64,000 bases of DNA, from NCBI GenBank assembly GCA_018651925.1, contig JABIDC010000009.1, positions 16,403 through 80,402 of the forward strand, read 5' to 3'. The notes under the pieces are model-generated. The model saw only the letters and a list, made by a program, of their open reading frames with translations. It had not been told where the DNA came from and did not search any database. Source of the stretch: an archaeon (GTDB taxonomy: Archaea > Nanobdellota > Nanobdellia > Pacearchaeales > GW2011-AR1). Within the stretch, counting starts at the first letter, position 1. Each line of letters opens with the position of its first letter. Below are positions 1 to 64,000 of the stretch, one piece after another. Made by a program: the position numbers and the translations under genes.

Positions 1-1
1 C

Positions 2-319
2 GAAATAATTCATGGAGATTTAACAACTTCAAATATGATTTTGTCTAAAAACAAAACCCCAAAAGGAGAAAAATCAGATCCAAAAAAAGCCCAATCAAGC
101 ATTTACTTTATTGACTTCGGATTAGGGTACATTAGTCGTAAATACGAAGACAAAGCAGTTGATTTACATCTATTAAAACAAGCATTAGAAGCAAAACATT
201 TTAAAAATTGGGAAATTCTAATCAAAGAAGTTTTTTCGGGATACAAAAAATCAAAAGATTCATCAATTGTTTTTGAAAGATTAAAAACAGTAGAAAAAAG
301 AGGAAGATATAAACATTAA
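2..319 (+). CDS. bud32: Bud32/PRPK-type kinase of the KEOPS complex, C-terminal part (5' end lies outside the window)
   Basis: The frame is open from base 2. The translation EIIHGDLTTSNMI...IYFIDFGLG carries the kinase catalytic loop (HGDLxxSN) and the DFG motif, and ends EKRGRYKH as archaeal Bud32 proteins do. Confidence 0.75.
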   Translation, partial: EIIHGDLTTSNMILSKNKTPKGEKSDPKKAQSSIYFIDFGLGYISRKYEDKAVDLHLLKQALEAKHFKNWEILIKEVFSGYKKSKDSSIVFERLKTVEKRGRYKH

Positions 320-328
320 AAAATAAAG

Positions 329-411
329 TGCGGAAGAAAGGATTCGAACCCTCGCAAGCATAAGCTACCTGATCCTTAGTCAGGCCCGTTTGACCGCTCC
401 GGCACTCCCGC
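329..411 (-). tRNA. tRNA-Leu, type II with long variable arm; anticodon reads AAG
   Basis: The reverse complement is GCGGGAGTGCCGGAGCGGTCAAACGGGCCTGACTAAGGATCAGGTAGCTTATGCTTGCGAGGGTTCGAATCCTTTCTTCCGCA. The acceptor is GCGGGAG/CTTCCGC, the T-loop is TTCGAAT, and the anticodon stem CCTGA/TCAGG encloses the loop CTAAGGA. No CCA is encoded. Confidence 0.85.
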
Positions 412-456
412 ATAACAAAAGATAATTAATTAGATTTTTAAGTTTTTGGAAAATAA

Positions 457-529
457 TAGCCCCACCCGGATTCGAACCGGGGTCACGGCCTTCAAAGGGC
501 CGCATACTTGACCACTGTACTATGGGGCT
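457..529 (-). tRNA. tRNA-Gln (anticodon UUG)
   Basis: The reverse complement is AGCCCCATAGTACAGTGGTCAAGTATGCGGCCCTTTGAAGGCCGTGACCCCGGTTCGAATCCGGGTGGGGCTA. This gives a clean cloverleaf with anticodon loop CTTTGAA. Confidence 0.9.
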
Positions 530-571
530 ATAAAATAATTCATAATTCAAGATTTATAAGGGTTTTGAAAA

Positions 572-1423
572 TCAATTTTCAAAAACTTCTCTATAAAATA
601 CAGTCCGATTAATATCCTGCTTCTTCGGATTAATCCATTTCATTAATCTCTTAATTTTAACTGGCTTATACTTCTCTCCAATCAACGCTGCAGCAAGCCT
701 CAAATATTCTTCAGCCCCAGCAGACTTTGGTTTATATTTTGTAAAAGGCTTAAACTTAGACAAAGCTTCTAAAACATCCGTGTCATGAGGAACAACAGCC
801 ATAACCGGAACCCCAGAAGTTTTCTCAACATCTTTCAAAGACAATTCAAATTTCTTATTATGCACACGATTCAAAATCAAACCATTAATTTTAGTCCCTC
901 TTTTTTTAGAATGATTAACTGCCTTTATTGTAGTGCTCAAAGTTGGGTGGTCTGGAGTTGTAACAACTAAAATTCCGTCTGAAGCAAGCATTACTCCCAA
1001 GGTTTCATCATTTAATGAAGGAGAAGAATCAATAATTACATAATCATATTTATTTTTCAAAGATTTAATTCTATCTTTCAATTTTAATGGATTAACTTTT
1101 TCCCTAAAAATTAACGAAGCAGGGATTAAATCAAACTCTCCCATTTTTTGAATAGAATCTTTAACCTTAGCTTTCCTTGCCAAAACTTCATGTAATGTAA
1201 CTTCTGGATCAACAATATTCAAATGTAGCCCCAAATTTGGAGCAGATAAATTTCCATCAATTAACAAAACTTTTTTTCCAAAAGTAGCAATCGCAGCACC
1301 TAAAGAAACAACAGTAGAAGTCTTACCCACTCCTCCTTTTAATGAAACTATTCCAATCACTTCTCCCATAATTCTTAAAAGAAAAATCAATTTAAATAAC
1401 TTTTTAACAGATACTTCTTCCAA
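572..1423 (-). CDS. MinD/ParA-family P-loop ATPase
   Basis: It has the deviant Walker A SLKGGVGKTS, then LLIDGNLSAPNLG and IIDSSPS motifs. The likelier start is the internal Met at 1369 (MGEVIGIVSLKGG), which removes the overlap with the upstream gene. Confidence 0.8.
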   Translation of the reverse strand: MEEVSVKKLFKLIFLLRIMGEVIGIVSLKGGVGKTSTVVSLGAAIATFGKKVLLIDGNLSAPNLGLHLNIVDPEVTLHEVLARKAKVKDSIQKMGEFDLIPASLIFREKVNPLKLKDRIKSLKNKYDYVIIDSSPSLNDETLGVMLASDGILVVTTPDHPTLSTTIKAVNHSKKRGTKINGLILNRVHNKKFELSLKDVEKTSGVPVMAVVPHDTDVLEALSKFKPFTKYKPKSAGAEEYLRLAAALIGEKYKPVKIKRLMKWINPKKQDINRTVFYREVFEN

Positions 1424-1970
1424 AATAAAAAAGGACCCGGTCAGAAAACCCCTTCAACCCATGGACATGTTCCAATAAAGTTTGATCGGAAAATCTTTTT
1501 GTGGGAACGTATTCAATTGTTAAATCATCACTTAATTCTCCATTAGCCCTCAAGCCCATTTCATAAGATTTCATTCGCTCAAGATGCCCGGGAAAAGAAA
1601 CAATTGCATAATGTCCATTTTGATCCCAGGGAAAACAATTTCTCATATTTCCTTCAGTATTAACTGCAACAGAATCAACTCCAAAAACCTCTCCAGTTTT
1701 TTCTGTTCGTGCAACCATAAAATCCCAAAGAGGAGAATGAACATCCAAGTGATTCAGGAAGCGAGAATCAACTCCATTTTCCCTTTCACCTAAAAATTCA
1801 TTCAAATCCGTACCAATTCCAGAAACGATATATGGAGCACAAGAATCACAAAAATCTCGATTATATTTTATTGCTGTCCCTACGCGCACAAAATCTTCTG
1901 CAGTAGTCGGCCCAGTAGGAATAATAATCCCATTTACTCTTGTTTCAACATTCTTCATAGAAAAGAACAA
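1404..1970 (-). CDS. Hypothetical protein (188 aa), soluble, no family recognised
   Basis: This is a long ORF with non-repetitive composition, packed tightly in the gene string. I could not recognise any motif. Confidence 0.5.
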   Translation of the reverse strand: MFFSMKNVETRVNGIIIPTGPTTAEDFVRVGTAIKYNRDFCDSCAPYIVSGIGTDLNEFLGERENGVDSRFLNHLDVHSPLWDFMVARTEKTGEVFGVDSVAVNTEGNMRNCFPWDQNGHYAIVSFPGHLERMKSYEMGLRANGELSDDLTIEYVPTKRFSDQTLLEHVHGLKGFSDRVLFYFGRSIC

Positions 1971-2043
1971 ATATATTCATTTATAAAAATAATGATAATT
2001 TAACGATAGCAAACTTTAAAAACGAAAATCACAAACATATAAC

Positions 2044-2463
2044 ATGGCAAAAAAAGCTGAAGAAACAAAAATTGAAGAAAAAGTAGTTAAAACTAAAGTA
2101 GAAAAAAAAGAAACTAAAGCAAAAAAAACTCCTAAAGCAAAAAAACCAACTCAAGCAGAGTATGAAAAAATGGTTTTTGATTTAGCAGAAAAAGGAATGA
2201 CTTCAGAAAAAATTGGAGAATCTTTAAGAAAACAAGGAATCCATCCAAAAGAATTTAAGGGAAAAATTGGAAAGATTCTTGGAGAAAAATATGTTAATCC
2301 AGATTTAAAAAATGTTGAAGAAAAATTAGAAAGAATCAAAACACACTACGAAAACAATAAACAGGATAAAAGAGCAAAAAGAGAAAAAGACAGAATTTTC
2401 TCTCAATTAAGAAATCTTAAGCTTTATTTCAAAATTCCGATTATAAAAAAGAAAAAGAAATAA
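2044..2463 (+). CDS. rps15: 30S ribosomal protein uS15 (S13e/S15P) with Lys-rich N-terminal extension
   Basis: The segments LAEKGMTSEKIGESLRKQGIHP and HYENNKQDKRAKREKDRIFSQLRNLKLYFK match the S13_N plus S15 pattern (lakkGlspSqIG..LRDqyGip; HLe.n.kDk.skr.L...esrirRL.kYyk). Confidence 0.8.
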   Translation: MAKKAEETKIEEKVVKTKVEKKETKAKKTPKAKKPTQAEYEKMVFDLAEKGMTSEKIGESLRKQGIHPKEFKGKIGKILGEKYVNPDLKNVEEKLERIKTHYENNKQDKRAKREKDRIFSQLRNLKLYFKIPIIKKKKK

Positions 2464-2493
2464 TCCTTCATTTTTTTAAACCAGTTTGTTTTT

Positions 2494-3858
2494 GTGCCAT
2501 ATTTTAAAATGGAAGAGGTTAATAGCACACTAAAAGAGAGAATAAAACAAGTTGCAAATAAATTTCTAAAAAATTCCAAAAATCAAGAAATTCAAATAAT
2601 CTCGCACTTTGATACAGACGGAATTACTTCTGCAACAATAATGCTTCAAAGTTTAAAAAAATTAGATCAAAAATTCACATTAAAAATTGTAAAAAGTTTA
2701 GATGAAAAATTTATTCAATCATTAAACAAAGAAAAAATAACCTTATTTCTAGACCTTGCATCAGGAAGTTTAAATCACATAAAGAACGCAGAACTAAAAG
2801 AAGTTTACATCATAGACCACCACGAAATCAGCAGTGAAATTCCAGAAGAAATAAATTTCATAAATCCAGAAATATTTCAAGAAAAACAAAGAATTAGTGG
2901 GGCAGGGCTAACTTATTTATTTTGCAAAGAATTAGATCCAACAAACAAGGAATTTGCTAAGCTAGCAATTCTCGGGATGATTGGAGATTCTCATGAAAAA
3001 GAAATAGACACATTAAATCATGAAATTTTAGACGAAGGAGAAATCATCAGAAAAAAAGGACTCCTAATTTACCCTTCAACAAGACCCCTAAATAGAACAT
3101 TAGAATATTCTTCTTATCCATACATTCCAGAAGTCACTGGTAATATAAAAGGAGTTTTAGAATTGTTGCGGGAAGCGGGATTAAAACCAGAAGATGGAAA
3201 ATATAAAAGCTTAATAGAATTAAATGAAAAAGAAATGGAAAAATTGACAACAGCAGTAATGCTGAGAAGTCCAGATTCAAAAAATAGGGAAATTGTTGGA
3301 AAAATATTTTTAATAAAACTTTTCAATAAATTAGAAGATGCTAGAGAAATTTCTGCAAAAATAAATGCTTGCTCAAGATATGGCGAACCAGAAACTGCAA
3401 TAGGGCTTTGTATGGAAATTCCAAAAGCAAAAAGGAAAGCAGAAAGCATTCATGTAAAACACAGACAATCAATTATCGCAGGATTAAAAACAGCAAAAGA
3501 AATTGAAAAAGTAGAAGGGAAATTATTCACAATAATTAATGCAAAAGAAAAAATAAAAGACACAATCATTGGAACAATTGCAAGCATATTGTCAAATTCC
3601 ACAATGTATGAGGAAGGAACAATAATTACTACAATGGGATACTGTGAAGATAAAATAAAAATTTCTTCAAGAATTGCTGGAAGAAATGGCAGGAACGTCA
3701 GGGAATTATTAAGTAGGATTATTAATGAAATTGGAGGAGAAGTGGGAGGCCACGCAATGGCAGCCGGAGGAATGATTTCTCAAGAAAAAGAAGAAGAATT
3801 TATTCAAAAACTAAAAAAACAACTTGAAATTGAAATGGTTAAAGTTGTTCAAGAATAA
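2494..3858 (+). CDS. RecJ/GAN-like DHH-DHHA1 phosphoesterase (archaeal Cdc45/RecJ homolog)
   Basis: DHH-family motifs are present: HFDTDGITS, IIDHH, GMIGDSH, and the DHHA1 motif GGHAMAAGG near the C-terminus. The ORF track starts at GTG 2494, but ATG 2509 is the more likely start. Confidence 0.75.
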   Translation: MPYFKMEEVNSTLKERIKQVANKFLKNSKNQEIQIISHFDTDGITSATIMLQSLKKLDQKFTLKIVKSLDEKFIQSLNKEKITLFLDLASGSLNHIKNAELKEVYIIDHHEISSEIPEEINFINPEIFQEKQRISGAGLTYLFCKELDPTNKEFAKLAILGMIGDSHEKEIDTLNHEILDEGEIIRKKGLLIYPSTRPLNRTLEYSSYPYIPEVTGNIKGVLELLREAGLKPEDGKYKSLIELNEKEMEKLTTAVMLRSPDSKNREIVGKIFLIKLFNKLEDAREISAKINACSRYGEPETAIGLCMEIPKAKRKAESIHVKHRQSIIAGLKTAKEIEKVEGKLFTIINAKEKIKDTIIGTIASILSNSTMYEEGTIITTMGYCEDKIKISSRIAGRNGRNVRELLSRIINEIGGEVGGHAMAAGGMISQEKEEEFIQKLKKQLEIEMVKVVQE

Positions 3859-3896
3859 AACCGAACTCTTAAAAACCTCTTAATTCTCTATTTTTT

Positions 3897-4604
3897 ATGG
3901 CAAACTTAGAAGTTGGAGACATTGTAATGTGCATCGTTGAAAGAATTGCAGGAACACTTGTTTTTGTAAAAATAGAAGGTCACGGACAAGGTTCAATAAC
4001 TTTAAGTGAAATCGCCCCAGGAAGAATAAGAAATCTAAGAGAATATGTAGTTCCAAATAAAAGAATTATTTGTAAAGTTCTAAGAATTGTTGGAGAAAGA
4101 ATTGATTTATCTTTAAGAAGGGTGACCCCAAAAGAACAAAAAGAAATCCGAGAACAAAATAAGGTTGAAAAGGGATATATTAGTGTTTTAAGAACAATTT
4201 TGAAAGAAAAAGCAAAAGAAATAATCGAAAAAATCCAAAATTCAGAAAAGGTATACGATTTTTTAGAAAGATCAAAAGAAGACAAAAAAGAACTAGAAAA
4301 ATTAGTTGGAAAAGAGGATTCCGAAAAAATTCTTGAAATTTTAACAACCCAAAAACAAAAAGAAGTTTCTTTGAAAAAAGAATTTGAATTAAATGGATCT
4401 TCTTCAAATGGGCTAGAAGTCCTAAAGGAAGTTTTAGAAAAAACAAAGACCACAGAAATAAAATACATCTCAGCAGGAAAATATTTAATCAAATCCACTG
4501 CGGAAAATATTAAGGAAGCAGATAAAAAGATAAAAGAAGAACTAGAATCTATTGAAAAAGAAGCAAAAAAGAAGAATCTTAACTTCAAAATAAGAGAAAA
4601 ATAA
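3897..4604 (+). CDS. eif2a: Translation initiation factor aIF2 alpha subunit (S1 domain plus helical/C-terminal region)
   Basis: The N-terminal S1 fold reads VGDIVMCIVERI...ITLSEIAPGRIRNLREYVVPNKRIICKVLRI..ERIDLSLRRVT. This parallels the e/aIF2-alpha signature (SE.as.wv.nir..vk.gq..v.kVlrvd...g.IDLSlkrV). Confidence 0.6.
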   Translation: MANLEVGDIVMCIVERIAGTLVFVKIEGHGQGSITLSEIAPGRIRNLREYVVPNKRIICKVLRIVGERIDLSLRRVTPKEQKEIREQNKVEKGYISVLRTILKEKAKEIIEKIQNSEKVYDFLERSKEDKKELEKLVGKEDSEKILEILTTQKQKEVSLKKEFELNGSSSNGLEVLKEVLEKTKTTEIKYISAGKYLIKSTAENIKEADKKIKEELESIEKEAKKKNLNFKIREK

Positions 4605-4656
4605 CCCCTTTTTGATTAATCAAAAGCCTTAAATATCCTAATTTTGGAATATTACT

Positions 4657-5064
4657 ATGGAAGATACAAAATTTAATGCAATTGTATTGGGAGTAATTTA
4701 TAATCCTGCAGAGAAAAAAATTCTAATCGGGAGAAGAGAAAATGATAAAGAAATGCCAAATTTAACATGGTGTTTTCCCGGAGGAAGATTATTACCTGGA
4801 GATGAAGTTGATGAAGCCCTAAAGAGAAAGATCAAAGAAAAAACAGGATATAATATTAAAAATCTTGGATCAATTTTTTCAAACATCTACAAAGAGAAAA
4901 AAGATCTTCTTGCAACATATTTCTTAACAGAAGTTTTTACTGGAGAAGAAAAAGTTGGAGGAGACCTTGTAGAATTAAAATGGGTTGACCCAGAAGAACT
5001 TGAAGGATATTTTAACACAACATTCCATTCAAGATTGAAAGAATTTTTAGTTCACCTTAAATGA
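4657..5064 (+). CDS. NUDIX hydrolase
   Basis: A Nudix-box-like segment GGRLLPGDEVDEALKRKIKEKTGY is present. The gene ends in TGA, overlapping the next start as ATGA. Confidence 0.7.
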   Translation: MEDTKFNAIVLGVIYNPAEKKILIGRRENDKEMPNLTWCFPGGRLLPGDEVDEALKRKIKEKTGYNIKNLGSIFSNIYKEKKDLLATYFLTEVFTGEEKVGGDLVELKWVDPEELEGYFNTTFHSRLKEFLVHLK

Positions 5065-5207
5065 AATTAAAGAAATGTCCCAGTTGTAATTCTTATACTT
5101 TAAAAGAAAATTGTAATAAATGTAAAATTAAAACAAAAGAAGCACATTATAAATTCATAAAAATAAAAAATGCTCCTAAATCCACTGCAGAATTTTTCAA
5201 AAAATAA
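5061..5207 (+). CDS. nop10: H/ACA RNP protein Nop10 (48 aa; below the ORF-track length cut-off)
   Basis: The hand translation is MKLKKCPSCNSYTLKENCNKCKIKTKEAHYKFIKIKNAPKSTAEFFKK. It has a CxxC...CxxC zinc ribbon with YTL and a following AH, as in archaeal Nop10. The start overlaps the NUDIX stop (ATGA). Confidence 0.65.
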   Translation: MKLKKCPSCNSYTLKENCNKCKIKTKEAHYKFIKIKNAPKSTAEFFKK

Positions 5208-5211
5208 TTAA

Positions 5212-6408
5212 TTAAATTTTTGCGACACCATATTCTCCATCATACCCTGGATCAACTTTTATCTTTCCTTCTCGATTTTTAATAATTAACTTAATTAATT
5301 CTTTATCAAAATCTTTTTCTAAAAATTCTTTTTCTGAAACATTCAATAAAACATTGAATTCATTTTTAAATTCCAAAATAAATTTATCATAAACTCTCCA
5401 CACAGTTTTTGTATTCATCCCTCTTTTCAAATATAAAGATAAAATCTCATGCAAAGGTAAAATTGTAAAATATTTTTTACCCAAGAAATCATTTTTTACG
5501 CCCAATTCTTCAACCCGAGAATCTACTCCAACAATTAAAGGTTTATGGCATTTTGGACAAATTCCTTTTAACTTAATTGTCTCTTTAGGTGAACAAGAAA
5601 AATCACAATTTCTATGCCCGTCAAAATGATACTTCCCATAGGCAGGATCAACTTCAATTGTTCCAATAAAATCATTCTTTCTAATCTGGGAAATTAATTC
5701 TTTATATGAATCACATTTTTTAAAAATAGTTGCTTCCCTTCCTAATCTCCAAGGCCAAAAAGAATGTGCATCAGAAAAACTAACAATCGATTTTCCTTCT
5801 AAACATTTAACCTTCCAATTCATCGCAGGATCTGAACTAATTCCAGTCTCAATTGCAAAAACTTTCTTAGCCTCTTCTCCAAAACATTCTTCAATAGAAT
5901 CAAACCCAGATTTACTTCCCAACATCCCAAAATGAGGAGTCCAAATGTGTGCAGGAATAACTTCAATATCCTCAGAAATCATTTTCACTTCTCTTGCAAA
6001 TTCAGAAGCAGAAATTTTGAAAATAGGCCGCCCATCATAATCTCTTCTTCCCTTTGTATCCAAATAAGAATTAATTTCCTCTGCAACCTCAATACTTGGG
6101 ATCAATAAAACCACATGAATTCTCCTTCCTCTTTCTTGAGTGTAAATTAAAGAAATCTCTCCCGTAATTATAAATGGAAAATCTCCGTGATAATAAAACC
6201 CCTTCCCATTTGACTTTAATTTTTTTAATTCCTCAATCCAAACCGGATGAGAAAAATCTCCTGTTCCAAGCAAATTAATTCCTTTAACTTTTGCCCACTT
6301 AGCCAAATTTAGAATATCTAAATTTTTACTGCAAGCCCTAGAGTATTTTGAATGAATATGTAAATCAGAAATCATCCAATCTTTTTTTATCATAAAAAAG
6401 AAACACAA
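5212..6408 (-). CDS. endoQ: Endonuclease Q (PHP-domain nuclease with Zn ribbon, COG1379 family)
   Basis: Motifs DLHIHSKYSRACS, LLGTGDFSHPVW, SFSDAHSFWPWRLGRE, DPAYGKYHFDGH, CPKCHKPLIVGVDSRV and the C-terminal DPGYDGEYG are collinear with Pyrococcus EndoQ as I remember it. Confidence 0.7.
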   Translation of the reverse strand: MCFFFMIKKDWMISDLHIHSKYSRACSKNLDILNLAKWAKVKGINLLGTGDFSHPVWIEELKKLKSNGKGFYYHGDFPFIITGEISLIYTQERGRRIHVVLLIPSIEVAEEINSYLDTKGRRDYDGRPIFKISASEFAREVKMISEDIEVIPAHIWTPHFGMLGSKSGFDSIEECFGEEAKKVFAIETGISSDPAMNWKVKCLEGKSIVSFSDAHSFWPWRLGREATIFKKCDSYKELISQIRKNDFIGTIEVDPAYGKYHFDGHRNCDFSCSPKETIKLKGICPKCHKPLIVGVDSRVEELGVKNDFLGKKYFTILPLHEILSLYLKRGMNTKTVWRVYDKFILEFKNEFNVLLNVSEKEFLEKDFDKELIKLIIKNREGKIKVDPGYDGEYGVAKI

Positions 6409-6423
6409 ACACTCTTTTTAAAA

Positions 6424-6834
6424 TTAATTTGACAAAAGAATACTAACCAAATCATCCACCGAATATTCTTTACTTTTCCAAACAATTGTCAACAATTTTT
6501 CTTTTGGTAAATATCCTGAACTAAAAAAGGACTCTTCATTTGAAAAAATAGAATTAATCATTTTTGGCCCATTCATTTTTCTAATTGGAGTCAATAAAGC
6601 ATTTTTCGCCTTAACCCAAAAAATCTTTGTCTTTGAATTATATTTAAATTTCAAAAACTTTTCAAACTCTTTTTTAGAATCTGCATGCATTAATCTCTCT
6701 GCAGAAATATCTCTTTTCAAATCAAGTTCAACTAACAAATTCAAAATCTTCTCAAAATCTTTTTCAGAACAATCTCTAACAAACAAACTTGCTCCATTTA
6801 TCAGATTAAAGCTTTGAATACTTTCAATTATCAT
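6424..6834 (-). CDS. Hypothetical protein (136 aa)
   Basis: This is an ORF in a compact gene string. No motif was recognised. Confidence 0.45.
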   Translation of the reverse strand: MIIESIQSFNLINGASLFVRDCSEKDFEKILNLLVELDLKRDISAERLMHADSKKEFEKFLKFKYNSKTKIFWVKAKNALLTPIRKMNGPKMINSIFSNEESFFSSGYLPKEKLLTIVWKSKEYSVDDLVSILLSN

Positions 6835-6860
6835 AAAAAAACAAAAATTTCTCCCTTTTA

Positions 6861-7412
6861 ATGCTTTTCTATACTGAAAAATCTACAAAACTTTTTAAAC
6901 TAAATGAAATTGAACTTCTTATGGAAAGAACATTAGTTTTAATCAAACCAGATGGGGTAAAAAGAAGTATTTGTGGGGAGATTATTTCTCGTTTTGAAAA
7001 AGTCGGATTAAAAATTGTCGGAATTAAAATGATTCAACCTTCAAAAGAATTCGCAGAAAAACATTATCATGATGTAGAAGAAAGACACGGGAGAAAAGTT
7101 TTAGAAGGACTCTCTGAATACATGGGAATGGGTCCAGTAATTGCAATGGTTCTTGAAGGAGCAAGCGCAATCAAACAAGTAAGAAAAATGGTTGGAAAAA
7201 CAGAACCTCTTACTTCTGAACCAGGAACAATTAGAGGAGACTATACACATCTTTCATATGCAAGAGCAGACGACCCAAACTCTGCAGTAAAAGCACTATA
7301 TAATATAATCCATGCTTCAGCAAATGAACAAGACTCAGAACATGAAATCAATCTATGGTTCTCAGATTCTGAACTCTGGGAATACAAACTTCTTCACGAA
7401 GATTTCTTTTAA
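6861..7412 (+). CDS. ndk: Nucleoside diphosphate kinase
   Basis: Motifs ERTLVLIKPDGV, GPVIAMVLEG, TIRGDY, and NIIHAS with the catalytic His are present. The likely true start is ATG 6921 (MERTLVLIKPDG). Confidence 0.9.
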   Translation: MLFYTEKSTKLFKLNEIELLMERTLVLIKPDGVKRSICGEIISRFEKVGLKIVGIKMIQPSKEFAEKHYHDVEERHGRKVLEGLSEYMGMGPVIAMVLEGASAIKQVRKMVGKTEPLTSEPGTIRGDYTHLSYARADDPNSAVKALYNIIHASANEQDSEHEINLWFSDSELWEYKLLHEDFF

Positions 7413-7452
7413 TTATTTATTAATAAAAAAATTAGAATAACCTTAATTTAAA

Positions 7453-8490
7453 TTAAGCTTTATCAACAATTCCATCTTGAGTTACAAAGAAAACACATTC
7501 ATTATCTGGTAAATTTGGACTATCAATTAATTTTCCAACTCTTGAACCTTGTTTTCCTCTTCTCAAATAAATTCTATAAGTAGAAGCATGTCCAACAATA
7601 TTCCCACCAATTGCAGTTGTTGGGTCTCCAAATAATTGTGCAGGGTTTGCCATAACTTGATTGGTAACAAAAACAGTAATATTATGAGTTTCGGCTAATT
7701 TCATTAAATCATGCATATATCTATTCAATTTTTGTTGCCTATCTGCCAATTGTCCTCTTCCAGAATATTCTGCCCTAAAATGTGCGGTCAGCGAATCAAT
7801 AATCATCAACTTAATTGGCTCACCAGCCTTAATCATCTCTCCAACCTTGTCCAATAAAAGCATTTGATGATCTGAATTAAAAGCTCTTGCAACTAAAATA
7901 TTTTTCAAAACTTTTTCAGGATTCGCTCCTAGACCCTCAGCAATTTGTTTAATTCTGGCAGGCCTAAAAGTTCCTTCTGTATCAATGAAAACTGTTTTTC
8001 CATTTGCTCCCCCTTTTTCAATAGGTAACTGGGTATTCACAGCAAGAGTCAATCCAAGCTGAGTTTTTCCAGAACCAAAAGCCCCAAATGCCTCTGTAAT
8101 AGCACGGGACTCTAATCCTTTTCCCCCAAGAAGTTCATCAAAATTTTTACTTCCAGTTGTAATATAAAAAACATCTGCTCTTTTCTTTGCATATTCCATT
8201 CCATCACTAAAACCTAAATCTAAAATATCTCTTGCAGCAATAATCGCTTTTCTTGCAACAGCAGCACTTACACCGGCGGCATCAGATAAAGCTGCAGGAC
8301 TCATAACCGCAAGAGGCATCAAATCAAAAACTCCCGCACTTTCAAGTTTAGCAGAAACAGCAGGCCCAATTCCAGGCAAATCAGTTAAATCCGGAGCTTT
8401 CTCCACTTTCTTTGTAACTTTCTTTTTTGCCACGGGTTTTAATTCCTCTTCAAGAATTTCTTCATCTTTATTAACAACCATAAAAAACAA
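7453..8490 (-). CDS. radA: DNA repair and recombination protein RadA
   Basis: It has an N-terminal HhH (LTDLPGIGPAVSAKLESAG), Walker A GAFGSGKTQL, Walker B LMIIDSL, and the typical RadA length. Confidence 0.95.
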   Translation of the reverse strand: MFFMVVNKDEEILEEELKPVAKKKVTKKVEKAPDLTDLPGIGPAVSAKLESAGVFDLMPLAVMSPAALSDAAGVSAAVARKAIIAARDILDLGFSDGMEYAKKRADVFYITTGSKNFDELLGGKGLESRAITEAFGAFGSGKTQLGLTLAVNTQLPIEKGGANGKTVFIDTEGTFRPARIKQIAEGLGANPEKVLKNILVARAFNSDHQMLLLDKVGEMIKAGEPIKLMIIDSLTAHFRAEYSGRGQLADRQQKLNRYMHDLMKLAETHNITVFVTNQVMANPAQLFGDPTTAIGGNIVGHASTYRIYLRRGKQGSRVGKLIDSPNLPDNECVFFVTQDGIVDKA

Positions 8491-8534
8491 AAACAGTTTT
8501 CATTTATAAGGATTTGTAGCGTGAGAAATGATAA

Positions 8535-8984
8535 TTACAAAACCTTAAGCAAAAGCAATATTGCAGACAAGAAAACAAAAACCAGAAAGAAAACCATTTC
8601 AGATTTTCCCCCAGTTTTAATAAACCCTTTTGATTTATATTTACTCGGATGAAAGGGCTTAATTCCTTCAATAGTAAAACTATCTGCAAATAAATGTAAA
8701 GAATAGCCCAAGAAAAATCCAAATCCTAAAACAGGCCAAATCAAAATCAAAATAAAAGTTAAAACTAATAAAAAAGTATAACTATGAATTACTCCGCGAT
8801 GCCTTGTAAAAAATTGTAATATTCTGGCAACTTTCCTTCTACCAATTGTTGAAAATCTTGAATCAATGTCTGGCAAAAGAGTTGCAAATAAAGTAATTAA
8901 AACAAAAACCAATTTAGATTCAACACTTGAAATAAAAATTAAAATTGCAAAAACAGAAATTGCAAAATGAGTTCTAAGTAACAT
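8535..8984 (-). CDS. Membrane-bound metal-dependent hydrolase, YdjM/DUF457-like
   Basis: It is a small polytopic protein with MLLRTHFA...LLPDIDS...HRGVIHS motifs typical of that family. Confidence 0.55.
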   Translation of the reverse strand: MLLRTHFAISVFAILIFISSVESKLVFVLITLFATLLPDIDSRFSTIGRRKVARILQFFTRHRGVIHSYTFLLVLTFILILIWPVLGFGFFLGYSLHLFADSFTIEGIKPFHPSKYKSKGFIKTGGKSEMVFFLVFVFLSAILLLLKVL

Positions 8985-9110
8985 GTCAAAAACAACAGTT
9001 AAGAATTTATAAATTTATTTTAAATTTCTCCTTGAAATAAAACGAAAAGTAGAAATTTTTTTCTAAATGAAGATGTTTTAACATCGAAACATTCAGAAAA
9101 ATAGTTTTAA

Positions 9111-10073
9111 CTATTTTTCTAACTTTTGTATTAAAGAATCCAAATTAACTGGTTCAATTGATTCTATTGTAAATTCGGGGGTATTAAAGAAACTGTTCAT
9201 TCTGATATTTCCAGAAAAATTCATTTCTTTTCCTAAAACAGCATTTTTTTGAACAATTAAATTTTCTGCATTATCTAAATCATTAATTCCTAAATCTTCT
9301 AATCTCTCATGGAACATAACTGAACGCATTGTTTCTGTTCCATCATCAAGCACAATGTTCATTAAAGCTCTCTTCTCAGCAGCAACAGTTCCATGGGTTG
9401 CGCATTTGAATCCTTCTTCTTCCTTAATTGCTTTCTTCTTGCATTCAGGACAAACATAAAAAAACTTCGGATCATAAGCAGCCACAATAAAAGCACGAAC
9501 TTTAACAGATTCGCCCACAATGAAATTCTTTATTTCTTTTTCCTTTACAACTTTTTCAGTCATAACATTTTCAAAAACTACATCACTTTTTTTAAATTCT
9601 GAAAAGCTTCCCAAATGAATTTCATTGTCCCTCATACTCCCAGCAATAATTTCAACAGAGGTTCCTTCTTCAATCTCTCCTTTTTCAATTAAAGAAATAT
9701 GATTTGTATCCCATAAAACACATTTAATATTCGAAGTGTCATCTGCTAACATGAAGTTACAAACCTTGCTTGCATCTCCCTTTTTTGTAGTAAAAGAACG
9801 GATAGGAAATAATTTAATAATTCTCCCCACAACATGAACTTTTCTCATTCCAGACAAAAGCTCATCAATTTTCAGTTGTTCATTTTCAAAAGAAATGCCA
9901 AGTTCGGCAGCAACAATTTGTGAAGCCCCTTCCAAACTTATTAGCCCAGAGAGTTTTGCCCTTTTTGCTTCAACTCTTCTTTCGATCTCACTTCTTTCAA
10001 GACCAGAAGATTTTGCAATTTTATCCAAAATTTTTTCGTAATTTCCGTCCATGGAAAACAAAACAGATTTCAC
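9111..10073 (-). CDS. rpa: Replication protein A-like ssDNA-binding protein (OB folds plus Zn ribbon)
   Basis: An OB-fold segment VHVVGRIIKLFPIRSFTTKKGDASKVCNFMLADDTSNIKCVLWD is followed by a second OB interrupted by CPECKKK...CATHG, as in archaeal RPA/RFA. Confidence 0.65.
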   Translation of the reverse strand: MKSVLFSMDGNYEKILDKIAKSSGLERSEIERRVEAKRAKLSGLISLEGASQIVAAELGISFENEQLKIDELLSGMRKVHVVGRIIKLFPIRSFTTKKGDASKVCNFMLADDTSNIKCVLWDTNHISLIEKGEIEEGTSVEIIAGSMRDNEIHLGSFSEFKKSDVVFENVMTEKVVKEKEIKNFIVGESVKVRAFIVAAYDPKFFYVCPECKKKAIKEEEGFKCATHGTVAAEKRALMNIVLDDGTETMRSVMFHERLEDLGINDLDNAENLIVQKNAVLGKEMNFSGNIRMNSFFNTPEFTIESIEPVNLDSLIQKLEK

Positions 10074-10138
10074 TTTATAAGGATTTTGATAAAATTCTAT
10101 CTAATAAACTTTATAAACTAAAATGAATAACTCCTTCT

Positions 10139-10408
10139 ATGGGAACTATGGGCTTAAAAATAAAGGTTATGCCAAATTCACCAGAAGTGGATTTGACAAA
10201 AATCGAAGAAACACTAAAAGAGATAGTTGAATCTAAGGGTGGAAGAAACAGAGAATATATTATTGAACCTGTTGCTTTCGGACTTAATGCAATTATTGCT
10301 TTCTTTGAATGGCCTGAAGAACAAGCACTTGAAGAAGTTGAAGATGAATTCGAAAATGTAGAAAATGTGAATTCAATTCAAATTATTGACATGAGAAAAA
10401 TCGACTAA
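10139..10408 (+). CDS. ef1b: Elongation factor aEF-1 beta
   Basis: The protein is 89 aa. KIKVMPNSPEVDL...EPVAFGLNAIIAFFEWPE...VENVNSIQIIDMRK matches the aEF-1beta pattern. Confidence 0.8.
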   Translation: MGTMGLKIKVMPNSPEVDLTKIEETLKEIVESKGGRNREYIIEPVAFGLNAIIAFFEWPEEQALEEVEDEFENVENVNSIQIIDMRKID

Positions 10409-10440
10409 ATCTTTATAATATCAATAAAATTAACTCTTCC

Positions 10441-11064
10441 ATGCTATCGGATGATGAATTAACAGAAATTAAAAAAAAGTTAATTGACCAAATTAATTCT
10501 AATTTTCCAGAAGATAAAAAAACAGAAGCATTAGAAAAAATAAATTCTGTTCCAGAAGATAAATTCGAAGAATTCTTAATCCAAAATAATTTAATTCAAG
10601 AAGGAGATCAAAAATGCATTTTTTGTTCAATTGTTGAAGGGAAAATGCCCACAAACAAATTTGCAGAAAGCGAACATTCAATTGCAACATTAGACATTAA
10701 TCCTATTTCAAAGGGCCACTCAATAATAATCCCCAAAGTTCATTCAAAAGAAGCTCCAAAAGAAGCATTTGAATTTGCAGAAATAATTAAAGAAAGGATT
10801 CAAAAAACTTTTTCTCCAAAAAAAGTAGATATTTCAACAGCAACAATTTTTGACCATGAAATAATTAATCTTTTACCAATTTATGAAAATGAAACAATGA
10901 ACTCTGAAAAACAAAAAGCCACCCAAGAAGAACTTCAAAAGACCCAAAAAGAGTTAATCAGCTTTAAGGAAGAAGAAATCCCTAAAAAAGAAATTATTGA
11001 AGAACCAAAAGAAGAAAAAATCATTTCTGATAAAACCCATTGGTTGCCAAAAAGAATTCCTTAA
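10441..11064 (+). CDS. HIT-family (histidine triad-like) protein with N- and C-terminal extensions
   Basis: CIFCSIVEGKMPTNKFAESEHSIATLDINPISKGHSIIIPKVH matches the HIT fold. The HxHxHxx triad is degenerate here. Confidence 0.55.
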   Translation: MLSDDELTEIKKKLIDQINSNFPEDKKTEALEKINSVPEDKFEEFLIQNNLIQEGDQKCIFCSIVEGKMPTNKFAESEHSIATLDINPISKGHSIIIPKVHSKEAPKEAFEFAEIIKERIQKTFSPKKVDISTATIFDHEIINLLPIYENETMNSEKQKATQEELQKTQKELISFKEEEIPKKEIIEEPKEEKIISDKTHWLPKRIP

Positions 11065-11075
11065 TTATTCTAAAA

Positions 11076-11924
11076 TCAAAAAAACCAATTGAAAAATTGA
11101 ATAAAATTAAAGAAATAACTAATTGCAAGGAAAACAAAAGAAATTAAAAAAACTGGTGCAAAAGCAATCCCATTACGGATTTCAATAAACTTATGATGTT
11201 TTTTTATTAAGGCTATATCCGCTTTAGTCAAACCATCCCAACTAGATTTTATAATTTTCTTTCCTACACAAAGATTCTTAACTAACCAATCTCCCTCAAT
11301 TAAATTTTTCGTTTTAACCTTGCGAATCATACAATGCTCATCAATTGTTTTAGAGTAAACATAAAGGTAAGGAAGGATAAAAATTAAAACTCCCAGGATG
11401 AAAAGATATGAATCAATTAATCCCAAAATCATAATAACTATTCCGCAAAGATTTCCAAGAACAATTAACAATTTAGATTTAGAAAAAACTTTTGGAAAAC
11501 CTTTTTTAAATTCCTTAGAATATCTTGTTGCCAAGATTATACTTGCAAAAAATCCATAAATTGCCCCAACACATAAAAACAAAAGGAAAAAGAAAATAAA
11601 AAATTTCACATTAATAATAAAATCTCTCGAAAAAGGCAAAATGGCTCCTAGAGCAATCATTAATTTTGCATCTCCTCCTGCGAAAAAATGAGCATAATAC
11701 ATTAAATTACCCAATATAAAAAAAATCCCCAAACCAATTAATCCCTGATAAAATAAGGCAAAGTTAACATCAAAAAAAAGACCATAAAAGAATCTAAAAG
11801 CAATTGCAAAAATCGCAAGAGAAAAAACCAACCAATTAGAAATTTCAGTAGTTTTAAAATCCTGGATAGACGCAAAAACTAAAAACAAAAATGCTAAACC
11901 AACTAAAAAAATAATTTCAAACAT
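11076..11924 (-). CDS. A24-family prepilin/preflagellin peptidase (FlaK/PibD/EppA-like)
   Basis: It is a polytopic membrane protein carrying the two catalytic-Asp contexts ASIQDFKTTEI and FFAGGDAKLMIALG. It is the last gene of the pilus-like cluster. Confidence 0.75.
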   Translation of the reverse strand: MFEIIFLVGLAFLFLVFASIQDFKTTEISNWLVFSLAIFAIAFRFFYGLFFDVNFALFYQGLIGLGIFFILGNLMYYAHFFAGGDAKLMIALGAILPFSRDFIINVKFFIFFFLLFLCVGAIYGFFASIILATRYSKEFKKGFPKVFSKSKLLIVLGNLCGIVIMILGLIDSYLFILGVLIFILPYLYVYSKTIDEHCMIRKVKTKNLIEGDWLVKNLCVGKKIIKSSWDGLTKADIALIKKHHKFIEIRNGIAFAPVFLISFVFLAISYFFNFIQFFNWFF

Positions 11925-11925
11925 T

Positions 11926-12039
11926 CTAAGCTTTCACTTCAGTTCCGCGAAACTTTCCTCCTTTTTTGTAAGGATGTTTCTTCTTCTCTTTACGCTTATC
12001 CTTTCTCTTATTTCTTTTTTCAGAATTCACATTAGCCAT
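11926..12039 (-). CDS. Candidate 37-aa highly basic peptide (not in ORF track)
   Basis: The hand translation is MANVNSEKRNKRKDKRKEKKKHPYKKGGKFRGTEVKA. Its stop lies 1 nt from the peptidase start codon. No homolog was recognised. Confidence 0.3.
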   Translation of the reverse strand: MANVNSEKRNKRKDKRKEKKKHPYKKGGKFRGTEVKA

Positions 12040-12077
12040 TTTTTCTTATCTCCAAAAAGAAAAGCAATTTAAGGAAC

Positions 12078-12419
12078 TTAACACAATCCAGGACAAGGCT
12101 TTATGCCATATTTCTCATATGCTTGTTCAGTAGAAAAAAATTGACAAGTTCCTGCAATTTCTTTCATATTCGCGTCAGGCAAATCATCTGCTTTCAAGGT
12201 TCTATTATAACTACAAAAATCGTAAGTTCTTGAAGTTATACAAGCAGTGTCACAAGCATCAGCAATTGTGTTCACATTATTTGCAGATTTAATCCATGGA
12301 ACAATTTGATCCCATCCGGCAGTAAATCCCGCAATTAAAATTGCTAAAATCAAAACACCTAAAACAATTAAGATAATTGCATTGGTACTAAGACCTTGAC
12401 CTCTCTTATTTTTAATCAT
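12078..12419 (-). CDS. Type IV pilin-like protein (class III signal peptide), Cys-rich globular part
   Basis: The N-terminus MIKNKRGQGLSTNAIILIVLGVLILAILIAG has a basic stretch, then G, then a hydrophobic helix. The C-terminal part contains 7 Cys. Confidence 0.65.
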   Translation of the reverse strand: MIKNKRGQGLSTNAIILIVLGVLILAILIAGFTAGWDQIVPWIKSANNVNTIADACDTACITSRTYDFCSYNRTLKADDLPDANMKEIAGTCQFFSTEQAYEKYGIKPCPGLC

Positions 12420-12450
12420 AAAATAAAAACACTTTAATTATTTATAAACA

Positions 12451-12759
12451 TTACCTTAAAGGATATTCTATAGAAAAAGCTAATTTATCTTCTTGCCAAA
12501 AAAAACTTTTACTTCGAATATCTTCTTGATAAAAAACCTCTTCCCCATTTGAACCAATTTGAGTATCAATACGAGAATTTTTATCTAAAAAATAATTTTC
12601 AACTTGGGAATTTAATTTAGTCATCAAACCAACTCCCACGAAGGAATCCTTAACATAACTTGAACTTGCAAAAAAAGTTAGAAGTGCAAGGGTACAAATA
12701 ACGAAAACCCCGATCACCAAAATTACAATAGATATCTCGCCACGACGATTAAAATTCAT
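12451..12759 (-). CDS. Type IV pilin-like protein (class III signal peptide)
   Basis: The N-terminus is MNFNRRGEISIVILVIGVFVICTLALL. It overlaps the upstream gene by 4 nt. Confidence 0.65.
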   Translation of the reverse strand: MNFNRRGEISIVILVIGVFVICTLALLTFFASSSYVKDSFVGVGLMTKLNSQVENYFLDKNSRIDTQIGSNGEEVFYQEDIRSKSFFWQEDKLAFSIEYPLR

Positions 12760-13019
12760 TTAATTTCCTCCTTTACCCAAGAATCAATTTCATTTTTATT
12801 TTCATCATTTACCAGATAAGCAATTTTTGTTTTTTCATAAAAATAATTGACATTTTCATCCACATCATCAATTAACAAAGATTTGGCACCAGTTTCAATT
12901 TTATTTGCCTTCCCCAAAACTCCTGAAGCATAAACAAAAACAACAAGCAAAATTACAATTATCACCGTCGCCACAACCCAAGTCATTGCATCACTCAACT
13001 GCCCTTTTTTATTTAACAT
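12756..13019 (-). CDS. Type IV pilin-like protein (class III signal peptide)
   Basis: The N-terminus is MLNKKGQLSDAMTWVVATVIIVILLVVFV. It overlaps both neighbouring genes. Confidence 0.6.
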   Translation of the reverse strand: MLNKKGQLSDAMTWVVATVIIVILLVVFVYASGVLGKANKIETGAKSLLIDDVDENVNYFYEKTKIAYLVNDENKNEIDSWVKEEIK

Positions 13020-13518
13020 TTAATTCCTCCTTTCCGATCACGCTAGTAACCTCAATTAAATATTGTTCATTATTCTTTGTAGAATAAAAACGATTCTTAT
13101 CACAGAAAGCTAAAGTCTCATAAGTTTTATCTTCCTGCAAAATACAATTAGAAATAAAATTTAAATTTCCATAGTCAAAAGCAAACAAACTTTTTTTAGA
13201 TAAATCAAAAAATTCTATCTTAACATAATATTCCTCATCTAAAGATTCAACTTGGAAATTTAAAGCACATTCTTCCAGAAAGATTTCAGTAAAATTTTCA
13301 TTAAATTCATCTCCATCAAAAATTTCGGTATTGATTATCCCCCCATAAGAAACACAATCTGCAATTTTTTGAGAAAGCAAATTTGATTCAACTTCTCGAA
13401 CATCATAAGGATGGCCATAAAAAGAATTAACCATTGAATAAATCCCTCCTGCAACTAAAAAAAGAATTACAAACCAATAAACAGACATCAATTTTTCCGC
13501 ACCCCGATTATTTTTCAT
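13009..13518 (-). CDS. Type IV pilin-like protein (class III signal peptide)
   Basis: The N-terminus is MKNNRGAEKLMSVYWFVILFLVAGGIY. It overlaps its neighbours by 11 nt on each side. Confidence 0.55.
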   Translation of the reverse strand: MKNNRGAEKLMSVYWFVILFLVAGGIYSMVNSFYGHPYDVREVESNLLSQKIADCVSYGGIINTEIFDGDEFNENFTEIFLEECALNFQVESLDEEYYVKIEFFDLSKKSLFAFDYGNLNFISNCILQEDKTYETLAFCDKNRFYSTKNNEQYLIEVTSVIGKEELNVK

Positions 13519-13894
13519 TTACAACAAAAACGTATAGCCCCTCCGCTTTATCCTTATAAAAATCAACATCCACTTCATTAAAAAAGGAATAAGAGTATCC
13601 CCCATTTTTACTAAGTTTAATTGTGACGAGATTATTATCTATTCTCATCATTTGTTCCACATTATTTTCTCTAGCCAACTCGATTCCTTTTTCCATATTT
13701 AATTTAATTAAAGCTCCAGGTTTTGCAGAATCAATCAACAATGCAATCTGCTTGGCATAACTTTCTTCTAAAACAATTGCTCCACTTCCTTGCTTTAATA
13801 AAAATAAAGTTAATATTGAAAGAAATATTAAATTCAACATTATAAAAATCAAATTTTCAACTAAAATCTCCCCACGTCTCCCCATAAAAAACAA
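13508..13894 (-). CDS. Type IV pilin-like protein (class III signal peptide)
   Basis: The N-terminus is (MFF)MGRRGEILVENLIFIMLNLIFLSILTLFLL. The likely start is the Met at 13885. Confidence 0.65.
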   Translation of the reverse strand: MFFMGRRGEILVENLIFIMLNLIFLSILTLFLLKQGSGAIVLEESYAKQIALLIDSAKPGALIKLNMEKGIELARENNVEQMMRIDNNLVTIKLSKNGGYSYSFFNEVDVDFYKDKAEGLYVFVVNEK

Positions 13895-13925
13895 AACTAA
13901 AGATAATTAATAAACCTAACTAAAA

Positions 13926-14915
13926 TCAAGAATGAGTAACAATCTCTTCACAATTAAGACTATTAAATTTATCAGAATCAACTTCTAAAATTGTAGGAGC
14001 CATAAACTGATTATCTATTCCTTGGCCTTCTACTTCAATTGCCGCAATCTCCACATCATGTGCATCTGCCCAAATTCCTCCCCCCGTGCTCAAAATCCCT
14101 AAAACAAGAATTCCTGCAACTGCATTCAAACCAGGAGTAAGAACTCCCACCACTCCTCCAACAATAACTCCTCCAACTGCAACCCACTTCCAATTATTTG
14201 TCTCACTTGTAATCCCCATCACCACAAAATATTGTTCCCCAATCTTAATTTTCCCAAAAGTCGCTCCAGTTCCATATTCTTTCAAAGCCTCTTGCCTCAA
14301 AGTATTCAAATCTTTTTCCCCAAAAATATACTCCGAATAAGTCATTTTATTGTTCGACATATTTTTTTTCGACAAATAATCATATAGTTCATCCTTACTA
14401 ATCTCAAAATCAATACCCGGAACTTCACTCAAACTATCATCAAAAACAATTTGGGAACAAATTGAACAATAGTTATTTTTTGTCGCATCTTTTCCCACAT
14501 AATCAATTTTTCCCTCTCCAAACATCCACCAACAATCCGCCATTTCATTTGATAGAATATCATATATTTCTTCTTTGGTTTCAACCTTCTCTACTTTTGG
14601 GGAGGTCATTCCCTCACAAGTTCCATCCTCGGTAATACAAAGATATTTTCGTTGACAATTTAATCTGGCAGCTTCACTCGAAACAATACTTCCCCCCTTC
14701 ATTGCCACGGAATTTCTACAAACCTCTGCATCTGTCTCTTGTCCAAAGTCTAATAGCCCAAAGAAAAAAAGCAAAACCAAAAAGCTGGCAATTGCTATAA
14801 CTAACATTACAATTTGTTGAGTAGTTAATTCTCCACGATTTTTCATTACATTATCCCCATTTTTGTTAACCCAAGGTAAAGCCCATATAAAACAACTCCA
14901 AAAAAGACTATCCAA
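13926..14915 (-). CDS. Large type IV pilin-like protein (class III signal peptide, Cys-rich, C-terminal Gly/Val-rich hydrophobic segment)
   Basis: The internal Met at 14846 gives MKNRGELTTQQIVMLVIAIASFLVLLFFFGLL, which is the probable true start. Multiple Cys pairs are present, and there is a second hydrophobic stretch VAVGGVIVGGVVGVLTPGLNAVAGILVLGILS. Confidence 0.6.
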   Translation of the reverse strand: MDSLFWSCFIWALPWVNKNGDNVMKNRGELTTQQIVMLVIAIASFLVLLFFFGLLDFGQETDAEVCRNSVAMKGGSIVSSEAARLNCQRKYLCITEDGTCEGMTSPKVEKVETKEEIYDILSNEMADCWWMFGEGKIDYVGKDATKNNYCSICSQIVFDDSLSEVPGIDFEISKDELYDYLSKKNMSNNKMTYSEYIFGEKDLNTLRQEALKEYGTGATFGKIKIGEQYFVVMGITSETNNWKWVAVGGVIVGGVVGVLTPGLNAVAGILVLGILSTGGGIWADAHDVEIAAIEVEGQGIDNQFMAPTILEVDSDKFNSLNCEEIVTHS

Positions 14916-14943
14916 GCCACATATTTAATTACCATTTCGATTG

Positions 14944-15462
14944 TCATTTTTCCAAAACAGAAACCTGTCCCCCCTTTTCAGAAATTTCAATACTAGTCAA
15001 TTCTTTTTTTATTTTAATTTCATCAAATTCAATTAAACCATCAACAATTAAACAAACTCCTTTCTTATTACATTCATCTAACTGATTTTTCCAAAACTGA
15101 ACTTTTGGGACATCATCACATAAACAAAGACAACTTTTTCCAGAACAAGAATTCGGACGATCTCTCCGAACAAAAGAAAAAATACTCCATCCTTTCGGAG
15201 TCAAGGCATCAACTTCTCCACCACCCGCTTTCACAACTAGATCAATTTGTTCAGCAGTATTTTGTGCAGCAATAAAACTTTCATCATAAATTTTTGCAAA
15301 ATATAGTGAAGTTAAAAAGAAAACTAAAAAACCAATTGCAATCACAGATAAAATTATTTTCAAAGTTTCATTAACTAAAATTTCCCCTCTCTTTCGATTC
15401 AACCATTCTCTAACGGAAGAATGAGAAATTTTTTTAAAAATTTCTTCTTGATTATTTCTCAT
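14944..15462 (-). CDS. Type IV pilin-like protein (class III signal peptide), Cys-rich
   Basis: NRKRGEILVNETLKIILSVIAIGFLVFFL follows a 22-aa leader. A CSGKSCLCLCDD...CNKKGVC cluster is also present. Confidence 0.55.
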   Translation of the reverse strand: MRNNQEEIFKKISHSSVREWLNRKRGEILVNETLKIILSVIAIGFLVFFLTSLYFAKIYDESFIAAQNTAEQIDLVVKAGGGEVDALTPKGWSIFSFVRRDRPNSCSGKSCLCLCDDVPKVQFWKNQLDECNKKGVCLIVDGLIEFDEIKIKKELTSIEISEKGGQVSVLEK

Positions 15463-15623
15463 TTTAATAAACTCAAAACCAACTCAGTTGAGCCCCCAGT
15501 AAAATTCCTAAAAAAATCCAAAACAGTGTCCTTAAAAAAGAAACCAATTCCAATAATCACCACAACCACCACTAAAATTCCCAAGATAATTTTAATTAAT
15601 TGCCCTATAGCTAACTCTGCCAT
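15459..15623 (-). CDS. Small membrane protein (54 aa; not in ORF track)
   Basis: The hand translation is MAELAIGQLIKIILGILVVVVVIIGIGFFFKDTVLDFFRNFTGGSTELVLSLLK. Its TGA stop overlaps the next gene's ATG (ATGA). Confidence 0.5.
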   Translation of the reverse strand: MAELAIGQLIKIILGILVVVVVIIGIGFFFKDTVLDFFRNFTGGSTELVLSLLK

Positions 15624-15775
15624 TATCTGCCCCTAAATAGATTTTTAATTTGGTCGATTAAAGAAACACCTTCTTCTCTTAGAAAGAAAATAAAAATCAT
15701 CATAATTGCCAAAACAGCAATTCCAATTAAAAGCCACGGCAAATAATCTGCAACAATTCCTTTTTTAGATTTCAT
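15623..15775 (-). CDS. Small membrane protein with pilin-like N-terminus (50 aa; not in ORF track)
   Basis: The hand translation is MKSKKGIVADYLPWLLIGIAVLAIMMIFIFFLREEGVSLIDQIKNLFRGR. Its TAA overlaps the next ATG by 1 nt. Confidence 0.5.
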   Translation of the reverse strand: MKSKKGIVADYLPWLLIGIAVLAIMMIFIFFLREEGVSLIDQIKNLFRGR

Positions 15776-15820
15776 CCACCTCTTTAACATAAAATCAAAT
15801 ACAAAAAAGAATTAATAAAC

Positions 15821-17986
15821 TTAACTAAACATTCCCCCAAGAACTACTGAAGTTAAACCCACAAGTGCAAGAGTAGAAATTAATGCCACTACAAAATAAA
15901 GGACAATCCCAATCTTTAAATTTTTACCAATTTTATTTACCCTTACCAAATCATCCTTTCCCGAATCAATTGTAACCAAAGTTCCAGTTAAAATAAAAAT
16001 TATTTGAATCAAATAAATTCCAACCGCTAATTGCAAGAAATATGGGGGAATCATTGCTAGCACATCAAAAATATTCATAATATTTTCCACTCCTGCAATT
16101 CCAATATCTTGGCCAGCATCTAAAGAAGTTTGCATTTTTCCTAAAATCGAAGTAATCATAACAGATAATCCAACAACGACTCCAGAAAGTAAAGGTGCCA
16201 AAAAAGTCATATTACTTTTCATATCTGAAATTACTTCTGCTAACAAATCATTAAGCCTTACAGAAATCTTATTAATATTTTTAACATACTCCGAAATACT
16301 CATTAAACTCACTGCAGCAATTTTCAATCCTTTTTTAGAAGATTCAAGAAAAATTCTCATTGAAGTCGCAATTAATTGAGAAGGATAATAAATTATTGCT
16401 CCACGATTTTTATCAAAAATTGCTTTCTCTACACTCATTCCCGCATTCCGAATATTAAAATCAATTTTTCTAAAAAAATCCTCAATATTCAATCCGCGAG
16501 AAGACTCTGCAACTTTTCCAAAAACTAATTCCGGAGGAACCCCATTTCCAACACGATTTCCTAATTGGAATAAAGAAGAATTAAATTCCTTTTCTAGATT
16601 TCGGGTTTTCTCTCGCTCAACAATTAAATCTTTAGTTTTAGCATTATATGCAATGATAAAGAAAAAAGCTAACCCCAGAGGGAAAAACATTCCAAGCAAA
16701 GTTGCACCTAACCCAAAAGGCCCAACAGTTTGACCAGCATTATCTATAAATCCGAAAAACATCTCATTCTCTCCCATAAATCCTAAACCAAGTTCCCCAA
16801 AAGAATAATCGCTTTGCAAACCCATTAATTCCGGAATTGGAGTATACCCGAAAATCAGAGGCAAAATTCCTAACAAAAATAATGGAAAACAAATCACAAA
16901 AGCTTTTGTAAATACCGAATTATCTTTGTACTTAGGATACAAAGGATTACGTTCAAGAAGATCAGTTTCCCCATGACCCCCTGGACGAAGAAGTAAAACT
17001 TTGTCTGTTAAATAATAAACAAAAAAAGGAACAATCATATTAAATAAAATAACAACATGAACCCAAGTAACCAATCCTCCCAACATTGAAGATGCAAGAG
17101 GGATCATTGCTAAAGACAATGTTGGCAAAACAACCCCTAACATATAAACATTTGTCAAGGGACTTCTAACAGAATGACTAAACTTAAGCATCTTATCATA
17201 AACTCCATCAAGAACAACCTGTAAAGATTTTTCCAACGTAGCAATTCTCCGATTTTGGTCTGGTTCAAATAAACTTCCTTCAATCAAATGAAAAGCCTCA
17301 ACAAACTCAGAAGAATAGTCTCTCCAAGTTTCCAAATAATTATCTAAACTTTCCTTAATTGTAGAAAATTTTCCAATTTCAACATTATAAAATACTTTTT
17401 TAAAATCCAAACTTAAAGGATACTGTAAATGATCTGAAGCAAAAGCAATTGCTTTTTCTAAATTAGGAGTATGCCTCATATAAACTACAACATACAAAAT
17501 AGCTGGGACCATCTGACTAGAAGCCTTAAGTCTCCAAGAATTAGCAAGTCTCTCTGGATAAGCATTAATAAAATAATACAAGAACATGGATAAAATTAAA
17601 GAAAGAAAGAAAAACAAAAAAGGAAAAGCTCCATTAATAAATAACGCTGCTAAAGAAGCAAACAACCCAATTAAAAAAACCGCTAAAAAACTCATCATCC
17701 CCAATGAAAGGGCTTGCCAAGGTTCTAAGTCCAAATGTGCAATTTCCAAAGATCTCCGAACTTTTACTGCATCTTTTTCAGCAACCTTTATTTTAATTAT
17801 GCTTCCTAAACTTTTACACCATCTTTCATATCTAGAAAGTTCAGAACTCATTTCTCCCCGAAACTTTGAATAATCTTGACTATAATTAGAATCACTCCCT
17901 CCGCCATTCATTTGGCTTTCAATTTTGCCCCCATACTTTTGCAAAACTTCTTCTACAGTCGGTTTTTTATTAGAACCCATATGCAC
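15821..17986 (-). CDS. Polytopic membrane protein (721 aa, about 10 TM), candidate pilus platform protein (FlaJ/TadC/T2SSF-like)
   Basis: The call rests on position between the pilins and the secretion ATPase, and on an architecture of TM pairs separated by two soluble helical regions. The T2SSF assignment is by context, not by a recognised motif. Confidence 0.5.
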   Translation of the reverse strand: MHMGSNKKPTVEEVLQKYGGKIESQMNGGGSDSNYSQDYSKFRGEMSSELSRYERWCKSLGSIIKIKVAEKDAVKVRRSLEIAHLDLEPWQALSLGMMSFLAVFLIGLFASLAALFINGAFPFLFFFLSLILSMFLYYFINAYPERLANSWRLKASSQMVPAILYVVVYMRHTPNLEKAIAFASDHLQYPLSLDFKKVFYNVEIGKFSTIKESLDNYLETWRDYSSEFVEAFHLIEGSLFEPDQNRRIATLEKSLQVVLDGVYDKMLKFSHSVRSPLTNVYMLGVVLPTLSLAMIPLASSMLGGLVTWVHVVILFNMIVPFFVYYLTDKVLLLRPGGHGETDLLERNPLYPKYKDNSVFTKAFVICFPLFLLGILPLIFGYTPIPELMGLQSDYSFGELGLGFMGENEMFFGFIDNAGQTVGPFGLGATLLGMFFPLGLAFFFIIAYNAKTKDLIVEREKTRNLEKEFNSSLFQLGNRVGNGVPPELVFGKVAESSRGLNIEDFFRKIDFNIRNAGMSVEKAIFDKNRGAIIYYPSQLIATSMRIFLESSKKGLKIAAVSLMSISEYVKNINKISVRLNDLLAEVISDMKSNMTFLAPLLSGVVVGLSVMITSILGKMQTSLDAGQDIGIAGVENIMNIFDVLAMIPPYFLQLAVGIYLIQIIFILTGTLVTIDSGKDDLVRVNKIGKNLKIGIVLYFVVALISTLALVGLTSVVLGGMFS

Positions 17987-18029
17987 CTCTATAAAAAATA
18001 GAAAAACTAATTAATAAATCTTTAGAAAA

Positions 18030-21000
18030 TTAATTTTTATCTAAATTACTTTTAAAAGAATTATATTTATTTTTCCTCTCAAAAAAATGAATCAAAAGAA
18101 AAATAATTACAATTAAAATTGCAAAAGAAATTCCAATTAAAAAGTATTTGAAAAAATTATTTTTTTCTCCATTAACCATTCTAGCGATAATTGCAACTTC
18201 CCCTAAAGAATCTACTTCAGAAGAGAAATAAACAAAAATTTCATCACGGCTGATTTCACTTGTTAAATATTCCTTCGAATGAGACAAAGAATATAATGTT
18301 ATATCTGTCGCATTCAATAAATTCACTTCTATCCAAGAAAGAGGAACTTTGAAATACACTTTCCCCCGAACAAATCCAGAATCTGAACTCAAATTAAAAA
18401 TCTCGTAATTAATTATTTCCGAATCTAAGAAATAATCTGATTCATTTAAATCTCCAATTTCGAAGTTAAATCCTGTTCCAACATGCTCAATTTCTGCAGA
18501 ATAAACAGAGCCCCCCTCAAAAGAAAAATTACTTTGAATAGAATCTAGCTCCTCCCCCAAATAAAGATCTCCATCATCTCCAGAATAGGGGGAATCATCT
18601 CCTCCATTAGGACTCCCCGAACCAGGACTATAATCATCTGGAGTATCTCCCTCTGGCTCTGGTTCCCCACAATCTGAATCATTCAAATCAATAAATTCAT
18701 CACAATCATTATCTAAACCATCTTCACAAAGTTCAAAAACTCCTTCCAAAGGAGAACAATCACTCACTTGCGATCCTTCCTCGCAGATTAAAATCCCCTT
18801 ATTTACGCATGACCCGATTCCACAAGTTGTTTCATTTCCAAACCAAGATTCATCAATTCCATCTTCAGTAGATTCATCGCAATCATTATCTAAACCATCA
18901 CAAAGTTCTGGTGAGCCAAGAACTCCTGGAGCACAAGTATCTAATTGAACCCCTGCTTCACAATTAAAAACCCCTATATTTGAGCAAGCCCCAATTCCAC
19001 AATTTGTTTCATTTCCAAACCAAGATTCATCAATTCCATCAGTTGTTTCAGAATCACAATCATTATCTAAATCATCACAAATTTCCTCTTCTCCCGGATT
19101 AATATTTGAATTTTCATCATTACAATCTCCATGTCCAATAAATCCAATCTCTCCACTACATCCTCCCGCCTCCAAATAATATCCATCTTCATCTCCATCT
19201 GTACAGGTAGGAATTGTTTCAGTATCATAATATTTAAAGTCAGAAATAATTTCTTCCCCTGCACCATTAACATAAGAACAAGCCCAATTAAAAGCCCCAT
19301 TCAATCCTCCAATATTAAAAGTTTTAGAAGCAGTAATTCCAGTTAAGCCACATTGAGCAGTAGAATACCTTGCAGGAAAATTATTAACTAAATTTAATGC
19401 ATCCACTCCGCAAGAAGAAACTGGATCAAAGGAAAGATCGTCTGTAATCAAAACTAAATCTGGATAAGTCCAATATCCATCCACCGCAGCATCTATAATT
19501 TGGATATTTTTAGTTCCAGAAGTAGTTGAAACGTAACTTAATCCATTTTCCCAAGTAAATCCTCCGCTTCCATCCCCAAAAATTGGGCTCATATAATTTT
19601 CAATTCCAACTTGCCAAGTCCGATCACTCCCCCCAACATCACTTCTTGCAAAAACTGAATAAGTTCCAGAATCTAAAAATAAATTATAAGTCATATTTGA
19701 GCTTCCATCAGTTCCTTCTTCACTGATTGCATGTCCTAATGCGCTTGCAGTATTTTCAACAAAGACATTATTATCTTCACAAGATTCTAAACCAAAACAA
19801 ACATCCCATTCAGATTCAGAAAAATTAAATTTCTCTGCTTCTAAAAAATAATATTTATTAGATAAAAGTTCCTCTGTTTCCAGGATTTGCTCAACCCCAT
19901 AAGTTTCTTTTACTAAAGAAATACTCTGAATTCCTGTTGGATCCTCAATATCACAAATAAATTCCACAGTAGTTTCTCCCCCAGCACCATCAAAAGGAGA
20001 AGAAGTTATTTCTGGTACACATTGATCATCAAACCCATTACAATTTTCATCGATGGAATTCCCACAATTTAACAAAGGACTTTCAGCTTGTTGGCCAAGA
20101 AAAGGATTACAAGTTTGAGGAACACCGGCAACACAATTTTGAATAGTATTTGTGCAGATCCCTTCTCCACAAGTAGTTTCTCCTAAATATTCGTCAGTGT
20201 TATAATCACAATCATTATCTATTCCATCACAAATTTCCTCGCTTGGAACAATTGCTCCAACACACACACTCCAAATTCCACTCTCGCAAGTTTGTATTCC
20301 TTGTGTACATTGCCCTTCAGAAATTCCACAAGCCCTAGTTTCCCCATTAGTAGAACAACTTCCTCCAGTTCCCAAGGCAAAATTAAAATCAGTTTCTTGG
20401 GTAATTGTATACTCTCCAACTTCTTCAATGGTATTTTCATATTGAACATAAAATAGATGGGGTGTCATGGATGTCCTATTATGAACTCCCGAAGATCTCA
20501 TATCTCCTTCCTCATAATATTCTGTAACAATTAATCTCGCTTCTCCTACAACATTCGTTATTTCGGAAATTGTTTCCGGCAAAGAACTTGTTGAAATTGC
20601 AGTCACAATCGCATTTTCTAAAGGAGTTCCAGAAGCATCAGTAACCCTCACATTCACATACCATTGCTTAGAAAGATCATAAAGAGAAGTGTCTGTACTT
20701 GCGGTAAAAAAGTAAGCATCTTCTTCAAAACCATTCTCAAAATGATTATTTATCAACCTAATTCCAGGAGCTGTTGCACGATAATATCCAAATCTAATTG
20801 CAGATTCTGGCATTGAAGGCGAATAATAGGGATTGTCTACTCTTACAAAAGTATTATTTTCTAACCACTGATTTGCAGAATCTCCATAAAAAGAATTTAT
20901 CCATAATGCCTTATCATTTGTTTCAATATAATTATCTTTGAACAAAGGGTTTCCCTCATTATTATATGCATCTCCTCCAATATAAAATGCAAATACTGGA

Positions 21001-22655
21001 CTATCATCTCCTGCAGAAGTTTTTGTAACATAATATTTATTATTCCAAATCTGATTATTTTCTCCAGCAGCAGAATAAAATATTCCAGTTGTTACAGGCA
21101 TACAATTGTCATAAGCAGTTTCAAAATCTCTCCCTTCAATGTAAAAAGTATTATTTATTACATGATTATCATGGTTTGATCCACTTCCATAATCATTCAT
21201 TCTTATTGCATTCGTTGAATAATCTTCATTAATATATTCAACATTACAAGTAGCAGTTCGAACATAAAAAGTATTGTTTGTTATTTTATACCCATTACCT
21301 GAATAAACTAAAATACCACTTCCTTCAATTGGATCAAAAACATTATTATGGATAACTGGATTTATTGCACCACTATGAATGATCGCATAATGATTTGTTG
21401 ACTGAGCATTATTTCGGATATAATTGTATGAAACATTTGTTCCAACTCCCCCTAAACGAATTACTCCTTGCCCCCCAATCAAAGTATTATTATATAATAG
21501 CCCACTTCCCATAACAACATTTTCTTCAATGCTATTTTCTCTAGCAAAATACCATGGCATACTAACTTCTAAATGATTATTGTAAACATCTCCCCCCGTT
21601 CTTACCGTCCTAGATTGCATCCCTTGAACTCTAACATCCAAATCATGAAATTTTCCCATTGGAGCAGCAGAAGTTCTAAGAGCATAAGAATTTAAATTTT
21701 CATTTCCAATACGAATATTTCCATTCATAACTTCTAAAACTGGACGCCGATAATTATAATCTCCTAAATCTCCAGAATCCCAAGAACCTTGAAAATCTTG
21801 ACCAGGATAATTAACTTCTAATTGGCCCCCATAATTATATGAACTTCCACCAATAACTCCATAATCAGAATTAGGAACAATTCCAGTTCTATCAATATAT
21901 GCATAACCTTGTGTGGTTATTCTCATCTTATATTGCCCAGTATTATTTGCAAGAAATTTACAACCGAAAGATTTTCCCCGAAAAAAGCCCTCAGAAGTTT
22001 CTGAACAAATTAAATTATTATTTGCATCATATACATCAATTGTTAAGTCAGCAGTTTGAGCGCGGCCAAAAGTGGCATAGGCCACATATTCTCTTGGTGC
22101 AATAGGTAAATTAACATAAGAAGATTCTATACTCAGTGCATCTGCAGTATATAAAACAAAGTCCCCATGCATTGGTTGATAATAGGAAGTATTTCTTGCT
22201 TCAACAGTTCCAGAAAGAACATTCCAATTAATAGGATTATTTCCAGACCATAATTCAAAACCATTATTTGAAAGAGTTTGATAATCTGCTCCAGAATAAG
22301 TAAGAGTATATCCATTTAAGTCAATTGTAGTTGTAAATTTCTCTTCAGGTTGACCAACAAAACGTGTTACAATGCAAGATCTATCACAATTTAAATCTCC
22401 AGATAAAATAAAATAATAATCTGCTCCAGAAGTATCATCCAATACATAAACATCCCATTCAGAAAGATACTCGTAATTTGCACCAGATTGCCCAGGAACA
22501 ATTTCTTCACAATTATCAACAGAAATACCTGCACAATTAATGTCTCCGATTGCATATCCCGTGAGATTTCCGAATCCAATATAAGAAAGAAAGAACCCAA
22601 TTAATAAAAGAGCAACAACTGCAAATAAAAAATAACTCTTAATCCCCTCATTCAT
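18030..22655 (-). CDS. Giant (1541 aa) membrane-anchored surface/adhesin-like protein
   Basis: It has an N-terminal signal-anchor and a region of repeated NN(T/V/H)F/NNxY turns typical of parallel beta-helix (PbH1) repeats. A CarboxypepD_reg-like segment (VNVRVTDASGTPLENAIVTA) follows. At least six Cys-rich CDGxDNDCD modules of the MopE-type putative metal-binding kind come next, then an acidic Pro/Gly linker, a PGF-pre-PGF-like segment (VYFKVPLSWIEVN...GEVAIIA) and a C-terminal TM helix. Confidence 0.75.
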   Translation of the reverse strand: MNEGIKSYFLFAVVALLLIGFFLSYIGFGNLTGYAIGDINCAGISVDNCEEIVPGQSGANYEYLSEWDVYVLDDTSGADYYFILSGDLNCDRSCIVTRFVGQPEEKFTTTIDLNGYTLTYSGADYQTLSNNGFELWSGNNPINWNVLSGTVEARNTSYYQPMHGDFVLYTADALSIESSYVNLPIAPREYVAYATFGRAQTADLTIDVYDANNNLICSETSEGFFRGKSFGCKFLANNTGQYKMRITTQGYAYIDRTGIVPNSDYGVIGGSSYNYGGQLEVNYPGQDFQGSWDSGDLGDYNYRRPVLEVMNGNIRIGNENLNSYALRTSAAPMGKFHDLDVRVQGMQSRTVRTGGDVYNNHLEVSMPWYFARENSIEENVVMGSGLLYNNTLIGGQGVIRLGGVGTNVSYNYIRNNAQSTNHYAIIHSGAINPVIHNNVFDPIEGSGILVYSGNGYKITNNTFYVRTATCNVEYINEDYSTNAIRMNDYGSGSNHDNHVINNTFYIEGRDFETAYDNCMPVTTGIFYSAAGENNQIWNNKYYVTKTSAGDDSPVFAFYIGGDAYNNEGNPLFKDNYIETNDKALWINSFYGDSANQWLENNTFVRVDNPYYSPSMPESAIRFGYYRATAPGIRLINNHFENGFEEDAYFFTASTDTSLYDLSKQWYVNVRVTDASGTPLENAIVTAISTSSLPETISEITNVVGEARLIVTEYYEEGDMRSSGVHNRTSMTPHLFYVQYENTIEEVGEYTITQETDFNFALGTGGSCSTNGETRACGISEGQCTQGIQTCESGIWSVCVGAIVPSEEICDGIDNDCDYNTDEYLGETTCGEGICTNTIQNCVAGVPQTCNPFLGQQAESPLLNCGNSIDENCNGFDDQCVPEITSSPFDGAGGETTVEFICDIEDPTGIQSISLVKETYGVEQILETEELLSNKYYFLEAEKFNFSESEWDVCFGLESCEDNNVFVENTASALGHAISEEGTDGSSNMTYNLFLDSGTYSVFARSDVGGSDRTWQVGIENYMSPIFGDGSGGFTWENGLSYVSTTSGTKNIQIIDAAVDGYWTYPDLVLITDDLSFDPVSSCGVDALNLVNNFPARYSTAQCGLTGITASKTFNIGGLNGAFNWACSYVNGAGEEIISDFKYYDTETIPTCTDGDEDGYYLEAGGCSGEIGFIGHGDCNDENSNINPGEEEICDDLDNDCDSETTDGIDESWFGNETNCGIGACSNIGVFNCEAGVQLDTCAPGVLGSPELCDGLDNDCDESTEDGIDESWFGNETTCGIGSCVNKGILICEEGSQVSDCSPLEGVFELCEDGLDNDCDEFIDLNDSDCGEPEPEGDTPDDYSPGSGSPNGGDDSPYSGDDGDLYLGEELDSIQSNFSFEGGSVYSAEIEHVGTGFNFEIGDLNESDYFLDSEIINYEIFNLSSDSGFVRGKVYFKVPLSWIEVNLLNATDITLYSLSHSKEYLTSEISRDEIFVYFSSEVDSLGEVAIIARMVNGEKNNFFKYFLIGISFAILIVIIFLLIHFFERKNKYNSFKSNLDKN
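18660..19100 (-). repeat. Internal tandem duplication (about 180 nt / 60 aa period) encoding CDxLDNDCD...WFGNET.CGIG.C modules inside the giant gene
   Basis: On the plus strand, ccaaaccaagattcatcaattccatc...tcatcacaaa recurs near 18838 and 19018. The protein repeats are ICDDLDNDCDSETTDGIDESWFGNETNCGIGAC and LCDGLDNDCDESTEDGIDESWFGNETTCGIGSC, plus a truncated third copy. The bounds are approximate. Confidence 0.7.
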
Positions 22656-22692
22656 AAAAAAATAATATCTTTTACCTTAATAAAGTTTTATA

Positions 22693-23334
22693 TCACATTC
22701 TTCTTGCTTCATTTTTCTTCTTAGCAAGATAAGAGCCAATCAAAAAAACTAAAATTGCTAGGACAACTATAGAAATTAAAATTAAAAAAGCAATTTTAAC
22801 AGAAGAATAATCTTTTTCCACTGAATTATCCACGATAATTGCAATTTCTCCAAAATAATTTAAAATAGAATTATAATAAACAAATTCTTTGTCCCTTAAA
22901 ACTTCCCAAGTAGGATTTTTCCTTTCATCTAATATCGAAAACAAAACAATTTTTGAAGAATCAATTTTATTCTCCTGGAATCAACTGAGAGGGATTTTAA
23001 AATAAATTCTATTTTCTACAGATTCTCCAAAAGATTCAACTTTAAACAAATCATAAACAAATATTTCTTGAAAAGGATAATTCACTTCTTCTACTCCAGA
23101 AAGATTCAGATCAAAATCCTTTTCTCCAGAAATTTTGATTAAATAAATTGAATTATTTGGAAAACGAAAATCTATTAAAGAAATATTATTTTCTTCTAAA
23201 TTTAAACTTTTTTCAAAAGGAGCCTCAGGACCAAAAATTACCCCTCCTGTGAATGAAAAAGAATTTTTAACAAAGAATAAAATAATACCAATTACCAAAA
23301 ACCCCAAGAGAAAATAAAACTTATTAACTTTCAT
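22693..23334 (-). pseudogene. Small membrane-anchored PGF-pre-PGF-like protein, paralogous to the giant protein's C-terminus, interrupted by one in-frame TGA (22981-22983)
   Basis: ORFs 22981..23334 and 22693..22944 are in the same frame and are separated only by the TGA. The downstream piece has no ATG (the track starts it at TTG). The read-through sequence YFKIPLS*FQEN...GEIAIIV aligns with the giant protein's YFKVPLSWIEVN...GEVAIIA. Confidence 0.65.
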
Positions 23335-23379
23335 ATTGAAAAAAATAATTTAATGTTAATAAAAGTAACCCAAATTCAA

Positions 23380-24390
23380 TTAAAGTTTTGCCACAAGAAT
23401 TTTCAAATTAACTAAACTAATTCCCCCTAAGAAAAGAGAATAAAAATAATAAATTATTCTTTGCAAAAATCCGACTAATAAAGCCAAAGGAGGAGGAACC
23501 CCCATGACAGTATACAGCAAAGTCATAATGCTCTCCACAATCCCCATCCCTCCCGGAACAGGAGAAAGATTACCAATAATTTGACCTAATGTAAAAACAA
23601 TAATAATTGAAAGGAAATTTAAATGGCCCCCAAATGCAAAAAACAAAAAGTATGCCGTGAAAAAATTCCCTGCCCAAAACAAAATTCCAAATAAAACCCC
23701 AATGAAAAAAGTTTTTTTATTCTTCAAAATTTTCTCAAAGGACCCATAAAATGAATGAAATTTAACCCGAAGATAATCAATGAAAATTTCTTCTGTCTCA
23801 AATCTTCTTTTAAGAAATTTCAACCAATAAACTTTTCTAAAAAAAGTTTTCCAATTAGAACGAGACTTTTGAAAAATAATATAAAAAACAATAAAACTGG
23901 ACAAAAATACAAAACAAAGAACTCCAAACAAAATCCACTTTAAACTACTTGGAATCGGCACATAGAAAAAAACAAAACATATTGAAAATAAAACAAACAG
24001 AAATAAGACCAGCATCCGGAAAAAACTATCTGCTATAACTCCTCCAAAAACTTCACTTTTAGATTTACCATATTTTGAAGCGAGATAATGTGCTCGAAAA
24101 GGTTCTCCTCCAACACCCGCGGCAGGAGTAACGGTATTAAAAAATGCCCCTGCCAAAGTAACCTTCATAAAATAAAAAAAATCAAATTTTAAAAAACCTG
24201 CAAAAATATTTTTCCAATTAAAAACCGTTGAAACAAAAGTCAATCCCGTTGCCAAAATAGCTAGAAGAAACCAACCAATTTTAGCTTGAGAAATTAATAA
24301 ATAAACTTCATAAAAATTAATATCCTTTAAAACAAAGAGTAATAAAAAAAAAAGAATTAAAATTCCAAGAACATTTTTTATCTTTCCCAT
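23380..24390 (-). CDS. Polytopic membrane protein, flippase-like / LPG-synthase-TM (UPF0104) family
   Basis: It has about 8 TM helices. The N-terminal pattern (K..l.iliLffll..l..i.f.ev...i..a...wlllai) and the GGEPFR-type loop (GVGGEPFRAHYL) are typical of that family. Confidence 0.55.
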   Translation of the reverse strand: MGKIKNVLGILILFFLLLFVLKDINFYEVYLLISQAKIGWFLLAILATGLTFVSTVFNWKNIFAGFLKFDFFYFMKVTLAGAFFNTVTPAAGVGGEPFRAHYLASKYGKSKSEVFGGVIADSFFRMLVLFLFVLFSICFVFFYVPIPSSLKWILFGVLCFVFLSSFIVFYIIFQKSRSNWKTFFRKVYWLKFLKRRFETEEIFIDYLRVKFHSFYGSFEKILKNKKTFFIGVLFGILFWAGNFFTAYFLFFAFGGHLNFLSIIIVFTLGQIIGNLSPVPGGMGIVESIMTLLYTVMGVPPPLALLVGFLQRIIYYFYSLFLGGISLVNLKILVAKL

Positions 24391-24442
24391 AAAATACCAA
24401 AAATAAAAATCCTTAATAAAGGTTTTCTTATTTTATCTAAAT

Positions 24443-26728
24443 TTAAAACTTTTTAGATTTTATCTTTTCATTCAACCATTTTTGCCACTCGGGGAAAACT
24501 CTTTCGCTAGTAGGAAGCCCAATTTCTTGAATAATATTATCTGAAATCTTATGAAAGGAATCATTTGCAATAACACTAAAACCTGCTTCAAGAATTTTAT
24601 CATTCTTAATTTTTTTAGAAACCTCTACAAGCTCATTTTTTATTTTTGAACGAAGCAAAATATTATCATAAACTGCATCCCAATCTCCTGCCCAACCTTT
24701 TACATTAGCAGCAATATCTTTTATTATTTCACTATCCCCATTAATTAAATCGTCTGTGGGTTCTAGCTCATCTTTCTCCACATTATATTTCATTAAATCA
24801 ACAAAACCTTTTTCTTCCATCGGATCTTCTGTCCAATGCTTTCGAATTTCAGATAATTGTAAAAGTCTTCTCCACGAATGCATTCCATCAGGAGACTTAA
24901 TTGGATTTGCAACAGCAATAATGTCTGTTGCCTTAAAACTGGTTTTAGGAACACCCAAATCATTTACCACCCGATCATAAACCCCATAAGGTGATGCTCC
25001 ATGAATTGTTCCTGCAACAACATTCGCAAGAGCTCCAACACGCATAGCTTCATACAATGCTTTTGCTTCTTCCGAACGAACTTCACCAAGAATCAAAGCA
25101 GAATCTCCTAAACGCAAACTTGTCCTAATTCCATCCTCTGCAGAAACCTCTGCAGTTGTTTTCAATAAAGCAGAACGAACCTTCATCCTTAAAATATCAT
25201 AATTCAAATTTCTTAAGGCAGTAACAGGCAATTCCAATGTATCCTCAATTACAATCACTCTATTCTTAGGGATAATTTCTAACATCAAACTTCCCAACAA
25301 AGAAGTTTTTCCTGAACTTCTAGTCCCAGCAACAAGCATCGTTCTTGCTCCATCAATTAAAAAACTCAATAGTCCTGCAGATAAAGGGTTAACCATTTTA
25401 TTTTTTATAAATAAAGGGAGAGTCCAAGGATCTTCCCTATGTCTTCTGATTGAATAAGCAAGACCATCGGGACTCAAAGGTTCTTGAATAATTGCAACTC
25501 TTGCACTAATCTTCCCAATTTCCAATTGAGTATCTAAAATCGGATTTGCTTCATTCAGCGGCCTACCAGAAATCATTCTAAATTTCGCAGCCCAAGAATC
25601 TGCATCTTCTGCACTAGGTAAAATATTTGTTGAACATTCTCCGTGAATTCCGTGGCGAACAAAAATATTCACTTTTGGAATGGGTGCATTTAATGAAATG
25701 TCCTGAAGATGTTTATCTTGTAACAAAACTTCTAATAATCCAAAACCAATTGTATGCCTAACTAAAATTATTGAAAGATTATTTAATTCCGAATAACTCA
25801 AACGAATACTTTTTGAATTTGCAAGATCCGAAATCAAATCTTTTGAAATATTAAAAAATACTTGTCTAATTCTATCTGTATCGGTAAATTCCTTTGCTTT
25901 TGGTTGGTGTTCCATCAAAGTTCCTCTCGCTAAATTCAAAAGAGAATTAAAATCCTCACTCAAAGAATTCTCAGGAGGACTTAAATGATAAATAAGTTTT
26001 GCTTCATCTTTTTTCTTTAGAATTGTTACTAAAGATTTATCATAATCTTTACCAATTTCATATTGATCAATAATCTCAGAATCTCGAGGCAAATCAAAAA
26101 CTAACCGAGTAAAAGTAAAATTCGGGATTACATCTGGCTTAAAGATCAAACGATAAACTTCCCTGTCTCCCGTGGAATAATCTGAAAGATAAGGCAAAAT
26201 CAAAGAAATCAATTTAGTTTTTTCAAATAAAGAGATTAATTTTTCTAAATAGTAAATATAATTTGCAAAATCAGATTTATTTTCTTCGCCAGCTTTTGTT
26301 GAATCAATTTTTGCTTCAATTAAAAATTTTCTAAGTTCATGATATGCATAGATTGGATCTTTTTTTAATACGCTCAAAAAAGAAAACATTGAATTGTATC
26401 TTTTTGAAAACATTGCTTCATTCGAACTAGCTAATTTTTCATGAGATAAAATCCTCTCTTGTTTTAGCAAAAAAGTGTAAAAATTTGCAACCTCTAAAAG
26501 ATAATTTGTTTCTTTCATATCATAATTATAATTTTTCTGTTGAACAAAAACAATTCTCGAAACATTCTGATTTTCAATTAACAAATCGACAACTCTTTCC
26601 ATAATTTCTGGCATCTCAACTAAACTCGGAATAAAGGGCGCACCTACAAAATTAACATACATCACATCTTCTCCACCTTCTCTCGAAACCTCGTAATCAT
26701 ACAATGGAGCATCCTTCCCAAATTGCAT
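24443..26728 (-). CDS. Type II/IV secretion system ATPase (FlaI/VirB11/GspE family) with long N-terminal extension (761 aa)
   Basis: Motifs include Walker A VAGTRSSGKTSLLGSL, VIVIEDTLELP, the Walker B/His-box region LILGEVRSEEAKALYEAMRVGA...GTIHG, and LQDISLNAP in the upstream region. Confidence 0.85.
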   Translation of the reverse strand: MQFGKDAPLYDYEVSREGGEDVMYVNFVGAPFIPSLVEMPEIMERVVDLLIENQNVSRIVFVQQKNYNYDMKETNYLLEVANFYTFLLKQERILSHEKLASSNEAMFSKRYNSMFSFLSVLKKDPIYAYHELRKFLIEAKIDSTKAGEENKSDFANYIYYLEKLISLFEKTKLISLILPYLSDYSTGDREVYRLIFKPDVIPNFTFTRLVFDLPRDSEIIDQYEIGKDYDKSLVTILKKKDEAKLIYHLSPPENSLSEDFNSLLNLARGTLMEHQPKAKEFTDTDRIRQVFFNISKDLISDLANSKSIRLSYSELNNLSIILVRHTIGFGLLEVLLQDKHLQDISLNAPIPKVNIFVRHGIHGECSTNILPSAEDADSWAAKFRMISGRPLNEANPILDTQLEIGKISARVAIIQEPLSPDGLAYSIRRHREDPWTLPLFIKNKMVNPLSAGLLSFLIDGARTMLVAGTRSSGKTSLLGSLMLEIIPKNRVIVIEDTLELPVTALRNLNYDILRMKVRSALLKTTAEVSAEDGIRTSLRLGDSALILGEVRSEEAKALYEAMRVGALANVVAGTIHGASPYGVYDRVVNDLGVPKTSFKATDIIAVANPIKSPDGMHSWRRLLQLSEIRKHWTEDPMEEKGFVDLMKYNVEKDELEPTDDLINGDSEIIKDIAANVKGWAGDWDAVYDNILLRSKIKNELVEVSKKIKNDKILEAGFSVIANDSFHKISDNIIQEIGLPTSERVFPEWQKWLNEKIKSKKF

Positions 26729-26816
26729 AATAAGAAAAGCCGAATGTAGTTTAAAGGTTTTATTGTGAAAAGTTTCACCCCAAAAACAATTTAAACTATG
26801 CTCCCTTAGAAAAATT

Positions 26817-27158
26817 ATGGTGGATGCATATGCTCAAGATAATTTTTCAGACGTAAATTTTAAAACAAGAGATTTAGAAGAAAAACAAAGAATACAAAAA
26901 GACAGAATAATGATTTTAGAAAAAAATCTCATTGAATTGAAAGAAAAATTTTCCCATGAAAATCTTGAACTTAAAAAAGAATTATTAATTTCCAAACAGA
27001 ATATAGAAAAATTAACAAGATTTTTGGAAACAGCATCGGAAGAGATGGAAAAGTTTGCAAGAAAAGAAGATCTAGAAATACTTACAAAACAAGCAAAAAT
27101 GTTTCAACCATTGGATTTTGTAAGGCGAGAAGAATTAGTTAAATTAAAAAAGAAATAA
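26817..27158 (+). CDS. Coiled-coil protein (113 aa), unknown function
   Basis: It has heptad-like Lys/Glu/Leu-rich composition. It is divergent from the pilus ATPase gene across an 88-bp gap. Confidence 0.5.
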   Translation: MVDAYAQDNFSDVNFKTRDLEEKQRIQKDRIMILEKNLIELKEKFSHENLELKKELLISKQNIEKLTRFLETASEEMEKFARKEDLEILTKQAKMFQPLDFVRREELVKLKKK

Positions 27159-27172
27159 AACAATAAGATAAT

Positions 27173-27769
27173 ATGGGAATTTTAGATCAAGTAACTTCAA
27201 TGAGACAAGAAGGTAAAGAGGAATCAGAAATAATCAGATCTCTCCAAGAACAAGGAGTTTCTCCAAAAGAAATTCAAGATACCTTAAGCCAATCTCAAAT
27301 AAAACAAGCAATTTCTGAACAACCTCCAACCCCTGAAACCCTCCCCCCTTCTCCAAATACTCAAGAATACACTCCTCAACCAGAATCTGCTCCCGAAACC
27401 TATGCTCCTTCTCCTCAAAGCTATTCTGAACCGCAATATGCCGAACAAAGCTATCAACCTCAAACTTATGACGAAACTTCTTATGCTTCTTCTGGAACAG
27501 AATCAATGATGGAAATTGCAGAACAAGTTGCATCTGAAAAAGTAAAAGAAATAAAAACTCAAATTGAAAAAATCATGGAGTTTGCAACGCTGACCAATAC
27601 AAAAATTGAAAATTTACAAGAAAGAATAAAAAGAATTGAAACAACAATGGATAAACTTCAGTTATCTGTTTTAGACAAAGTTGGTTCATATGGAAAAGAT
27701 TTATCTTCAATCAAAAACGAAATGGGAATGATTGAAAATAATTTTTCTAAAATAGTTGGTAAAAAATAA
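27173..27769 (+). CDS. Three-part protein: small N-terminal helical domain, Pro/Gln/Tyr/Ser/Glu-rich linker, C-terminal coiled coil
   Basis: The N-terminus is MGILDQVTSMRQEGKEESEIIRSLQEQGVSPKEIQDTL. The linker is PPTPETLPPSPNTQEYTPQPESAPETYAPSPQSYSEPQYAEQSYQPQTY. A heptad-rich C-terminus follows. Confidence 0.55.
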   Translation: MGILDQVTSMRQEGKEESEIIRSLQEQGVSPKEIQDTLSQSQIKQAISEQPPTPETLPPSPNTQEYTPQPESAPETYAPSPQSYSEPQYAEQSYQPQTYDETSYASSGTESMMEIAEQVASEKVKEIKTQIEKIMEFATLTNTKIENLQERIKRIETTMDKLQLSVLDKVGSYGKDLSSIKNEMGMIENNFSKIVGKK

Positions 27770-27796
27770 AAATTTTTTATTTATTAAAAAATAATT

Positions 27797-28396
27797 TTAT
27801 TTTTTCTTAGGATTTCCAAGAAGAGCTTGTGCTAAAATACTTTTATCATCTTCCTTAGAATCATCTCTCTTTGCACCGCTAACAATTACCCAAATCAAAA
27901 TTCCGATGAAAGCTATGCCCGCAATCCAATTTGCAATATTTTCTCCCCTCCAATAATTTTGGAACCAAACAGAATAAGTCCAAGACCAATTAGTAAAGGA
28001 AGTTGCAATGACTACAAATACTACTGCTATTGAAAAGATCGACAAACCAATCATCCATCCTTTGTTTTTTGGATCAATAAATAATCCTGCAATTATTAAA
28101 ACAGCCAAAACTACCGAGAGTCCAATCCCTAGACGGGGAAATATTTCTGCAAAAAAAGTAGAAAGGACATTAAATTGTAATGCCATTAATCCTACAACCA
28201 ACGAAATAATAACATTCACAACATTATTCTCTTTGAATATTTGAGTTTTAACTAAAATTCCATAAACTAAAGCAAAAAGGAATAAAAAAGGTAAAAGATA
28301 CTGAAAAACTCCTGCCTGTTCCCAACGTGCAATTGTATTTCCAAGAACACCTCCAGAATAACTTGCATAAGCCAAAAATCCAACACCTCCAATCAT
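27797..28396 (-). CDS. Polytopic membrane protein (199 aa), paralog of the upstream gene
   Basis: The N-terminal segment YLLPFLFLFALVYGILVKTQIF...NVIISLVVGLM parallels YPFLLLFFILFAVLEKTKVL...SALVSLIISLI of ORF 28431..28967. Confidence 0.55.
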   Translation of the reverse strand: MIGGVGFLAYASYSGGVLGNTIARWEQAGVFQYLLPFLFLFALVYGILVKTQIFKENNVVNVIISLVVGLMALQFNVLSTFFAEIFPRLGIGLSVVLAVLIIAGLFIDPKNKGWMIGLSIFSIAVVFVVIATSFTNWSWTYSVWFQNYWRGENIANWIAGIAFIGILIWVIVSGAKRDDSKEDDKSILAQALLGNPKKK

Positions 28397-28430
28397 ATCA
28401 ATATTAAATTAAATATCTTTAAATATTTAA

Positions 28431-28967
28431 TCATTTACCTCCAGAACCAGATTTTATTGCCCAGAAAATTGCTCCAGCAACAATGATTACAAACATTGCA
28501 TTTTCCCAAAATGTTCCACTCCAGGAACTAGTAAATAAGAATCCAAATATTGATCCAATAAATCCCCAGATTGCAGAAATAATGGATCCAAGAGGTCCCA
28601 AAAGATTCGCCATTCCGAGAACAACTAAAATAATTATAATTCCTATTGCAATCCCAACACCATTCTTAACTTTTACATTAGTAATCGAGGTATCTCCTCC
28701 AGCAAATCCCCAGATTACAAAAATTACAAAAATCATAACAATCGCAACACTCATGATTAAAACTAAATTTCCAACAATAATTTTCGGCATAACTGCAGAA
28801 ACAAAAATTAAACTAATAATTAATGAAACTAATGCGCTAAGTTGTTGCTTTCCATCTCCCAAAACTTTAGTTTTCTCTAAAACTGCAAATAAAATAAAGA
28901 ACAATAACAAAAAAGGATAAGCAAAATCTGTAAAAAAAGCTCCTTGAAAAAATTCTCCAACTGCCAT
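28431..28967 (-). CDS. Polytopic membrane protein (178 aa), paralog of the downstream gene
   Basis: See the entry for 27797..28396. It lies 4 nt downstream of the PRC-barrel gene. Confidence 0.55.
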   Translation of the reverse strand: MAVGEFFQGAFFTDFAYPFLLLFFILFAVLEKTKVLGDGKQQLSALVSLIISLIFVSAVMPKIIVGNLVLIMSVAIVMIFVIFVIWGFAGGDTSITNVKVKNGVGIAIGIIIILVVLGMANLLGPLGSIISAIWGFIGSIFGFLFTSSWSGTFWENAMFVIIVAGAIFWAIKSGSGGK

Positions 28968-28971
28968 AAAA

Positions 28972-29253
28972 CTACTCTAAGTCTTCTGCTTCAAAATCTT
29001 CCATTCCAGATTCTTGTGTTGGTAAAGCAGCTTTATTTATAATAAAAATATCACTTACAGCTTTGACAAAATGATGTGGAATTATTACTCCGCGTGCTCC
29101 TCCAATTAAAGACATAATTGCACCACCAACTTTTATTCTCCAACCATCAACCTTATTATCACACAAATTAGCTTCTTCAATCTCTCCAAAATAATCTCCA
29201 GAATCTGTATAAACTTTTGTGCCAATAACTTCTGTTACTTTTCTTACTCTCAT
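28972..29253 (-). CDS. PRC-barrel domain protein
   Basis: VIGTKVYTDSGDYFGEIEEANLCDNKVDGWRIKVGG...VIIPHHFVKAVSDIFIIN matches the PRC-barrel pattern (l.G..V....G..lG.v.d...d...g.v..l.v......iPf..v..igd.vi). Confidence 0.65.
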   Translation of the reverse strand: MRVRKVTEVIGTKVYTDSGDYFGEIEEANLCDNKVDGWRIKVGGAIMSLIGGARGVIIPHHFVKAVSDIFIINKAALPTQESGMEDFEAEDLE

Positions 29254-29346
29254 AGGAGAAAATACTAAAACTTATTTAAATACTTTTCCATCATAAAAAA
29301 CACATAATATCAATAAATTTATAACAATAAAATAACTAAAAACACT

Positions 29347-29973
29347 ATGCTCTCCAAAAACGAAATAATTTCAATCCTTGTTGTCACCTTAATTTTAGGT
29401 TTTATACTAAGTTTACTTGAATCAACAGAAGCCTTTCTTTATTCTTCTCTTACCATTTTCGCAGTAATTATGACCAATGTCTTTGCAAAAAAAGTAGCAA
29501 GTTACTATTTAGATTCAGAGATAGAAATTAGAATTTGGGAAATGAAAAGGTTCGGATTTAAACCAAAAAGCTACTGGAAAAAACCAGTTCAAATGGGAGC
29601 ATTCTTACCAGTTATCTTAAAATTCTTGTCTGCTGGAACAATCAGCTGGTTAGCAGTTCTAAGTTTTGATGTAAAGCCAAAAGTTTACAGAGCAACAAAA
29701 AGATATGGAACATATGCATTTTCAGAAATGACAGAACACCACATAGGATTAATTGCAGTTTGGGGAATTTTAGCAAACTTTGTAATTGGAGCAGTTGGTT
29801 ACCTATTAGGTTACACGGAGTTCACAAAACTAAGTATTTACTATGCAGCATTCAACTTAATTCCCTTTTCAGATTTAGATGGAAATAAAATCTTCTTTGG
29901 AAGTCTAATTTGGTGGACATTCCTTATAGCAATTGCAGGAATGGGATTAGTTTACGCTCTTTTAATTATTTAA
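29347..29973 (+). CDS. M50 (site-2 protease)-like membrane protein lacking the HExxH motif
   Basis: The C-terminal FNLIPFSDLDGNKIF matches the M50 NxxPxxxLDG motif. However, the position expected for HExxH reads MTNVFAKKV. Confidence 0.4.
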   Translation: MLSKNEIISILVVTLILGFILSLLESTEAFLYSSLTIFAVIMTNVFAKKVASYYLDSEIEIRIWEMKRFGFKPKSYWKKPVQMGAFLPVILKFLSAGTISWLAVLSFDVKPKVYRATKRYGTYAFSEMTEHHIGLIAVWGILANFVIGAVGYLLGYTEFTKLSIYYAAFNLIPFSDLDGNKIFFGSLIWWTFLIAIAGMGLVYALLII

Positions 29974-29976
29974 TTA

Positions 29977-31671
29977 TTAATACTCAATTTTATTCTTACT
30001 AAATTTTTTAGAACCCATTGCAAAAATAAACGCTGCAAGAAGATAAACTACAAAAATTAAAAAACGATCAAACATCACGTAAAAATTATCTTTTAAGATA
30101 AAAACGTTTTCCAAAAGTCCAACAAGCATCACAAAAGGATTAAGATCAACAAAAAACTTTACTGTAGAAGAAAGAAGCATTGAAGGAGCAATTAAGTTTG
30201 AAAGGATAAAAAATAACATGACCAAAAAAACAGTCAACAAAAGAGACAAACTCTGAGATTTAATCAAATATCCAAAGCCCATTCCAACAAAAATGAAAAA
30301 CGAAGAAGAAACAAAGATTACTAAAAAATATAAGAATGCGAAATCTAAAGAAAGATTCATCCAAAAGAGCCCAATTAAAAATAAAATTACTACTTGGATA
30401 AAAACAAAAAACAAGTTCACAAAATAATCTGCAAAAACAAATGAACCATTCTTCGTTGGAGTAATTGCTTCCCTAAAATAACTCAAACGGTTTGTTTGTT
30501 TCAAAACAAACATGTTTGAAAGGATCAATGAAGTAAAAGTAATGATTATCGCAACAAGTAATGGAAAAGTCCTAGTCATAGCATCATTTCCTAGTGAAGT
30601 TTGTTCTCCTCCAGGAGAAAAATCTACTACAATGGGACTTTGATCAAAATCCTCTGAAAAAAAGCTAAGTTCTTCTAAAGCAAAATCTAATTGGAAAATA
30701 AATGAATCTATTTTTTCAATACTCTCTCCTGTTTGATAAATAGCTTCTTCTAAATCTTCATCTGTTGAAATTAAAAGTTCATTAACTCGATCTAACTTTA
30801 CAATAGTTGAATCAATCAAATCCAAAGCAGAATAAATCTCCGCATAGGAGTCATCAGTTGATTCCAAAAAACTTTCAACATGATTTAAATCAGAAAGAAT
30901 AGAATTTATGATAAGTGAAGCAGCCTCTGCATCTTCAGGATTAAGGCCTCCAACAAAAATATCCTCCAAAGATTCAAGATCATCTTGAATATCTCGAACC
31001 CTTTCCAAAGCATCTTCAGATTCTACTTGATTATTTTGTAATTCCTGCCTTAAAATATTCAATTCGAATTCTCTTTCTTTTAGGGGAATGTAAACAGAAT
31101 CAAAATCATTTTTAACAACCCATAATTCGTTTCTTTTCTCAACCAAAGTATCTCTTTGCAAAATTAATTCTTCTTTGGTATTTCGAAGTTCATTTCTTGC
31201 ATCAACAATTGAAGCATGATAAACATTCATCTTATTTGATATGTCTTCAGAAGATTCCTCAATAAACTGATTTTGGTTTTCTAAAACACTCGACAAAACA
31301 AACTGCTTGGAATAAAACTCAATTACTTTATTATTACTATCCATATAAACATCAATTCCCCTTGTTCCCCCCTTTTCTACAACGACCATGCAAGATGCAA
31401 TTTTTTTATTCTTCATCTCAGACAAACAATGATCAATTTCCTTAAATGTTCTAAGACTTCGGACACTCCCAGTCATAAAATCTGAAATAAAATCTTCAGA
31501 TGAGCCACTCTCATCAACAAATCCGACACGAATATTGTTAACATCAACAGATTTAACCATTATTCCTGCTGAAACAATTAAAATTATTGGACATAAAACC
31601 AATACAAAGAAATAACTCCAATTACGAGAAACTGTTTTCAAATTTTTATTAAAAATACTAAATGATTTCAT
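29977..31671 (-). CDS. ABC-2-type transporter permease with large coiled-coil extracytoplasmic domain (YhgE/Pip-like architecture)
   Basis: It has one N-terminal TM, a loop of about 330 aa that is acidic and heptad-rich, and a C-terminal 5-6 TM bundle. It overlaps the ATPase gene by 14 nt. Confidence 0.6.
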   Translation of the reverse strand: MKSFSIFNKNLKTVSRNWSYFFVLVLCPIILIVSAGIMVKSVDVNNIRVGFVDESGSSEDFISDFMTGSVRSLRTFKEIDHCLSEMKNKKIASCMVVVEKGGTRGIDVYMDSNNKVIEFYSKQFVLSSVLENQNQFIEESSEDISNKMNVYHASIVDARNELRNTKEELILQRDTLVEKRNELWVVKNDFDSVYIPLKEREFELNILRQELQNNQVESEDALERVRDIQDDLESLEDIFVGGLNPEDAEAASLIINSILSDLNHVESFLESTDDSYAEIYSALDLIDSTIVKLDRVNELLISTDEDLEEAIYQTGESIEKIDSFIFQLDFALEELSFFSEDFDQSPIVVDFSPGGEQTSLGNDAMTRTFPLLVAIIITFTSLILSNMFVLKQTNRLSYFREAITPTKNGSFVFADYFVNLFFVFIQVVILFLIGLFWMNLSLDFAFLYFLVIFVSSSFFIFVGMGFGYLIKSQSLSLLLTVFLVMLFFILSNLIAPSMLLSSTVKFFVDLNPFVMLVGLLENVFILKDNFYVMFDRFLIFVVYLLAAFIFAMGSKKFSKNKIEY

Positions 31672-32404
31672 CTGATAAGATTTTCCTGAAGATCTCAGGA
31701 AAGGATTTATTTTTAAAATGTTTTCTATACTCTTTCATAGTTGCCAAAGATGCAATTTTGCCATCTTTTAAAACCCCAATTCTACTGCAATTCTCTTCAA
31801 TTTCTTCCAACAAATGAGAGGTAATAAGAATTGTTGTGCCTTCCTTATTAATTCTACGAATATACTTCCACAAAATATCTCTAAGTAAACCGTCAAGGCC
31901 GACAGTTGGCTCATCCAAAATCAAAAAAGAAGGATCATGAATTAAAGAAACTAAGATGTTCGCTCTTTTTTGCATCCCTCCAGAAAAACTCTTAATTTGA
32001 TACATTTCAAAACCCTCTAAACCAAGAAGCTTAACTAACTCAGAGAACCTTTTCTTAAAAACAGTTTTTTTTATTGAATAAAGTTTTGAAAAATATTCTG
32101 CATTTTCTTCCAGAGTCAATTCTTCAAAAAGCATATCTTTTTGGGCAGCAAAACCAATAGTTTTCCTTAAAAGAGAAGTCTGCTTGAAAACATTCTTATC
32201 CTTAAATAAAATTTCACCAGAAGAAACCTTCTCCATTCCAACTAAAATTCTCAAAAGAGTACTCTTTCCACCACCACTATTTCCAACAAGCCCAAAAATT
32301 TCTCCTTCTTTCAAACTAAAAGAAACTCCAGATAATACCTCTTTTTTACCAAAACTCTTTCTTACCTCTTTAAACTCCAAAAAGCCCATAATATCCTTTT
32401 GCAA
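31658..32404 (-). CDS. ABC transporter ATP-binding protein
   Basis: It has Walker A GNSGGGKST, the signature FSGGMQKRANI, and Walker B LILDEPTVGLD. Confidence 0.9.
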   Translation of the reverse strand: MQKDIMGFLEFKEVRKSFGKKEVLSGVSFSLKEGEIFGLVGNSGGGKSTLLRILVGMEKVSSGEILFKDKNVFKQTSLLRKTIGFAAQKDMLFEELTLEENAEYFSKLYSIKKTVFKKRFSELVKLLGLEGFEMYQIKSFSGGMQKRANILVSLIHDPSFLILDEPTVGLDGLLRDILWKYIRRINKEGTTILITSHLLEEIEENCSRIGVLKDGKIASLATMKEYRKHFKNKSFPEIFRKILSDEII

Positions 32405-32473
32405 AAAGAACTTATAAAGTTTTCAATTAAATCAACATAAAACCTTTTATACTTCTTCAAAGTTATTTCTTTT

Positions 32474-34012
32474 ATGCCACATAAATTTCTAAAAGACATA
32501 ACTCCACGAGAATATCAAGAAAAAATCTATCAAACTTGCATTAAGAAAAACTGTTTAGTAGTATTACCCACTGGGCTTGGAAAAACATTAATTGCATTAA
32601 TGATTGCAATAAAAAGAATGCAAGAATTTCCAGGAGAAAAGGTTTTAATTTTGGCACCAACAAAACCTTTAGCAGAACAACATTTAGTTTCATTCAAAAA
32701 ATACCTTCCAGAACTTTTTGCAGACATCCAATTATTTACTGGTTCAGTTAAAGCTCCAGAAAGAAAAAAAATCTGGAAGACTGCAGACATTATTTTCTCA
32801 ACACCCCAGTGTGTAGCAAATGATTTACGAAAAGAATTATACAAGCTAGATGAAACCTGTTTATTGGTTCAAGATGAAGCTCATCGATGTGTAAAAAATT
32901 ATGATTACAACTACGTTGCTAGACGATATGTTTCTCAAGGGATGAATAAAAGGATAATTGGTTTAACCGCCTCTCCAGGAAGTGAAGAAAAGAAAATTAA
33001 AGAGATCTGTAAAAATTTATCTATTGAAGAAGTTGAGTTAAGAACAAGAGAAAGCCCAGATGTAAAGGAATATCTTCAAGAGCTAGAATTTGAAAAAATA
33101 ATGTTAGAATTCCCTGCAGAATTCCAAGAAATGAAACATGTTCTAAATAAATTGTTTGAAAGATATATAGAAGAACTAAGATATAGGAAAGTGTTATTCG
33201 GACCAAGTTCAAAAATTGGATTAATTAACCTTCAAAAAAAGATTATGGGAACTTTGGCAAGAGGAGGGAAAAATTTTAATTATATGTTGGGGGCGTCTGC
33301 TTGTGCCCAAGCAATAAAACTTCAGCATGCAATGGAACTATTAGAAACCCAAACACTTGGAGGATTCTATAAATATCTAAAAAATTTATTTGATCAAGCT
33401 GCAAAGAAACAAAGCAAAGGAGTTATCAAATTGGTTGCAAAACCAGAATTTAATTTCATTTATAGTTCAGCAACAGAACTATTAGCAAAAAAAAGAGAAC
33501 ACCCCAAGGTAATCAAATTAGTTGAAATAGTAAAAAGAGAAAAAGAAAATAATCCAAATACAAAAATAATTGTTTTTACTCAATTTAGAGATTCCGCGAA
33601 TATTCTTTCAAAAAGATTAAATGAACTTGAAGGGATTGAATCAAAGGTTTTTGTAGGGCAAGCAAAAAAAGAAGGGTCAGGAATGAATCAAAAAGCGCAG
33701 AAAAAGGTAATTGATGAATTTCGAGATGGAGAAATTAATGTTTTATGTGCGACCTGCATTGCAGAAGAAGGATTAGATATCCCCGAAGTAAGTGCGGTAA
33801 TCTTTTATGAACCAGTTCCTTCCGCAATTAGGGCAATTCAAAGAACAGGAAGAACAGCGAGATTAGAAAAAGGAAAATTAATCATGCTGATAACAAAAGG
33901 CACAAGAGATGAATCAAATTATTTTGTTTCTAGAGCAAGAGAAAAAAGCATGAAAACCGCAATTGAAAAAGTTCAAAAAAACATGGGACAAAAAACCCTG
34001 GATATTTACTAA
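32474..34012 (+). CDS. hef: Hef/FANCM-type SF2 helicase (helicase part only)
   Basis: Motifs PREYQEKIY...VVLPTGLGKTLIA (motif I), VQDEAHR (DEAH), the C-terminal VLCATCIAEEGLDIPEVS and QRTGRTAR are present. This matches the COG1111 family organisation. Confidence 0.8.
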   Translation: MPHKFLKDITPREYQEKIYQTCIKKNCLVVLPTGLGKTLIALMIAIKRMQEFPGEKVLILAPTKPLAEQHLVSFKKYLPELFADIQLFTGSVKAPERKKIWKTADIIFSTPQCVANDLRKELYKLDETCLLVQDEAHRCVKNYDYNYVARRYVSQGMNKRIIGLTASPGSEEKKIKEICKNLSIEEVELRTRESPDVKEYLQELEFEKIMLEFPAEFQEMKHVLNKLFERYIEELRYRKVLFGPSSKIGLINLQKKIMGTLARGGKNFNYMLGASACAQAIKLQHAMELLETQTLGGFYKYLKNLFDQAAKKQSKGVIKLVAKPEFNFIYSSATELLAKKREHPKVIKLVEIVKREKENNPNTKIIVFTQFRDSANILSKRLNELEGIESKVFVGQAKKEGSGMNQKAQKKVIDEFRDGEINVLCATCIAEEGLDIPEVSAVIFYEPVPSAIRAIQRTGRTARLEKGKLIMLITKGTRDESNYFVSRAREKSMKTAIEKVQKNMGQKTLDIY

Positions 34013-34064
34013 ATCTATTTTCAATTACATTAATCTTTATTAATGAAAAAAAAGTCAAATAAGA

Positions 34065-35108
34065 ATGGCAAGAATTATTGGAAAAGGATATTCATATGAA
34101 GATGTTTTAATTGTTCCAAAATATAACAAAGTTATTTCTAGAAAAGATGTTTGCATGAAAACCAAAGTTACCCGAAACTATGAAATTGAGATTCCAATTT
34201 TAGTTGCAAATATGGATACCACCTGTGAAGCACCAATGGCGATTGCAATCGGAAAACTAGGAGGCCTAGGAGTTTTGCACCGTTTTAACACAATTGAAAG
34301 TCAATCAAAACAAGTAAAGATGATTAAATCAAAAAAATTAATTGCTGCTGCTGCCTTGGGAGTAAAAGATTACAAAGAAAGATTAGAAGCCCTTTCAAAT
34401 GCAGGAGTAAATATAATTGTTTTAGATATTGCCCATGGACATTCAAAATATGCTGGAAAAACATTAGATTTCATTAAAGAAAATTATCCTCACATAGATG
34501 TAATGGCAGGGAATGTTGCAACAAAAGATGCAGCAGAATATTTTCTCTCAAAAGGGGCAGATGCAATTAAAATTGGGATTGGTCCAGGTTCAATGTGTAC
34601 AACAAGAATTATGACTGGTGCAGGGGTCCCGCAAATTACTGCCATAATGGACGTCTACGAAGGGACTCAAGGAAGAATTCCAATCTGCGCAGACGGGGGA
34701 TTAAAATATCCAGGAGATTTAGTAAAAGCAATTGGGGCAGGTGCAAATACAATTCTTTCTGGTTCAATTTTTGCCGGAACAAAAGAGGCACCAGGAAAAT
34801 TAATTAAAAAAAATGGAAAATTCTATAAAATATATAGGGGGATGGCAAGTTTTGATGCAACATTAAAGAAAAAGAAAATGGATGGTAAAACAAAAAAAGA
34901 AATAATCTCTGTTGAAGGAGAAAAAACATTAATCCCTTACAAAGGACCGATTGAACCAATAATTAAAAAACTTCTCGGAGGCCTAGCTTCTGGAATGACC
35001 TATATCGGAGCAAATAAAATGGAATCTTTTATTGGAAAAGTAGATTTTATAGAAATCTCTAGCGCAGGATATAAAGAAAGCACTGCACACGGGGTTAAAT
35101 CCCAATAA
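34065..35108 (+). CDS. IMP dehydrogenase / GMP reductase family protein without CBS subdomain
   Basis: Motifs [42 protein letters not shown] (catalytic Cys loop) and [10 protein letters not shown] are present. At 347 aa it resembles GuaC or CBS-less GuaB. Confidence 0.75.
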
Positions 35109-35138
35109 ATTTTTATAATAAAATAATTTTACTCATTT

Positions 35139-35825
35139 ATGACAGACTTTCAAAATATTTTCCAAGAAAGAAAAATAATAATTAAAGAAAATCCTAAACC
35201 AAAAATAAAAATCTTTGTAGATTATAGGGAAAAAAATTGTTTTGTTCCAACAAATTTAATTAATTTAAACTTTGAAGTAGAATTCAGAGAACTAAAGGTT
35301 GCAGATTATCTTGTAAATAATATTGCCATTGAAAGAAAATCCATAGAAGACTTTCTCTCTTCAATGAAATCAAATAGACTTTCTCAACAAATTCAAGACC
35401 TACAACAATATGAAAACAAACTCCTAATCATTGAAGGAATCGAAGAACAAGAACTCTACAATGATTATCAAACAACAGGAATTTCTGCAAACGCCATCAG
35501 AGGATTCCTTCTTTCGATAACAATCAAACATAAAATCCCTTTAATCTTTTCAAAAAGCCAAAAAGACACCGCTCAATTTATTTCAGTCTTAGCTAGAAAA
35601 AAAGAAACAGAGTCAAGTTTAAATGTTCGAAAAAAATCTCTTAACAAAAAAGAACAAATGCAATTTATTCTAGAAGGGTTCCCTGGAATCGGGCCAAAAG
35701 CTGCAAAAAAACTTTTAACAGAATTCAAAACGATAAAAGAAATCATGAATTCCTCTCAAGAAGAACTAAAAAAAATAATTGGGAAAAAAGCAGAAATATT
35801 TGAATTAATTAATTGTAGATATTAA
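35139..35825 (+). CDS. XPF/ERCC4-type structure-specific nuclease with C-terminal (HhH)2
   Basis: It carries the ERCC4 signature VDYREK...VADYLV...IERKSIEDF and the C-terminal EGFPGIGPKAAKKLLTEF. This corresponds to the nuclease half of Hef. Confidence 0.8.
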   Translation: MTDFQNIFQERKIIIKENPKPKIKIFVDYREKNCFVPTNLINLNFEVEFRELKVADYLVNNIAIERKSIEDFLSSMKSNRLSQQIQDLQQYENKLLIIEGIEEQELYNDYQTTGISANAIRGFLLSITIKHKIPLIFSKSQKDTAQFISVLARKKETESSLNVRKKSLNKKEQMQFILEGFPGIGPKAAKKLLTEFKTIKEIMNSSQEELKKIIGKKAEIFELINCRY

Positions 35826-37027
35826 AAAATATTTTCAAAAAACCGAACAAACCAATTTTTTATTGGCTTAGTATTACATTCTCCAGCAGAACAACCATAA
35901 AGACACACATGTTCTTCAGTAAGATTATTAAAATCTTCTGAACAATATCTTTCAAAAAGGAGATCTCCATCAAAACAATAATCTTCAACAGAAGGCCCAA
36001 AAGAATAATTCAAAATTCCTTTTACAAAATAATCTTTTCCCCCATCTGAATCAGTACAAAAAAAACTCGAATTTTCTTCTTCCACCATACAAGCCCCATT
36101 TTCGCAAATGTAATTTCCTCCACTACCACCAGGGCAAGTAACTCCAACTTCCTCAACTAAACCCTCGTTACAATAAAACTCGTGTACTCCTCCTTCGTCA
36201 ATACAATAATCTTGTCCTGAAAAAACTCCATTAGAATATGCTTCTCCCCTTTCAAAAACATTCATTCCCCCATCTGAATCATTACAAGAAGTATTTGCTC
36301 CAAAAGATTCATTTGGTTCAATACAAGCCCCATTTTCACATCCAAACTCACAAGGAATGTTAATTATTTCTAAATTATCTCCTTCACAATAAAATTCTCC
36401 GATAAAAGAAGATTCATTATACATAGAAAGGATACATGATTCTGCCTGCATAATTGAATAATCAGGAAAAATTAATCCAGAAGTTCCAGGAATAAATGGC
36501 TCTACCCCCCCGTCTGAATCTACACAAGTTTGATTGAGAATTTCAGAACCCCCTCCACTATGATTTGTGCTAGAAGTATCATTAATTTGTAGACAATAAC
36601 CATTTTCACATCCAAACTCACAAGGAATTTCCACATTTTTTCTTTCATTTCCAGAACAATAACACTCTAGAAGGATTCCTTCTGTATAGATTGTACCATT
36701 ACTAAAATAAATTGTTGAACCGACACAAACATCTTCCATCATGCTTGCCGAACCCCCATTTTCATAAGAAACAGCTTCAATGCAAGATCCAAAAACATAA
36801 GGTTTCACCCCTCCATCTGAATCAGTACAAGTTTGGTTTAGGACAACAGACTCATTAGGCAAAATAATTCCACTAGAACCTCCTCCTCCAGAACTTCCCC
36901 CATCAGACATCTCCTCAACAGCATTTCCACTAATCTTATTAAATAAATCTTCAAAAATATTTGCAGAAACTAAAGAAGGTAAAACTATCAACATTAAAAA
37001 AATTAAAACCAAATTTCCTCTCTTCAT
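35822..37027 (-). CDS. Secreted Cys-rich repeat protein (4 x CxDSDGG modules), many N-x-S/T sequons
   Basis: An N-terminal signal/TM (LVLIFLMLIVLPSLVSA) and a Gly/Ser linker precede four modules of 65-85 aa. Each module reads C(T/V/N)DSDGG...D.C...L.E.YC...C..GC..G.C. The C-terminal tail is KNWFVRFFENIF. Confidence 0.7.
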   Translation of the reverse strand: MKRGNLVLIFLMLIVLPSLVSANIFEDLFNKISGNAVEEMSDGGSSGGGGSSGIILPNESVVLNQTCTDSDGGVKPYVFGSCIEAVSYENGGSASMMEDVCVGSTIYFSNGTIYTEGILLECYCSGNERKNVEIPCEFGCENGYCLQINDTSSTNHSGGGSEILNQTCVDSDGGVEPFIPGTSGLIFPDYSIMQAESCILSMYNESSFIGEFYCEGDNLEIINIPCEFGCENGACIEPNESFGANTSCNDSDGGMNVFERGEAYSNGVFSGQDYCIDEGGVHEFYCNEGLVEEVGVTCPGGSGGNYICENGACMVEEENSSFFCTDSDGGKDYFVKGILNYSFGPSVEDYCFDGDLLFERYCSEDFNNLTEEHVCLYGCSAGECNTKPIKNWFVRFFENIF

Positions 37028-37073
37028 AAAAAAATATTATTTTTAATGTTTATAAAACTATCTTCAAAATAAC

Positions 37074-37877
37074 TCAAAATTTCTCAAGAATCTTTGCTCC
37101 AAGTTTTACTGTCAAGGAACCAACATCTTTTTTTGGATTAATCTCCACCAAATCAATTGCCTTTAAATTTTTCATCTTACTCATCCTATCACATAAATAC
37201 AAAAATTCTTTTGAAGATAACCCTCCTGCTTCAGGACAGCCTGTTCCGGGGGCAAAGGCAGGATCGATAAAATCAATATCAATGGAGAGATATAATTCTT
37301 TTCCACTAGAAAATTCCATAATCGATTCTATTGTTACATTTAAATCTTCCAAAAAACTTTTCATCTCAATTTGTCGAATACCTTTTTCCTTCAAAAAACT
37401 TTTTTCAACATTATCCAAATTTCTTGCACCAATTAAAAGAATATTCTTTGTAGGAAAACCATCATCAATTAATCCTCGAAGCCATTCTTCATGGGTAGGG
37501 AATTCCGGATCCATTGGTTCCATACAATCAGGATGAGCATCAAAAATAATTAAACAAGGTTTCTTCCCAGAATTATCACAATAATCAAAAAAAGCCCTAG
37601 TTAAAGGGTAACTAGCAGAATGGTCTCCTCCAACAAAAGAAACCTTTTTCTCTTTATTTAAAATTTCAAAAGCAAATTCATAAATTTTTTTTGTCGCTTT
37701 ATCCAATTCATCATTATCAAAATCCACTTTTAAAAAATCTTTCTCCAAAATTTTAGAAATTTCTTTTGGAGCAAACTCACAACCTTTTGTCTTATTGAGC
37801 CCATTAACTAAAGGGACACTAACATATTTCATTCGTTCGCCTCCAAATTCAATAGCGGACGAGCTAGGAAGCTGCAT
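37074..37877 (-). CDS. speB: Agmatinase/arginase-family ureohydrolase
   Basis: Mn-binding motifs GGDHSASYP, IIFDAHPD and SIDIDFIDPAFAPGTG are present. The likely start is the internal Met at 37832 (MKYVSVPL). Confidence 0.8.
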   Translation of the reverse strand: MQLPSSSAIEFGGERMKYVSVPLVNGLNKTKGCEFAPKEISKILEKDFLKVDFDNDELDKATKKIYEFAFEILNKEKKVSFVGGDHSASYPLTRAFFDYCDNSGKKPCLIIFDAHPDCMEPMDPEFPTHEEWLRGLIDDGFPTKNILLIGARNLDNVEKSFLKEKGIRQIEMKSFLEDLNVTIESIMEFSSGKELYLSIDIDFIDPAFAPGTGCPEAGGLSSKEFLYLCDRMSKMKNLKAIDLVEINPKKDVGSLTVKLGAKILEKF

Positions 37878-37951
37878 AGCAAATTTCTTGTCTTTGATGA
37901 AAAGAGTTTATGATTTTTCATTAAATAAAAAGAGAAAAAATGTTTTTAAGA

Positions 37952-39199
37952 TTAACTAAACAAATCTTCAAAGAACTTGGTAAACCAATTTCCCCGAGAA
38001 TTACATGCTCCTTCAAAACAACCGTTTTCACAAGCAACATATTTGTAATTCAGGTCATTAGAAAATTCCTCATTTTCAACTTCATCACAATAGTATTCAA
38101 ATAGATAACCTGCATAAGGGCCTTCTTCAATACAATTATCCTCCACCAAAGTTCCCATTCCATCATTTGCAAAACCCTTTATTGGATAATTTAATCCTCC
38201 ATCAGAATCATTGCAAGGGAAAGTTATATCTCCTACTCCCAAAGCAGACTCTGGCAGACACATCCCCCCGAAACAACCATTCAAGCAATCAAAACTAGCA
38301 ATCTTTAAATCTCCCTCAAGACAATAAGTTTCCAATAAAGTATTTTTGTCATAACAAGTATCTGCAATCTCCTTTTCCCCACTAGTAGCCACCCCTGAAA
38401 GATAATAATCTCTTCCTAAATCTGTTTCTGAACACTCCCCCAAATCAATCTCTTCTAATTCTATTGATTGATTTTCCTCTAATGAAACACAAGCCCCTTC
38501 AAAACAACCGTTTTCACAAATCGTAGGAATAACTTCCAAACCACTTAATCCACAAGAACATTCAAATAAAAGAGTCTCATTCAAACACCTGTCCCATCCA
38601 GTAGAAGAATTTTCCCCCTCTGGAAAAATAATTGTTTCTGAACAAGAACCATAAATAAAAGGAGCGTCACCAAAATCACTTTCAGTACAAGTAATATTTT
38701 CTTGAAGAGTATAATTAGTTTGTTCAGCTAAACAAGCTCCTGCAAAACATCCAAATTCACAATCAACTTCAATAGACTCTAAAGAATCTTCTTCACAATA
38801 ACATTCTTTTAAACTGGTTAAATCAGCACTACAAACATCTCCAGTTCCATCTGCATTTCCCCCTTCAGAATAAAAAACCTCTCTTACACAAGTTCCCCTA
38901 ATGAAAAGTTCAATTCCATTATCACTATCTGTGCAAGATTGATTTATCACCGAACGACAATCTTCAGGACAAGAGGTAATTGTTTCTCCTTTTCCACAAA
39001 TCCCATTTCCACAAACAGGCATAACTCCTGGATCTCGGATATCTCCAACATCCAATTCATTAGTAAAAGTATCTTCAAATGTAACCTGCCCGGTCCCAAT
39101 TTTTAAAAAACCCGATTGAATAAGAAAAAAAGCAATAACCACCAAAAATAAAACCAAAAGAGTTATTGTTTGAAATTTTTTCATAAATAAGATTGCCAA
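37952..39199 (-). CDS. Secreted Cys-rich repeat protein, paralog of 35822..37027
   Basis: It has an N-terminal TM, a CGNGICGKGE..CPEDC motif, and four modules (CTDSDNG, CTESDFG, CSETDLG, CNDSDGG) with the same Cys spacing. The C-terminal tail is GNWFTKFFEDLFS. Confidence 0.7.
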   Translation of the reverse strand: MAILFMKKFQTITLLVLFLVVIAFFLIQSGFLKIGTGQVTFEDTFTNELDVGDIRDPGVMPVCGNGICGKGETITSCPEDCRSVINQSCTDSDNGIELFIRGTCVREVFYSEGGNADGTGDVCSADLTSLKECYCEEDSLESIEVDCEFGCFAGACLAEQTNYTLQENITCTESDFGDAPFIYGSCSETIIFPEGENSSTGWDRCLNETLLFECSCGLSGLEVIPTICENGCFEGACVSLEENQSIELEEIDLGECSETDLGRDYYLSGVATSGEKEIADTCYDKNTLLETYCLEGDLKIASFDCLNGCFGGMCLPESALGVGDITFPCNDSDGGLNYPIKGFANDGMGTLVEDNCIEEGPYAGYLFEYYCDEVENEEFSNDLNYKYVACENGCFEGACNSRGNWFTKFFEDLFS

Positions 39200-39219
39200 T
39201 AGAACTTTAAAAATATTAC

Positions 39220-40440
39220 TTAATTATTTTTTGGAATCAATGCAACAAAACTATTTTTTTTAAAAATAGATTTTGCAATATCTTTAACATCCTTTAGTTT
39301 TACCGAAGAAATATTTTTTTCAAAATCATAATACTCCCTAGCATTTCCATTACTTTCAAAATGAAGTAAATTTTCCATTTGACCAACAGAATCTTCCATG
39401 GAAATTTGATGATTCCCAATAATTTGTTCTTTAACTCCCCTTAACTCTTTTTCAGTCAAATTATCTGCAACATCTTTAAATTCCTTTAAAATTAATTTTT
39501 TTACTTTCGCGACATTTTCCTTAGTTGTTCCCACATAAATTAATCCATATGAAAAATCCAAACTAATATCAGATTCTTCTTTAATTCCATAGGCAAGATT
39601 TCTTTTTTCACGAATTTCAGAAAATAACCTTGAAGACATTCCCCCCGCCATAACGATTCCCAAAACTCTTGCCGCATAATTTTTCTTATCCGAAGCTAAA
39701 GGAAGATGATAGGAAAAAACTAAGTTCGCCTGATCCACTCCAGCCCTTTCAAAAATCTTTGTTTCATTTTTTAACTTAATCTCGAAAGAAGGAATTTCTT
39801 TCTTTGGACCTTTAAACTTTTTTTCTGCAAAATCAACTAATTTCTTAAAATCACAATCTCCAACAACACATAAAATCATATTGTTAGGAGAATAAATTTC
39901 ATTAAACTTTGAAGAAATTTTTTTTCTATCAATTTTATTCAAAGTTTTTTCATCTCCAATCATTGATTTCCCAAAAGGATTTTCATAAAGAAATTCGTGG
40001 GCCTTATCTACCACAAAAACATGCGGACTATCTTTCCTCATTTTTATTTCCTCAAAAATAACTTTCCTTTCTTTTTCCAATTCCCTAGAATCAAACAGAG
40101 GGTTTTTTACAATGTCTGACAAAACATCTAAGCCAATTTTCAATTTTCTCGAAGGCATCCTGCACCAATAAGCAGTAATATCTTCTCCTGTAAAGCCGTT
40201 TAATTCCCCTCCATTTTTTTCAATCTCTGCTGCAATTATTTTCGAATTCGGTCTTTTTTCAGTTCCCTTATATAACATATGTTCGATAAAATGGGAAATT
40301 CCTTTTTCTTCCAAAGATTCATTAATCCCTCCATTCTTTACTCCGATGGCAACACTAACAATTGGTAAATTTCTCTTTTCCAAGATCACGGTCATACCGT
40401 TAGATAAAACTTTTCGAAAAAAATTCTTTTTTGGATTCAT
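39220..40440 (-). CDS. M16-family (pitrilysin-like) zinc peptidase
   Basis: It has the inverted zinc motif HFIEHMLYKGT (HxxEH) with the downstream E in ELNGFT. The length is typical of a single-chain M16B protein. Confidence 0.8.
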   Translation of the reverse strand: MNPKKNFFRKVLSNGMTVILEKRNLPIVSVAIGVKNGGINESLEEKGISHFIEHMLYKGTEKRPNSKIIAAEIEKNGGELNGFTGEDITAYWCRMPSRKLKIGLDVLSDIVKNPLFDSRELEKERKVIFEEIKMRKDSPHVFVVDKAHEFLYENPFGKSMIGDEKTLNKIDRKKISSKFNEIYSPNNMILCVVGDCDFKKLVDFAEKKFKGPKKEIPSFEIKLKNETKIFERAGVDQANLVFSYHLPLASDKKNYAARVLGIVMAGGMSSRLFSEIREKRNLAYGIKEESDISLDFSYGLIYVGTTKENVAKVKKLILKEFKDVADNLTEKELRGVKEQIIGNHQISMEDSVGQMENLLHFESNGNAREYYDFEKNISSVKLKDVKDIAKSIFKKNSFVALIPKNN

Positions 40441-40487
40441 AATAAAATAAACAACTAATTACTTTAAAACTTATTCATTACAAATAA

Positions 40488-41270
40488 TTATATCTCTTTC
40501 TTAAAAGAGATATATCTTTCTCCACCAATTTCAAAATCATCAAGAATCTTGAAATTCTCTTCAAGAAAAGTAGTGAGCCAAATTCTTTGAACTTTAAACT
40601 TCGATCTCCTAACCAAACTTTTAGTTGCAAAACTAACAACAACTTTATCCACCAAAGGAGTAATTGCTAAAAGTAATTCTTTTGAATAATTTCTTTTTAA
40701 CATTTCTAATGAATCAAGAGCCTTAAACAAGAAAACAACTGAAGGAGCCTTAGATTTTTTTATTAATTCAACATTTTTTTCTTTTTCAAATAAACTCAAA
40801 GGATACGCGATCCCCGAAATTTTTTCTTTTGTGAAATAATTATTCATCAAACTTACTAGCTGCCCCATCGCTTCAGTGGCAACATAATTGACATTAATTC
40901 CAATTTTTTTAAAATAATCATAACTAAACCCATTAATTCCAGCTCCCAAATCAAAAATTGTCAAAGTTTTATATTCCGAAAGTAATCTTTGATAAACTTC
41001 TTCATAATAAGGCAAGCGTTCTTTTGTAGATAAATGTTTTTTCAAAATCCATTCAGGATCTTTATCTTTTAAATTTAAAATTTTTTGACTAGTAAAAGCA
41101 CTAAACATTTTTCTCAATAAATCCCGAGTAGATTTTATTTTCTCAATCTCAACAGAATCGGAGTAATCAAATCTTGAATAAACAGCCTCAACATCTGCAC
41201 GAGGCAAATCCGAAAATTCCTTTTTACTAATTATCTTTTGATAAACTTCTTCATCCATAAGAATAAACAA
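40488..41270 (-). CDS. SAM-dependent methyltransferase resembling the FmrO family (ArmA/Rmt 16S rRNA G1405-N7 methyltransferases)
   Basis: It is collinear with ArmA as I recall it. IISKKEFSDL matches ILESKKYENL, HLSTKERL matches HSSTNERV, IFDLGAGINGFSY matches ILDFGCGFNPLAL, VVFLFKALDSLE matches VVFLLKMLPVLK, and VVVSFATKSL matches FVISFPIKSL. Confidence 0.5.
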   Translation of the reverse strand: MFILMDEEVYQKIISKKEFSDLPRADVEAVYSRFDYSDSVEIEKIKSTRDLLRKMFSAFTSQKILNLKDKDPEWILKKHLSTKERLPYYEEVYQRLLSEYKTLTIFDLGAGINGFSYDYFKKIGINVNYVATEAMGQLVSLMNNYFTKEKISGIAYPLSLFEKEKNVELIKKSKAPSVVFLFKALDSLEMLKRNYSKELLLAITPLVDKVVVSFATKSLVRRSKFKVQRIWLTTFLEENFKILDDFEIGGERYISFKKEI

Positions 41271-41299
41271 CTATCTGAAATTAAAAAGCTTTGCAGAAC

Positions 41300-41848
41300 C
41301 TAACAAACTCCAAGACGCATAGGTCCCTCAATGCCAGCCTGTGGAATCATACAAACAGGGCAAGGAGCACCGTTACAAGTATGAGAAAATTCTCCATCAA
41401 ATTCTATGTAGCCAGGACCAATTTCTACATACCTTCCAGGATCTTGAATAACTTTAAATCCATCTTCATTCAAATAAACATCATTTCTTAAATCATAACT
41501 TGAAAAATGAACACCGTCAGAACCATCTTGAAAATCAATTGATCCTTTAACGTCCAAGTTTCTTGTAATTTCTGCACTACCTTCAACAAAGAGGGCATTA
41601 GTTCCACCAGGGTGTCCAACACTTAAAACTTGTGAACCCTCTCCTTCAATTCGAAACATCCCTGATTCAACATTAAAAACACCTGGAGTTAATTTGTCTA
41701 CAGAAAGAGAAACAATTTCATTTCCCGTATGACCCATCAAAGCAGGATTTCCTGAGTTAGTTGCATAAACAATTGATCCACTTCCAAGTACAATTAATGC
41801 ACAAAGAATAAAAAAATATTTCTTAGTAATTTCAATTGTCACCCTCAT
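41300..41848 (-). CDS. Secreted hypothetical protein (182 aa) with Cys-rich C-terminus
   Basis: It has a signal peptide KKYFFILCALIVLGSGSIVYA and a C-terminal CNGAPCPVCMIPQAG...GVC. No family was recognised. Confidence 0.5.
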   Translation of the reverse strand: MRVTIEITKKYFFILCALIVLGSGSIVYATNSGNPALMGHTGNEIVSLSVDKLTPGVFNVESGMFRIEGEGSQVLSVGHPGGTNALFVEGSAEITRNLDVKGSIDFQDGSDGVHFSSYDLRNDVYLNEDGFKVIQDPGRYVEIGPGYIEFDGEFSHTCNGAPCPVCMIPQAGIEGPMRLGVC

Positions 41849-41924
41849 CTAAAATAAAACACTTAAGAGTTTAAAAAGGTTCCTGATTCACTAAATTTTT
41901 AAAAGAATTTTAACTAAAGAAAGT

Positions 41925-42836
41925 ATGCCAATCAATATTAACGACCAAGATTATGTTAAAGCAGAAAAAGATTATTACGAAGCAACAACATTAGAAGAAA
42001 AACTTCAAGCAACAAGAAAAATGATTTCTCATGCTCCAGGCCACAAAGGAGCAGAAAATTTAAGACAACAACTAACAACAAGAAGAAAAAAGCTTGAATC
42101 TCAAATAGTAAAAGCAAAAAAAACTGGAAAAGGAACATTCACCGGAGTAAAAAAAGAAGACATGCAAGGGCTCTTGGTGGGAAATACAAATTCCGGAAAA
42201 TCTTCATTGTTGCAACTTTTAACAAACGCAAAATTAAAAATTTCAGAAAACAAATTTACCACAACAAAACCAATGGTGGGAATTATGGAATACCTGAGCG
42301 TGCCAATCCAATTAGTTGAAAATCCTTCAATTGATTCTGAAAATTTTGATAAAGGCCTTCCAAACACCACAGACACAATATTAATTCTCATAACAAAATT
42401 AGAAGAGATAGAAGAGATAAAAAAACAAATTCCAAAGTCAAAAGCAAAACAAATAATTATTTTCAATAAAATAGATGAACTCTCTACAGCTGAAAAAAGA
42501 AAATTAAAAGCAACTCTTCAATCAAAAAAATACAATTTCGTATTAATTTCGACTGTTACTTTAGAAGGAATTGAGAAATTAAAAAAGAAAATTTTTGAAA
42601 GTTTTGATAACCTAAGAATATACACCAAAGAACCCGGAAAACCAAAATCGAAAAAACCAATGATTCTCAAACCAAATTCAAATATCAAAGATGTTGCAGA
42701 AAAAATTCTAAAAGGGCTTTCAAGAAGAATTAAAAAAACAAAAATCTGGGGTCCAAGTTCAAAATTTTCTGGACAAATTGTTGGATTAAACCACAAAGTA
42801 AAAGATTTAGACACAGTAGAATTTACAACTAACTAA
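41925..42836 (+). CDS. DRG/Rbg-type GTP-binding protein with C-terminal TGS domain
   Basis: The G1 motif is GNTNSGKSSLL and the G2 region is FTTTKP. NKID follows, and the C-terminal part LRIYTKEPGK...GLNHKVKDLDTVEF is TGS-like. Confidence 0.7.
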   Translation: MPININDQDYVKAEKDYYEATTLEEKLQATRKMISHAPGHKGAENLRQQLTTRRKKLESQIVKAKKTGKGTFTGVKKEDMQGLLVGNTNSGKSSLLQLLTNAKLKISENKFTTTKPMVGIMEYLSVPIQLVENPSIDSENFDKGLPNTTDTILILITKLEEIEEIKKQIPKSKAKQIIIFNKIDELSTAEKRKLKATLQSKKYNFVLISTVTLEGIEKLKKKIFESFDNLRIYTKEPGKPKSKKPMILKPNSNIKDVAEKILKGLSRRIKKTKIWGPSSKFSGQIVGLNHKVKDLDTVEFTTN

Positions 42837-43837
42837 TAAGCTTCTTCGCTCAATTTTTCTAACTCACCCCGATTCTCTTCAATTAAAGATAGCAACTTAA
42901 TAATTTCTGCAGCAACACCATTCTTTAAATCCAAAGGATGTAATTTTTTAGAAATAAAATCCTCTTCAATTTCTGAATAAGTAGAATATTCTAGATTTCC
43001 CCCAAACTTTTCGGGACGCTCAATAACAAAATTTTCTTTTTTATCTTCTTTTAAGGTCATCACCACATGTTTCAAAAAACTCATTAATCCATTATCTGGA
43101 TCTCCTGCAACACAATCTGCAGAATTAACTTTCTTTTGTACCTTCTTCGAAGAGTCCATTAAATCAATTTTTGTTCCTTCAATTGAGGAAGACATTTTTT
43201 TCCCAATAAGGCCAGGCAACAAAGGATTCATAATTTCAATTCTTTTTTCATATCCTAATTTAGGCAAATATTCTCTTGCTAAAACCATAATCTTTCTTTG
43301 ATCAGTTCCCCCTAGTTGAACATCACATTTCAAATATTCTTCATCAAGAGCCTGCATTAAAGGATAAATTATTCCAGAGAGTTTCGGAGAGTCTCCCATT
43401 TTAACAACTTCAGAAGCGGCTTTTTCCGAGTCATGAACAGATACAAAACTAGAAATTTTAAATAAATCAAGAACATAATCTTTTTCTAATTGAAACTCAC
43501 TTCCTTTTACAAATTCTAACTCTTTTGTGTTTACTCCCATGGCCTGAATCAATAAAGGAATAATTTTTGAATAAAAGACATATCTTTTTTCTAAAACACT
43601 CCAAGGAGTATTATCTAAGGCTGCATGGAGATCTGCCAAAAGAATTTTTACATGAAATCCTGCTTTAAGCAAATCTGCGACTTTTAGTGCCCAAACAAAA
43701 TAACCAACATGAGGTCTTCCAGTGGGAGCAGTCCCAAGATAGGCAACAGGTTTTTTCTTTTTCTTCAAAAGAGTTTTCAAATCTTCTTCACCAATAATCT
43801 CATCGGTATTTCTCTTGATTAATTCAAAGTTATCCAT
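42833..43837 (-). CDS. tyrS: Tyrosyl-tRNA synthetase (archaeal type)
   Basis: It has the class I motifs GRPHVGY (HIGH-like) and KMSSS (KMSKS). KILLADLHAALD is as in archaeal TyrRS, and the length is 334 aa. Confidence 0.85.
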   Translation of the reverse strand: MDNFELIKRNTDEIIGEEDLKTLLKKKKKPVAYLGTAPTGRPHVGYFVWALKVADLLKAGFHVKILLADLHAALDNTPWSVLEKRYVFYSKIIPLLIQAMGVNTKELEFVKGSEFQLEKDYVLDLFKISSFVSVHDSEKAASEVVKMGDSPKLSGIIYPLMQALDEEYLKCDVQLGGTDQRKIMVLAREYLPKLGYEKRIEIMNPLLPGLIGKKMSSSIEGTKIDLMDSSKKVQKKVNSADCVAGDPDNGLMSFLKHVVMTLKEDKKENFVIERPEKFGGNLEYSTYSEIEEDFISKKLHPLDLKNGVAAEIIKLLSLIEENRGELEKLSEEAY

Positions 43838-43966
43838 ATAAAATTACAACCAATTTAATTATTAAATGTTTTGCCCTAAAATTTTCTTCTCAAAAAATCA
43901 AAATTTCCTAAATATTTATCCCAAACAAAAAATAACTCTATTGAAAGAAAAAAGCTAAAAAGATAA

Positions 43967-45148
43967 ATGTTGCTTGAAATTTTTTTATTTTTAATTCTGG
44001 GAATTTTTTTTGGAACAATAACCGGATTAATCCCCGGAATCCACATAAACCTAATAGGGATCATTTTAATTTCAATTTCCACGAAATACCTTTATGTTAA
44101 TCCAATTTATTCTATTGTTTTTATAACTTCAATGAGCATAACCCACACATTCGTAGATTTTATTCCTTCAATTTTTCTTGGATGCCCCGATACAGAAACA
44201 GAACTCTCCATTTTACCGGGCCATAAATTATTAAAAAAAGGACACGGATATGCTGCAGTAATCTTAACAAACAAAGGGAGCATTGCAGCAACAATCCTTT
44301 TTACAGTAATAGCTTTCCCAACTATTTTAATAATTTCAACCCTTTCTCCCCTTATTGAGAAAATAATTCCTTTTATTTTAATTATAATTTCTTTTCTTTT
44401 AATACTAAAGGAAAAACAAAAATCAATTGCATTAGAAATTTTCTTAATCACTGGTATCCTTGGATTGATAATCTTTAATTTAAATATTGAAAATTCTCTT
44501 CTTCCCCTCTTAACAGGGTTATTTGGTTCCCCTCTTTTAATTCAAAGCATAAAGAAGAGAACAATAATCCCGAAACAAAAAATAATAAACCCAAAAATTA
44601 AAATAAAAAAACCAATCTTAGGTTCTCTTCTTGCTTCTCCCTTCTGTAGTTTTTTGCCAGGAATCGGTGCAGGACAAGCAGCAATAATCGGAAACTCGCT
44701 GATAAAAACAAATAGAGATGGATTCTTAATTTTACTTGGAGCAACAAACACTTTTGTAATGTGTTTTTCTTTTCTTTCTCTTTATGCAATAAACAAAACA
44801 AGAACCGGTTCTGCCCTTGCAATAAAAGAATTATCAAACTCCCTTTCTCAAGAACTCTTAATTTTAGTACTTTTAACAATCTTAATCTCAGGGATAATCT
44901 CTTTTTTTCTAACAAAAAAATTAACAAAAATGATTTCTCAAAAAATAACTAATTTTAATTATACAAAAATTTCTATAACCACTCTTTCAATTTTGATTTT
45001 AGTTGTCTTTTTTATTACAAGCCTCAAAGGAGTGTTGATTTTTACTGCAGCAACTTTAATTGGATTATATTCTACAAAATATAAAATAAGAAAAACTAAT
45101 ATGATGGGTTGTTTGTTAATTCCAACAATTTGGATTTACCTTTCTTAA
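43967..45148 (+). CDS. TctA-like / DUF112 polytopic membrane protein
   Basis: It has at least 10 TM helices with GLIPGIHINL and FLPGIGAGQAAIIG motifs typical of the family. Confidence 0.5.
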   Translation: MLLEIFLFLILGIFFGTITGLIPGIHINLIGIILISISTKYLYVNPIYSIVFITSMSITHTFVDFIPSIFLGCPDTETELSILPGHKLLKKGHGYAAVILTNKGSIAATILFTVIAFPTILIISTLSPLIEKIIPFILIIISFLLILKEKQKSIALEIFLITGILGLIIFNLNIENSLLPLLTGLFGSPLLIQSIKKRTIIPKQKIINPKIKIKKPILGSLLASPFCSFLPGIGAGQAAIIGNSLIKTNRDGFLILLGATNTFVMCFSFLSLYAINKTRTGSALAIKELSNSLSQELLILVLLTILISGIISFFLTKKLTKMISQKITNFNYTKISITTLSILILVVFFITSLKGVLIFTAATLIGLYSTKYKIRKTNMMGCLLIPTIWIYLS

Positions 45149-48100
45149 AACCACTTATCAATACTTTCTTGTTTTTCCAACTCTTTTCCAAAAATACTAT
45201 CAATATAACTTTTAATTAGTTCCAAATTCTGCTTCATATAAGGAGACAAATTATAATTCTTAGCCAAGTTTAAAGCGGGTTCCAGATATTTTTTAATTCC
45301 CCCTTCATGAATTGTAAAAATTAATTTTCCCTTACAAAAAGGACAAACCCCTGTTAAAGGAGGGCGCCTGGCAATTTCATTACAAGAAACACATCGAAAT
45401 CCTTGCATGGAAAATTTTCTTAGATTTCCCCTCATGTCTCGAATAAAATGTCTTGAAATAATTAATCTTGCAGTATCTGAAGTGTCTGCAGCCCGAATTC
45501 TCTCAACAAGTTTCATTTGATGTTCAACTTTTTCCTGCATTGTTCCAAGAATTTTATAATTTGAGCACACAACAGCCTCATTAAAATTATCTGTATCATG
45601 AGTAAATCCAACGCCAATAAAAGGATCTCCTTCTTCCTTCAAAATGTGCTTAACAGTGTGAACATTTGCTTTTGAAGAATGCTCCCTTTTTTCTGCTAAA
45701 CGATACATTTCCAAAGGATATTCATTAACATATTCGAAATCCAAAATTTGATCATCAACCTCTCCTGCATCAATTTTTGCATTTAACACTAAAGGGGCAT
45801 CTTGAGTTCCACCACGATGACTAGGTAAAAATTTTCTAGAAAAATTCAAAATCACATCAGACAAAAGCATAATTGCAGCTTCATCCCCATCACAATCTCT
45901 TCGAATTGCAGCATGCATATAAGGGCTTGCCAAAAGCCCCAGAGTATTTGAAAAACCAATAAATCTGCAAACAACCCCCGCACAATTATGGGGAGCCATA
46001 CAAACCCCCATCTGTCCAACTACATCTTCTCTTTTTTTTAAGTTATGAAAACGGGGCAATTTGTAAAATCTTTCCAAGAGGTCATCCACAAAATTACAAA
46101 TATTAAAGAAAACATCATCTGCCCTCTCATCAGGAGTTTCAGGAGAACTAGGAAGCAAAACATCATGGGGCTTTAATTCTAAAATTTGATTATTATCAAT
46201 TAATTCCTCCCCATAAATATCTGTTAAATATCCAAGCTCTTTTAATTTTTCAACACCCACGGAAATTTCTTTAGGCTTAAATGAAACAAGAGGCAATTCG
46301 GTACAATCAAAACGGATAGTCCCATCTTTGTTTACCTGAAGATTATGTTTTGCTCGAAGAATTCCTTTAGATAAATGTTCCATTTGTTTTCCTTCAGAAG
46401 AAGTTCCACGAATTCCTTTTATCAATAAAGGCACATCTGTTTTCTTAAACCCAATTTTCTCTATTGCTTTTTTAAAATAATGATTGATATCCAAATCCTG
46501 AAAACAATATGGAGTTCCTTTTTTCTCACAACCTTCTAATTCTTCATTAAAAGATTTTTCCTTGGATTCATAAAAATAATATTTCTTTTGTGTTTTTTCA
46601 TTGCATTCTTCACAGATTTTGTAAATAGATTCTTTTTTACATTTATCGCAATAATATAAAGGAAATTGTCCTCTAATTTTTCCTGCATCACAAGCAGTTT
46701 GAATACTTCGGAGACGTCCTCCTTCCTTTGCAACAGGAAATAAAACATTCGGACTTCCAGTCAACTTACGAAGTTTTGCTTTTTCTGGGCGCCCCATCCT
46801 CGATCCAATAAAATCTCCAGCCTTATCTTTAATTTCTATTTTCGAAACAGAATTGATCATTTCTAAAATTGTTTCTCCCACATAAAGTTCTTTTTCTCCA
46901 ATAAGAGGCAAATTAATCTCTTCTTCCAAATCAATTCCGAGGTTAAATAACAAAGCACGACTAAGATCTTTTGAAATCACCACATTCTCAATGGTAACTT
47001 CGTGAGGAATTCCCAAAAGTTCTAATGCTCTTTTTCCTAAAATAAATTCTTCTTTTTCGACTTTATTATAGGGTAAAATTAATTTGTCTTCAAATCGAGA
47101 ATGTTTCAACCAATCAACTAATCCAAAAAATTGTTCTTTAGAAATCTCTGTCCAATAAAAAATAAATTTAGGGTAAAGAGGAATTCCGAAAGTTTTACTT
47201 AAGGAGATAGCTTCACCTAAAGAGACCTTTGAATAATCTTCAACTTCTCCTCCTTTTTCTTTTAATTCCAAATTCCACCATTCTTCCACATATCCTGGTT
47301 TAATCAAATCTGCATTACGATTAGCTAGGTCACTAAAAGGAAAAAGCAAGTCCCCCAAATAAATGATTTCTTCTATTTCTTTGTAAAGTTTCCTTGTTTC
47401 AGCAATGTTTTTTACTTGCATCACCGAACCATTTTTTAATTTTACAATTGCAGCTTCAATAGTATCACAAGGAGTCGCAACCATTCCTTTTGTGGGCTTT
47501 TCAATTTTTAATTGAGTTCCAGTTGCAATAAAATCATCTGTTACAGCCATTGTCGCAGGATGAATTGAGGCCGCACTAAATCCAGAAACCCTTGAACGTC
47601 CATAACGAAAACGAAATCCTCCAGACATAGAAGGATGCCCAAAAATAGGACGTCCAGCAACCAAATCTTTAATATATGTTGGAACCCCTCCTCCGGATTT
47701 TCCTTTTTTTCCAGAAGTCATCTTTTCATGTAATTCCAAATAATCTTTGATAAAATCAAAACCCGTTGCAACAACCCCATTAGAACGAGCCATATTGTAA
47801 AGACGAAATCCTTTAGCTGCTTTCTGTGCCAAACCTTCAGCCATAATCAAACAAAACCCACTTCTAAGATTATTTGTATTAACTCTTTCTAAATTTTTAT
47901 AATTTGAAACTTCTAATTTTTCTGAAGGATCCCCTCCAATTTGAATTGGCATATTTTTTGCTAAAAATAATGCTTCTTGTTCCAGAGGCATATATTGCAA
48001 ATTAGTTATTCTCTCATGAAAATCAGACAATTCTGTCCAAACACGTTTAACTTCATCTTCAGTGGGATCATATTTTGCAAAACCAAATTTTTCTCTTAAA

Positions 48101-48615
48101 AAGTCTATTAAAAAAAGAACTATACAACTTGCAGTAGTTCCTGCGCTTCTTATTGGCCCAGAAAAATTTGCAAGAATATATTCCTTCCCATCATTTGTTT
48201 TACAAGCTTCAATTCCAGTATATCCCTCAATCGGACTTGATACAACTCCCAAAGTGGCATAAGCAAATCCTACTCTTATTCCCGCATCCATTGCTTCCAA
48301 AACGCTTGTAAATTTGCAAAATTTTTGATCCGAAACTTCTTCTGCAATTTTGAAAACAACAGTAGTATCTAATTTTCCATACATTTCTTCAAACTCCAAA
48401 ATACGTTCAGCAATTCCGGAATTTAACATCTGAGGATAAATCGTAGAAATCAATCCTACAACTTTTTCCGCCATACTCATAGCAATGGGAATTTCTATTT
48501 TATCTACAGGATCAAGACCAGTAGCTTTTGCCTTTTCAGCCATTGAATAAACAACATCTACCTCTTTCTTCAAGTTTTCAAAATACTCTGTTGTTTGTTT
48601 TGTTAATTTTACCAT
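45145..48615 (-). CDS. dp2: DNA polymerase D (Pol II) large subunit DP2, intein-free
   Basis: The protein is 1156 aa. The N-terminus YFENLKKEVDVVYSMAEKAKATGLDPVDKIEIPIA is typical of DP2, several Zn-finger Cys clusters are present (CDKCKKE...CEEC, CVSCN...CPFCKG), and it lies adjacent to DP1. Confidence 0.92.
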   Translation of the reverse strand: MVKLTKQTTEYFENLKKEVDVVYSMAEKAKATGLDPVDKIEIPIAMSMAEKVVGLISTIYPQMLNSGIAERILEFEEMYGKLDTTVVFKIAEEVSDQKFCKFTSVLEAMDAGIRVGFAYATLGVVSSPIEGYTGIEACKTNDGKEYILANFSGPIRSAGTTASCIVLFLIDFLREKFGFAKYDPTEDEVKRVWTELSDFHERITNLQYMPLEQEALFLAKNMPIQIGGDPSEKLEVSNYKNLERVNTNNLRSGFCLIMAEGLAQKAAKGFRLYNMARSNGVVATGFDFIKDYLELHEKMTSGKKGKSGGGVPTYIKDLVAGRPIFGHPSMSGGFRFRYGRSRVSGFSAASIHPATMAVTDDFIATGTQLKIEKPTKGMVATPCDTIEAAIVKLKNGSVMQVKNIAETRKLYKEIEEIIYLGDLLFPFSDLANRNADLIKPGYVEEWWNLELKEKGGEVEDYSKVSLGEAISLSKTFGIPLYPKFIFYWTEISKEQFFGLVDWLKHSRFEDKLILPYNKVEKEEFILGKRALELLGIPHEVTIENVVISKDLSRALLFNLGIDLEEEINLPLIGEKELYVGETILEMINSVSKIEIKDKAGDFIGSRMGRPEKAKLRKLTGSPNVLFPVAKEGGRLRSIQTACDAGKIRGQFPLYYCDKCKKESIYKICEECNEKTQKKYYFYESKEKSFNEELEGCEKKGTPYCFQDLDINHYFKKAIEKIGFKKTDVPLLIKGIRGTSSEGKQMEHLSKGILRAKHNLQVNKDGTIRFDCTELPLVSFKPKEISVGVEKLKELGYLTDIYGEELIDNNQILELKPHDVLLPSSPETPDERADDVFFNICNFVDDLLERFYKLPRFHNLKKREDVVGQMGVCMAPHNCAGVVCRFIGFSNTLGLLASPYMHAAIRRDCDGDEAAIMLLSDVILNFSRKFLPSHRGGTQDAPLVLNAKIDAGEVDDQILDFEYVNEYPLEMYRLAEKREHSSKANVHTVKHILKEEGDPFIGVGFTHDTDNFNEAVVCSNYKILGTMQEKVEHQMKLVERIRAADTSDTARLIISRHFIRDMRGNLRKFSMQGFRCVSCNEIARRPPLTGVCPFCKGKLIFTIHEGGIKKYLEPALNLAKNYNLSPYMKQNLELIKSYIDSIFGKELEKQESIDKWF

Positions 48616-50195
48616 TATTCAAAATCCAAAATTTTAATTGCCCTTGTTTTAAGATTAAACATAGGAATTTTACAATGATCTGGCTCATTTCCAAATTTTT
48701 CCTGATAAGGAGTTTTAGTTTCCCAAGAAGATGAAGAAATAAGTAAAATATTATTATAATAAACAACTGCACTTTTGTGAGTATGGCCTGCAACAAAAAT
48801 ATCTGGCACTTCCTTAATTATATGGCAATCTTCTTTCCCAGGGAAATATTGGACTGAAGTGTGAGAAGGAGCAAGATGTCTTTGTTTTAATAAAAATTCC
48901 ATAATTCTTTCAGGAGTATTCATAGATTTTTTTAACATTAACTTTGAAACAGTATTAGCATAATAAGGAAATGAAAAACCATGATAACCCAAAACATTAT
49001 ATCCTCCAAACCCAGATTTTGCCCCAATATTAACTGTCGAAGGATTTTCCGTAAAAATTATGTTTTCAATATTATAAAGAGGCCAAGCATATTTCTCATT
49101 CAACAATGGCTGGGGTTCCATTAGCCGAACACAGTCATGATTTCCGGGAGAAAGAATAATCTTTATGTCTTTTCTAACTGTAGATAATATATCTGCCAAT
49201 TCGCTAAATTGTTGTTCCAAATCAACTACAAGCAGATCTTTCTCTTGATTAGGATAATTTCCCACCCCGGTAATCAAATCCCCAATAAAAAAAACATATT
49301 TTATTTTTTCAACTTCTGGAGTATTCGGAACTTTTCCATTCAAATAATCAATAAAAGAAAGGAAATTTTCTTTCATAAAATTTTTACTTCCATAATGTAA
49401 ATCTCCTAAAAATAAAGCATATTCCTCTACAGGAGATTTTTTTCGTTCAAAAAGAACAGAATCCGGAAAAATTACTTCATTACAAAATAAAATTTGATCA
49501 TTTCCCGAACACTTAAACCCCAGAACAGAATCAAGAACAATGTCTTCTGCTTTCTCATATAAATCCTCTTTATTTTTATTAATGAGAATTTTAGTCTTGC
49601 CAGTTAAATCTTCTATCTCCAAAATAATATTCCCATTTTTGGTCACAGATCTTGAAGAAACAATCCCAATCACTGAAATCCCCTGATTATTTTTGGCTAA
49701 TTTATTTAAAGAAACAAGATTTTTTAAATCGGAATGTTCAAGCAAAATGTTCCTCATGGAAACAAAACGATTACGAAAATAAGTAACAAAATCTTTTACT
49801 ACTACTTTTTTATCACTTGCCAAACTTTTAGAAATAATTCTCACGTCATTAAATTCTCTTTCTTTCTTGATTGGAATTAATTGAGTTTCTTTAGTAATTT
49901 CTATGCTAAGCCCTAATTTAATTTTTAACTTTTCTAATTTTCTTTGGTTCTCTTGAGGTAAAATTGAAAAAAAACTATTTACTTGTTCACGATTTTGAAG
50001 AAAAACTTGTTTTGTGATAATGCTATTTGAAGTAGAATGTTTAATTTTCTCTAAAATAAATTTAATAGATTCTATATCTTCAATTTCACTAAATAACCCT
50101 AACATTTCTTTATCTACCAACAAACCCTTCTCTAAACAAAACTTCAATAAATTTTCAGATCCCATCAAATTAATTATATCCCAAAGATTCTTCAA
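48615..50195 (-). CDS. dp1: DNA polymerase D small subunit DP1 (calcineurin-like phosphoesterase/OB)
   Basis: Phosphoesterase motifs GDLHYGS, FFIGDLITGVG, SPGNHD and AGHTH are present. The alternative start Met at 50165 would remove the overlap with orc1. Confidence 0.88.
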   Translation of the reverse strand: MKNLWDIINLMGSENLLKFCLEKGLLVDKEMLGLFSEIEDIESIKFILEKIKHSTSNSIITKQVFLQNREQVNSFFSILPQENQRKLEKLKIKLGLSIEITKETQLIPIKKEREFNDVRIISKSLASDKKVVVKDFVTYFRNRFVSMRNILLEHSDLKNLVSLNKLAKNNQGISVIGIVSSRSVTKNGNIILEIEDLTGKTKILINKNKEDLYEKAEDIVLDSVLGFKCSGNDQILFCNEVIFPDSVLFERKKSPVEEYALFLGDLHYGSKNFMKENFLSFIDYLNGKVPNTPEVEKIKYVFFIGDLITGVGNYPNQEKDLLVVDLEQQFSELADILSTVRKDIKIILSPGNHDCVRLMEPQPLLNEKYAWPLYNIENIIFTENPSTVNIGAKSGFGGYNVLGYHGFSFPYYANTVSKLMLKKSMNTPERIMEFLLKQRHLAPSHTSVQYFPGKEDCHIIKEVPDIFVAGHTHKSAVVYYNNILLISSSSWETKTPYQEKFGNEPDHCKIPMFNLKTRAIKILDFE

Positions 50196-51381
50196 CTATT
50201 TCTTTAGCCTTTGCCAAAATATTAATTGGAATCACAAGTTTAATTTCCCTCATTCTTCCACCCCTTCCTTTTGAAATAACCCTAACATTAATAATTCCCA
50301 ACATATCAAATTCTTGAATTATATCTCCTACTCTTCGTTGAGTTAAAATTTCTGATTTAAGATCTTTACAAACTTCTTGGTAAAAATTATAAACATCCCC
50401 TGTAAACATTGGGTTTTCCTTATTTTTCTCTGAGAGCTTAATAATTGAATATAAAACTAATTGAAATTGTTTTGGTTCAGTCTTAATAACATCTAAAATT
50501 TTATCTCTTTCAATTTTATTATTTGCTTCATCTATATGTTTTAAAGAAACATTTTCAGAAGTATCTCTTTCAGCCAGTTCTCCTGCAATTCTCAAAAGAT
50601 CTAAGGCCCTTCTAGCATCTCCATGTTCTCTTGCAGCATATGCGGCACACTTAGCAATAACTCCTTTTTCCAAAATTCCCTCCTTAAATGCCTCCTCAGA
50701 ACGTTTATTTAAGATGTCTTGGAGTTGAAGAGCATTATAGGGGGGGAAAACAATTTCTTCTTCAGATAAAGAACTTCTAACTCGGGGGTCTAGTTCATCT
50801 AAAAAAGTTAAATTATTACTAATTCCTACCATACAAATTTTAGTTTGAGAAAGTTCAGAATTCAATCTAGTTAAATTATACAAAAAATCATTTGATATTT
50901 TCTTTACTGTTTGATCAATTTCATCCAAAATTAAAACAATTAATTGTTTTTTTTCATCAATCAACTCAATAAATTTACTATAAACCGATTGGGTGGGCAA
51001 CCCCGTTGCAGGAACACTTCCCCCTAATTTCTTAATTAATTCAGCTAAAATACGATATTCAGTATCTGAAACTTTTTTTAATTTACAATTCAAATATTCT
51101 ATCCTTAATTCAAAATCATTCTCTTTCTTATTTCTCTTCAACAATTCTTCTTTAATATATTGAATCGAAAGAGTTTTTCCAGTCCCAGTTTTACCATAAA
51201 GAAAAAGGTTACTTGTTTGTTCTCCTCTTAAAACAGGAGCAAGAATTGAAGCTAGCTGTTTTATTTGATCTGTTCTATGAATGATATTCTCTGGTTTATA
51301 ATTTATTTGTAAAAGAGATTTATCTTTGAAGATTGAATTCTTATCAAAGGAATCAAATATTTCATCTATTTCTAAACTCAT
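50170..51381 (-). CDS. orc1: Orc1/Cdc6 replication initiator
   Basis: It has AAA+ Walker A LYGKTGTGKT, Walker B LDEID, the sensor region GDARRALDLLR, and a C-terminal winged helix. Confidence 0.93.
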   Translation of the reverse strand: MSLEIDEIFDSFDKNSIFKDKSLLQINYKPENIIHRTDQIKQLASILAPVLRGEQTSNLFLYGKTGTGKTLSIQYIKEELLKRNKKENDFELRIEYLNCKLKKVSDTEYRILAELIKKLGGSVPATGLPTQSVYSKFIELIDEKKQLIVLILDEIDQTVKKISNDFLYNLTRLNSELSQTKICMVGISNNLTFLDELDPRVRSSLSEEEIVFPPYNALQLQDILNKRSEEAFKEGILEKGVIAKCAAYAAREHGDARRALDLLRIAGELAERDTSENVSLKHIDEANNKIERDKILDVIKTEPKQFQLVLYSIIKLSEKNKENPMFTGDVYNFYQEVCKDLKSEILTQRRVGDIIQEFDMLGIINVRVISKGRGGRMREIKLVIPINILAKAKEIVEESLGYN

Positions 51382-51410
51382 TTTTTTATATTTTATTTAA
51401 TTAATTAAAT

Positions 51411-51442
51411 CTCTCCCCCACCATCATTTCTCCTGGAGAAGT
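51411..51442 (-). promoter_or_regulatory. ORB-like Orc1-binding element 1
   Basis: The reverse complement reads ACTTCTCCAGGAGAAATGATGGTGGGGGAGAG. This is a dyad (TCTCC-W-GGAGA), then AAAT, then a G-string, resembling the archaeal ORB consensus (TCCAGTGGAAA...GGGGG). Confidence 0.55.
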
Positions 51443-51462
51443 TATATTTATTATTATTTATT
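51436..51462. repeat. Left arm of a perfect 27-bp inverted repeat
   Basis: gagaagttatatttattattatttatt is the exact reverse complement of 51725-51751. Confidence 0.9.
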
Positions 51463-51564
51463 GAATGAAAAAAATGTTTTTATTATATAAAAGATTATGA
51501 CTACTAAAAAAGAATTACTCCTTTATTTCCTATGGAAGATATATTTTTATTTTTTAATTATTTT

Positions 51565-51588
51565 CTACTACTACTACTACTACTACTA
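51565..51588. repeat. (CTA)8 trinucleotide microsatellite
   Basis: The sequence reads directly as ctactactactactactactacta. Confidence 0.95.
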
Positions 51589-51662
51589 TCTATATACTCT
51601 ATAATATAAATTTTATTAAAGAAAAAAAGAACTAGCAAAAATCAAATTTCTTTTAATAAATC

Positions 51663-51686
51663 TTTCCAAACGAAATCAAGGGGGGA
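51663..51686 (+). promoter_or_regulatory. ORB-like Orc1-binding element 2 (inverted relative to element 1)
   Basis: TTTCCAAACGAAATCAAGGGGGGA has a half-dyad, GAAAT and a G6 string. Its orientation is opposite to element 1, across the AT-rich core. Confidence 0.5.
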
Positions 51687-51724
51687 CAGAGTATAAATAA
51701 TAATAATAATAATAAATAATAAAT

Positions 51725-51751
51725 AATAAATAATAATAAATATAACTTCTC
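51725..51751. repeat. Right arm of a perfect 27-bp inverted repeat
   Basis: aataaataataataaatataacttctc is the exact reverse complement of 51436-51462. Confidence 0.9.
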
Positions 51752-51818
51752 TTTAAAATAAAAGATAGTTATCTCTCTTCACAGATAACTTTATAAATTA
51801 TTTTAGTTTAAAAAAAAC

Positions 51819-52079
51819 ATGCAAAGCGAAAAAAACCCTTTTAGTATGATTTTAGGAAAAATGATTGTAACTAAAGAAGGAAAAAGATTAGGTTTTGTAA
51901 AAGACATTACTTTTGAAACAAATTCGGGAGAATTAATTAATTTAGTAGTAAAAGACACAACTTCTTACACTAAAAATCTTAATTTAGAAAGAACTCCTTC
52001 AAAGGAGGTTTTAATTCCCTATAGTGCAATAATTGCAATCGGAGATTTTGTGATTATTTCTGAAGAAGATTTGCTTTAA
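51819..52079 (+). CDS. PRC-barrel domain protein
   Basis: ILGKMIVTKEGKRLGFVKDITFETNSGELINLVV...VLIPYSAIIAIGDFVIIS matches the PRC-barrel pattern. Confidence 0.65.
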   Translation: MQSEKNPFSMILGKMIVTKEGKRLGFVKDITFETNSGELINLVVKDTTSYTKNLNLERTPSKEVLIPYSAIIAIGDFVIISEEDLL

Positions 52080-52129
52080 TTGAATTTAAACATATAAAAA
52101 TTTAAAAAGGAAAATCAAATTAAAATAAA

Positions 52130-52537
52130 ATGAAACTAGTAGGATTTAATTTCAACAAAATAAGTGTAGAGAAATCAAAAGAAAAGAATGAAAAAATAAA
52201 AATCTCTTCAAATATTGAAATAGCTGAAATAAAAGAAGTTGTTTTAAAATTAGTTGATTCAAAAGAAAAAATATTGAATGTCTCTTTTTCTTATTTATTA
52301 AAATATGAGCCAGATTTCGCAAAAGTAGAGTTTGAAGGTTCAATTTTACTTTCTATAGAAGAAAAAATGGCAGAAGAGATATTAAAGAAATGGGAAGATA
52401 AAGAAACAGCACAAGATTTCAAATTAGCTGTACTTAATGTTATCTTCAAAAAATGCAATGTAAAAGCATTACAATTAGAAGAAGAATTGAATCTTCCTTT
52501 CCACATGCCTATGGCGTCATTGAAATCTTCAAAATAA
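52130..52537 (+). CDS. Hypothetical protein (135 aa)
   Basis: This is an ORF with a plausible start. No family was recognised. Confidence 0.45.
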   Translation: MKLVGFNFNKISVEKSKEKNEKIKISSNIEIAEIKEVVLKLVDSKEKILNVSFSYLLKYEPDFAKVEFEGSILLSIEEKMAEEILKKWEDKETAQDFKLAVLNVIFKKCNVKALQLEEELNLPFHMPMASLKSSK

Positions 52538-52809
52538 TCTTTTATTTTAAATCAAATTTAATCATACTAATAAATTAAATTATTTATTTTTTGATTAAAA
52601 CCTTTTTTTTCTTTATTTGAATTTTCGGGGTTTACCAAGAAAATATTTTCTTCTTAGAATTATTCTATTCGGATGGAGGAGAGTCATAATTCTTATCTCT
52701 TTTTAAAATATTTAAAATTTGTGAAGGGGTTTGATCCATAGACAAAAAAAAGTTTTAATCAAAATTCACAATTCAATAATTTTAAAAAAAACAATCTTCT
52801 TATTCTTTT

Positions 52810-53076
52810 ATGAAAATTTCAAAAGAAAAGAGAGAAAAGATTTCCGAACAAATTTTATCTCTTCTTTATTCATTAAATCCTCAAGCAATTTTTACATCAA
52901 ATATCGCAAAAGAGTTGGCAAGAGATGAGGAATTCACAAAATCTCTTCTATTGGATTTAAAAGAAAAAAAATTGATCTTAGAAATCAAAACAAATCCCAA
53001 AGGAATCAATTATCTGAGACGCGCTAGATGGAAATTATCCAAAGCAACATTTGAAGCTTACAAATCATTTGGTTAA
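52810..53076 (+). CDS. Small winged-helix DNA-binding protein (88 aa)
   Basis: ISEQILSLLYSLNPQAIFTSNIAKELARDEEFTKSLLLDLKEKKLILEIK looks like a wHTH (MarR/ArsR-like) fold. The assignment is by pattern only. Confidence 0.45.
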   Translation: MKISKEKREKISEQILSLLYSLNPQAIFTSNIAKELARDEEFTKSLLLDLKEKKLILEIKTNPKGINYLRRARWKLSKATFEAYKSFG

Positions 53077-53129
53077 AATATGTTTTTTATTATATTAAAC
53101 CTTTTATAGTGGGGAGGATTTGGTGATTT

Positions 53130-53894
53130 ATGGATTCCATAAAGGATGCTTTTCTAAAAGTAAAGAAAGATATTGATTTATTAAAGAATGAAAGGGAGTT
53201 TCTTAGGTTAAATTTAGCAGAATTAAAGGATGAAATGGCTTTTCATCGTAAGGAAATTCTCAAAATAAACGAATTTTTAGAAAAATTGAATGAAAAAAAG
53301 GTTTCCACTGGAAACCAAGGGGTTTCGACACTTCGACAGATAAATCCGTCCTATTCGGAGCAAAATTCGACAGATAATTGGGATTTTAAGCCCCTAAATG
53401 CTCAATATCCAACACCTTCCACTGGAAATGAAGGAGTTCCAGCAGACAGACAGACAAACCAACAGACACACAGACAGACAATAAATTATCCTCTTTCGAG
53501 GGAGTTTGATTTAAATAAAAAAAATCCTCCAAAAATAAGCGCTTCCGAACCCCCGGAAAATGGTTTAGAAAATGCTATAGAAATCCTTGATTCATTAGAT
53601 AATTTAAAGAAAGAAATCCGTTTGAAATTTAAACGTTTAACTGAGCAGGAATTGCTTGTTTTTTCTGCAATTTATCAATTTGACGAAGAAAAAGGTTATT
53701 CTAACCATAAATTGCTCTCAAATCGGTTAAATTTAACTGAGAGTTCTATTCGAGACTATGTTAGTCGGTTAATTAAGAAGGGAATTCCCCTTGAAAAATC
53801 AAGGGTGAACAATAAATCTATTCGGCTTTCAATCTCTCCTTCTTTGAAGAGAGTTGCAACCCTTTCCACCATTTTACACCTAAGAGATCTTTAA
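53130..53894 (+). CDS. Coiled-coil plus C-terminal HTH protein, paralog-like of 54092..54715
   Basis: It has an N-terminal heptad region, a linker with duplicated STGN(Q/E)GV and (x-Q-T)n motifs, and a C-terminal LTEQELLVFSAIY...LTESSIRDYVSRLIKKG wHTH-like segment. Confidence 0.55.
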   Translation: MDSIKDAFLKVKKDIDLLKNEREFLRLNLAELKDEMAFHRKEILKINEFLEKLNEKKVSTGNQGVSTLRQINPSYSEQNSTDNWDFKPLNAQYPTPSTGNEGVPADRQTNQQTHRQTINYPLSREFDLNKKNPPKISASEPPENGLENAIEILDSLDNLKKEIRLKFKRLTEQELLVFSAIYQFDEEKGYSNHKLLSNRLNLTESSIRDYVSRLIKKGIPLEKSRVNNKSIRLSISPSLKRVATLSTILHLRDL

Positions 53895-54091
53895 TTTTAA
53901 AAAATGTTTTTCGGTAAAGAGAATAACTTCTTTCTACAATTATTTTTTATTTAATTTTGCCTTTTCTCGTCGGTAAAAGAGGTTATTTTTTCAAAATTCT
54001 TTTTTTAATTCTCTCTTTTTTGTTATTTTTTTCTCTTTTTTTAATTCTCTCTTTTTTAATATTTTTATCAAACTCTCTCTTTTCTCTTTTT

Positions 54092-54715
54092 TTAGTCACT
54101 TTCTTCTGTTTTCTTTTCTTTTTTTGGATCCTTAACTCTCACTTTTGCCTTTTTTAACATTTTTTCCTTGATTTCTTCAGGGATATACACTCTTTTTTTA
54201 CCATTTTTCTCGATTACCTCTTCTAAGAGGGCATCACTTTTCTGTTTTATAGTATTTATTTGCCCTCTAATAGTAGATTTTTCTTTTCCAAGCATTGCAG
54301 CAAGATCATCATAGCTTAATTTTAAATCAGAATTTAATAATACCCACAGAATTGCCCTTTCTGTAATTGAGAATTGGTCTAAATTTGGTGTTTGAATTCC
54401 TGTTTGAACGGCCGTTTGAACACTATAAACGGGCATCTGTTTGTTGGACGAGTGATTGGTTGTTTTAAATGCATTTTTTTGTTTTAAATCTCCCAGAATG
54501 GCAACTATATTTTTTAGGCTTTCAATTTCTTCTTGGTAAGTCGATAAAACCTCTTTAATCTCTTCCATTTCCTTTTTTTGGATATTTTTTTCAGAATCAA
54601 GGTGTTTAATCCACCCGCTAACGCTGTTTATATCTTTCTTGACAGATTCAAAACCAACCTTGGTATCTTCCATCACCTGTTCAACATCTTTTTTTTTCGC
54701 AATCCATCCAAACAT
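54092..54715 (-). CDS. Coiled-coil plus C-terminal HTH protein, paralog-like of 53130..53894
   Basis: It has an N-terminal heptad region, a VQTAVQTGIQT linker, a C-terminal ITERAILWVLL...SYDDLAAMLGKEKSTIRGQINTIKQK HTH segment, and a Lys-rich tail. Confidence 0.55.
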   Translation of the reverse strand: MFGWIAKKKDVEQVMEDTKVGFESVKKDINSVSGWIKHLDSEKNIQKKEMEEIKEVLSTYQEEIESLKNIVAILGDLKQKNAFKTTNHSSNKQMPVYSVQTAVQTGIQTPNLDQFSITERAILWVLLNSDLKLSYDDLAAMLGKEKSTIRGQINTIKQKSDALLEEVIEKNGKKRVYIPEEIKEKMLKKAKVRVKDPKKEKKTEESD

Positions 54716-54748
54716 ATTATTTCTAAGAAAAATCCCTTTAAATACTTT

Positions 54749-54769
54749 CTGTTTTCGTCGGTAAAACAG
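54749..54769. promoter_or_regulatory. Inverted repeat CTGTTTT-N7-AAAACAG around a TCGTCGGTAAAA core, upstream of gene 54092..54715
   Basis: The sequence reads directly as ctgttttcgtcggtaaaacag. On the gene's strand it lies just upstream of a TATA-like TATTTAAAG. The core recurs at 53967-53978, with a partial copy at 53907-53918. Confidence 0.45.
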
Positions 54770-54849
54770 ATTCTTAAAAGAAAAAAAGATGTGTCGAAAA
54801 CATTAAGGCAAACAGCTGTTTATCTATTTTTTTGGAGTAAAACAGCCCG

Positions 54850-54879
54850 TTTAAACAACTTTAAACAACCTTAAACAGG
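54850..54879. repeat. Three tandem 10-bp units TTTAAACAAC / TTTAAACAAC / CTTAAACAGG
   Basis: The units read directly from the sequence. The same TTTAAACAACC unit recurs at 54978-54988, within the 12-bp palindrome TTGTTTAAACAA (54975-54986). Confidence 0.85.
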
Positions 54880-55219
54880 AAGGCCTCCTTTATGTAAAAA
54901 ATACAAGTTGAGTATTGAAAATTCCAAAAAGATATCCTTTTTCAAAAGAATTTCAAAAAGAAATCACAAAACAATTGTTTAAACAACCCTCTTTTCAACC
55001 ACTTGAGATCTATTCTACACAATAATTTTTTGGGATTAACTAAGCTAACCTAAGTGCACAGCATTTCAATTAATTTAATGCAAAATTTCATTTTTCTCGA
55101 AAAAATCCAAAAAATAGCTGTGTAAATCGTTTTTCAAGGGAGAATTTATATACTTAGGGTGCCCTAAATAGACGTGGACTACTTGGTGATAGCCCTAAGT
55201 ATACATAAAAGAGGTAAAA

Positions 55220-55990
55220 ATGGAACAAAATATCCCCCTGGCAGCAATATATGTAAGGGTTTCAACTCAAGAACAAGCCAAAATTGGATTTTCCTTAAAT
55301 GCCCAACAGGAAGCATTAGAAAATTATGCAAAGGCATTAGGTTATAAAATCTATAGGATCTATCGAGATGAAGGAAAGTCCGCAAAAGATATTAAACACA
55401 GGCCAGAAATGGTTGAAATGTTGGGAGATGCTGAGAAGAGAAAATTTTCTGCAATTTTTATCTATAAATTAGATCGTTTTTCTAGAAGTTTAAAGGATTT
55501 AGTATTAACGGTAGATAAATTAAAAGAATGGGAGATTGATTTTGTTTCCCTTCAGGATAAGATTGAGACGGCTTCTGCTAGCGGAAAATTGATGTTCCAT
55601 ATAATTAGTGCATTTGCAGAATTTGAAAGGAATCTTATCGGAGATAGGACCAAATTTGGGATGCAAAGAAAGGCAAAAGAGGGAGGATTTATCACTCGTG
55701 CCCCAAGAGGGTATTCTTTAATTGACAAGAGGCTTGTTCCAAATGAAGAAAAAGAAAATGTGGTAAGGATTTTTCAAGAATTTTTAGATACAGAAATTAG
55801 TTTAACACAATTAGCCAAAAAGAATGGGATGACCACAACTGGAATTAAAAAATTATTATTAAATTCGACTTATCTTGGTAAAGTTAAATTTGCAAGTAAA
55901 GAAACAGAAGGAAATCACCCGCCTCTCTTATCCGAAAGGCTCTTTAATGGGGTTCAGAATAAATTGAGAAATAAAGGATGGGCTGTTTAA
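55220..55990 (+). CDS. Serine recombinase (resolvase catalytic domain plus recombinase domain; no Zn-ribbon/coiled-coil)
   Basis: The catalytic motif is AAIYVRVSTQEQ, with YRDEGKSAKD and LDRFSRS also present. The downstream recombinase-domain segment reads APRGY...LNSTYLGKVKF...GNHPPLLSERLFNGVQ. Confidence 0.85.
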   Translation: MEQNIPLAAIYVRVSTQEQAKIGFSLNAQQEALENYAKALGYKIYRIYRDEGKSAKDIKHRPEMVEMLGDAEKRKFSAIFIYKLDRFSRSLKDLVLTVDKLKEWEIDFVSLQDKIETASASGKLMFHIISAFAEFERNLIGDRTKFGMQRKAKEGGFITRAPRGYSLIDKRLVPNEEKENVVRIFQEFLDTEISLTQLAKKNGMTTTGIKKLLLNSTYLGKVKFASKETEGNHPPLLSERLFNGVQNKLRNKGWAV

Positions 55991-56364
55991 ACAGGACAAA
56001 CACCTTGGGTAAAATATAAAACATTCTCATTTAGACAAGCAAAACAGTCATTGCTGAAGGTTTTTGCACAAGGATAAGAAAGACATCGAATATTATTTGT
56101 ATTGTACCATCCACAGACTGGCTGGTAAATTTCTTTACAATTTTCTGCAAGAACTTGGGAACAATAAACTGGTTTTCCTTTTTTAATACACTTTTCCAAA
56201 TTTTTGTCCCAATTATATCCTGCTTTTAGGCAAGAATCTTCTTTTGAAAGAGGAGTATTAAGAAGAGTTATTGCTCCCACCACAAGGAAAAGCACAAAAA
56301 AAATCAAACTTACTAAAAAGATTTTTTCCTTATTCATCTTTTTCCTCTGGAGTGGAAAAATCAA
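55987..56364 (-). CDS. Secreted Cys-rich protein with Kazal-like motif
   Basis: A signal/TM helix follows the probable start at 56337 (MNKEKIFLVSLIFFVLFLVVG). C..C....PVCG...TFSNDCFAC...C resembles a Kazal inhibitor domain with an insertion. Confidence 0.5.
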   Translation of the reverse strand: MIFPLQRKKMNKEKIFLVSLIFFVLFLVVGAITLLNTPLSKEDSCLKAGYNWDKNLEKCIKKGKPVYCSQVLAENCKEIYQPVCGWYNTNNIRCLSYPCAKTFSNDCFACLNENVLYFTQGVCPV

Positions 56365-56590
56365 CTTTTATTTCCCTCCCTAAAATTTTCTTTTTATTTA
56401 ATTCTGCAATCGCATTTTCAGAGGAATTTTCTTCAGCAAAAGTAACAAATCCAAACCCCTTTGATTTTCCCGTTTTCCTTTCTCGAATCAAGATTGTTTC
56501 AGTTATTTTTCCATACGTCAAAAAAAGATCCTTTAATCCCTCCCGATTTAGTTTAAAGGGTAAATTTCCTACAAATATCTTAGATCCCAT
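56330..56590 (-). CDS. RRM-type RNA-binding protein (86 aa)
   Basis: It carries RNP-2 IFVGNL and RNP-1 KGFGFVTF, and has the length of a single RRM domain. Confidence 0.85.
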   Translation of the reverse strand: MGSKIFVGNLPFKLNREGLKDLFLTYGKITETILIRERKTGKSKGFGFVTFAEENSSENAIAELNKKKILGREIKVDFSTPEEKDE

Positions 56591-56677
56591 ATTCCTTTTA
56601 AGTTAAAATATTATATAAATTTAATCATACCAAATTTTTCTAAAAAGTTATTTAAACAATTTTTAATTCTTTATTTT

Positions 56678-57310
56678 ATGAAAGAGGTAAAAGCATTAAT
56701 TTTTGATATAGGAGGAGTTCTTGCAATAGGTTCAAATTTAAAGAGCGTTGGAAAACATCTCAATACAAAAAGTGTTCATGAATCTGTCGCAAACAAAATC
56801 GGAGTTTCATTAGATCAATATTTTGATGCGTTAGATAGTGCCTATGCAAGATCGATTGAAGGAAAAATTAGTGAAGAAGAATTATTAAATATTCTTTCAA
56901 CGAATTTTCATCTTTCCAAGAAGAAAATTCGTTCTCTTTTTAGTTTTGAATATAAACGGGTGTTTAAACAGAATAAAGAACTTTACCAGTTTGCATTTAA
57001 AAAAAAGAAAGAGGGATATAAAATAGCAATCTTGTCGGACCAGTGGCATCTTTCCTACCTTCCATTAGTTCCAAAAAAATATTCTTCTCGTTTTGATTTA
57101 GTGGTTCTTTCTTGTTTAGAAGGAATGAGAAAGCCAGATCCAAAGATTTATCGGAGGACCCTTCGGAGATTGAAAATTAGCCCAGAAGAATCTTTGTTTA
57201 TTGATAATCAAAAATGGAATATTCTTGCTGCAGAAAAAATTAAAATGAAAACTATCTTGTTTAAGAACAATAAACAGTTGTTTAAACAGTTAAAATTAAT
57301 GGGAATATGA
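56678..57310 (+). CDS. HAD-superfamily hydrolase (subfamily IA-like)
   Basis: Motif I is LIFDIGGVL. The motif II region is IAILSD, and motif III/IV reads MRKPDPKIY...LFIDN. Confidence 0.7.
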   Translation: MKEVKALIFDIGGVLAIGSNLKSVGKHLNTKSVHESVANKIGVSLDQYFDALDSAYARSIEGKISEEELLNILSTNFHLSKKKIRSLFSFEYKRVFKQNKELYQFAFKKKKEGYKIAILSDQWHLSYLPLVPKKYSSRFDLVVLSCLEGMRKPDPKIYRRTLRRLKISPEESLFIDNQKWNILAAEKIKMKTILFKNNKQLFKQLKLMGI

Positions 57311-57831
57311 AGTGCACAAAATGTAATTATGAATCAGAAGAATTAATTTTAAAACAAGGAATGCCCCTCTGTCCCTTTTGTTTATTTTTTTCTCCTTCGG
57401 ATATCATCCTTTTCAAAGAATATGTTGCAGAAAAAGTCAATTTGGAGGAAATAAAATCATTTAGAAAAAATTTTCGCCCCAAAGGAGATCTTCAAAAAGA
57501 AGGGATGTCAAAAAAAGCCAAAGTTGGAAAGGTTATGTCTCGCGCCCCATTTGGGTATGAAATCCAAGAAGGAGAATTAATCCCTGCAGAAAATTTTCGA
57601 GAAGTTGAAGAAATTTTTGAAGATTATTTGAGATTTCCCAATCTTACGCAACTTTCCAAGAAACATGATCTCTCTGTAAATGGACTGAAAAAAGTTTTAA
57701 CAAATTTTACTTATATCGGCAAAATCAAATTCAATAATGAAGTTTTTGAAGGAAATCACAAACCTTTAATTTCCTCCACCTTATTTAATCATGTTCAAAA
57801 TAAAATAGACTTTTTGAAAAAGATTAATTAA
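57307..57831 (+). CDS. Zn-ribbon plus recombinase-domain protein lacking a resolvase catalytic domain
   Basis: The N-terminus is MKCTKCN...CPFC. The C-terminal APFGYEI...FTYIGKIKFNNEVFEGNHKPLISSTLFNHVQNK is paralogous to residues of about 160-250 of the recombinase at 55220. Confidence 0.6.
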   Translation: MKCTKCNYESEELILKQGMPLCPFCLFFSPSDIILFKEYVAEKVNLEEIKSFRKNFRPKGDLQKEGMSKKAKVGKVMSRAPFGYEIQEGELIPAENFREVEEIFEDYLRFPNLTQLSKKHDLSVNGLKKVLTNFTYIGKIKFNNEVFEGNHKPLISSTLFNHVQNKIDFLKKIN

Positions 57832-57855
57832 ATAAATTTTTATTGAAATAAAAAA

Positions 57856-58275
57856 TTATCTCTTAGAAGATTGTCTTTTAGAACGGGCTTTCGAATCCCC
57901 TGGCTTGTATGCTTCTTTGCGTCTCACGTCCGCTACAAGAAGACTTCTATCATATTCAATATAATTTTGTTCTAATTCTTTTGAGCCAGTAAATTCCACT
58001 ATTGCCCTAGCAAGAGCAAGTCTTGCAGCATCAATTTGGCTCTTTTCTCCTCCGCCCCGAACAGAGATTTTAACATCAAATTCTGTTTTACCAATAATTG
58101 CTTTTGCAATTTCTAAAGGTTCTCTTATCCTTAAAACATCAAATGGTTGAATAGATTGGTATTCTTTATCATTGATTGTAATTTTTCCAGTGCCAGCAAT
58201 CAGAGTTGCCTTTGCAACAGCTCTTTTCCTTTTTCCAGAAACAATTATTTTTTTGTATTTATTTTCAATATTCAT
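57856..58275 (-). CDS. rps9: 30S ribosomal protein uS9
   Basis: GKRKRAVAKA, VRGGGEKSQIDAARLALARA and a C-terminal basic tail ending KR are present. It lies adjacent to uL13. Confidence 0.92.
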   Translation of the reverse strand: MNIENKYKKIIVSGKRKRAVAKATLIAGTGKITINDKEYQSIQPFDVLRIREPLEIAKAIIGKTEFDVKISVRGGGEKSQIDAARLALARAIVEFTGSKELEQNYIEYDRSLLVADVRRKEAYKPGDSKARSKRQSSKR

Positions 58276-58276
58276 T

Positions 58277-58669
58277 TTAGTTAAGGAATTCTTTTACTGC
58301 AGAAGATTTCTTTATTTTTTCTACAGCCATTTTAATTATTTTTAAATTTTCAAATTCCTTTGGGGTTCCATTATAACATTTGATTTTTTTGAAAGCAACC
58401 CTTCCTCTTCCTTCTCGATGATCTGGGAGCATTCCTCTAATCGCTCTTTTTACAATTTTTTCAGTTGTCTTATGGTGTTTTGGACCTTTTTGACTATGGC
58501 CATATCTAGATCTTTTTTCCATAAATTCTCTTTCAAGCATTTTCTTATTTCCAGTAATTTGAATTTGATCACAATTAATTACATTAATTTCTTCTCCAAG
58601 CAAAGCTTCTTTTGCAGCGAAACTAGCAAGTCTTCCCAATACAGCATTTTTTCCATCAAGTATTTTCAT
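58277..58669 (-). CDS. rpl13: 50S ribosomal protein uL13
   Basis: ILDGKNAVLGRLASFAAKEALLGEEINVINCDQIQITG is typical of the uL13 N-terminus. Confidence 0.9.
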   Translation of the reverse strand: MKILDGKNAVLGRLASFAAKEALLGEEINVINCDQIQITGNKKMLEREFMEKRSRYGHSQKGPKHHKTTEKIVKRAIRGMLPDHREGRGRVAFKKIKCYNGTPKEFENLKIIKMAVEKIKKSSAVKEFLN

Positions 58670-59037
58670 TTTAAAATTTTAATTCCCTTTCCTTCGGGGT
58701 TTAATTTAATTTCTTCAAGGATTGTATTGAAAGTTCCACCTGATTTTAATATCTTTTCTTTTGCTTGTTCTGAAAAAGAAAAGGCCACAATTTTAATCTT
58801 TGAATTAATTTCTCCGGCAGATAAAATTTTTCCAGGAATTACCACAATTTTTGATTGTTCTGCTTTTTTATCAATTTCTCCTAAATTTAGGCTAATCTTA
58901 TTTTTTCTTGTTCCAGATAAAACACTCGAGATTTTTAACCAAGCTTCATTTTTTTTAGAGAGATTTATTGTTTCAACTAACTCCAAGTTTGTTTTTTTCT
59001 TCACTTGTTTTTGAATTTTTGTTTTTGATTTGACCAT
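58666..59037 (-). CDS. rpl18e: 50S ribosomal protein eL18 (L18e)
   Basis: The call rests on VVIPGKILSAGEI..KIKIVAFSFSEQAKEKILKSGG and on its position between rpoD and uL13, as in the conserved archaeal cluster. Confidence 0.8.
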   Translation of the reverse strand: MVKSKTKIQKQVKKKTNLELVETINLSKKNEAWLKISSVLSGTRKNKISLNLGEIDKKAEQSKIVVIPGKILSAGEINSKIKIVAFSFSEQAKEKILKSGGTFNTILEEIKLNPEGKGIKILK

Positions 59038-59125
59038 TTTATTTTTTCAAGAAGTAAATTTTTACTTCCTGCTTTACGCGATTAACTCGCAGGTATTTTT
59101 TGTAGTAAATTTCTATTTATAAATC

Positions 59126-59845
59126 TTACTTTAATCCTTTTGAAATTTTTGCAAGATCTTTTTTTAACATTTCAATTGAGGAATTAAAAATCTCTTTTTT
59201 GTCCATTTGCCCAAAAGATTCTACTGTAATTGAGAGGTCTCCTGTTGGAGAGATTTTGATAAATTCTTTTCCTAATTGATTAGATTTTTCTTCACAAACT
59301 TCATATAAATCTCCTTCTGAAGGGCTTTCAACAATAATCTTTTTCCCTAAGGATTCTTTTGCTCCTTTTGGACACTCTTCTAAAAGGTTGTTTGGACAGC
59401 TTTTATCAATTAAAACTTCCGATACTTCTCTATAAAAAATTATTCCCGGGGAGTGTTTTGAATGATTAACTCCCTTTCCCATTTTTGCAGTTGCATCAAT
59501 AGAAATTTCTTGTCCTTTTTTCAAAAAAGTTATTGGAATTTTCCCATAAATTATCTTTGCATCTCCTTTAATTTCTTCAGAAAGAAGATATCCTTCTTTT
59601 TTTACTTCTAAATTCAATTTCTTTTCTGTTTTTTCATTAAAAGATTTTTCTGTTTTAAGGGGAAGTAAACCCATTCTATGTGCGATAGTTTCATCGTAAA
59701 GCGCAGAATCATTTTTTGAAATTTCTACTTCTTCAATTGCAAGAGTTGGAATCTCTCCAACATATCTTCTGATTGAATTTGCTAAACTTTCTTCCATTTC
59801 CAATGTAAATGTCAATGTGTTTTCTTTTTCTTGAATTTTTTTCAT
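59126..59845 (-). CDS. rpoD: DNA-directed RNA polymerase subunit D (Rpo3)
   Basis: SLANSIRRYVGEIPTLAIEEVEISKNDSALYDETIAHRMGLLPL is present. The gene follows S13-S4-S11 in the conserved order. Confidence 0.88.
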   Translation of the reverse strand: MKKIQEKENTLTFTLEMEESLANSIRRYVGEIPTLAIEEVEISKNDSALYDETIAHRMGLLPLKTEKSFNEKTEKKLNLEVKKEGYLLSEEIKGDAKIIYGKIPITFLKKGQEISIDATAKMGKGVNHSKHSPGIIFYREVSEVLIDKSCPNNLLEECPKGAKESLGKKIIVESPSEGDLYEVCEEKSNQLGKEFIKISPTGDLSITVESFGQMDKKEIFNSSIEMLKKDLAKISKGLK

Positions 59846-59869
59846 TTTAAAATATAAAAAAGTCGATAT

Positions 59870-60310
59870 TTAAACTCTTCTACCTCTACGGCCTCCTTTT
59901 TTCTTTGGTCCTCCGCGAGGAATTCTTGTTGTATCCAAAATATTCAAAATTTTGAATCCTTCCCTTGTAAGCGATTTTATTAAAGCATTTGCTCCTGGCC
60001 CAGGGGCAGGATTTCCAGTTTTTGCACGAATTCTTACAAAAAGATTTTTTACTCCAACTTCTTTTAGTTCTTCTGAGACTCTTTTGGCAATAAACATTGC
60101 AATTGTAGGATTTGCTTTTAGTCTAGAGTGTTTTGTAACCATCCCTCCAGTAACTTTTGAAATTGTTTTTCCAGACATATCTGTAACATGGACAAGAGTA
60201 TTGTTGAAAGAAGTGTAAATATTCATAACTGCTTCAATTTCCTTCCTTTTCTTTTCTATTTTTGGTTTATCCGCCACAATTTCTTTTGCAATTTCTTTTT
60301 CTTCCATCAT
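59870..60310 (-). CDS. rps11: 30S ribosomal protein uS11
   Basis: NNTLVHVTDMSGKTI and the C-terminal DTTRIPRGGPKKKGGRRGRRV are present. Confidence 0.92.
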   Translation of the reverse strand: MMEEKEIAKEIVADKPKIEKKRKEIEAVMNIYTSFNNTLVHVTDMSGKTISKVTGGMVTKHSRLKANPTIAMFIAKRVSEELKEVGVKNLFVRIRAKTGNPAPGPGANALIKSLTREGFKILNILDTTRIPRGGPKKKGGRRGRRV

Positions 60311-60780
60311 TCTGAATCTCCCTTTACTTTTTTATCTGTTTTCTTTAAAGAAATTTTATTTTCTAATTCTACTGGAACAATATAGGATGGGCTATTTATT
60401 GCTTCTCCATTAACCAATACTTTTTTATGAACAATCAATTGTCTCGAAGAACTGATTGTGTTTGCAAATTTCTTTTCAAATACTACTGTTTGTAATCTTC
60501 TTTTAAGATAATCTCTTTTATCTAACCCTAAAATATCTGCAATAGAATTTACTTCTAATCCAATTTTTTTAAGTCTATCAAATAATTCTTTTTGTTCTTC
60601 TGGTTTTGCAGAAATCAATTTCTTTGCTTTTTCTCTAGCAGATTTAATTTTAGCATCTGCTTTCCAAATTTCTTTTTTATTTTTAAGCCCAAATTCTTTC
60701 TTAATTACTGCTTCTTCATCAATCCTTGTTTTATCAAAAGGCCTTTTTGGTCTTGAATAAATTTTATGTTTTCGTTTCAT
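60307..60780 (-). CDS. rps4: 30S ribosomal protein uS4
   Basis: It has the N-terminal KRKHKIYSRPKRPFDK and the S4 domain RRLQTVVF...ARQLIVHKKVLVNG. Confidence 0.92.
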   Translation of the reverse strand: MKRKHKIYSRPKRPFDKTRIDEEAVIKKEFGLKNKKEIWKADAKIKSAREKAKKLISAKPEEQKELFDRLKKIGLEVNSIADILGLDKRDYLKRRLQTVVFEKKFANTISSSRQLIVHKKVLVNGEAINSPSYIVPVELENKISLKKTDKKVKGDSE

Positions 60781-61250
60781 TGTGTTTTATTTTTCTTTTT
60801 AATTCCTGAACCTTTAGCTCTATTCTTTCTAAAATTGCTTTTTGTTCTTTGCCCTCTCGAAGGAAGGTTTGAAAGGTGTCTAAAACCCCTATAACTCTTA
60901 ATTTTTTTAAGTCGTTTTATGTCAAATTCAGTTTGGAGTTCTAAATCACTTCCTACAAGATGTTTATCTTCTCCTGTTTCAAAATCTTTTCTTCGGTTAA
61001 TCAAATGTTCTGAAACTTGGGGTTTTTTTATAAAAGAGGTTATTGTTTCAACTTCTTCATTAGTTAAAGAACCAATTTTTCTATCTTTAGTGAAACCTAA
61101 TTTTTTACAAACCGCGTTTGCAAAAGTCCAAGAAACCCCTTTTACCTTAGTAAGTCCTGCATAAAGAGACATTTTTCCTTCAATGTCTTTTGAGAGGATT
61201 CTCACTATTCTTGCATTTTCTTCTTTTGTATTTTGATTTGTTTCTACCAT
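60777..61250 (-). CDS. rps13: 30S ribosomal protein uS13
   Basis: IVRILSKDIEGKMSLYAGLTKVKGV and SYRGFRHLSNLPSRGQRTKSN are present. Confidence 0.92.
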   Translation of the reverse strand: MVETNQNTKEENARIVRILSKDIEGKMSLYAGLTKVKGVSWTFANAVCKKLGFTKDRKIGSLTNEEVETITSFIKKPQVSEHLINRRKDFETGEDKHLVGSDLELQTEFDIKRLKKIKSYRGFRHLSNLPSRGQRTKSNFRKNRAKGSGIKKKNKTQ

Positions 61251-61251
61251 T

Positions 61252-61788
61252 TTAATTTATGAATAAATTGTATCTTTCAATATTTGTCAATTCTTGAAGG
61301 ATCCTTTTTTCTACTGCTTTTTCTGGACCAGGAAGATTTTGCACACGATTTTTCATTTCCTCAAAAGATTCGAATTCTTTTTCGTTTCTTTGTTTCAAAA
61401 TTTCTTGCATGTGTTTTTTCCCAATACCGGGCAATAACTCAATTTGATGAATTCTTTTATTTATTGCTGTAGACTTATTGAAGAAATCAATAAACCTTTG
61501 TGTATTTTCTTTGATGAATCCTTTTATAAATTCTTCCAATTGTCTTTTTGCGGGTTCGGTTAGTTTTTCTCGTTGAAGTCTTCCATTAATGTAGTAAATT
61601 TTATCTCTTTTCCCTTCGCCGATATATACTTCTTCTCCTGCAGCAAGTTCAACATCTCTTCTAGGAATTAATTCCAAGAGAGTCAAATTTGTTGAACCTA
61701 TTGCTTGTGCCACTGGCATCATCTTTCTTTCCAAAGGATAACCATTTGGTAAATATTCTAGTATTATTGCATTTTCTTCTTTTGCCAT
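61252..61788 (-). CDS. DUF655-family protein (predicted OB-fold plus HhH nucleic-acid-binding protein, COG1491)
   Basis: EENAIILEYLPNGYP... and IHQIELLPGIGKKHMQEIL are present. It shows the conserved archaeal linkage with rpoF and eL21. Confidence 0.7.
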   Translation of the reverse strand: MAKEENAIILEYLPNGYPLERKMMPVAQAIGSTNLTLLELIPRRDVELAAGEEVYIGEGKRDKIYYINGRLQREKLTEPAKRQLEEFIKGFIKENTQRFIDFFNKSTAINKRIHQIELLPGIGKKHMQEILKQRNEKEFESFEEMKNRVQNLPGPEKAVEKRILQELTNIERYNLFIN

Positions 61789-61793
61789 CTTGT

Positions 61794-62099
61794 TTAAAGG
61801 AATTCTTTAATTGTGTTGATAATCTTAGTTGTTTCATCTTCTTCTAAATTTATATCTATAAATATTTTATTTAATTCTGCTTTATTCTCTGGTAATAAAT
61901 CAATTAGTTTTGAAATATTATCTGATTTAAGTTTAAGAAGGTCTAAATCTTCTAGTTTCTTCCTTAATTCTTTTGCTTTTGAAGAATCTAGTTTGCTAAA
62001 ATTATTTATAAATTCTTTAATTTTTGAATTTTCTTCGTCTGTTGACTGAATATATTCTTTTGCTTCTGCTAAACTTAAGGGGGTTGTATTTTTTATCAT
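61794..62099 (-). CDS. rpoF: RNA polymerase subunit F (Rpo4/Rpb4-like)
   Basis: LSLAEAKEYI...AKELRKKLEDLDLLKLKSDNISKLIDLLPEN matches the Rpb4-family helical pattern. It sits between eL21 and DUF655. Confidence 0.65.
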   Translation of the reverse strand: MIKNTTPLSLAEAKEYIQSTDEENSKIKEFINNFSKLDSSKAKELRKKLEDLDLLKLKSDNISKLIDLLPENKAELNKIFIDINLEEDETTKIINTIKEFL

Positions 62100-62100
62100 T

Positions 62101-62364
62101 TTATTCTTTTGATATCTGTTTTATTTTTTTTAAATGTATTGGGGCAATCAAATAATTCTTTTCTTTTGCATGGTCTTTTATTTTTACTAAATAAGATTTC
62201 CCTCTTTTTTCTCCCACAATTCCAGTTCTTCCTTGAATTACTTTCGGAAATTTAAATTGGATAGATCGTTCTGCTACAACTGCAACACTGTCTCCTTTTT
62301 TTAATTCTTGGAAGTATTTGCTTAGTTGCAATTTACCTCTAGTCCTAATTGGTTTTTTATTCAT
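62101..62364 (-). CDS. rpl21e: 50S ribosomal protein eL21 (L21e)
   Basis: TRGKLQLSKYFQELKKGDSVAV...QGRTGIVGEKRGKSYLVKI...HLKKI is present. Confidence 0.85.
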   Translation of the reverse strand: MNKKPIRTRGKLQLSKYFQELKKGDSVAVVAERSIQFKFPKVIQGRTGIVGEKRGKSYLVKIKDHAKEKNYLIAPIHLKKIKQISKE

Positions 62365-62401
62365 TTTTACTCCTTGTATAAGTAATTTGAGAAATATCTA
62401 T

Positions 62402-62623
62402 TTAAAAATCTATGCTTTTCTTTTCTTCTTCTTGGGAAGAGAAATTTTCTTTACCCAGAGTATTTGTTGAACACAGATCGCCACGATCATTAGCATCCTC
62501 CATATTTTTTACAATTGCATTAAACATTTTCTCTCCCCAAACTCCTTTTCCACAAGAATTGCAGAAATCTATAACACTCTCAGAAGAAATTTCTTTGTTA
62601 CAATAAATACATTTTTTTACCAT
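62402..62623 (-). CDS. Small zinc-ribbon protein (73 aa), function unknown
   Basis: It has the motif CIYCNKE...CNSCGKGVWGEKMF. No confident family was assigned. Confidence 0.45.
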   Translation of the reverse strand: MVKKCIYCNKEISSESVIDFCNSCGKGVWGEKMFNAIVKNMEDANDRGDLCSTNTLGKENFSSQEEEKKSIDF

Positions 62624-62722
62624 GGTACTCTTTTTCTGATTTGTAAAATTTATTTTAGTTTATAAAAATATGTGTAGAATGTTCATCAAAACCTTTAAAA
62701 ACAGAGAATGAACATAATATAT

Positions 62723-62920
62723 ATGATAATTCCAGTTAGATGTTTTTCATGTGGGAAACCAATCGGTCACCTATGGGAAGAATTCAAAAAGCAAGTTGAA
62801 GAAGGAGAGCAACCTAAAAAAGTATTAGATAATCTCGAATTAGAAAGATTTTGTTGTAGGTCGATGTTTTTAGGCCAAACAGATTTAATTGAATTAGTTG
62901 GAGAATTCAAGAAGAGTTAA
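62723..62920 (+). CDS. rpoN: RNA polymerase subunit N (Rpo10)
   Basis: MIIPVRCFSCGKPIGHLWEEF...RFCCRSMFLG is present. The start is placed at the second Met of ORF 62708..62920. Confidence 0.9.
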   Translation: MIIPVRCFSCGKPIGHLWEEFKKQVEEGEQPKKVLDNLELERFCCRSMFLGQTDLIELVGEFKKS

Positions 62921-63173
62921 TTTTCCAACGAGAAACCTTCCCACATTTTTTACATTTTATAATTTTAAAACCTTTTTTGATTTTAACCTTTGAGGCGAGA
63001 TGAGGGGAAAAACATTTGTCACAAAACAATTTTCTTTTTTCCTTCAAAGGAAAATTTATTTTCATTGCAACTTTTTTTACTTTTTGAATTTCCTTTGGAG
63101 ACTTAGAATCAATCTCTTTAAAAAATAAAAGAATCTCTTTTTTTAATCCTTTTTTGTTTAATTTCCACATCAT
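62907..63173 (-). CDS. rnp4: RNase P protein component 4 (Rpr2/Rpp21 family)
   Basis: The C-terminal Zn ribbon FCDKC...KCKKCGKVSRW is preceded by a basic helical region, as in Rpr2. Confidence 0.6.
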   Translation of the reverse strand: MMWKLNKKGLKKEILLFFKEIDSKSPKEIQKVKKVAMKINFPLKEKRKLFCDKCFSPHLASKVKIKKGFKIIKCKKCGKVSRWKINSS

Positions 63174-63218
63174 AGACTAAATGTAATTTTTAACTTTTAA
63201 AAGAATTTGTAAAAAAAA

Positions 63219-63336
63219 GAAAGACAGCTTGAAAGGTTTGCGTCTTGCGGGACACTACCGCCAACAACATAAGGGGCTTAACTTCTGTGTTCGGAAAGAG
63301 AACAGGTGTTTCCCGCCTTACTATGGCCGTCTTCAA
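63219..63336 (-). rRNA. rrf: 5S ribosomal RNA
   Basis: The reverse complement contains GGCCATAGTAAGGCGGGAAACACCTGTTCTCTTTCCGAACACAGAAGTTAAGCCCCTTATG.... Helix I forms as GAAGACGGC/GCTGTCTTTC, and there is a GTGTC-CCGCAA-GACGC hairpin. A T-run follows on the transcribed strand. The ends are accurate to within a few nt. Confidence 0.8.
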
Positions 63337-63396
63337 AATTTTTAGAGGATTCAGGTTTATAAAGCTTTTTATAGCCTTATTTTTTATAAAATGTAT

Positions 63397-63479
63397 GCGG
63401 ATGTGCCGGAGTGGTCAAACGGGACAGACTCAAGATCTGTTGGCTTATGCCTACGAAGGTTCAAATCCTTTCATCCGCA
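63397..63479 (+). tRNA. tRNA-Leu (anticodon CAA), type II
   Basis: The sequence is GCGGATGTGCCGGAGTGGTCAAACGGGACAGACTCAAGATCTGTTGGCTTATGCCTACGAAGGTTCAAATCCTTTCATCCGCA. The anticodon loop is CTCAAGA. Confidence 0.9.
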
Positions 63480-63554
63480 TGAATAGGTGGGTGAATTAAT
63501 AATTTCACAAAAGAAATTCTTTTTTCATCCACATATTATTTCAAACTTTTCCTT

Positions 63555-63661
63555 GCCCAAGTAACTCAGCCTGGATAGAGTGCTTCCCTCCTAAGAAAAA
63601 GTCATCGGCTTTTTATCGCGGAGTTAGGAAGAAGTCGAAGGTTCAAATCCTTCCTTGGGCG
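63555..63661 (+). tRNA. tRNA-Arg (anticodon CCU) with a 32-nt intron at the canonical 37/38 position (about 63594-63625)
   Basis: The acceptor is GCCCAAG/CTTGGGC, the D stem is ACTC/GAGT, and the T arm is GAAGG-TTCAAAT-CCTTC. The anticodon stem CTTCC...GGAAG is interrupted after CTCCTA by agaaaaagtcatcggctttttatcgcggagtt. Confidence 0.85.
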
Positions 63662-63728
63662 TTTAAAATTATTTTTAATTTTCTTTGAACAAAAACTTTA
63701 TTAATGAAAAACTCAAAGTTTGTTATAT

Positions 63729-63799
63729 GCGTTGGTAGTATAGTGGCAGTATAACTGGCTTCCAACCAGTTGACCCGGGTTCGAATCCCGGCCGGCGCA
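63729..63799 (+). tRNA. tRNA-Gly (anticodon UCC)
   Basis: The sequence is GCGTTGGTAGTATAGTGGCAGTATAACTGGCTTCCAACCAGTTGACCCGGGTTCGAATCCCGGCCGGCGCA. The anticodon loop is CTTCCAA. Confidence 0.9.
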
Positions 63800-63811
63800 T
63801 CCAAAAACAAA

Positions 63812-64000
63812 ATGAAATTTAAAGATTTTCACGACAAAAATTATAAGCTTTTGCTTTTAATCCCCGCAAGTTTACTCCTTTTATCAATAATTTATTTGGG
63901 AATTTTTTATTCAAATAACGGAGATATAATGAAAAAAGATATTTCTCTTACTGGGGGAACTTCAATTACTATTTATGGGGAAATTTCTCCAGAGCAAATT
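63812..64000 (+). CDS. Protein-export membrane protein SecF/SecD-like, N-terminal fragment (continues beyond the window)
   Basis: MKFKDFHDKNYKLLLLIPASLLLLSIIYLGIFY...DISLTGGTSITIY shows one TM followed by the GIDFTGGT-like motif of SecD/F. Confidence 0.5.
   Translation, partial: MKFKDFHDKNYKLLLLIPASLLLLSIIYLGIFYSNNGDIMKKDISLTGGTSITIYGEISPEQI

Follow-up and report, generated by a model that had tools for sequence, protein, structure and literature searches.

Gene content and conservation of the cluster

The window analyzed here, a stretch of 64,000 nucleotides of archaeal DNA, contains 18 co-directional minus-strand genes that run from position 26728 down to 11076, with spacers between genes ranging from an 11-nt overlap up to 52 nt. 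An earlier note on this sequence had described the minus-strand arrangement, and each open reading frame it named was recovered in place. Synteny of the core extends over no fewer than 60 genomes at species level; L001-L004 keep the core gene order, as do 48-60 species loci. The mean identity of the assembly ATPase (71%) and of the platform protein (66%) exceeds that of EF-1beta (48%). Among DPANN archaea of the Pacearchaeota type, this type IV pilus-like cluster is conserved very strongly.

The cluster is not a single operon. Six of its start codons, that of the giant surface protein gene discussed below among them, are preceded by the sequence TTTAT[TA]AA at a distance of exactly 29-30 nt. 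A Shine-Dalgarno-like GGAGG lies ahead of overlapping internal genes. The cluster may comprise several transcription units, each read from a TATA box 29-30 nt upstream of a leaderless start codon: the ATPase gene; the platform gene; a unit encoding p55, p54, the 172-residue protein, p33 and the 306-residue protein; a unit encoding the 125-, 169-, 87- and 102-residue proteins; and the gene for the 113-residue protein, possibly with those for b37 and the peptidase. The giant gene and its decayed small paralog would each have a promoter of their own.

The assembly ATPase (761 residues, 24443-26728, minus strand, as are all features below) belongs to the T2SSE/FlaI/CpaF superfamily and has an N-terminal extension of ~300 residues. 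Its designation in the earlier note as a FlaI/VirB11-type enzyme is borne out by a Pfam T2SSE match (3.8e-14) and a Walker A motif, GTRSSGKT, at residue 468. The NCBIfam FlaI and TadA models scored 130 and 122 bits, respectively, both far under their equivalog cut-offs (550 for FlaI), and the matches in the PDB were afGspE (2oap, 8e-28), CpaF (8rkd, 5e-25) and FlaI (4ii7, 3e-17). The ATPase was found in 41 of the 48 species loci.

The 721-residue membrane protein (15821-17986; 719 residues if translation starts at the ATG at 17980) is a divergent, FlaJ/TadBC-like platform with two T2SSF-like cytoplasmic domains and ~9 TM helices. The sequence itself has no direct Pfam match; the assignment, which agrees with that of the earlier note, is based on Foldseek, on a profile match to EpsF and on the occurrence of Pfam T2SSF in distant members of the family. 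An AlphaFold2 model of medium quality (pLDDT 66.5) matched EpsF, OutF, PilC-N and SpoIIIAB (probability 0.9-1.0, TMt 0.61-0.71), the family profile matched EpsF (2vmb, E 0.027) with the G.P.E.A motif aligned, and 36 of 64 distant full-length relatives matched PF00482 (best 1.1e-15). A weak internal repeat with the motif P.LE.A is also present. The platform protein occurs in all 48 loci and is encoded by more than 500 species.

Prepilin peptidase and its putative substrates

The cluster closes with a class III signal (prepilin) peptidase of family A24 (282 residues, 11076-11924; Pfam Peptidase_A24, 3.6e-11, 43.9 bits with the cut-off at 26.5), as had been proposed. The NCBIfam FlaK model scored 34 bits, under its equivalog cut-off of 330. 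Candidate catalytic residues, read from the sequence, are D22 and D85 (AGGD), and the enzyme was found in 43 of 48 loci, with an identity of 53%.

Eight small proteins of the cluster look like substrates of this enzyme, as [KR][KR]G followed by a hydrophobic helix is retained in 82-98% of the orthologs of the eight families. The earlier note had recognized such substrates but counted seven, the eighth being the 55-residue peptide p55 (15623-15790; KSKKG/IVADYLPWLL, the slash here and below following the glycine of the signature). This Flp/EpdE-like peptide, which has no globular domain, is the most conserved of the small proteins (61%), its N-terminus conforms to [KR][KR]G[IV][IV]S[ED]YLPW in 53 of 57 loci and a TATA box of its own lies 29 nt ahead of its gene, features that make p55 a candidate major pilin. 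The 113-residue protein (12078-12419) is an alternative candidate for that role: its N-terminus, KRG/QGLSTNAIILIVLG, is nearly invariant over 57 sequences (class III-like in 42 of 43 orthologs), six cysteines are invariant, and its gene too is preceded by a TATA box at 29 nt. Its confident AlphaFold2 model (pLDDT 86.8), an N-terminal helix with a small head, had no Foldseek match and no solved pilin as a neighbor.

The other six prepilin-like proteins have 172 residues (14944-15462; NRKRG/EILVNETLK, orthologs KKG/FLLAEETLK, class III-like in 45 of 49), 306 residues with eight cysteines (13926-14846; MKNRG/ELTTQQIV, 58 of 61), 125 residues (13508-13885; MGRRG/EILVENL, 54 of 57), 169 residues (13009-13518; MKNNRG/AEKLMSVYWF, 49 of 53), 87 residues (12756-13019; MLNKKG/QLSDAMTW, 14 of 17) and 102 residues (12451-12759; MNFNRRG/EISIVIL, 32 of 36). 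The 306-residue protein had been listed at 329 residues, which we correct to the start at MKNRGE. The gene for the 125-residue protein (mean identity 50%) has a TATA box 29 nt upstream and opens the four-gene overlapping unit, within which the 87-residue gene is preceded by GGAGG. Because none of the candidates matches a Pfam or NCBIfam pilin family and the 113-residue model has no structural neighbor, we apply the label "pilin" as a prediction from the N-terminal signature and gene context.

Three further peptides accompany these proteins. The conserved single-pass membrane peptides p54 (54 residues, 15459-15623) and p33 (33 residues, 14846-14947) show the [KR][KR]G signature in 0% of orthologs; those of p54 begin M(A/S)ELTI.QLIKIILG and are class III-like in 0 of 29. 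The reading frame for p33, overlooked in the earlier note, was called at 33 residues in L001, L003, P0004 and L087, and 29 orthologs were retrieved. The very basic peptide b37 (37 residues, 11926-12039) has no family match and is conserved in some relatives: a 43-residue ortholog occurs in L003 and a 37-residue gene in P0004, and tblastn detected it in 6 of 48 loci.

Variable intervals flanking the platform gene

Between the ATPase and platform genes lie a flippase-like gene and a lineage-specific insertion block of 5.3 kb (18030-23367). The former (23380-24390) encodes a polytopic membrane protein of 336 residues (LPG_synthase_TM, Pfam 4.2e-45) whose flippase-like character, also proposed earlier, was upheld by TIGR00374 (145 bits, cut-off 43), and is preceded by a TATA box of its own at 30 nt. 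It occupies this junction in the closest relatives, yet was detected by tblastn in 7 of 80 species loci; it is accessory cargo of a variable slot and not part of the core.

The block carries the gene for a giant surface protein of 1541 residues (18030-22655) and a small paralog of that protein's C-terminal module. The giant comprises, in order, an N-terminal hydrophobic segment that is a signal or an anchor, a beta-helix-like region, an Ig-like domain, MopE-type Cys repeats, an acidic linker, a PGF-pre-PGF-like domain and a C-terminal TM anchor; its N-terminus lacks a class III signal. The beta-helix/Cys-repeat description given earlier was confirmed by four Pfam Cu-binding_MopE matches (2.8e-16), with 46 cysteines in all, and by homologs bearing PF13229 Beta_helix. 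Matches to Big_1 and PGF_pre_PGF were weak, the latter at 23.5 bits under a cut-off of 28. A TATA box lies 29 nt upstream of the giant gene. The small paralog (22693-23334; signal/anchor, PGF-pre-PGF-like domain and TM anchor) is one gene split into ORFs of 117 and 83 residues by an in-frame TGA at 22981-22983, an interruption already noticed earlier. By BLASTP it aligns with giant residues 1376-1440 and 1454-1490, the TGA falling opposite W1441, and the two genes share a DNA-level repeat (D3, 75%). TGA acts as an ordinary stop codon in this organism, and the paralog is likely a pseudogene.

Both genes are absent from the locus in relatives whose platform proteins are 96% (L089-L091), 83% (P0004) and 74% (L004/L007) identical, and from all 60 species-level loci that have both ATPase and platform. 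In L089-L091 the 3' end of the flippase gene is followed, after ~10 nt, by a platform promoter identical to window positions 17987-18036. Searches of the block for IS-like terminal repeats found none. The giant has only 16 homologs, and the closest two beyond an identical copy (58 and 52% identity) reside in non-pilus neighborhoods. The giant is a recent strain-level insertion in a variable gap and does not belong to the machine itself. The proposal that it is a dedicated adhesin embedded in the pilus locus fails by the test that the earlier note itself had set, as related genomes lack the gene at this position. The giant belongs to the cell surface and may plausibly serve as an adhesin, a function that we infer, but it is no conserved pilus component.

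The ATPase-platform and platform-p55 junctions are hypervariable slots. Across loci the former can be as short as 43 bp or as long as 9.7 kb, and the cargo found in it is unrelated: flippase, TA-like pairs, small TM proteins, Cys-rich secreted proteins and large ORFs that, read from sequence and without a family search, resemble UvrABC and RecQ-type helicase. Unrelated Cys-rich secreted proteins occupy the slots in ~15-20% of species. Those of at least 200 residues occur in the ATPase-platform slot of 8 of 59 species, all on the pilus strand, as they are in L014 and L060 (truncated contigs) and in the platform-p55 slot of four further species. This recurrence partly rescues the proposal of an adhesin at the locus, as does a protein in L014 that shares the giant's C-terminal module and whose gene directly precedes that for the platform, at a distance of 60 bp. 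The co-orientation of slot cargo agrees with the strand bias that the region shows in general. Cys-rich-type proteins are also encoded elsewhere in the window, at 35822-37027 and 37952-39184.

A probable type IV filament locus and the alternatives

We consider it likely that a DPANN archaeon of the Pacearchaeota/Woesearchaeota type has here its core locus for a type IV filament (pilus), interrupted by the recent insertion of a surface-protein gene. The homology of the parts, their synteny, the lack of the insertion in relatives and the promoter spacing are shown directly. Filament formation and the identity of the major subunit are inferred, and no filament has been observed for the lineage. 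By homology to Tad, Epd and archaeal type IV pilus (T4P) systems, the A24 peptidase (11076-11924) would cleave a short basic leader after the conserved glycine of the eight prepilin-like proteins. The hexameric ATPase (24443-26728) would bind the platform (15821-17986) at its two T2SSF-like domains on the cytoplasmic side and power the extraction of the processed subunits, which would leave the membrane to join a helical filament. The body of this filament would most likely be the Flp/EpdE-like p55 or the disulfide-rich 113-residue protein, the remaining six prepilin-like proteins serving as minor, priming or tip subunits; p54 and p33 are conserved bitopic peptides. In this lineage the ATPase-platform slot would have gained the flippase-like gene first and, very recently, the block with its Sec-type, C-terminally membrane-anchored surface protein and decayed paralog.

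How far the cargo cooperates with the filament can be seen in two ways. That the giant and its paralog form a dedicated part of a pilus-adhesin apparatus for host attachment is very improbable: they are co-directional and tightly packed between ATPase and platform genes, and the L014 protein would fit, but the absences in relatives at 96, 83 and 74% identity and in 60 species loci, the position of homologs elsewhere in other genomes, the giant's own promoter and the nonsense codon that inactivates the paralog all oppose it. Of the pilus-adhesin interpretation, then, the pilus cluster, the platform and the A24 substrates stand, and the dedicated giant adhesin does not. Somewhat more credible, if still doubtful, is that both platform-flanking junctions are a dedicated cassette site for the exchange of Cys-rich secreted proteins of various kinds (adhesins, proteases, lectin-like proteins) that cooperate with the pilus, for example as strain-specific host-recognition determinants at or beside it, the giant being one cassette. 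Such proteins recur in both slots on the pilus strand, and their unrelated families (S8 + FG-GAP, Big_7 + Laminin_G_3, Mucin2_WxxW, S8 + Beta_helix) imply repeated independent gains. Cys-rich secreted genes make up 9 of 63 slot genes against 2 of 597 flanking genes (Fisher p 1.8e-8), but the flanks are conserved housekeeping genes and thus a biased null, and enrichment is only ~3-fold over the window background with similar proteins. The UvrABC- and RecQ-like ORFs, TA-like pairs and small TM proteins in the slot are what one would expect if the gap between the two transcription units were simply permissive. Species that lack a Cys-rich secreted protein there exceed 80%, the shared strand matches regional bias, and the cargo signals are Sec-type, not class III. 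Either the junctions are a hotspot that merely tolerates insertion, or their association with such proteins is functional; the enrichment could mean that surface-protein cargo is not neutral in function.

The machine might instead be a non-adhesive device, such as a short pseudopilus or other TFF-derived apparatus (for DNA or substrate uptake, secretion, or bindosome-like), or a cell-cell bridge to the host, which we regard as unlikely. Conservation of ATPase and platform above that of EF-1beta, and the platform's presence in more than 500 species of reduced-genome symbionts, suggest a core physiological role and not an accessory adhesin. That there are eight different class III proteins and just one ATPase, a relative of the bifunctional CpaF, would also fit, and some archaeal TFF systems are known to serve purposes other than a pilus (10.64898/2026.04.22.720090). 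This reading is opposed by family searches, which found no substrate-binding-protein domains in the class III proteins, and by the lack of ComEC-like or nuclease genes in the cluster. Sequence alone cannot separate a pilus from other TFF functions.

Among known systems, the archaellum supplied the best NCBIfam models for both ATPase (FlaI) and peptidase (FlaK), but a motility locus is effectively refuted by scores far under the equivalog cut-offs and by the lack of FlaH/KaiC, FlaF/G or archaellin matches among the cluster proteins scanned, in keeping with the earlier view of a type IV pilus-like (TFF) system. In the PDB comparison, too, the ATPase is nearer to afGspE and CpaF than to FlaI. The claim that adhesin genes lie outside described archaeal pilus loci is contradicted by the literature: PilY-like and other adhesins, and S-layer-like proteins, occur in archaeal T4P loci (Makarova et al., 2016, PMC4858521), and the same content is described by Sivabalasarma and Albers (2026, 10.64898/2026.04.22.720090). 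The adhesin-like genes of those other loci (PMC4858521) also speak for the cassette-site model considered above.

Layout and core components of the cluster

Between 26728 and 11076 all sizeable ORFs lying outside larger ORFs are on the minus strand, with spacers ranging from an 11-nt overlap to 52 nt, a layout that bears out the single-strand, pilus-like cluster described in the earlier note. Two entries in its ORF list required correction: the "329-aa" ORF is 306 aa on closer reading, and a conserved 33-aa ORF (14846-14947) had been missed. All four defining components of a type IV filament (TFF) system are present, namely an ATPase, a platform protein, candidate class III substrates and an A24 peptidase, and the pilus reading of the cluster is supported. 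The ATPase (761 aa) matches PF00437 (T2SSE) in Pfam at 52.6 bits against a cut-off of 24.9, has a Walker A motif, and carries an N-terminal extension of roughly 300 aa. Its PDB matches are afGspE, CpaF (E 5e-25) and FlaI, and it is nearer to the first two of these than to FlaI. The peptidase (282 aa) matches PF01478 (A24) at 43.9 bits against a cut-off of 26.5, and residues D22 and D85 (AGGD) could be read from its sequence, which we take to correspond to the catalytic aspartates of FlaK and PibD. The flippase-like protein (23380-24390) is a PF03706/TIGR00374 match. Among the cluster proteins scanned there was no Pfam or NCBIfam match to FlaH/ArlH (KaiC-like), FlaF/FlaG or archaellins, and the ATPase reached only 130 bits against the FlaI model cut-off of 550. 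We therefore reject an archaellum, as the earlier note had done.

The identity of the 721-aa protein proposed as the platform was less direct, as it produced no match to T2SSF, or any other direct match, in Pfam, NCBIfam or the PDB sequences, and a profile of its close homologs had no matches to PDB sequences at E<=10. The family is large: the 90% clusters gave more than 2800 matches, and clustering at 50% identity leaves 1171 representatives. We scanned 64 distant, full-length members against Pfam, all of which share 23-32% identity with the window protein and match the family profile at E<=1e-71. Of these, 36 matched PF00482 T2SSF (best 1.1e-15) and 6 matched Spore_III_AB. With a more diverse profile (107 members) the top PDB sequence was Vibrio cholerae EpsF, weakly (E 0.027), in an alignment that pairs the window motif LFQLGNR..G.PPE with QLATLVQSGMPLEE. 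The AF2 model of the protein (pLDDT 66.5, pTM 0.63) gave local Foldseek matches to the cytoplasmic domains of EpsF, OutF and PilC, and also to SpoIIIAB beside these GspF-type domains (probability 0.9-1.0, TM 0.61-0.71). Alignment of the N- and C-terminal halves by hhalign produced a weak match on the same motif (E 0.029, probability 1.7%), which is suggestive, though not proof, of two T2SSF motifs. We conclude that the 721-aa protein is a divergent, fused, two-domain T2SSF platform, its homology being transitive and structural without a direct match at a curated threshold, and on the combined Pfam, EpsF and Foldseek results the platform assignment of the earlier note stands. As half-length proteins occur among the distant relatives, the gene is split elsewhere.

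Promoter-type boxes divide the cluster. The sequence TTTAT[TA]AA occurs on the minus strand at 12448, 13914, 15819, 22684, 23363 and 24420, upstream of six start codons, exactly 29-30 nt 5' of the ATG of the genes for the flippase, the 1541-aa giant surface protein, its small paralog, and the 55-, 125- and 113-aa proteins, and it lies 32-38 nt upstream of the platform start. The upstream promoter-type box of the cluster's transcription units is TTTATTAA, and GGAGG precedes overlapping internal genes. In archaea the first genes of transcription units are usually leaderless and internal genes Shine-Dalgarno-led, and the spacing of the boxes is consistent with leaderless mRNAs. Since the boxes stand at separate starts, the "supercluster" comprises several units, and the giant gene has a promoter of its own.

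The window is archaeal in content, with RadA, EF-1beta, an RPA with DUF2240, PolD, Cdc6 and a probable intron-containing tRNA, at a GC content of about 30%. A replication origin probably lies at 50170-52130. There the Cdc6/Orc1 gene (50170-51381), which adjoins PolD DP1/DP2, is followed by a 750-bp gap of 26% GC with a perfect 27-nt inverted repeat (51436-51462 and 51725-51751) around 262 nt of AT-rich DNA, and at this point the cumulative GC skew ceases falling and the gene strand bias changes. Adjoining the 5S rRNA gene (63219-63334) is a 107-nt tRNA match (63555-63661) that was detected with Rfam and not with ARAGORN, consistent with an intron-containing archaeal tRNA.

Candidate class III substrates and micro-peptides

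Eight protein families (p55, the 55-aa peptide, and those of 172, 306, 125/128, 169, 87, 102 and 113 aa) have a class III-type N-terminus, in which the leader is short and basic, ends in [KR]G/A and runs into a hydrophobic helix. Scored by a simple rule, this signature is kept in 82-98% of their orthologs, in up to 61 species. The earlier note had recognized such candidates, and the signature and its conservation uphold them; its count of seven becomes eight with the inclusion of p55. The eight are putative pilins and A24 substrates, so named for the signal signature, for how well it is conserved and for their gene context. None of the curated pilin families (Class_IIIsignal, Pilin_N, Flp_Fap, N_methyl in Pfam and NCBIfam) matched the motif in the window proteins at E<=1, nor did any at E<=10 in the orthologs, whose N-termini look canonical. 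The only N_methyl matches (E 0.56 and 8.6) cover residues 32-43, away from the N-terminal motif.

Two of these families have distinctive features. The orthologs of p55 carry [KR][KR]G-[IV][IV]S[ED]YLPW, and p55 has no match to Pfam Flp_Fap. In the 113-aa protein KRGQGLSTNAIILIVLG is nearly invariant and six Cys residues are invariant. Its model (pLDDT 86.8) consists of an N-terminal helix and a small head, for which Foldseek found no meaningful match in the PDB and no solved pilin fold. Gln at +1 is a feature of EppA substrates and, among the candidates, is found only in the 113-aa and 87-aa proteins.

Embedded in the pilin operon are two conserved, single-pass micro-peptides encoded on the minus strand, p54 (54 aa, 15459-15623, M.ELTI.QLIKIILG...) and p33 (the overlooked 33-aa ORF, MN.D..IKYL.WI.FF...), which lack a class III signal; the signature was never present in their orthologs. 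After the last pilin gene, and ahead of that for the A24 peptidase, comes an ORF for an extremely basic 37-aa peptide, KRNKRKDKRKEKKKHPYKKGGKFR (11926-12039), which is kept in two relatives, L003 (43 aa) and P0004 (37 aa). We found no family match for it and no evident tie to pilus biology.

Conservation of the locus, the giant gene and the ATPase-platform gap

The platform was found in at least 508 species in a scan of one genome per species. We analyzed 80 loci, and the 48 with enough downstream sequence were used for tblastn counts, in which the platform was detected in 48/48 (66% identity), the ATPase in 41/48 (71%), the A24 peptidase in 43/48, p55 in 37/48 and each larger pilin family in 29-44/48. 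The motor proteins of the locus are conserved above EF-1beta. Three loci (L001-L003), with platforms 67-72% identical to that of the window, have the same gene order as the window: the ATPase and platform come first, then two small peptides, the pilin genes and the A24 peptidase, and after these HIT, EF-1beta, RPA, YdjM and RadA. Both the giant gene and the flippase are absent from them. Upstream of the ATPase (26817-29253) the gene order is also kept in the relatives examined, with divergent 113- and 198-aa genes (37/48 loci by tblastn), then 199- and 178-aa genes and a PRC-barrel gene on the pilus strand; these may be either part of the system or merely a conserved neighborhood.

The giant protein (18030-22655) is a MopE-repeat protein by Pfam with a Sec-type signal, no class III signal and no PilY/DUF2341 match. 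TIGR04213 (PGF-pre-PGF) reached 23.5 bits on it, below the cut-off of 28, and its C-terminus is a TM segment with a basic tail in which the PGF motif is absent, a sequence that would not place it among PGF-CTERM/archaeosortase A substrates. With its C-terminal membrane anchor it would be expected to remain on the cell and not at the pilus tip. The small paralog of its C-terminal module (117-aa and 83-aa ORFs, 22693-23334) is one gene split by an in-frame TGA (22981-22983) that aligns with the Trp1441 codon of the giant. Recoding of TGA to Trp was rejected, as TGA ends several conserved genes in the genome; the codon is thus an ordinary stop that points to a TGG-to-TGA nonsense mutation, and we read the paralog as a probable decaying duplicate.

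The earlier note took the giant for a dedicated adhesin embedded in the pilus locus, a proposal refuted by its absence from relatives with platforms 96, 83 and 74% identical to that of the window and from all 60 species loci. In the 48 loci searched by tblastn neither the giant nor its paralog was found (0/48), and in one locus a weak match fell on the C-terminal domain of the giant. Between ATPase and platform, the 83% and 74% relatives have the flippase alone. On contigs of three assemblies (L089-L091, platform 96% identical), within 148 nt 5' of the platform, the 3' end of the flippase is followed after about 10 nt by a platform promoter identical to window positions 17987-18036. This abutment indicates that the 5.3-kb block at about 18030-23367 was inserted after divergence from the 96% relative, and the putative "adhesin" is, to judge from these junctions, a very recent insertion and not a design feature. 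No IS-like direct or inverted repeats were found bounding the block, in which the repeats are the 177-nt MopE repeats and the paralog similarity alone. Chimeric assembly of the giant gene was rejected, as five contigs, 50-200 kb in length, agree in this layout. Sixteen homologs of the giant were found in the database, of which the two nearest beyond an identical copy (58 and 52% identity) adjoin genes for an rRNA methyltransferase, a DNA glycosylase and Fur, with no pilus genes found near them. The contig that carries a homolog of its N-terminal half (P0132, 50% identity) measures 2.9 Mb, well beyond the size of DPANN genomes; horizontal transfer into or out of an organism as large as a host, or a misassembly, may account for this.

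The ATPase-platform gap, hereafter the slot, is the most variable junction of the neighborhood (43 bp to 9.7 kb, median 734 bp), and the platform-p55 junction is the second most variable. The slot may be empty, and its cargo elsewhere includes small TM proteins, flippase-like genes, TA-like pairs, large ORFs and Cys-rich secreted proteins. The last of these were present in 8/59 species, always on the pilus strand, and belong to unrelated families (subtilase with FG-GAP; Big_7 with Laminin_G_3 and InlB-B; Mucin2_WxxW; S8 with Beta_helix), and the platform-p55 gap has Cys-rich secreted proteins in 4 further species. In one locus (L014) a Cys-rich protein with a C-terminus like that of the giant (PGF-pre-PGF-like plus TM) is encoded 60 bp 5' of the platform gene. 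In two other loci (L057 and L064, about 3660-9930) the slot holds three large ORFs of 928, 516 and 644 aa, which from their sizes and N-terminal sequences alone we read as probable UvrA-UvrC-UvrB; another large slot ORF is, from its sequence only, a putative RecQ-like helicase. If the UvrABC reading is correct, the slot takes cargo unrelated to the cell surface.

It is conceivable that the two junctions flanking the platform constitute a dedicated hypervariable cassette site, at which lineages have repeatedly and independently installed different Cys-rich secreted proteins (beta-helix/MopE, subtilase/FG-GAP, Ig/lectin and mucin-WxxW), and that such proteins cooperate with the pilus as interchangeable determinants of host specificity. 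If real, this would be a "pilus + swappable adhesin" system, modular at the genetic level and serving the host range of episymbionts. Cys-rich secreted genes number 9/63 in the slot versus 2/597 in the +/-10 kb flanks (p 1.8e-8), a large enrichment that is not decisive, since the flanks consist of conserved housekeeping genes and form a biased null; relative to a rough background, the two similar Cys-rich proteins encoded elsewhere in the window (35822-37027 and 37952-39184), the excess in the slot is about 3-fold. We consider a dedicated site unlikely, and by default read the slot as a permissive gap that separates two transcription units. The variable surface proteins may be functionally linked to the pilus locus, but such a link is doubtful and unproven.

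Many Cys-rich secreted proteins of these genomes have in common a motif following the signal peptide (approximately VSAG-WF.DFW.K[IF][TS]G.A[VI]), carried by the two window proteins just mentioned and by proteins of L009, L032, L061, L063, L070 and L076, all relatives' loci. In the giant and its paralog the motif is reduced to F.[FL]TG.[AV]I. The motif is not specific to the pilus slot, and is perhaps a sorting or processing signal.

Significance and relation to described systems

Pacearchaeota and related archaea are abundant and uncultured, have reduced genomes and are believed to live attached to hosts. A single, exceptionally conserved type IV filament locus is common to them. Standard Pfam models do not see its platform and pilin families, so automated surveys may under-call such loci. 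The practical gain of our analysis is a corrected parts list, with eight putative class III substrates, of which p55 and the 113-aa protein are the two candidates for the major pilin, and three conserved micro-peptides, with the side observation that the gaps flanking the platform repeatedly gather secreted Cys-rich proteins.

Published surveys already report DPANN TFF loci, as well as adhesin- or S-layer-like genes in archaeal type IV pilus loci, and thus neither the pilus nor a large surface protein within a pilus locus is new in kind (PMC4858521; 10.64898/2026.04.22.720090). The DUF2341 proteins of methanococcal T4P loci (PMC4858521), like proteins of bacterial T4aP, are PilY1-type pilus-associated adhesins. 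The giant resembles these in its size, Sec-type signal, lack of a class III signal, gene position inside a pilus locus and proposed adhesion role, but differs in being membrane-anchored at its C-terminus and in not being conserved with the locus. The crenarchaeal adhesive pili (Aap, Ups) and the bindosome (Bas) share the four core functions; however, their loci are small, with one or two pilins and a shared peptidase, PibD, encoded elsewhere, and their accessory genes (AapX, UpsX, BasEF) differ from those of the window. Against the NCBIfam BasE model, which has a cut-off of 1000, only 66 bits were reached.

Of the systems described so far, the Epd/System 1 pilus and the bacterial Tad/Flp pilus come nearest. 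In Methanococcus maripaludis, the Epd pilus represents "System 1", or clade 1, of archaeal type IV pili, and an Epd-type system, the locus of which can hold large adhesin-like genes, has been reported in some DPANN (PMC4858521; 10.64898/2026.04.22.720090). Like our cluster, Epd is a multi-gene locus with one ATPase, a T2SSF-type platform, many proteins with class III signals and a dedicated A24 peptidase. Its short major pilin, EpdE, has no globular domain, and p55 is EpdE-like in size only. The Epd platform is encoded by two genes, whereas that of the window is a single fused gene of some 720 aa unseen by Pfam T2SSF, and, unlike in Epd, the window ATPase has its long N-terminal extension, the pilins fall outside known pilin families and the Gln at +1 of EppA substrates is confined to two of them.

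Similarities to Tad/Flp include an ATPase related to CpaF, a platform with two T2SSF domains, an A24 peptidase without a recognizable methyltransferase domain and, in p55, a tiny pilin of about 45 mature residues in which G is followed by x3-[ED]Y. Flp pilins carry G/XXXXEY, so that the E/Y of p55 is one position nearer the Gly. Unlike Tad/Flp, the cluster is in an archaeal host, has no secretin or outer-membrane parts, and has the equivalents of TadB and TadC fused in one gene. In its motif p55 recalls the Flp pilins, and in its size the headless EpdE (10.64898/2026.04.22.720090).

Follow-up and report, generated by a model that had tools for sequence, protein, structure and literature searches.

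A membrane-anchored, putatively glycan-binding mosaic surface protein in a variable slot of a woesearchaeotal pilus-like locus

The gene described here, which lies in a window of 64,000 nucleotides of archaeal DNA (all nucleotide positions are those of the window), encodes a real surface protein, anchored in the membrane, of a very small archaeon of the symbiotic type. We consider it probable that this 1541-aa protein of Woesearchaeota is a secreted, tethered type I membrane protein that binds, and possibly depolymerizes, glycans. In the proposed arrangement, a single C-terminal transmembrane (TM) helix, with its basic tail inside the cell, would tether an ectodomain of ~1460 residues, comprising from the membrane outward a PGF-pre-PGF-type domain, an acidic flexible linker, Cys-rich spacers flanking a CBM35/6-like lectin module, an Ig-like domain, and the head. 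The spacers would be stabilized by disulfides and probably by Ca2+, while the distal head of ~730 aa would form a right-handed beta-helix into which a CBM4-like jelly-roll is inserted. Its likeliest job would be to recognize, and possibly cleave, polysaccharides or glycoprotein glycans of another cell's envelope or of the environment. DPANN archaea need contact with host cells, and the gene provides a concrete, reproducibly assembled candidate for a factor that makes this contact. It represents no new mechanism or new kind of system, since DPANN surface proteins with beta-helix and lectin domains and the same tentative role have already been described. It is instead a fairly ordinary shuffled surface protein, of a sort thought to grip or digest the coats of other cells. 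The features of the gene and its small neighbor are collected in Table 1.

Table 1. Features of the 1541-aa protein gene and the adjoining small paralogue, with window positions
Feature	Position	Strand	Basis or remarks
Complete ORF	18030..22655	(-)	ATG...TAA, 1541 aa; same or one-residue-different protein on at least 5 contigs
Small paralogue of the C-terminal domain, upstream	22693..23334	(-)	Signal, domain, TM, basic tail; one in-frame TGA (22981-22983) at a conserved Trp position
N-terminal hydrophobic secretion signal or signal-anchor, residues 1-36	22548..22655	(-)	Hydropathy; orthologues have a classical signal peptide or lipobox here
Predicted cap and first rungs of right-handed beta-helix, residues 37-128	22272..22547	(-)	DLNGYT motif; AF2 model, invariant columns
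Predicted CBM4/CBM61/CenC-like jelly-roll inserted in beta-helix, residues 129-270	21846..22271	(-)	Foldseek PDB; CenC-like BFVD matches
Predicted main beta-helix, residues 271-657	20685..21845	(-)	NNxF asparagine ladder; family-invariant TNHYAI, FDPIxGSGIL, CNVEY, STNxIRxNDY; model, Foldseek
Predicted Ig-like / CarboxypepD_reg-like beta-sandwich, residues 658-764	20364..20684	(-)	Sub-threshold Pfam; all-beta model with pLDDT >90
Cys-rich block 1, residues 765-880	20016..20363	(-)	14 Cys; CDGIDNDCD at 809
Predicted small beta domain and CBM35/36/6-like jelly-roll, residues 881-1148	19212..20015	(-)	Model 2, Foldseek, sliding identity
Cys-rich block 2, residues 1149-1330	18666..19211	(-)	18 Cys; three MopE-type units; PF11617 48.2 bits
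Acidic Pro/Gly/Ser low-complexity linker, residues 1331-1365	18561..18665	(-)	Sequence, composition
Divergent PGF-pre-PGF-type domain (YFKVPLSW...GEVAII), residues 1366-1497	18165..18560	(-)	TIGR04213 comparisons
C-terminal TM helix and basic cytoplasmic tail, no PGF motif, residues 1498-1541	18033..18164	(-)	Hydropathy, motif check

The DNA comes from an archaeon of Candidatus Woesearchaeota (DPANN), as shown by a 100% match to a Ca. Woesearchaeota metagenome-assembled genome. Archaeal PolD and Cdc6 genes and an intron-containing tRNA agree with an archaeal source. A preliminary description, made from the sequence alone, had left open whether the frame might be an assembly chimera. Copies of the protein with one residue changed occur on four further contigs from NCBI, JGI, and ENA assemblies with identical gene order; since at least five separately assembled contigs thus carry the same or a one-residue-different protein with the same neighbors, the gene is not chimeric. 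An artifact of assembly, or a pseudogene in decay, might have accounted for the patchy similarity of the gene to different homologues, and the adjoining small paralogue does carry an in-frame stop. The chance of this is negligible, however, given not only the recurrence among assemblies but also a frame that runs uninterrupted for 4.6 kb in a genome of 31% GC, a GC3 that is uniform and native along the entire gene, and domain junctions that each recur in independent homologues, except for that between Cys block 2 and the C-terminal domain. A genome-wide recoding of TGA, considered for the stop in the small paralogue, was rejected because TGA ends 12 of the 54 long ORFs in the window.

A hydropathy scan of the 1541-aa protein found exactly two hydrophobic segments, at residues ~3 to 32 and ~1499 to 1529, in agreement with the N-terminal signal-anchor and the C-terminal TM helix of the preliminary description; the acidic Pro/Gly stalk that it had placed before the anchor was likewise recovered. 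Together with the modular folds described below, the two terminal segments bear out the earlier picture of a secreted, C-terminally anchored, adhesin-like mosaic. The N-terminal segment may be cleaved as a signal peptide. It is not a class III prepilin signal, since the N terminus (MNEGIKSYFLFAVV...) lacks a [KR]-G-[EQA] cleavage motif before the hydrophobic helix. N-glycosylation sequons were not enriched in the protein (18 observed versus 19.9 expected).

The C-terminal domain was a borderline match to TIGR04213 (23.5 bits when the whole protein was scanned, 28.2 bits with residues 1400 to 1541 alone; cutoff, 28), and the match covered only model positions 89 to 152 of 153, i.e., the last ~64. 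When the C-terminal 142 aa were used in a word-indexed search for homologues, a single fragment was returned, and the domain was placed by an exhaustive search of representatives, in which a profile of three C-domain sequences retrieved 59. TIGR04213 was matched by 55 of the 58 proteins scanned (57 retrieved profile hits and the 1541-aa protein itself), with a best E value of 4e-112. The earlier suggestion of a PGF-pre-PGF-like domain thus probably holds, for a divergent form and without the PGF-CTERM signal: TIGR04126 (PGF-CTERM) gave no match at an E value of ≤1 on the C-terminal 142 residues, and no PGF tripeptide was found in the last 40. TIGR04213 proteins with a PGF-CTERM/archaeosortase A signal are matched by the C-terminal domain in part and at the borderline, and they differ from this protein in having that tripeptide. 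A plain TM helix and basic tail follow the PGF-pre-PGF domain in 44 of the 58 proteins, as they do here. Altogether, these features indicate that the anchor is a TM helix rather than a lipid-anchoring sorting signal.

The head was modeled by AF2 with a pLDDT of 85 and a pTM of 0.85, and the model contains a ladder of short strands over residues ~306 to 654, with six NN[TVHK][FY] turns between residues 437 and 636. Pfam beta-helix families scored below their cutoffs in the protein itself (NosD, 13.5 bits versus 23.6; Beta_helix, 8.3 bits versus 25.9) and were reached by some homologues (Beta_helix PF13229 in 5 of 15, best E value of 7e-7; NosD PF05048 in 4 of 15). The best Foldseek neighbors of the head in PDB and BFVD, at a probability of ~1.0 and E values of ~1e-6 to 1e-9, were beta-helix capsule depolymerases, tailspikes, and GH87 glucanases, with low global TM-scores against beta-helix enzymes (0.13 to 0.30). 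The ~500-aa beta-helix of the preliminary description therefore holds as a predicted fold but not as a continuous one, as it is interrupted by the jelly-roll at residues ~129 to 270. This insert resembles CBM4-2, CBM61, and 8xmz with Foldseek TM-scores to target of 0.57 to 0.67 (0.6 to 0.67 against 8xmz, 2xom, and 2y6j), and Pfam CBM families gave no match at an E value of ≤10 in either the head or the middle segment. Within the domain that follows the helix, residues 660 to 711 were below cutoff for CarboxypepD_reg (PF13620, 18.8 bits versus 32.3) and Big_1 (PF02369, 20.7 bits versus 34.9), whereas 9 to 10 of 15 homologues matched Big_1/CarboxypepD_reg at an E value of <0.01. The CarboxypepD_reg-like segment noted earlier is accordingly upheld by its predicted beta-sandwich and by its homologues, though not by its own score. 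Pfam scans covered the whole protein and six segments, and MopE alone exceeded its cutoff.

By sequence, the head belongs to no CAZy-type (GH28, GH87, or PL), PDB, or PHROG family in Pfam, PDB-sequence, and PHROG searches. Neither the protein nor the family profile retrieved anything meaningful from PDB sequences (the best hits being MMP-8 at an E value of 0.14 and, at 1, an Ig domain of the transglutaminase family). A sequence kinship to phage tailspikes was rejected, as the head, the middle module, and three homologues all went unmatched in PHROGs. Polar motifs of the head (N421-H422-Y423, D441, E473, R485, and D488) are kept in ≥95% of 19 sequences at overall identities down to ~32%; no catalytic residues were mapped on the head against CAZy-type beta-helix depolymerases. 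Among the conserved motifs, GSGIL and TTGIF are common structural elements of PbH1 repeats.

The family to which the head belongs is sparse and patchy, with 38 homologues in 5.8 billion clusters and 7 loci in 185,579 species genomes, and it is split into two deep paralogous clades. Known carriers of the head are DPANN archaea (Woesearchaeota and a Nanoarchaeum sp.), Bdellovibrionota, and Myxococcales, and the head of the 1541-aa protein is 50 to 54% identical to proteins of the latter two groups. It occurs alone or with lipobox, dockerin-like, or MYXO-CTERM-like anchors in other DPANN archaea, Myxococcales, Bdellovibrionota, and Kiritimatiellae. As a beta-helix unit the head is autonomous and uncharacterized, and Pfam has no model for it. 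We give little credence to the bolder idea that head and Ig-like domain form a new envelope-attack module passed between domains among cell-exploiting organisms, here fused to a long stalk and inserted in the pilus locus. The known archaeal carriers are episymbiotic DPANN and the bacterial ones predatory, and on this view attachment would be coexpressed with local degradation of host glycans. No hint of function came from the genes that adjoin the Bdellovibrionota homologue.

This distribution also bears on whether the protein could be a structural part of the envelope, in an S-layer or cell coat, with its beta-helix and CBM-like folds serving as mere scaffold. Archaeal S-layer-related proteins do carry PGF-pre-PGF domains, S_layer_rel_Mac was among the profile matches, and surface-layer proteins of archaea typically have a C-terminal TM anchor. 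Nevertheless, the scarcity and patchiness of the family, its two deep clades, the exchangeable cassettes, and the bacterial carriers with other anchors form the pattern of an accessory, variable surface protein and not of a core lattice protein, and we regard a structural role as distinctly improbable.

The Cys-rich blocks of the preliminary description, with their CDGxDNDCD cores, are both present. Among the 46 Cys residues of the protein, 14 fall in block 1 and 18 in block 2, while the head has 8 and the middle module 6. Strict C-D-[GD]-x-D-N-D-C-D motifs are located at residues 809, 1193, and 1252, and variants occur at 864 to 879 and 1310 to 1318. Pfam PF11617 (Cu-binding_MopE) matched four stretches of the whole protein at 59.9 bits, well over its cutoff of 27; scanned alone, block 2 scored 48.2 bits and block 1 19.7 bits, the latter under the cutoff. 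The core motif is shared with PF11617, whereas the modules here are units of ~50 aa with 6 to 7 Cys that serve as spacers in many giant proteins of Woesearchaeota.

Could the blocks be loans from bacteria, as had been suggested? We judged their origin by codon usage and prevalence within the lineage, as Cys/Asp/Gly units of ~30 to 50 aa hold too little phylogenetic signal. The GC3 of the blocks (0.15 to 0.18) is not above that of core genes of the same genome (0.21 to 0.22), so they bear no foreign mark, and MopE modules are frequent in neighboring giant proteins of Woesearchaeota (loci L002, L009, and L091). A bacterial loan is therefore unsupported; the modules have native codons and are endemic to woesearchaeotal surface proteins. 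What is demonstrably common to archaea and bacteria is the ~730-aa head. A role in handling metal, namely copper, would follow from the family names MopE ("Cu-binding") and NosD, with PF11617 above its cutoff and a weak NosD score. We hold this to be very improbable and reject it as an artifact of those names: the NosD score, which misses its cutoff, stems from generic PbH1 repeats, PF11617 is described only as a "putative metal-binding motif," and nos or copper genes are absent nearby. Furthermore, the acidic DxDNDCD core of PF11617 presumably resembles Ca2+-binding structural modules.

The AF2 model of residues 760 to 1541 was poor overall (pLDDT 47) and gave no usable structure for the Cys-rich blocks and the C-terminal domain, while the middle module reached a local pLDDT of 70 to 90. 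Foldseek aligned this region of ~268 aa with CBM35/36/6 domains (TM-score to target of 0.55 to 0.72 for a model confident only locally), a predicted fold that fits the ~300-aa lectin or CBM-like region placed earlier between the Cys blocks. The module and its flanks (residues ~766 to 1265) form a cassette. In a sliding comparison, residues ~800 to 1150 are 70 to 94% identical to those of the paralogue P0004, whose head is only ~37% identical, and the cassette DNA is 79.5% identical between the two. The heads of the 1541-aa protein and of P0004 belong to different clades of the family, while the middle cassette is common to both at ~90%. The gene is a true cassette mosaic, an example of cassette shuffling among woesearchaeotal surface proteins.

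The gene lies between a T2SSE/FlaI-type ATPase gene and a polytopic platform gene, in a same-strand run of ATPase, LPG-synthase-like gene, small paralogue, 1541-aa protein gene, platform gene, and pilins, with gaps of 37 to 52 bp. Beyond the ATPase and platform genes are a Peptidase_A24 gene and seven proteins with class III (prepilin-like) N termini; all seven small downstream proteins have the motif (e.g., NKRGQGLS, NRGELTT, and KRGEILV). We compared this arrangement with 80 metagenomic loci whose platform gene is 64 to 96% identical, 54 of which also contain the ATPase. The gap between ATPase and platform genes in these 54 ranged from 16 bp to 6.5 kb, and in roughly 15 the two were ≤200 bp apart. 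Cargo in the slot elsewhere included LPG-synthase-like genes, a fibrinogen-C protein (L038), an intein/Peptidase_S74 protein (L062), and UvrABC. Neither the head nor the middle module had a homologue in any of the 80 loci, whereas the same C-terminal domain was present in three, directly upstream of the platform gene in L017 and L014 and upstream of the ATPase gene in L041. We conclude that the place of the gene in a type IV pilus-like locus is best explained as a lineage-specific insertion into a variable slot, and not as a conserved partnership. The preliminary description of an adhesin-like architecture inside a pilus operon is thus retained for a secreted, anchored mosaic between ATPase and platform genes, while a functional tie to the pilus is not.

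Such a tie would make the protein a pilus-coupled adhesin, coexpressed with the type IV pilus-like apparatus and serving, for example, as a docking factor at its base or as the adhesin that the pilus brings to a host. The tight same-strand run, the three loci with the same C-terminal domain, and the lectin-like cargo of L038 and L062 would suit this role, but we think it unlikely. Besides the lack of head and middle-module homologues and the closely spaced ATPase and platform genes of roughly 15 loci, unrelated genes such as UvrABC also occupy the slot, a class III signal peptide is absent from the protein, and a TATA-like TTTATTAA ~30 nt upstream of the ATG could serve as a promoter of its own. 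Homologues and the nearest C-domain relatives, moreover, occur in nonpilus contexts, with pilus genes adjoining neither P0002, P0004, and P0022 nor the genome loci L004 to L009. A literature search on PGF-pre-PGF, PF11617 in archaea, and pili and adhesins of Woesearchaeota returned nothing specific. A variable cargo slot within an otherwise highly conserved pilus locus, together with cassette shuffling, is useful when mining Woesearchaeota and other DPANN genomes for host-interaction factors.

The probable role in glycan binding has precedents in DPANN archaea. Pectin-lyase-fold surface proteins of the cultivated Nanobdella aerobiophila (e.g., MJ1_0451, MJ1_0701, and MJ1_0776) have been suggested to bind host glycans or degrade them (10.1101/2023.10.27.564410), as have proteins of Ca. 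Nanohaloarchaeum antarcticus with lectin and pectin-lyase domains (10.1101/2023.02.24.529834). The 1541-aa protein can be likened by architecture to these extracellular DPANN proteins of 0.9 to 1.3 kaa, which combine a parallel beta-helix with Ig-like folds. Unlike them, it adds the CBM4-like insert, the MopE blocks, the CBM35/6-like module, and the PGF-pre-PGF domain with its TM anchor, and its gene sits in a pilus locus. The modeled head also resembles tailspikes and capsule depolymerases (4ru5, 7w1c/7w1d, 7vul, and 8x8m) and GH87 alpha-1,3-glucanases (7c7d and 6k0v) in its predicted right-handed beta-helix and similar length, at Foldseek E values of 1e-6 to 1e-5. It differs from those depolymerases in that identity is 8 to 12% and global TM-scores reach only 0.15 to 0.29, with no PHROG, Pfam, or PDB sequence match and no trimerization domain found.

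The closest relative of the C-terminal domain is P0022, a protein of 1271 aa on an archaeal metagenome contig (L091) that likewise has a beta-helix head, a MopE module, a close C-terminal domain, a TM helix, and a basic tail. It differs in its Pel9A-like beta-helix head and in its setting, as giant MopE proteins are clustered in tandem there and the vicinity lacks pilus genes. Since P0022 joins a Pel9A-like helix to MopE, the same C-terminal domain, and a TM helix, the overall design recurs with different heads.

The best-supported reading is that the 1541-aa protein would be a tethered surface protein whose distal head recognizes, and possibly cleaves, glycans; it would be one of the variable surface proteins of a DPANN archaeon, and its gene would have entered a pilus locus by insertion into a cargo slot. 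For pectin-lyase-fold and lectin-domain proteins of cultivated DPANN, a matching role has been suggested (10.1101/2023.10.27.564410; 10.1101/2023.02.24.529834), so the protein would join an already known sort.

The ORF (see table) contains 1541 codons without interruption. Its protein cluster holds a second 1541-aa sequence differing by one residue, and this copy occurs on four more contigs, drawn from assemblies of NCBI, JGI, and ENA, with gene order around it exactly as in the window on a 174.7-kb contig. This comparison shows that the ORF is not an assembly chimera, a possibility raised in the preliminary description. The window (GC, ~31%) carries the archaeal hallmarks PolD DP1/DP2, Cdc6/Orc1, a tRNA that probably contains an intron, and 5S rRNA. 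When genomes were scanned with the head as query, its first 573 residues (~30 to 602 of the protein) were 100% identical to a sequence on a contig from "Candidatus Woesearchaeota archaeon SI037S2_bin65." Given these hallmarks and this match, the source is, on sequence grounds, a DPANN archaeon.

Coordinates of features in the window and in the loci compared
Feature	Sequence	Position	Strand	Remark
Class-III signal proteins	window	12078-15462	-	seven, consecutive
ATPase-platform interval	window	17986-24443		variable slot
Surface-protein ORF	window	18030-22655	-	
Small paralogue	window	22693-23334	-	ORFs of 117 and 83 aa
In-frame TGA	window	22981-22983		in small paralogue
LPG_synthase_TM	window	23380-24390	-	MprF flippase-like membrane protein, between pilus ATPase and surface-protein genes
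5S rRNA	window	63219-63334		beside tRNA match
tRNA match	window	63555-63661	+	107 nt, probably intron-containing; adjoins other tRNAs
Peptidase_S74 protein	L062	3-3404	+	
uvrA-uvrC-uvrB	L072	3633-9924	+	
Giant MopE cluster	L002	14304-24227		Woesearchaeota
Giant MopE cluster	L009	2565-6953		Woesearchaeota
Giant MopE cluster	L091	1-7926		Woesearchaeota

Hydropathy reveals only two hydrophobic segments in the protein (residues ~3 to 32 and ~1499 to 1529), the second followed by a basic tail. Its 46 cysteines are distributed as 8 in the head, 14 in Cys block 1 (765 to 880), 6 in the middle module (881 to 1148), and 18 in Cys block 2 (1149 to 1330), with strict CD[GD]xDNDCD cores at 809, 1193, and 1252. 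Cu-binding_MopE was the sole Pfam family above cutoff (59.9 bits versus 27); NosD, Beta_helix, Big_1, and CarboxypepD_reg all fell below the Pfam threshold, even in isolated segments. The NCBIfam model PGF_pre_PGF gave a borderline, partial match (23.5 bits for the whole protein and 28.2 for the isolated C terminus; cutoff, 28) spanning model positions 89 to 152 of 153. An AF2 model of the head (residues 30 to 775; 15-sequence alignment) was confident (pLDDT, 85; pTM, 0.85) and consists of a beta-helix cap, an inserted jelly-roll (~129 to 270), a long ladder of short strands (~306 to 654) coinciding with the NNxF turns, and a beta-sandwich (~658 to 761). Foldseek searches of PDB and BFVD matched the head to beta-helix tailspikes, capsule depolymerases, and GH87 glucanases (E values of 1e-6 to 1e-9), with low global TM-scores against the beta-helix enzymes (0.13 to 0.30), while the jelly-roll resembles CBM4-2, CBM61, and CenC-type modules (TM to target, 0.57 to 0.67). 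The fold is backed at the sequence level by 15 head homologues, 5 of which matched Beta_helix and 4 NosD; no sequence relatives were found in the PDB sequence set or in PHROGs. The model of residues 760 to 1541 was poor overall (pLDDT, 47), with a predicted terminal helix and a locally usable part (~896 to 1144; pLDDT, 70 to 90) that matched CBM35/36/6 in Foldseek (TM to target, 0.55 to 0.72). The architecture outlined in the preliminary description, a beta-helix, Cys-rich modules, and a PGF-pre-PGF-like anchor, was borne out almost point by point.

The polar motifs TNHYAI, FDP, CNVEY, and STNxIRxNDY are kept in at least 95% of 19 nonredundant head sequences, some merely ~32% identical overall, and are compatible with a putative binding or catalytic groove. 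Part of the conservation, however (GSGIL and TTGIF), is no more than what PbH1 repeats usually show for structural reasons, and no residue could be assigned a catalytic role. Searching with the head alone retrieved 38 homologues, every one annotated as "hypothetical" and many (~735 to 850 aa) consisting of the head by itself; those with named organisms belong to Woesearchaeota, Nanoarchaeum sp., and one Kiritimatiellae bacterium, and further ones turned up in GTDB genomes of Myxococcales (54% identity) and Bdellovibrionota (50%). The latter two (L005, Myxococcales; L004, Bdellovibrionota chromosome OY764265.1) are from predatory bacteria, and the window head is closer to them than to its archaeal paralogue in the same MAG (L009; ~36%). 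A neighbor-joining tree resolves two deep clades. In the first, the window protein forms a trio with its homologues P0002 and P0003, and the sister group of this trio includes the Myxococcales and Bdellovibrionota sequences (100% bootstrap for each of the two groups); the second comprises other Woesearchaeota sequences, including the same-MAG paralogue. Anchors vary across the family (lipobox, dockerin-like, MYXO-CTERM-like, or none), which marks the head as the functional unit. The Bdellovibrionota copy ends in Gly-Gly-Cys, a TM helix, and an Arg-rich tail (MYXO-CTERM-like), and a rhomboid gene lies just upstream of it.

Sliding identity against the paralogue P0004 is 30 to 50% in the head and 70 to 94% over residues ~800 to 1150, with 79.5% DNA identity over gene nucleotides 2298 to 3795, whereas P0002 displays the opposite pattern. 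Judged from these alignments, the profiles show cassette exchange to be real. GC3 is 0.14 to 0.24 in all segments of the gene versus 0.21 to 0.22 for core genes, and no segment looks recently imported. The Cys modules had been proposed to be of bacterial origin; this was not supported, the cross-domain signal residing in the head instead. Tandem clusters of giant (1000 to 1900 aa) MopE-module proteins with differing heads (e.g., Laminin_G_3 or a Pel9A-like beta-helix) occur on Woesearchaeota contigs, which suggests that such surface proteins form a repertoire subject to shuffling.

A word-indexed search with the C-terminal domain returned one fragment only; when 1.84 billion representatives were searched exhaustively with a profile, 59 proteins were retrieved. 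TIGR04213 was matched by 55 of the 58 proteins scanned (57 retrieved plus the window protein). The domain lies mostly 40 to 130 residues from the C terminus of proteins of 83 to 3134 aa, 44 of the 58 ending in a TM helix and basic tail and only about three in a true PGF-CTERM. These results make it a PGF-pre-PGF domain of divergent type, with a plain TM anchor behind it; an archaeosortase signal is absent from the window protein. The nearest relative by this domain, the 1271-aa archaeal metagenome protein P0022, is built from a Pel9A-like beta-helix, a MopE module, this same domain, and a TM helix, and its gene belongs to a tandem array encoding giant MopE proteins. Since P0022 places a different beta-helix head on the same layout, the overall design is a recurrent template with interchangeable heads.

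Genes for a T2SSE/FlaI-like ATPase (761 aa) and a polytopic platform protein (721 aa) lie on either side of the gene, with LPG_synthase_TM and the small C-terminal-domain paralogue placed between the ATPase gene and the surface-protein gene. The platform gene is followed downstream by seven small class-III signal peptide proteins and a Peptidase_A24 gene. The seven begin with [KR][KR]G[EQA] and a hydrophobic helix, and none matched Pfam or NCBIfam pilin families; one, of 329 aa, is unusually large and contains Cys. We compared 80 metagenomic loci (L010 to L089) with platform genes 64 to 70% identical in 79 and 96% in L010. The ATPase is also held by 54 of these, always in the same order, with a gap of 16 bp to 6.5 kb. 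The gene pair is strongly conserved and the interval between is a variable cargo slot, containing small protein pairs (~185 plus ~165 aa), unknown proteins of 587 to 852 aa, LPG-synthase-like genes (7 loci), a Fibrinogen_C protein (L038), or, immediately preceding the platform gene in L062, a protein (1134 aa or longer) with an intein splicing domain and Peptidase_S74 (endosialidase chaperone, tail-fiber type). In L072 it holds a complete uvrA-uvrC-uvrB set and is therefore also open to genes that have no connection with the cell surface. Neither head nor middle module was found in any of the 80 loci, and head homologues sit in unrelated neighborhoods, so the implied link of the protein to the pilus is unsupported. 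Proteins in 3 of the 80 loci share the C-terminal domain, and in L017 and L014 the gene immediately precedes that for the platform; this hints weakly at an association, and for the anchor domain alone.

The two ORFs of the small paralogue form a single frame cut by one in-frame TGA, which occupies a Trp position of the larger protein's domain (KIPLS*FQEN versus KVPLSWIEVN); the split sequence is identical in two other assemblies (L003 and L090). Genome-wide TGA recoding was rejected as its cause, since TGA is the ordinary stop for 12 of 54 long ORFs in the window. Probably, either a TGG>TGA nonsense mutation has become fixed here or the TGA serves as a site of read-through.

Follow-up and report, generated by a model that had tools for sequence, protein, structure and literature searches.

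Introduction

The question raised by this locus is what a TGA codon is doing in the middle of an otherwise open gene. On the minus strand of the window, that is, of the whole 64,000-nt stretch of archaeal DNA that was analysed, two open reading frames follow each other in one and the same frame. A preliminary description, made from the letters of the DNA, had noted that the stop codon between them coincides with a tryptophan residue of a neighbouring protein, and it had left three options: a very recent nonsense mutation, population heterogeneity or a sequencing error, and local read-through that makes both a secreted N-terminal fragment and a full-length anchored form. We have weighed these options, together with codon reassignment and with the existence of two separate genes, using homology searches, a structural model, independently assembled copies of the locus, and the stop and start signals of the window.

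A single TGA interrupts an open reading frame

The upstream open reading frame (22981..23334, minus strand) starts with an ATG at position 23334, comprises 117 codons (23334..22984) and ends with a TGA at 22983..22981, which appears as TCA on the plus strand. It has been called as a 117-amino acid protein (P0003) on 21 contigs, and its sequence predicts a hydrophobic helix near the N-terminus (about residues 5-23) followed by the first half of an anchor module. In the same frame, the downstream continuation (22693..22980, minus strand) consists of 95 open codons and a second TGA at 22693-22695; these codons specify the other half of the anchor module, a transmembrane helix and a basic tail with the sequence AKKKNEARRM. 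The coordinates, the common frame and the separation of the two pieces by nothing but the TGA at 22981-22983 were thus confirmed. The earlier remark that the downstream piece lacks an ATG also holds, as it contains no usable ATG and its sole methionine is the C-terminal one. Given the local composition, where the stop probability is 0.09 per codon, a stop-free run of 95 codons would arise by chance with a probability of about 1e-4, and no further stop or frameshift was detected within these downstream 95 codons.

Reading across the TGA (codon 118; 22981..22983, minus strand) gives a product of 213 amino acids (P0002), which we refer to as the stub protein. In it, the N-terminal helix is closely followed by an F-T-G motif (residues 28-30, nt 23245-23253). 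Next come about 115 residues that form a beta-rich module, and the protein ends with the transmembrane helix (residues 181-203, nt 22726-22794, minus strand) and the basic tail. The TGA cuts the module, a PGF-pre-PGF-like juxtamembrane beta-sandwich (residues 53-167; 22834..23178, minus strand), at the invariant tryptophan of a K-[IV]-x-[LFKR]-[ST]-W motif; for W143, also in this gene, the codon is TGG. Counterparts of the post-helix motif are NLTG in the giant neighbouring protein and NFTG in homologues of this giant. When the 64 kb were scanned for stops with at least 60 open codons on either side, no other interrupted gene was found. The G+C content is 26-34% over the window and about 30% for the genome.

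Homology continues across the stop

BLASTP comparison of the read-through product with the giant neighbour, a surface protein of 1541 amino acids (P0001; 18030..22655, minus strand), gave a score of 70.9 bits and E=4e-18, with 38 identities in 115 positions (33%). The alignment joins residues 55-167 of P0002 to residues 1376-1490 of P0001, which constitute the C-terminal anchor module of the giant (nt 18186-18530), and it is unbroken over the stop. Codon 118 pairs with W1441 of the giant, for which the codon is TGG at 18333-18335. The claim that the TGA falls on a tryptophan of the neighbour, and that the read-through product aligns with the C-terminus of the giant, therefore stands up to a formal pairwise test. 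The term paralogue, which had been applied to the giant, is appropriate as far as a homologous C-terminal module is concerned, but not in the sense of a recent duplication: with an identity of only 30-39% to every giant-protein anchor module compared, the stub belongs to the module family as a divergent member and is not a recent copy of its neighbour.

When 1.84 billion representative proteins were searched exhaustively with HMMER, only 12 matches were returned: the two pieces and the giant protein of the organism itself, and C-terminal ends of other large DPANN-type surface proteins (451 to 2117 amino acids). In all homologues the module is contiguous and lies C-terminally in a larger protein, and, as judged from these sequences, it is an anchor module common to many large DPANN surface proteins. 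In an alignment of the stub with eight homologues (A1), the column of the TGA contains tryptophan in 8 of 8 homologues and is one of only nine invariant columns; the six invariant columns situated downstream of the stop are all intact in the stub (6/6). Likewise, leave-one-out profile scoring gave 46.7 bits for the stretch of 50 residues that follows the stop, a value within the range of 43.7-65.4 bits obtained for intact family members.

The NCBIfam profile TIGR04213 (PGF-pre-PGF) matched residues 107-167 of the stub, a segment that spans codon 118, with E=2.5e-5 and 24.3 bits, which is below the curated cut-off of 28 bits; the match is confined to the final third of the profile (positions 90-152 of 153). 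At the same place of the giant, the profile scored 23.5 bits. Since the score lies under the cut-off, the sequence of the stub module qualifies it as PGF-pre-PGF-like rather than as a certified family member. What it has in common with PGF-pre-PGF proteins is a beta-rich module just before a C-terminal anchor and an F-K-V-x-x-S-W-[IL]-x-x-N motif; in contrast to them, it continues into nothing more than a transmembrane helix and a basic tail, and neither a PGF motif nor a match to the PGF-CTERM family was found at its C-terminus.

An anchor module followed by a transmembrane helix and a tail of the type K-[KR]-[RK]-N-K-F-[KR]-F is common to giants with different passenger regions, which occur in the organism and in co-occurring DPANN contigs (P0064, P0065, P0066 and P0072). 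Such common ends suggest module shuffling or an exchange of surface-protein ends. The tail of the stub departs from this motif. On a contig of 569 nt (L020, positions 2-554), a homologue of the giant C-terminus is present as two overlapping open reading frames of 67 and 122 amino acids, which may be due to an assembly error or else represent a further disrupted copy of the module, from a different population.

The stop lies in the middle of a predicted domain

An AlphaFold2 model (m33fcf6bbbe2e) of stub residues 47-213, built on a nine-sequence alignment, had a mean pLDDT of 80.2 and a pTM of 0.63. It consists of one beta-sandwich followed by the transmembrane helix, and within this single sandwich five strands precede the stop and five come after it. 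If the model is correct, the 117-amino acid product would be half a domain that is not self-contained and is still attached to the N-terminal helix.

When the model was used for a fold search of the PDB, no significant match was obtained, the best E being 0.048. Among the structurally closest, but weak, matches to the anchor module were the GAIN domain of BAI3 (4dlo), the NLRP1 FIIND in the NLRP1-DPP9 complex (7crw) and the ZU5 domain of ankyrin (3ud2), with Foldseek probabilities of 0.47-0.89, E of at least 0.1 and a TM-score of about 0.37, so that they may well be due to chance. All three are juxtamembrane autoproteolytic beta-sandwich domains, and their adjacency to a membrane anchor is like that of the stub module.

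The TGA is present in every assembly

The 642-nt gene including the TGA is identical in 11 of 12 independently assembled loci (L001-L012), and the twelfth locus, which ends within the gene, also shows the TGA. The loci stem from the NCBI MAG Candidatus Woesearchaeota archaeon SI037S2_bin65, from ENA assemblies, from Logan contigs and from JGI metagenomes, one of which was sampled at 200 m in Saanich Inlet in 2009, and both MEGAHIT-style k141 contigs and SPAdes-style NODE contigs are represented. In addition, the contigs of 8 sequencing runs, which belong to several studies and were released 2012-2019, carry the TGA codon without any variant; the depths are 2-8x and rare variants are dropped in such contigs. 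As the TGA is found in every assembly, an error is excluded, and the option of a sequencing error or of heterogeneity had to be abandoned at the contig level, with 12 assemblies and 8 runs all having TGA. That the TGA might still be an artefact, be it a sequencing or assembly error or a consensus that masks a common TGG allele, is exceedingly unlikely. The low depth of contigs from which rare variants are lost would leave some room for a minor allele, but loci from different assemblers and sources agree with the 8 runs, and neither the 213-amino acid full-length form nor a TGG variant is present among 5.8 billion protein clusters or among the 1.84 billion representatives.

Comparison of L001-L012, which differ in sample, year and assembler, with positions 19981-26334 of the window revealed 1 mismatch in about 50 kb compared, indicating that this uncultivated marine Woesearchaeota population is remarkably clonal. 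A search for a divergent strain, made with a threshold of 85% likeness on contigs from 16 DNA runs, yielded nothing but pieces with 100% identity and short, spurious matches. Because the population is nearly clonal, the fixation of the TGA is uninformative with regard to its long-term retention.

TGA serves as a normal terminator in this genome

Among the open reading frames of at least 100 amino acids in the window, 12 of 63 end in TGA, and three of these form ATGA start/stop overlaps. The stops at 572, 5062, 13926, 14944 and 22693, which had been listed as TGA terminators in the preliminary description, are all correct. Under a code like NCBI table 4, TGA would not terminate at all. Furthermore, in the 61 open reading frames counted (18,323 codons) there are 133 TGG codons versus one in-frame TGA. 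The earlier judgement that a genome-wide meaning of TGA as tryptophan is unlikely is therefore borne out, as TGA ends 11 other open reading frames and the tryptophan codons are TGG.

Recoding of the codon, either because TGA means tryptophan throughout the genome in a code 4-like manner or because codon 118 specifies selenocysteine, would be in line with the position of the stop in a tryptophan column. Against it stand the 11 other open reading frames that end in TGA, among them those with ATGA overlaps with the next start, the excess of TGG codons, and the fact that no other stop in the window lies between two halves of a recognisable gene. Also, a search of 3 kb against Rfam, with E up to 1, gave no match, and hence no SECIS element, and no suppressor tRNA was found within the window. 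Selenocysteine normally replaces cysteine and not tryptophan. Altogether, the probability of recoding is very small.

Start signals and the possibility of two products

In most genes of the window, including those for the giant and the flippase-like protein, a TTTATTAA, TTTAAA or TTTATAA box is found about 22-30 nt (at about -27) before the ATG. The stub gene has a TATA-like box TTTTATTAA (23356..23364, minus strand) about 22-30 nt upstream of its ATG, as in a leaderless-type promoter. Shine-Dalgarno-like motifs are not enriched, being present in 8 of 61 genes versus a background of 16%. The spacing of the boxes and the lack of Shine-Dalgarno enrichment suggest that mRNAs are mostly leaderless and that genes have promoters of their own, also within apparent operons. 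Re-initiation at an in-frame ATT, preceded by AGGAG just past the TGA, was considered as a candidate and rejected, since the genome does not make use of Shine-Dalgarno sequences.

The two pieces might each be functional. The 117-amino acid fragment would then have a role of its own, either tethered to the membrane or cleaved past the FTG motif, or the downstream piece of 83-95 amino acids would be expressed on its own and act as a small tail-anchored protein. Gene callers have indeed produced a 117-amino acid gene and an 83-amino acid gene, the latter with a TTG start, in all public assemblies, and an A/T-rich stretch AATAAAAT is located about 20-27 nt upstream of that TTG. However, an ATG and a canonical TTTATTAA or TTTAAA box are both lacking in the downstream piece, which also has no support from Shine-Dalgarno usage in the genome; each piece amounts to half of one predicted beta-sandwich; and neither architecture occurs in any homologue, the module always being contiguous in a larger protein. 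We therefore regard two functional products as very unlikely. With respect to the proposal of a secreted N-terminal fragment, the 117-amino acid piece retains its N-terminal membrane helix and is not an obvious secreted product.

Signals for read-through were not found

The RNA of 131 nt around and after the stop has a predicted folding energy of -19.9 kcal/mol, as compared to a mean of -23.9 kcal/mol for shuffled sequences (z=+1.4), and it thus folds worse than they do. The context TGA-T at codon 118 is the commonest one at genuine TGA terminators in the window (5 of 10 others). With no downstream structure, no leaky context and a stop in mid-domain, the option of local read-through, as formulated at the outset, was not upheld. 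Three metatranscriptome runs of the same study contained nothing of the organism over 12 kb and were uninformative. Peptides that read-through would be predicted to generate are IPLSWFQENK at the junction and the downstream tryptic peptides IVLFSILDER, NPTWEVLR and EFVYYNSILNYFGEIAIIVDNSVEK.

A weaker form of read-through deserves separate treatment. UGA is the leakiest stop codon and its near-cognate decoding inserts tryptophan (PMC7918605), and a further report describes structural variants of tRNA-Trp(CCA) that read UGA in other organisms, a shortened anticodon stem and D-arm changes being of the kind that permits this (PMC13092985). In the present case, tRNA-Trp(CCA) might decode UGA118 rarely but usefully, selection would keep the stop, and the amount of stub anchor protein would be kept low in comparison with the giant. 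With near-cognate tryptophan, precisely the invariant residue would be regained, the downstream half has not decayed, and the TGA is fixed in all samples. But there is no stimulatory structure, the context equals that of genuine terminators, and the stop is placed in the middle of a domain, whereas known programmed sites lie at domain boundaries. As TGA is freely used as a terminator, a generally enhanced decoding of UGA would be costly. Moreover, conservation of the stop has no orthologues to draw on, and in a clonal population fixation carries no information. Selected leaky read-through is for these reasons unlikely, and its most specific version, in which selection keeps the TGA so that low-rate decoding of UGA118 by tRNA-Trp(CCA) delivers a small, tuned dose of stub beside the giant adhesin, is more doubtful still.

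Classical cases of read-through, such as the A1 coat extension of Q-beta and gag-pol of MuLV, resemble the stub gene in having an in-frame stop (UGA in Q-beta) beyond which the open reading frame continues. In those systems, however, the stop is located at a domain boundary, both products fold, and a special context or a pseudoknot is involved; the stop of the stub gene is in mid-domain and lacks such a signal. In-frame stop cases described by Belinky et al. for prokaryotes are founded on a stop at the same position in orthologues and on dN/dS below 1 (PMC7918605). The stub gene is like them insofar as it has an in-frame TGA in a coding frame at which near-cognate decoding would insert tryptophan. 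It differs from them, and from basal UGA decoding in bacteria, in that it belongs to an archaeon, which uses aRF1, and in that it is without orthologues.

The stub and giant genes form a lineage-specific cassette

The stub and giant genes together occupy about 5.3 kb (18030..23334, minus strand) and are flanked by a gene for a flippase-like protein (23380-24390) and by a gene for a membrane protein of 721 amino acids (15821-17986). These flanking genes belong to a type IV pilus-like cluster with a conserved order, in which genes for a T2SSE-type ATPase of 761 amino acids, a flippase-like protein and a membrane protein of about 720 amino acids are followed by pilin-like genes. Three relatives possess flippase-like orthologues that are 75, 57 and 54% identical, and in them the gene for the protein of about 720 amino acids comes next after 39-90 nt; the 721-amino acid protein of the window is 74% identical to the 720-amino acid protein of one relative (L014). 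Neither a stub nor a giant gene is present at these three syntenic loci (L014, 8001-11206; L016, 8001-11260; and a JGI contig of 162,890 nt). Because the flippase-like gene of the relatives directly adjoins the gene for the protein of about 720 amino acids, the stub and giant genes are a lineage-specific insert. The insertion site looks like a variable slot for surface proteins in an otherwise conserved operon.

Orthologues of the stub gene were sought as well, as they might carry TGG at the position of the stop or consist of two separate genes. A word-indexed protein search with the read-through product retrieved only the organism's own 117-amino acid piece, and scans of genome and metagenome contigs gave identical copies only. 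Orthologues were thus found nowhere among the collections searched, neither as two separate genes nor with a TGG. The anchor region of the giant shares 54% identity, over 242 residues, with the corresponding region of the giant P0072 of another marine DPANN contig (L017, 1-8816), where two giant genes are arranged in tandem and no stub is present. At the locus of P0064, two tandem giant genes occur without a stub partner.

Discussion

In our opinion, the locus probably contains an accessory, dispensable gene that suffered a recent nonsense mutation from TGG to TGA, now fixed in a clonal population. The first of the options originally listed is therefore the best supported one, as the stop replaces an invariant tryptophan and is one G>A change away from TGG, the downstream half has not decayed, and the gene is absent from the syntenic relatives. 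A G>A change at the third codon position also fits the AT-biased composition.

The course of events may be pictured as follows. The ancestral locus would have been a single gene for a surface protein of 213 residues, in which an N-terminal signal anchor with the FTG motif and a short linker precede the module; such a stub would correspond to both ends of a DPANN giant surface protein without the passenger region. Presumably, codon 118 was TGG in the ancestor, and a single G>A transition would have turned this tryptophan codon into TGA. Translation would now halt when five of the domain's ten strands have been made, and the truncated product is presumably non-functional. The gene may thus be inactivated, or traces of the full-length protein may still be formed by basal near-cognate decoding of UGA by tRNA-Trp. 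Loss of the gene would be tolerated, since the cassette is accessory, lineage-specific and absent from close relatives. The mutation would then have been fixed in the nearly clonal marine population, and it would be young, given that the downstream half is without further damage.

The intact downstream half can be read in either of two ways, as it is expected equally after a recent mutation and if the region is still translated. That continued selection would also leave this half intact is a point against the nonsense reading, and since further lesions are lacking, a pseudogene is compatible only with a recent event.

Nonsense pseudogenes that arise by TGG>TGA changes in AT-rich prokaryotic genomes offer the closest likeness: a stop that is one transition away from a conserved sense codon, a frame that is otherwise intact, and an accessory gene the loss of which is tolerated. 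The stub gene differs from them in that no intact orthologue and no secondary lesions accompany the stop, and clonality sets no upper bound to its age. The finding is real but ordinary.

We know of no case in which functional, tryptophan-inserting read-through of UGA has been established in Archaea. If the stop of the stub gene were decoded, it would be the first such case, and it would provide a clean natural reporter in which the invariant residue is restored. If, instead, the gene is an ordinary pseudogene, the consequence is a matter of annotation, in that the called genes of 117 and 83 amino acids are the halves of one disrupted gene, and the stub would be a small snapshot of how the variable cassettes for surface proteins turn over in DPANN archaea.
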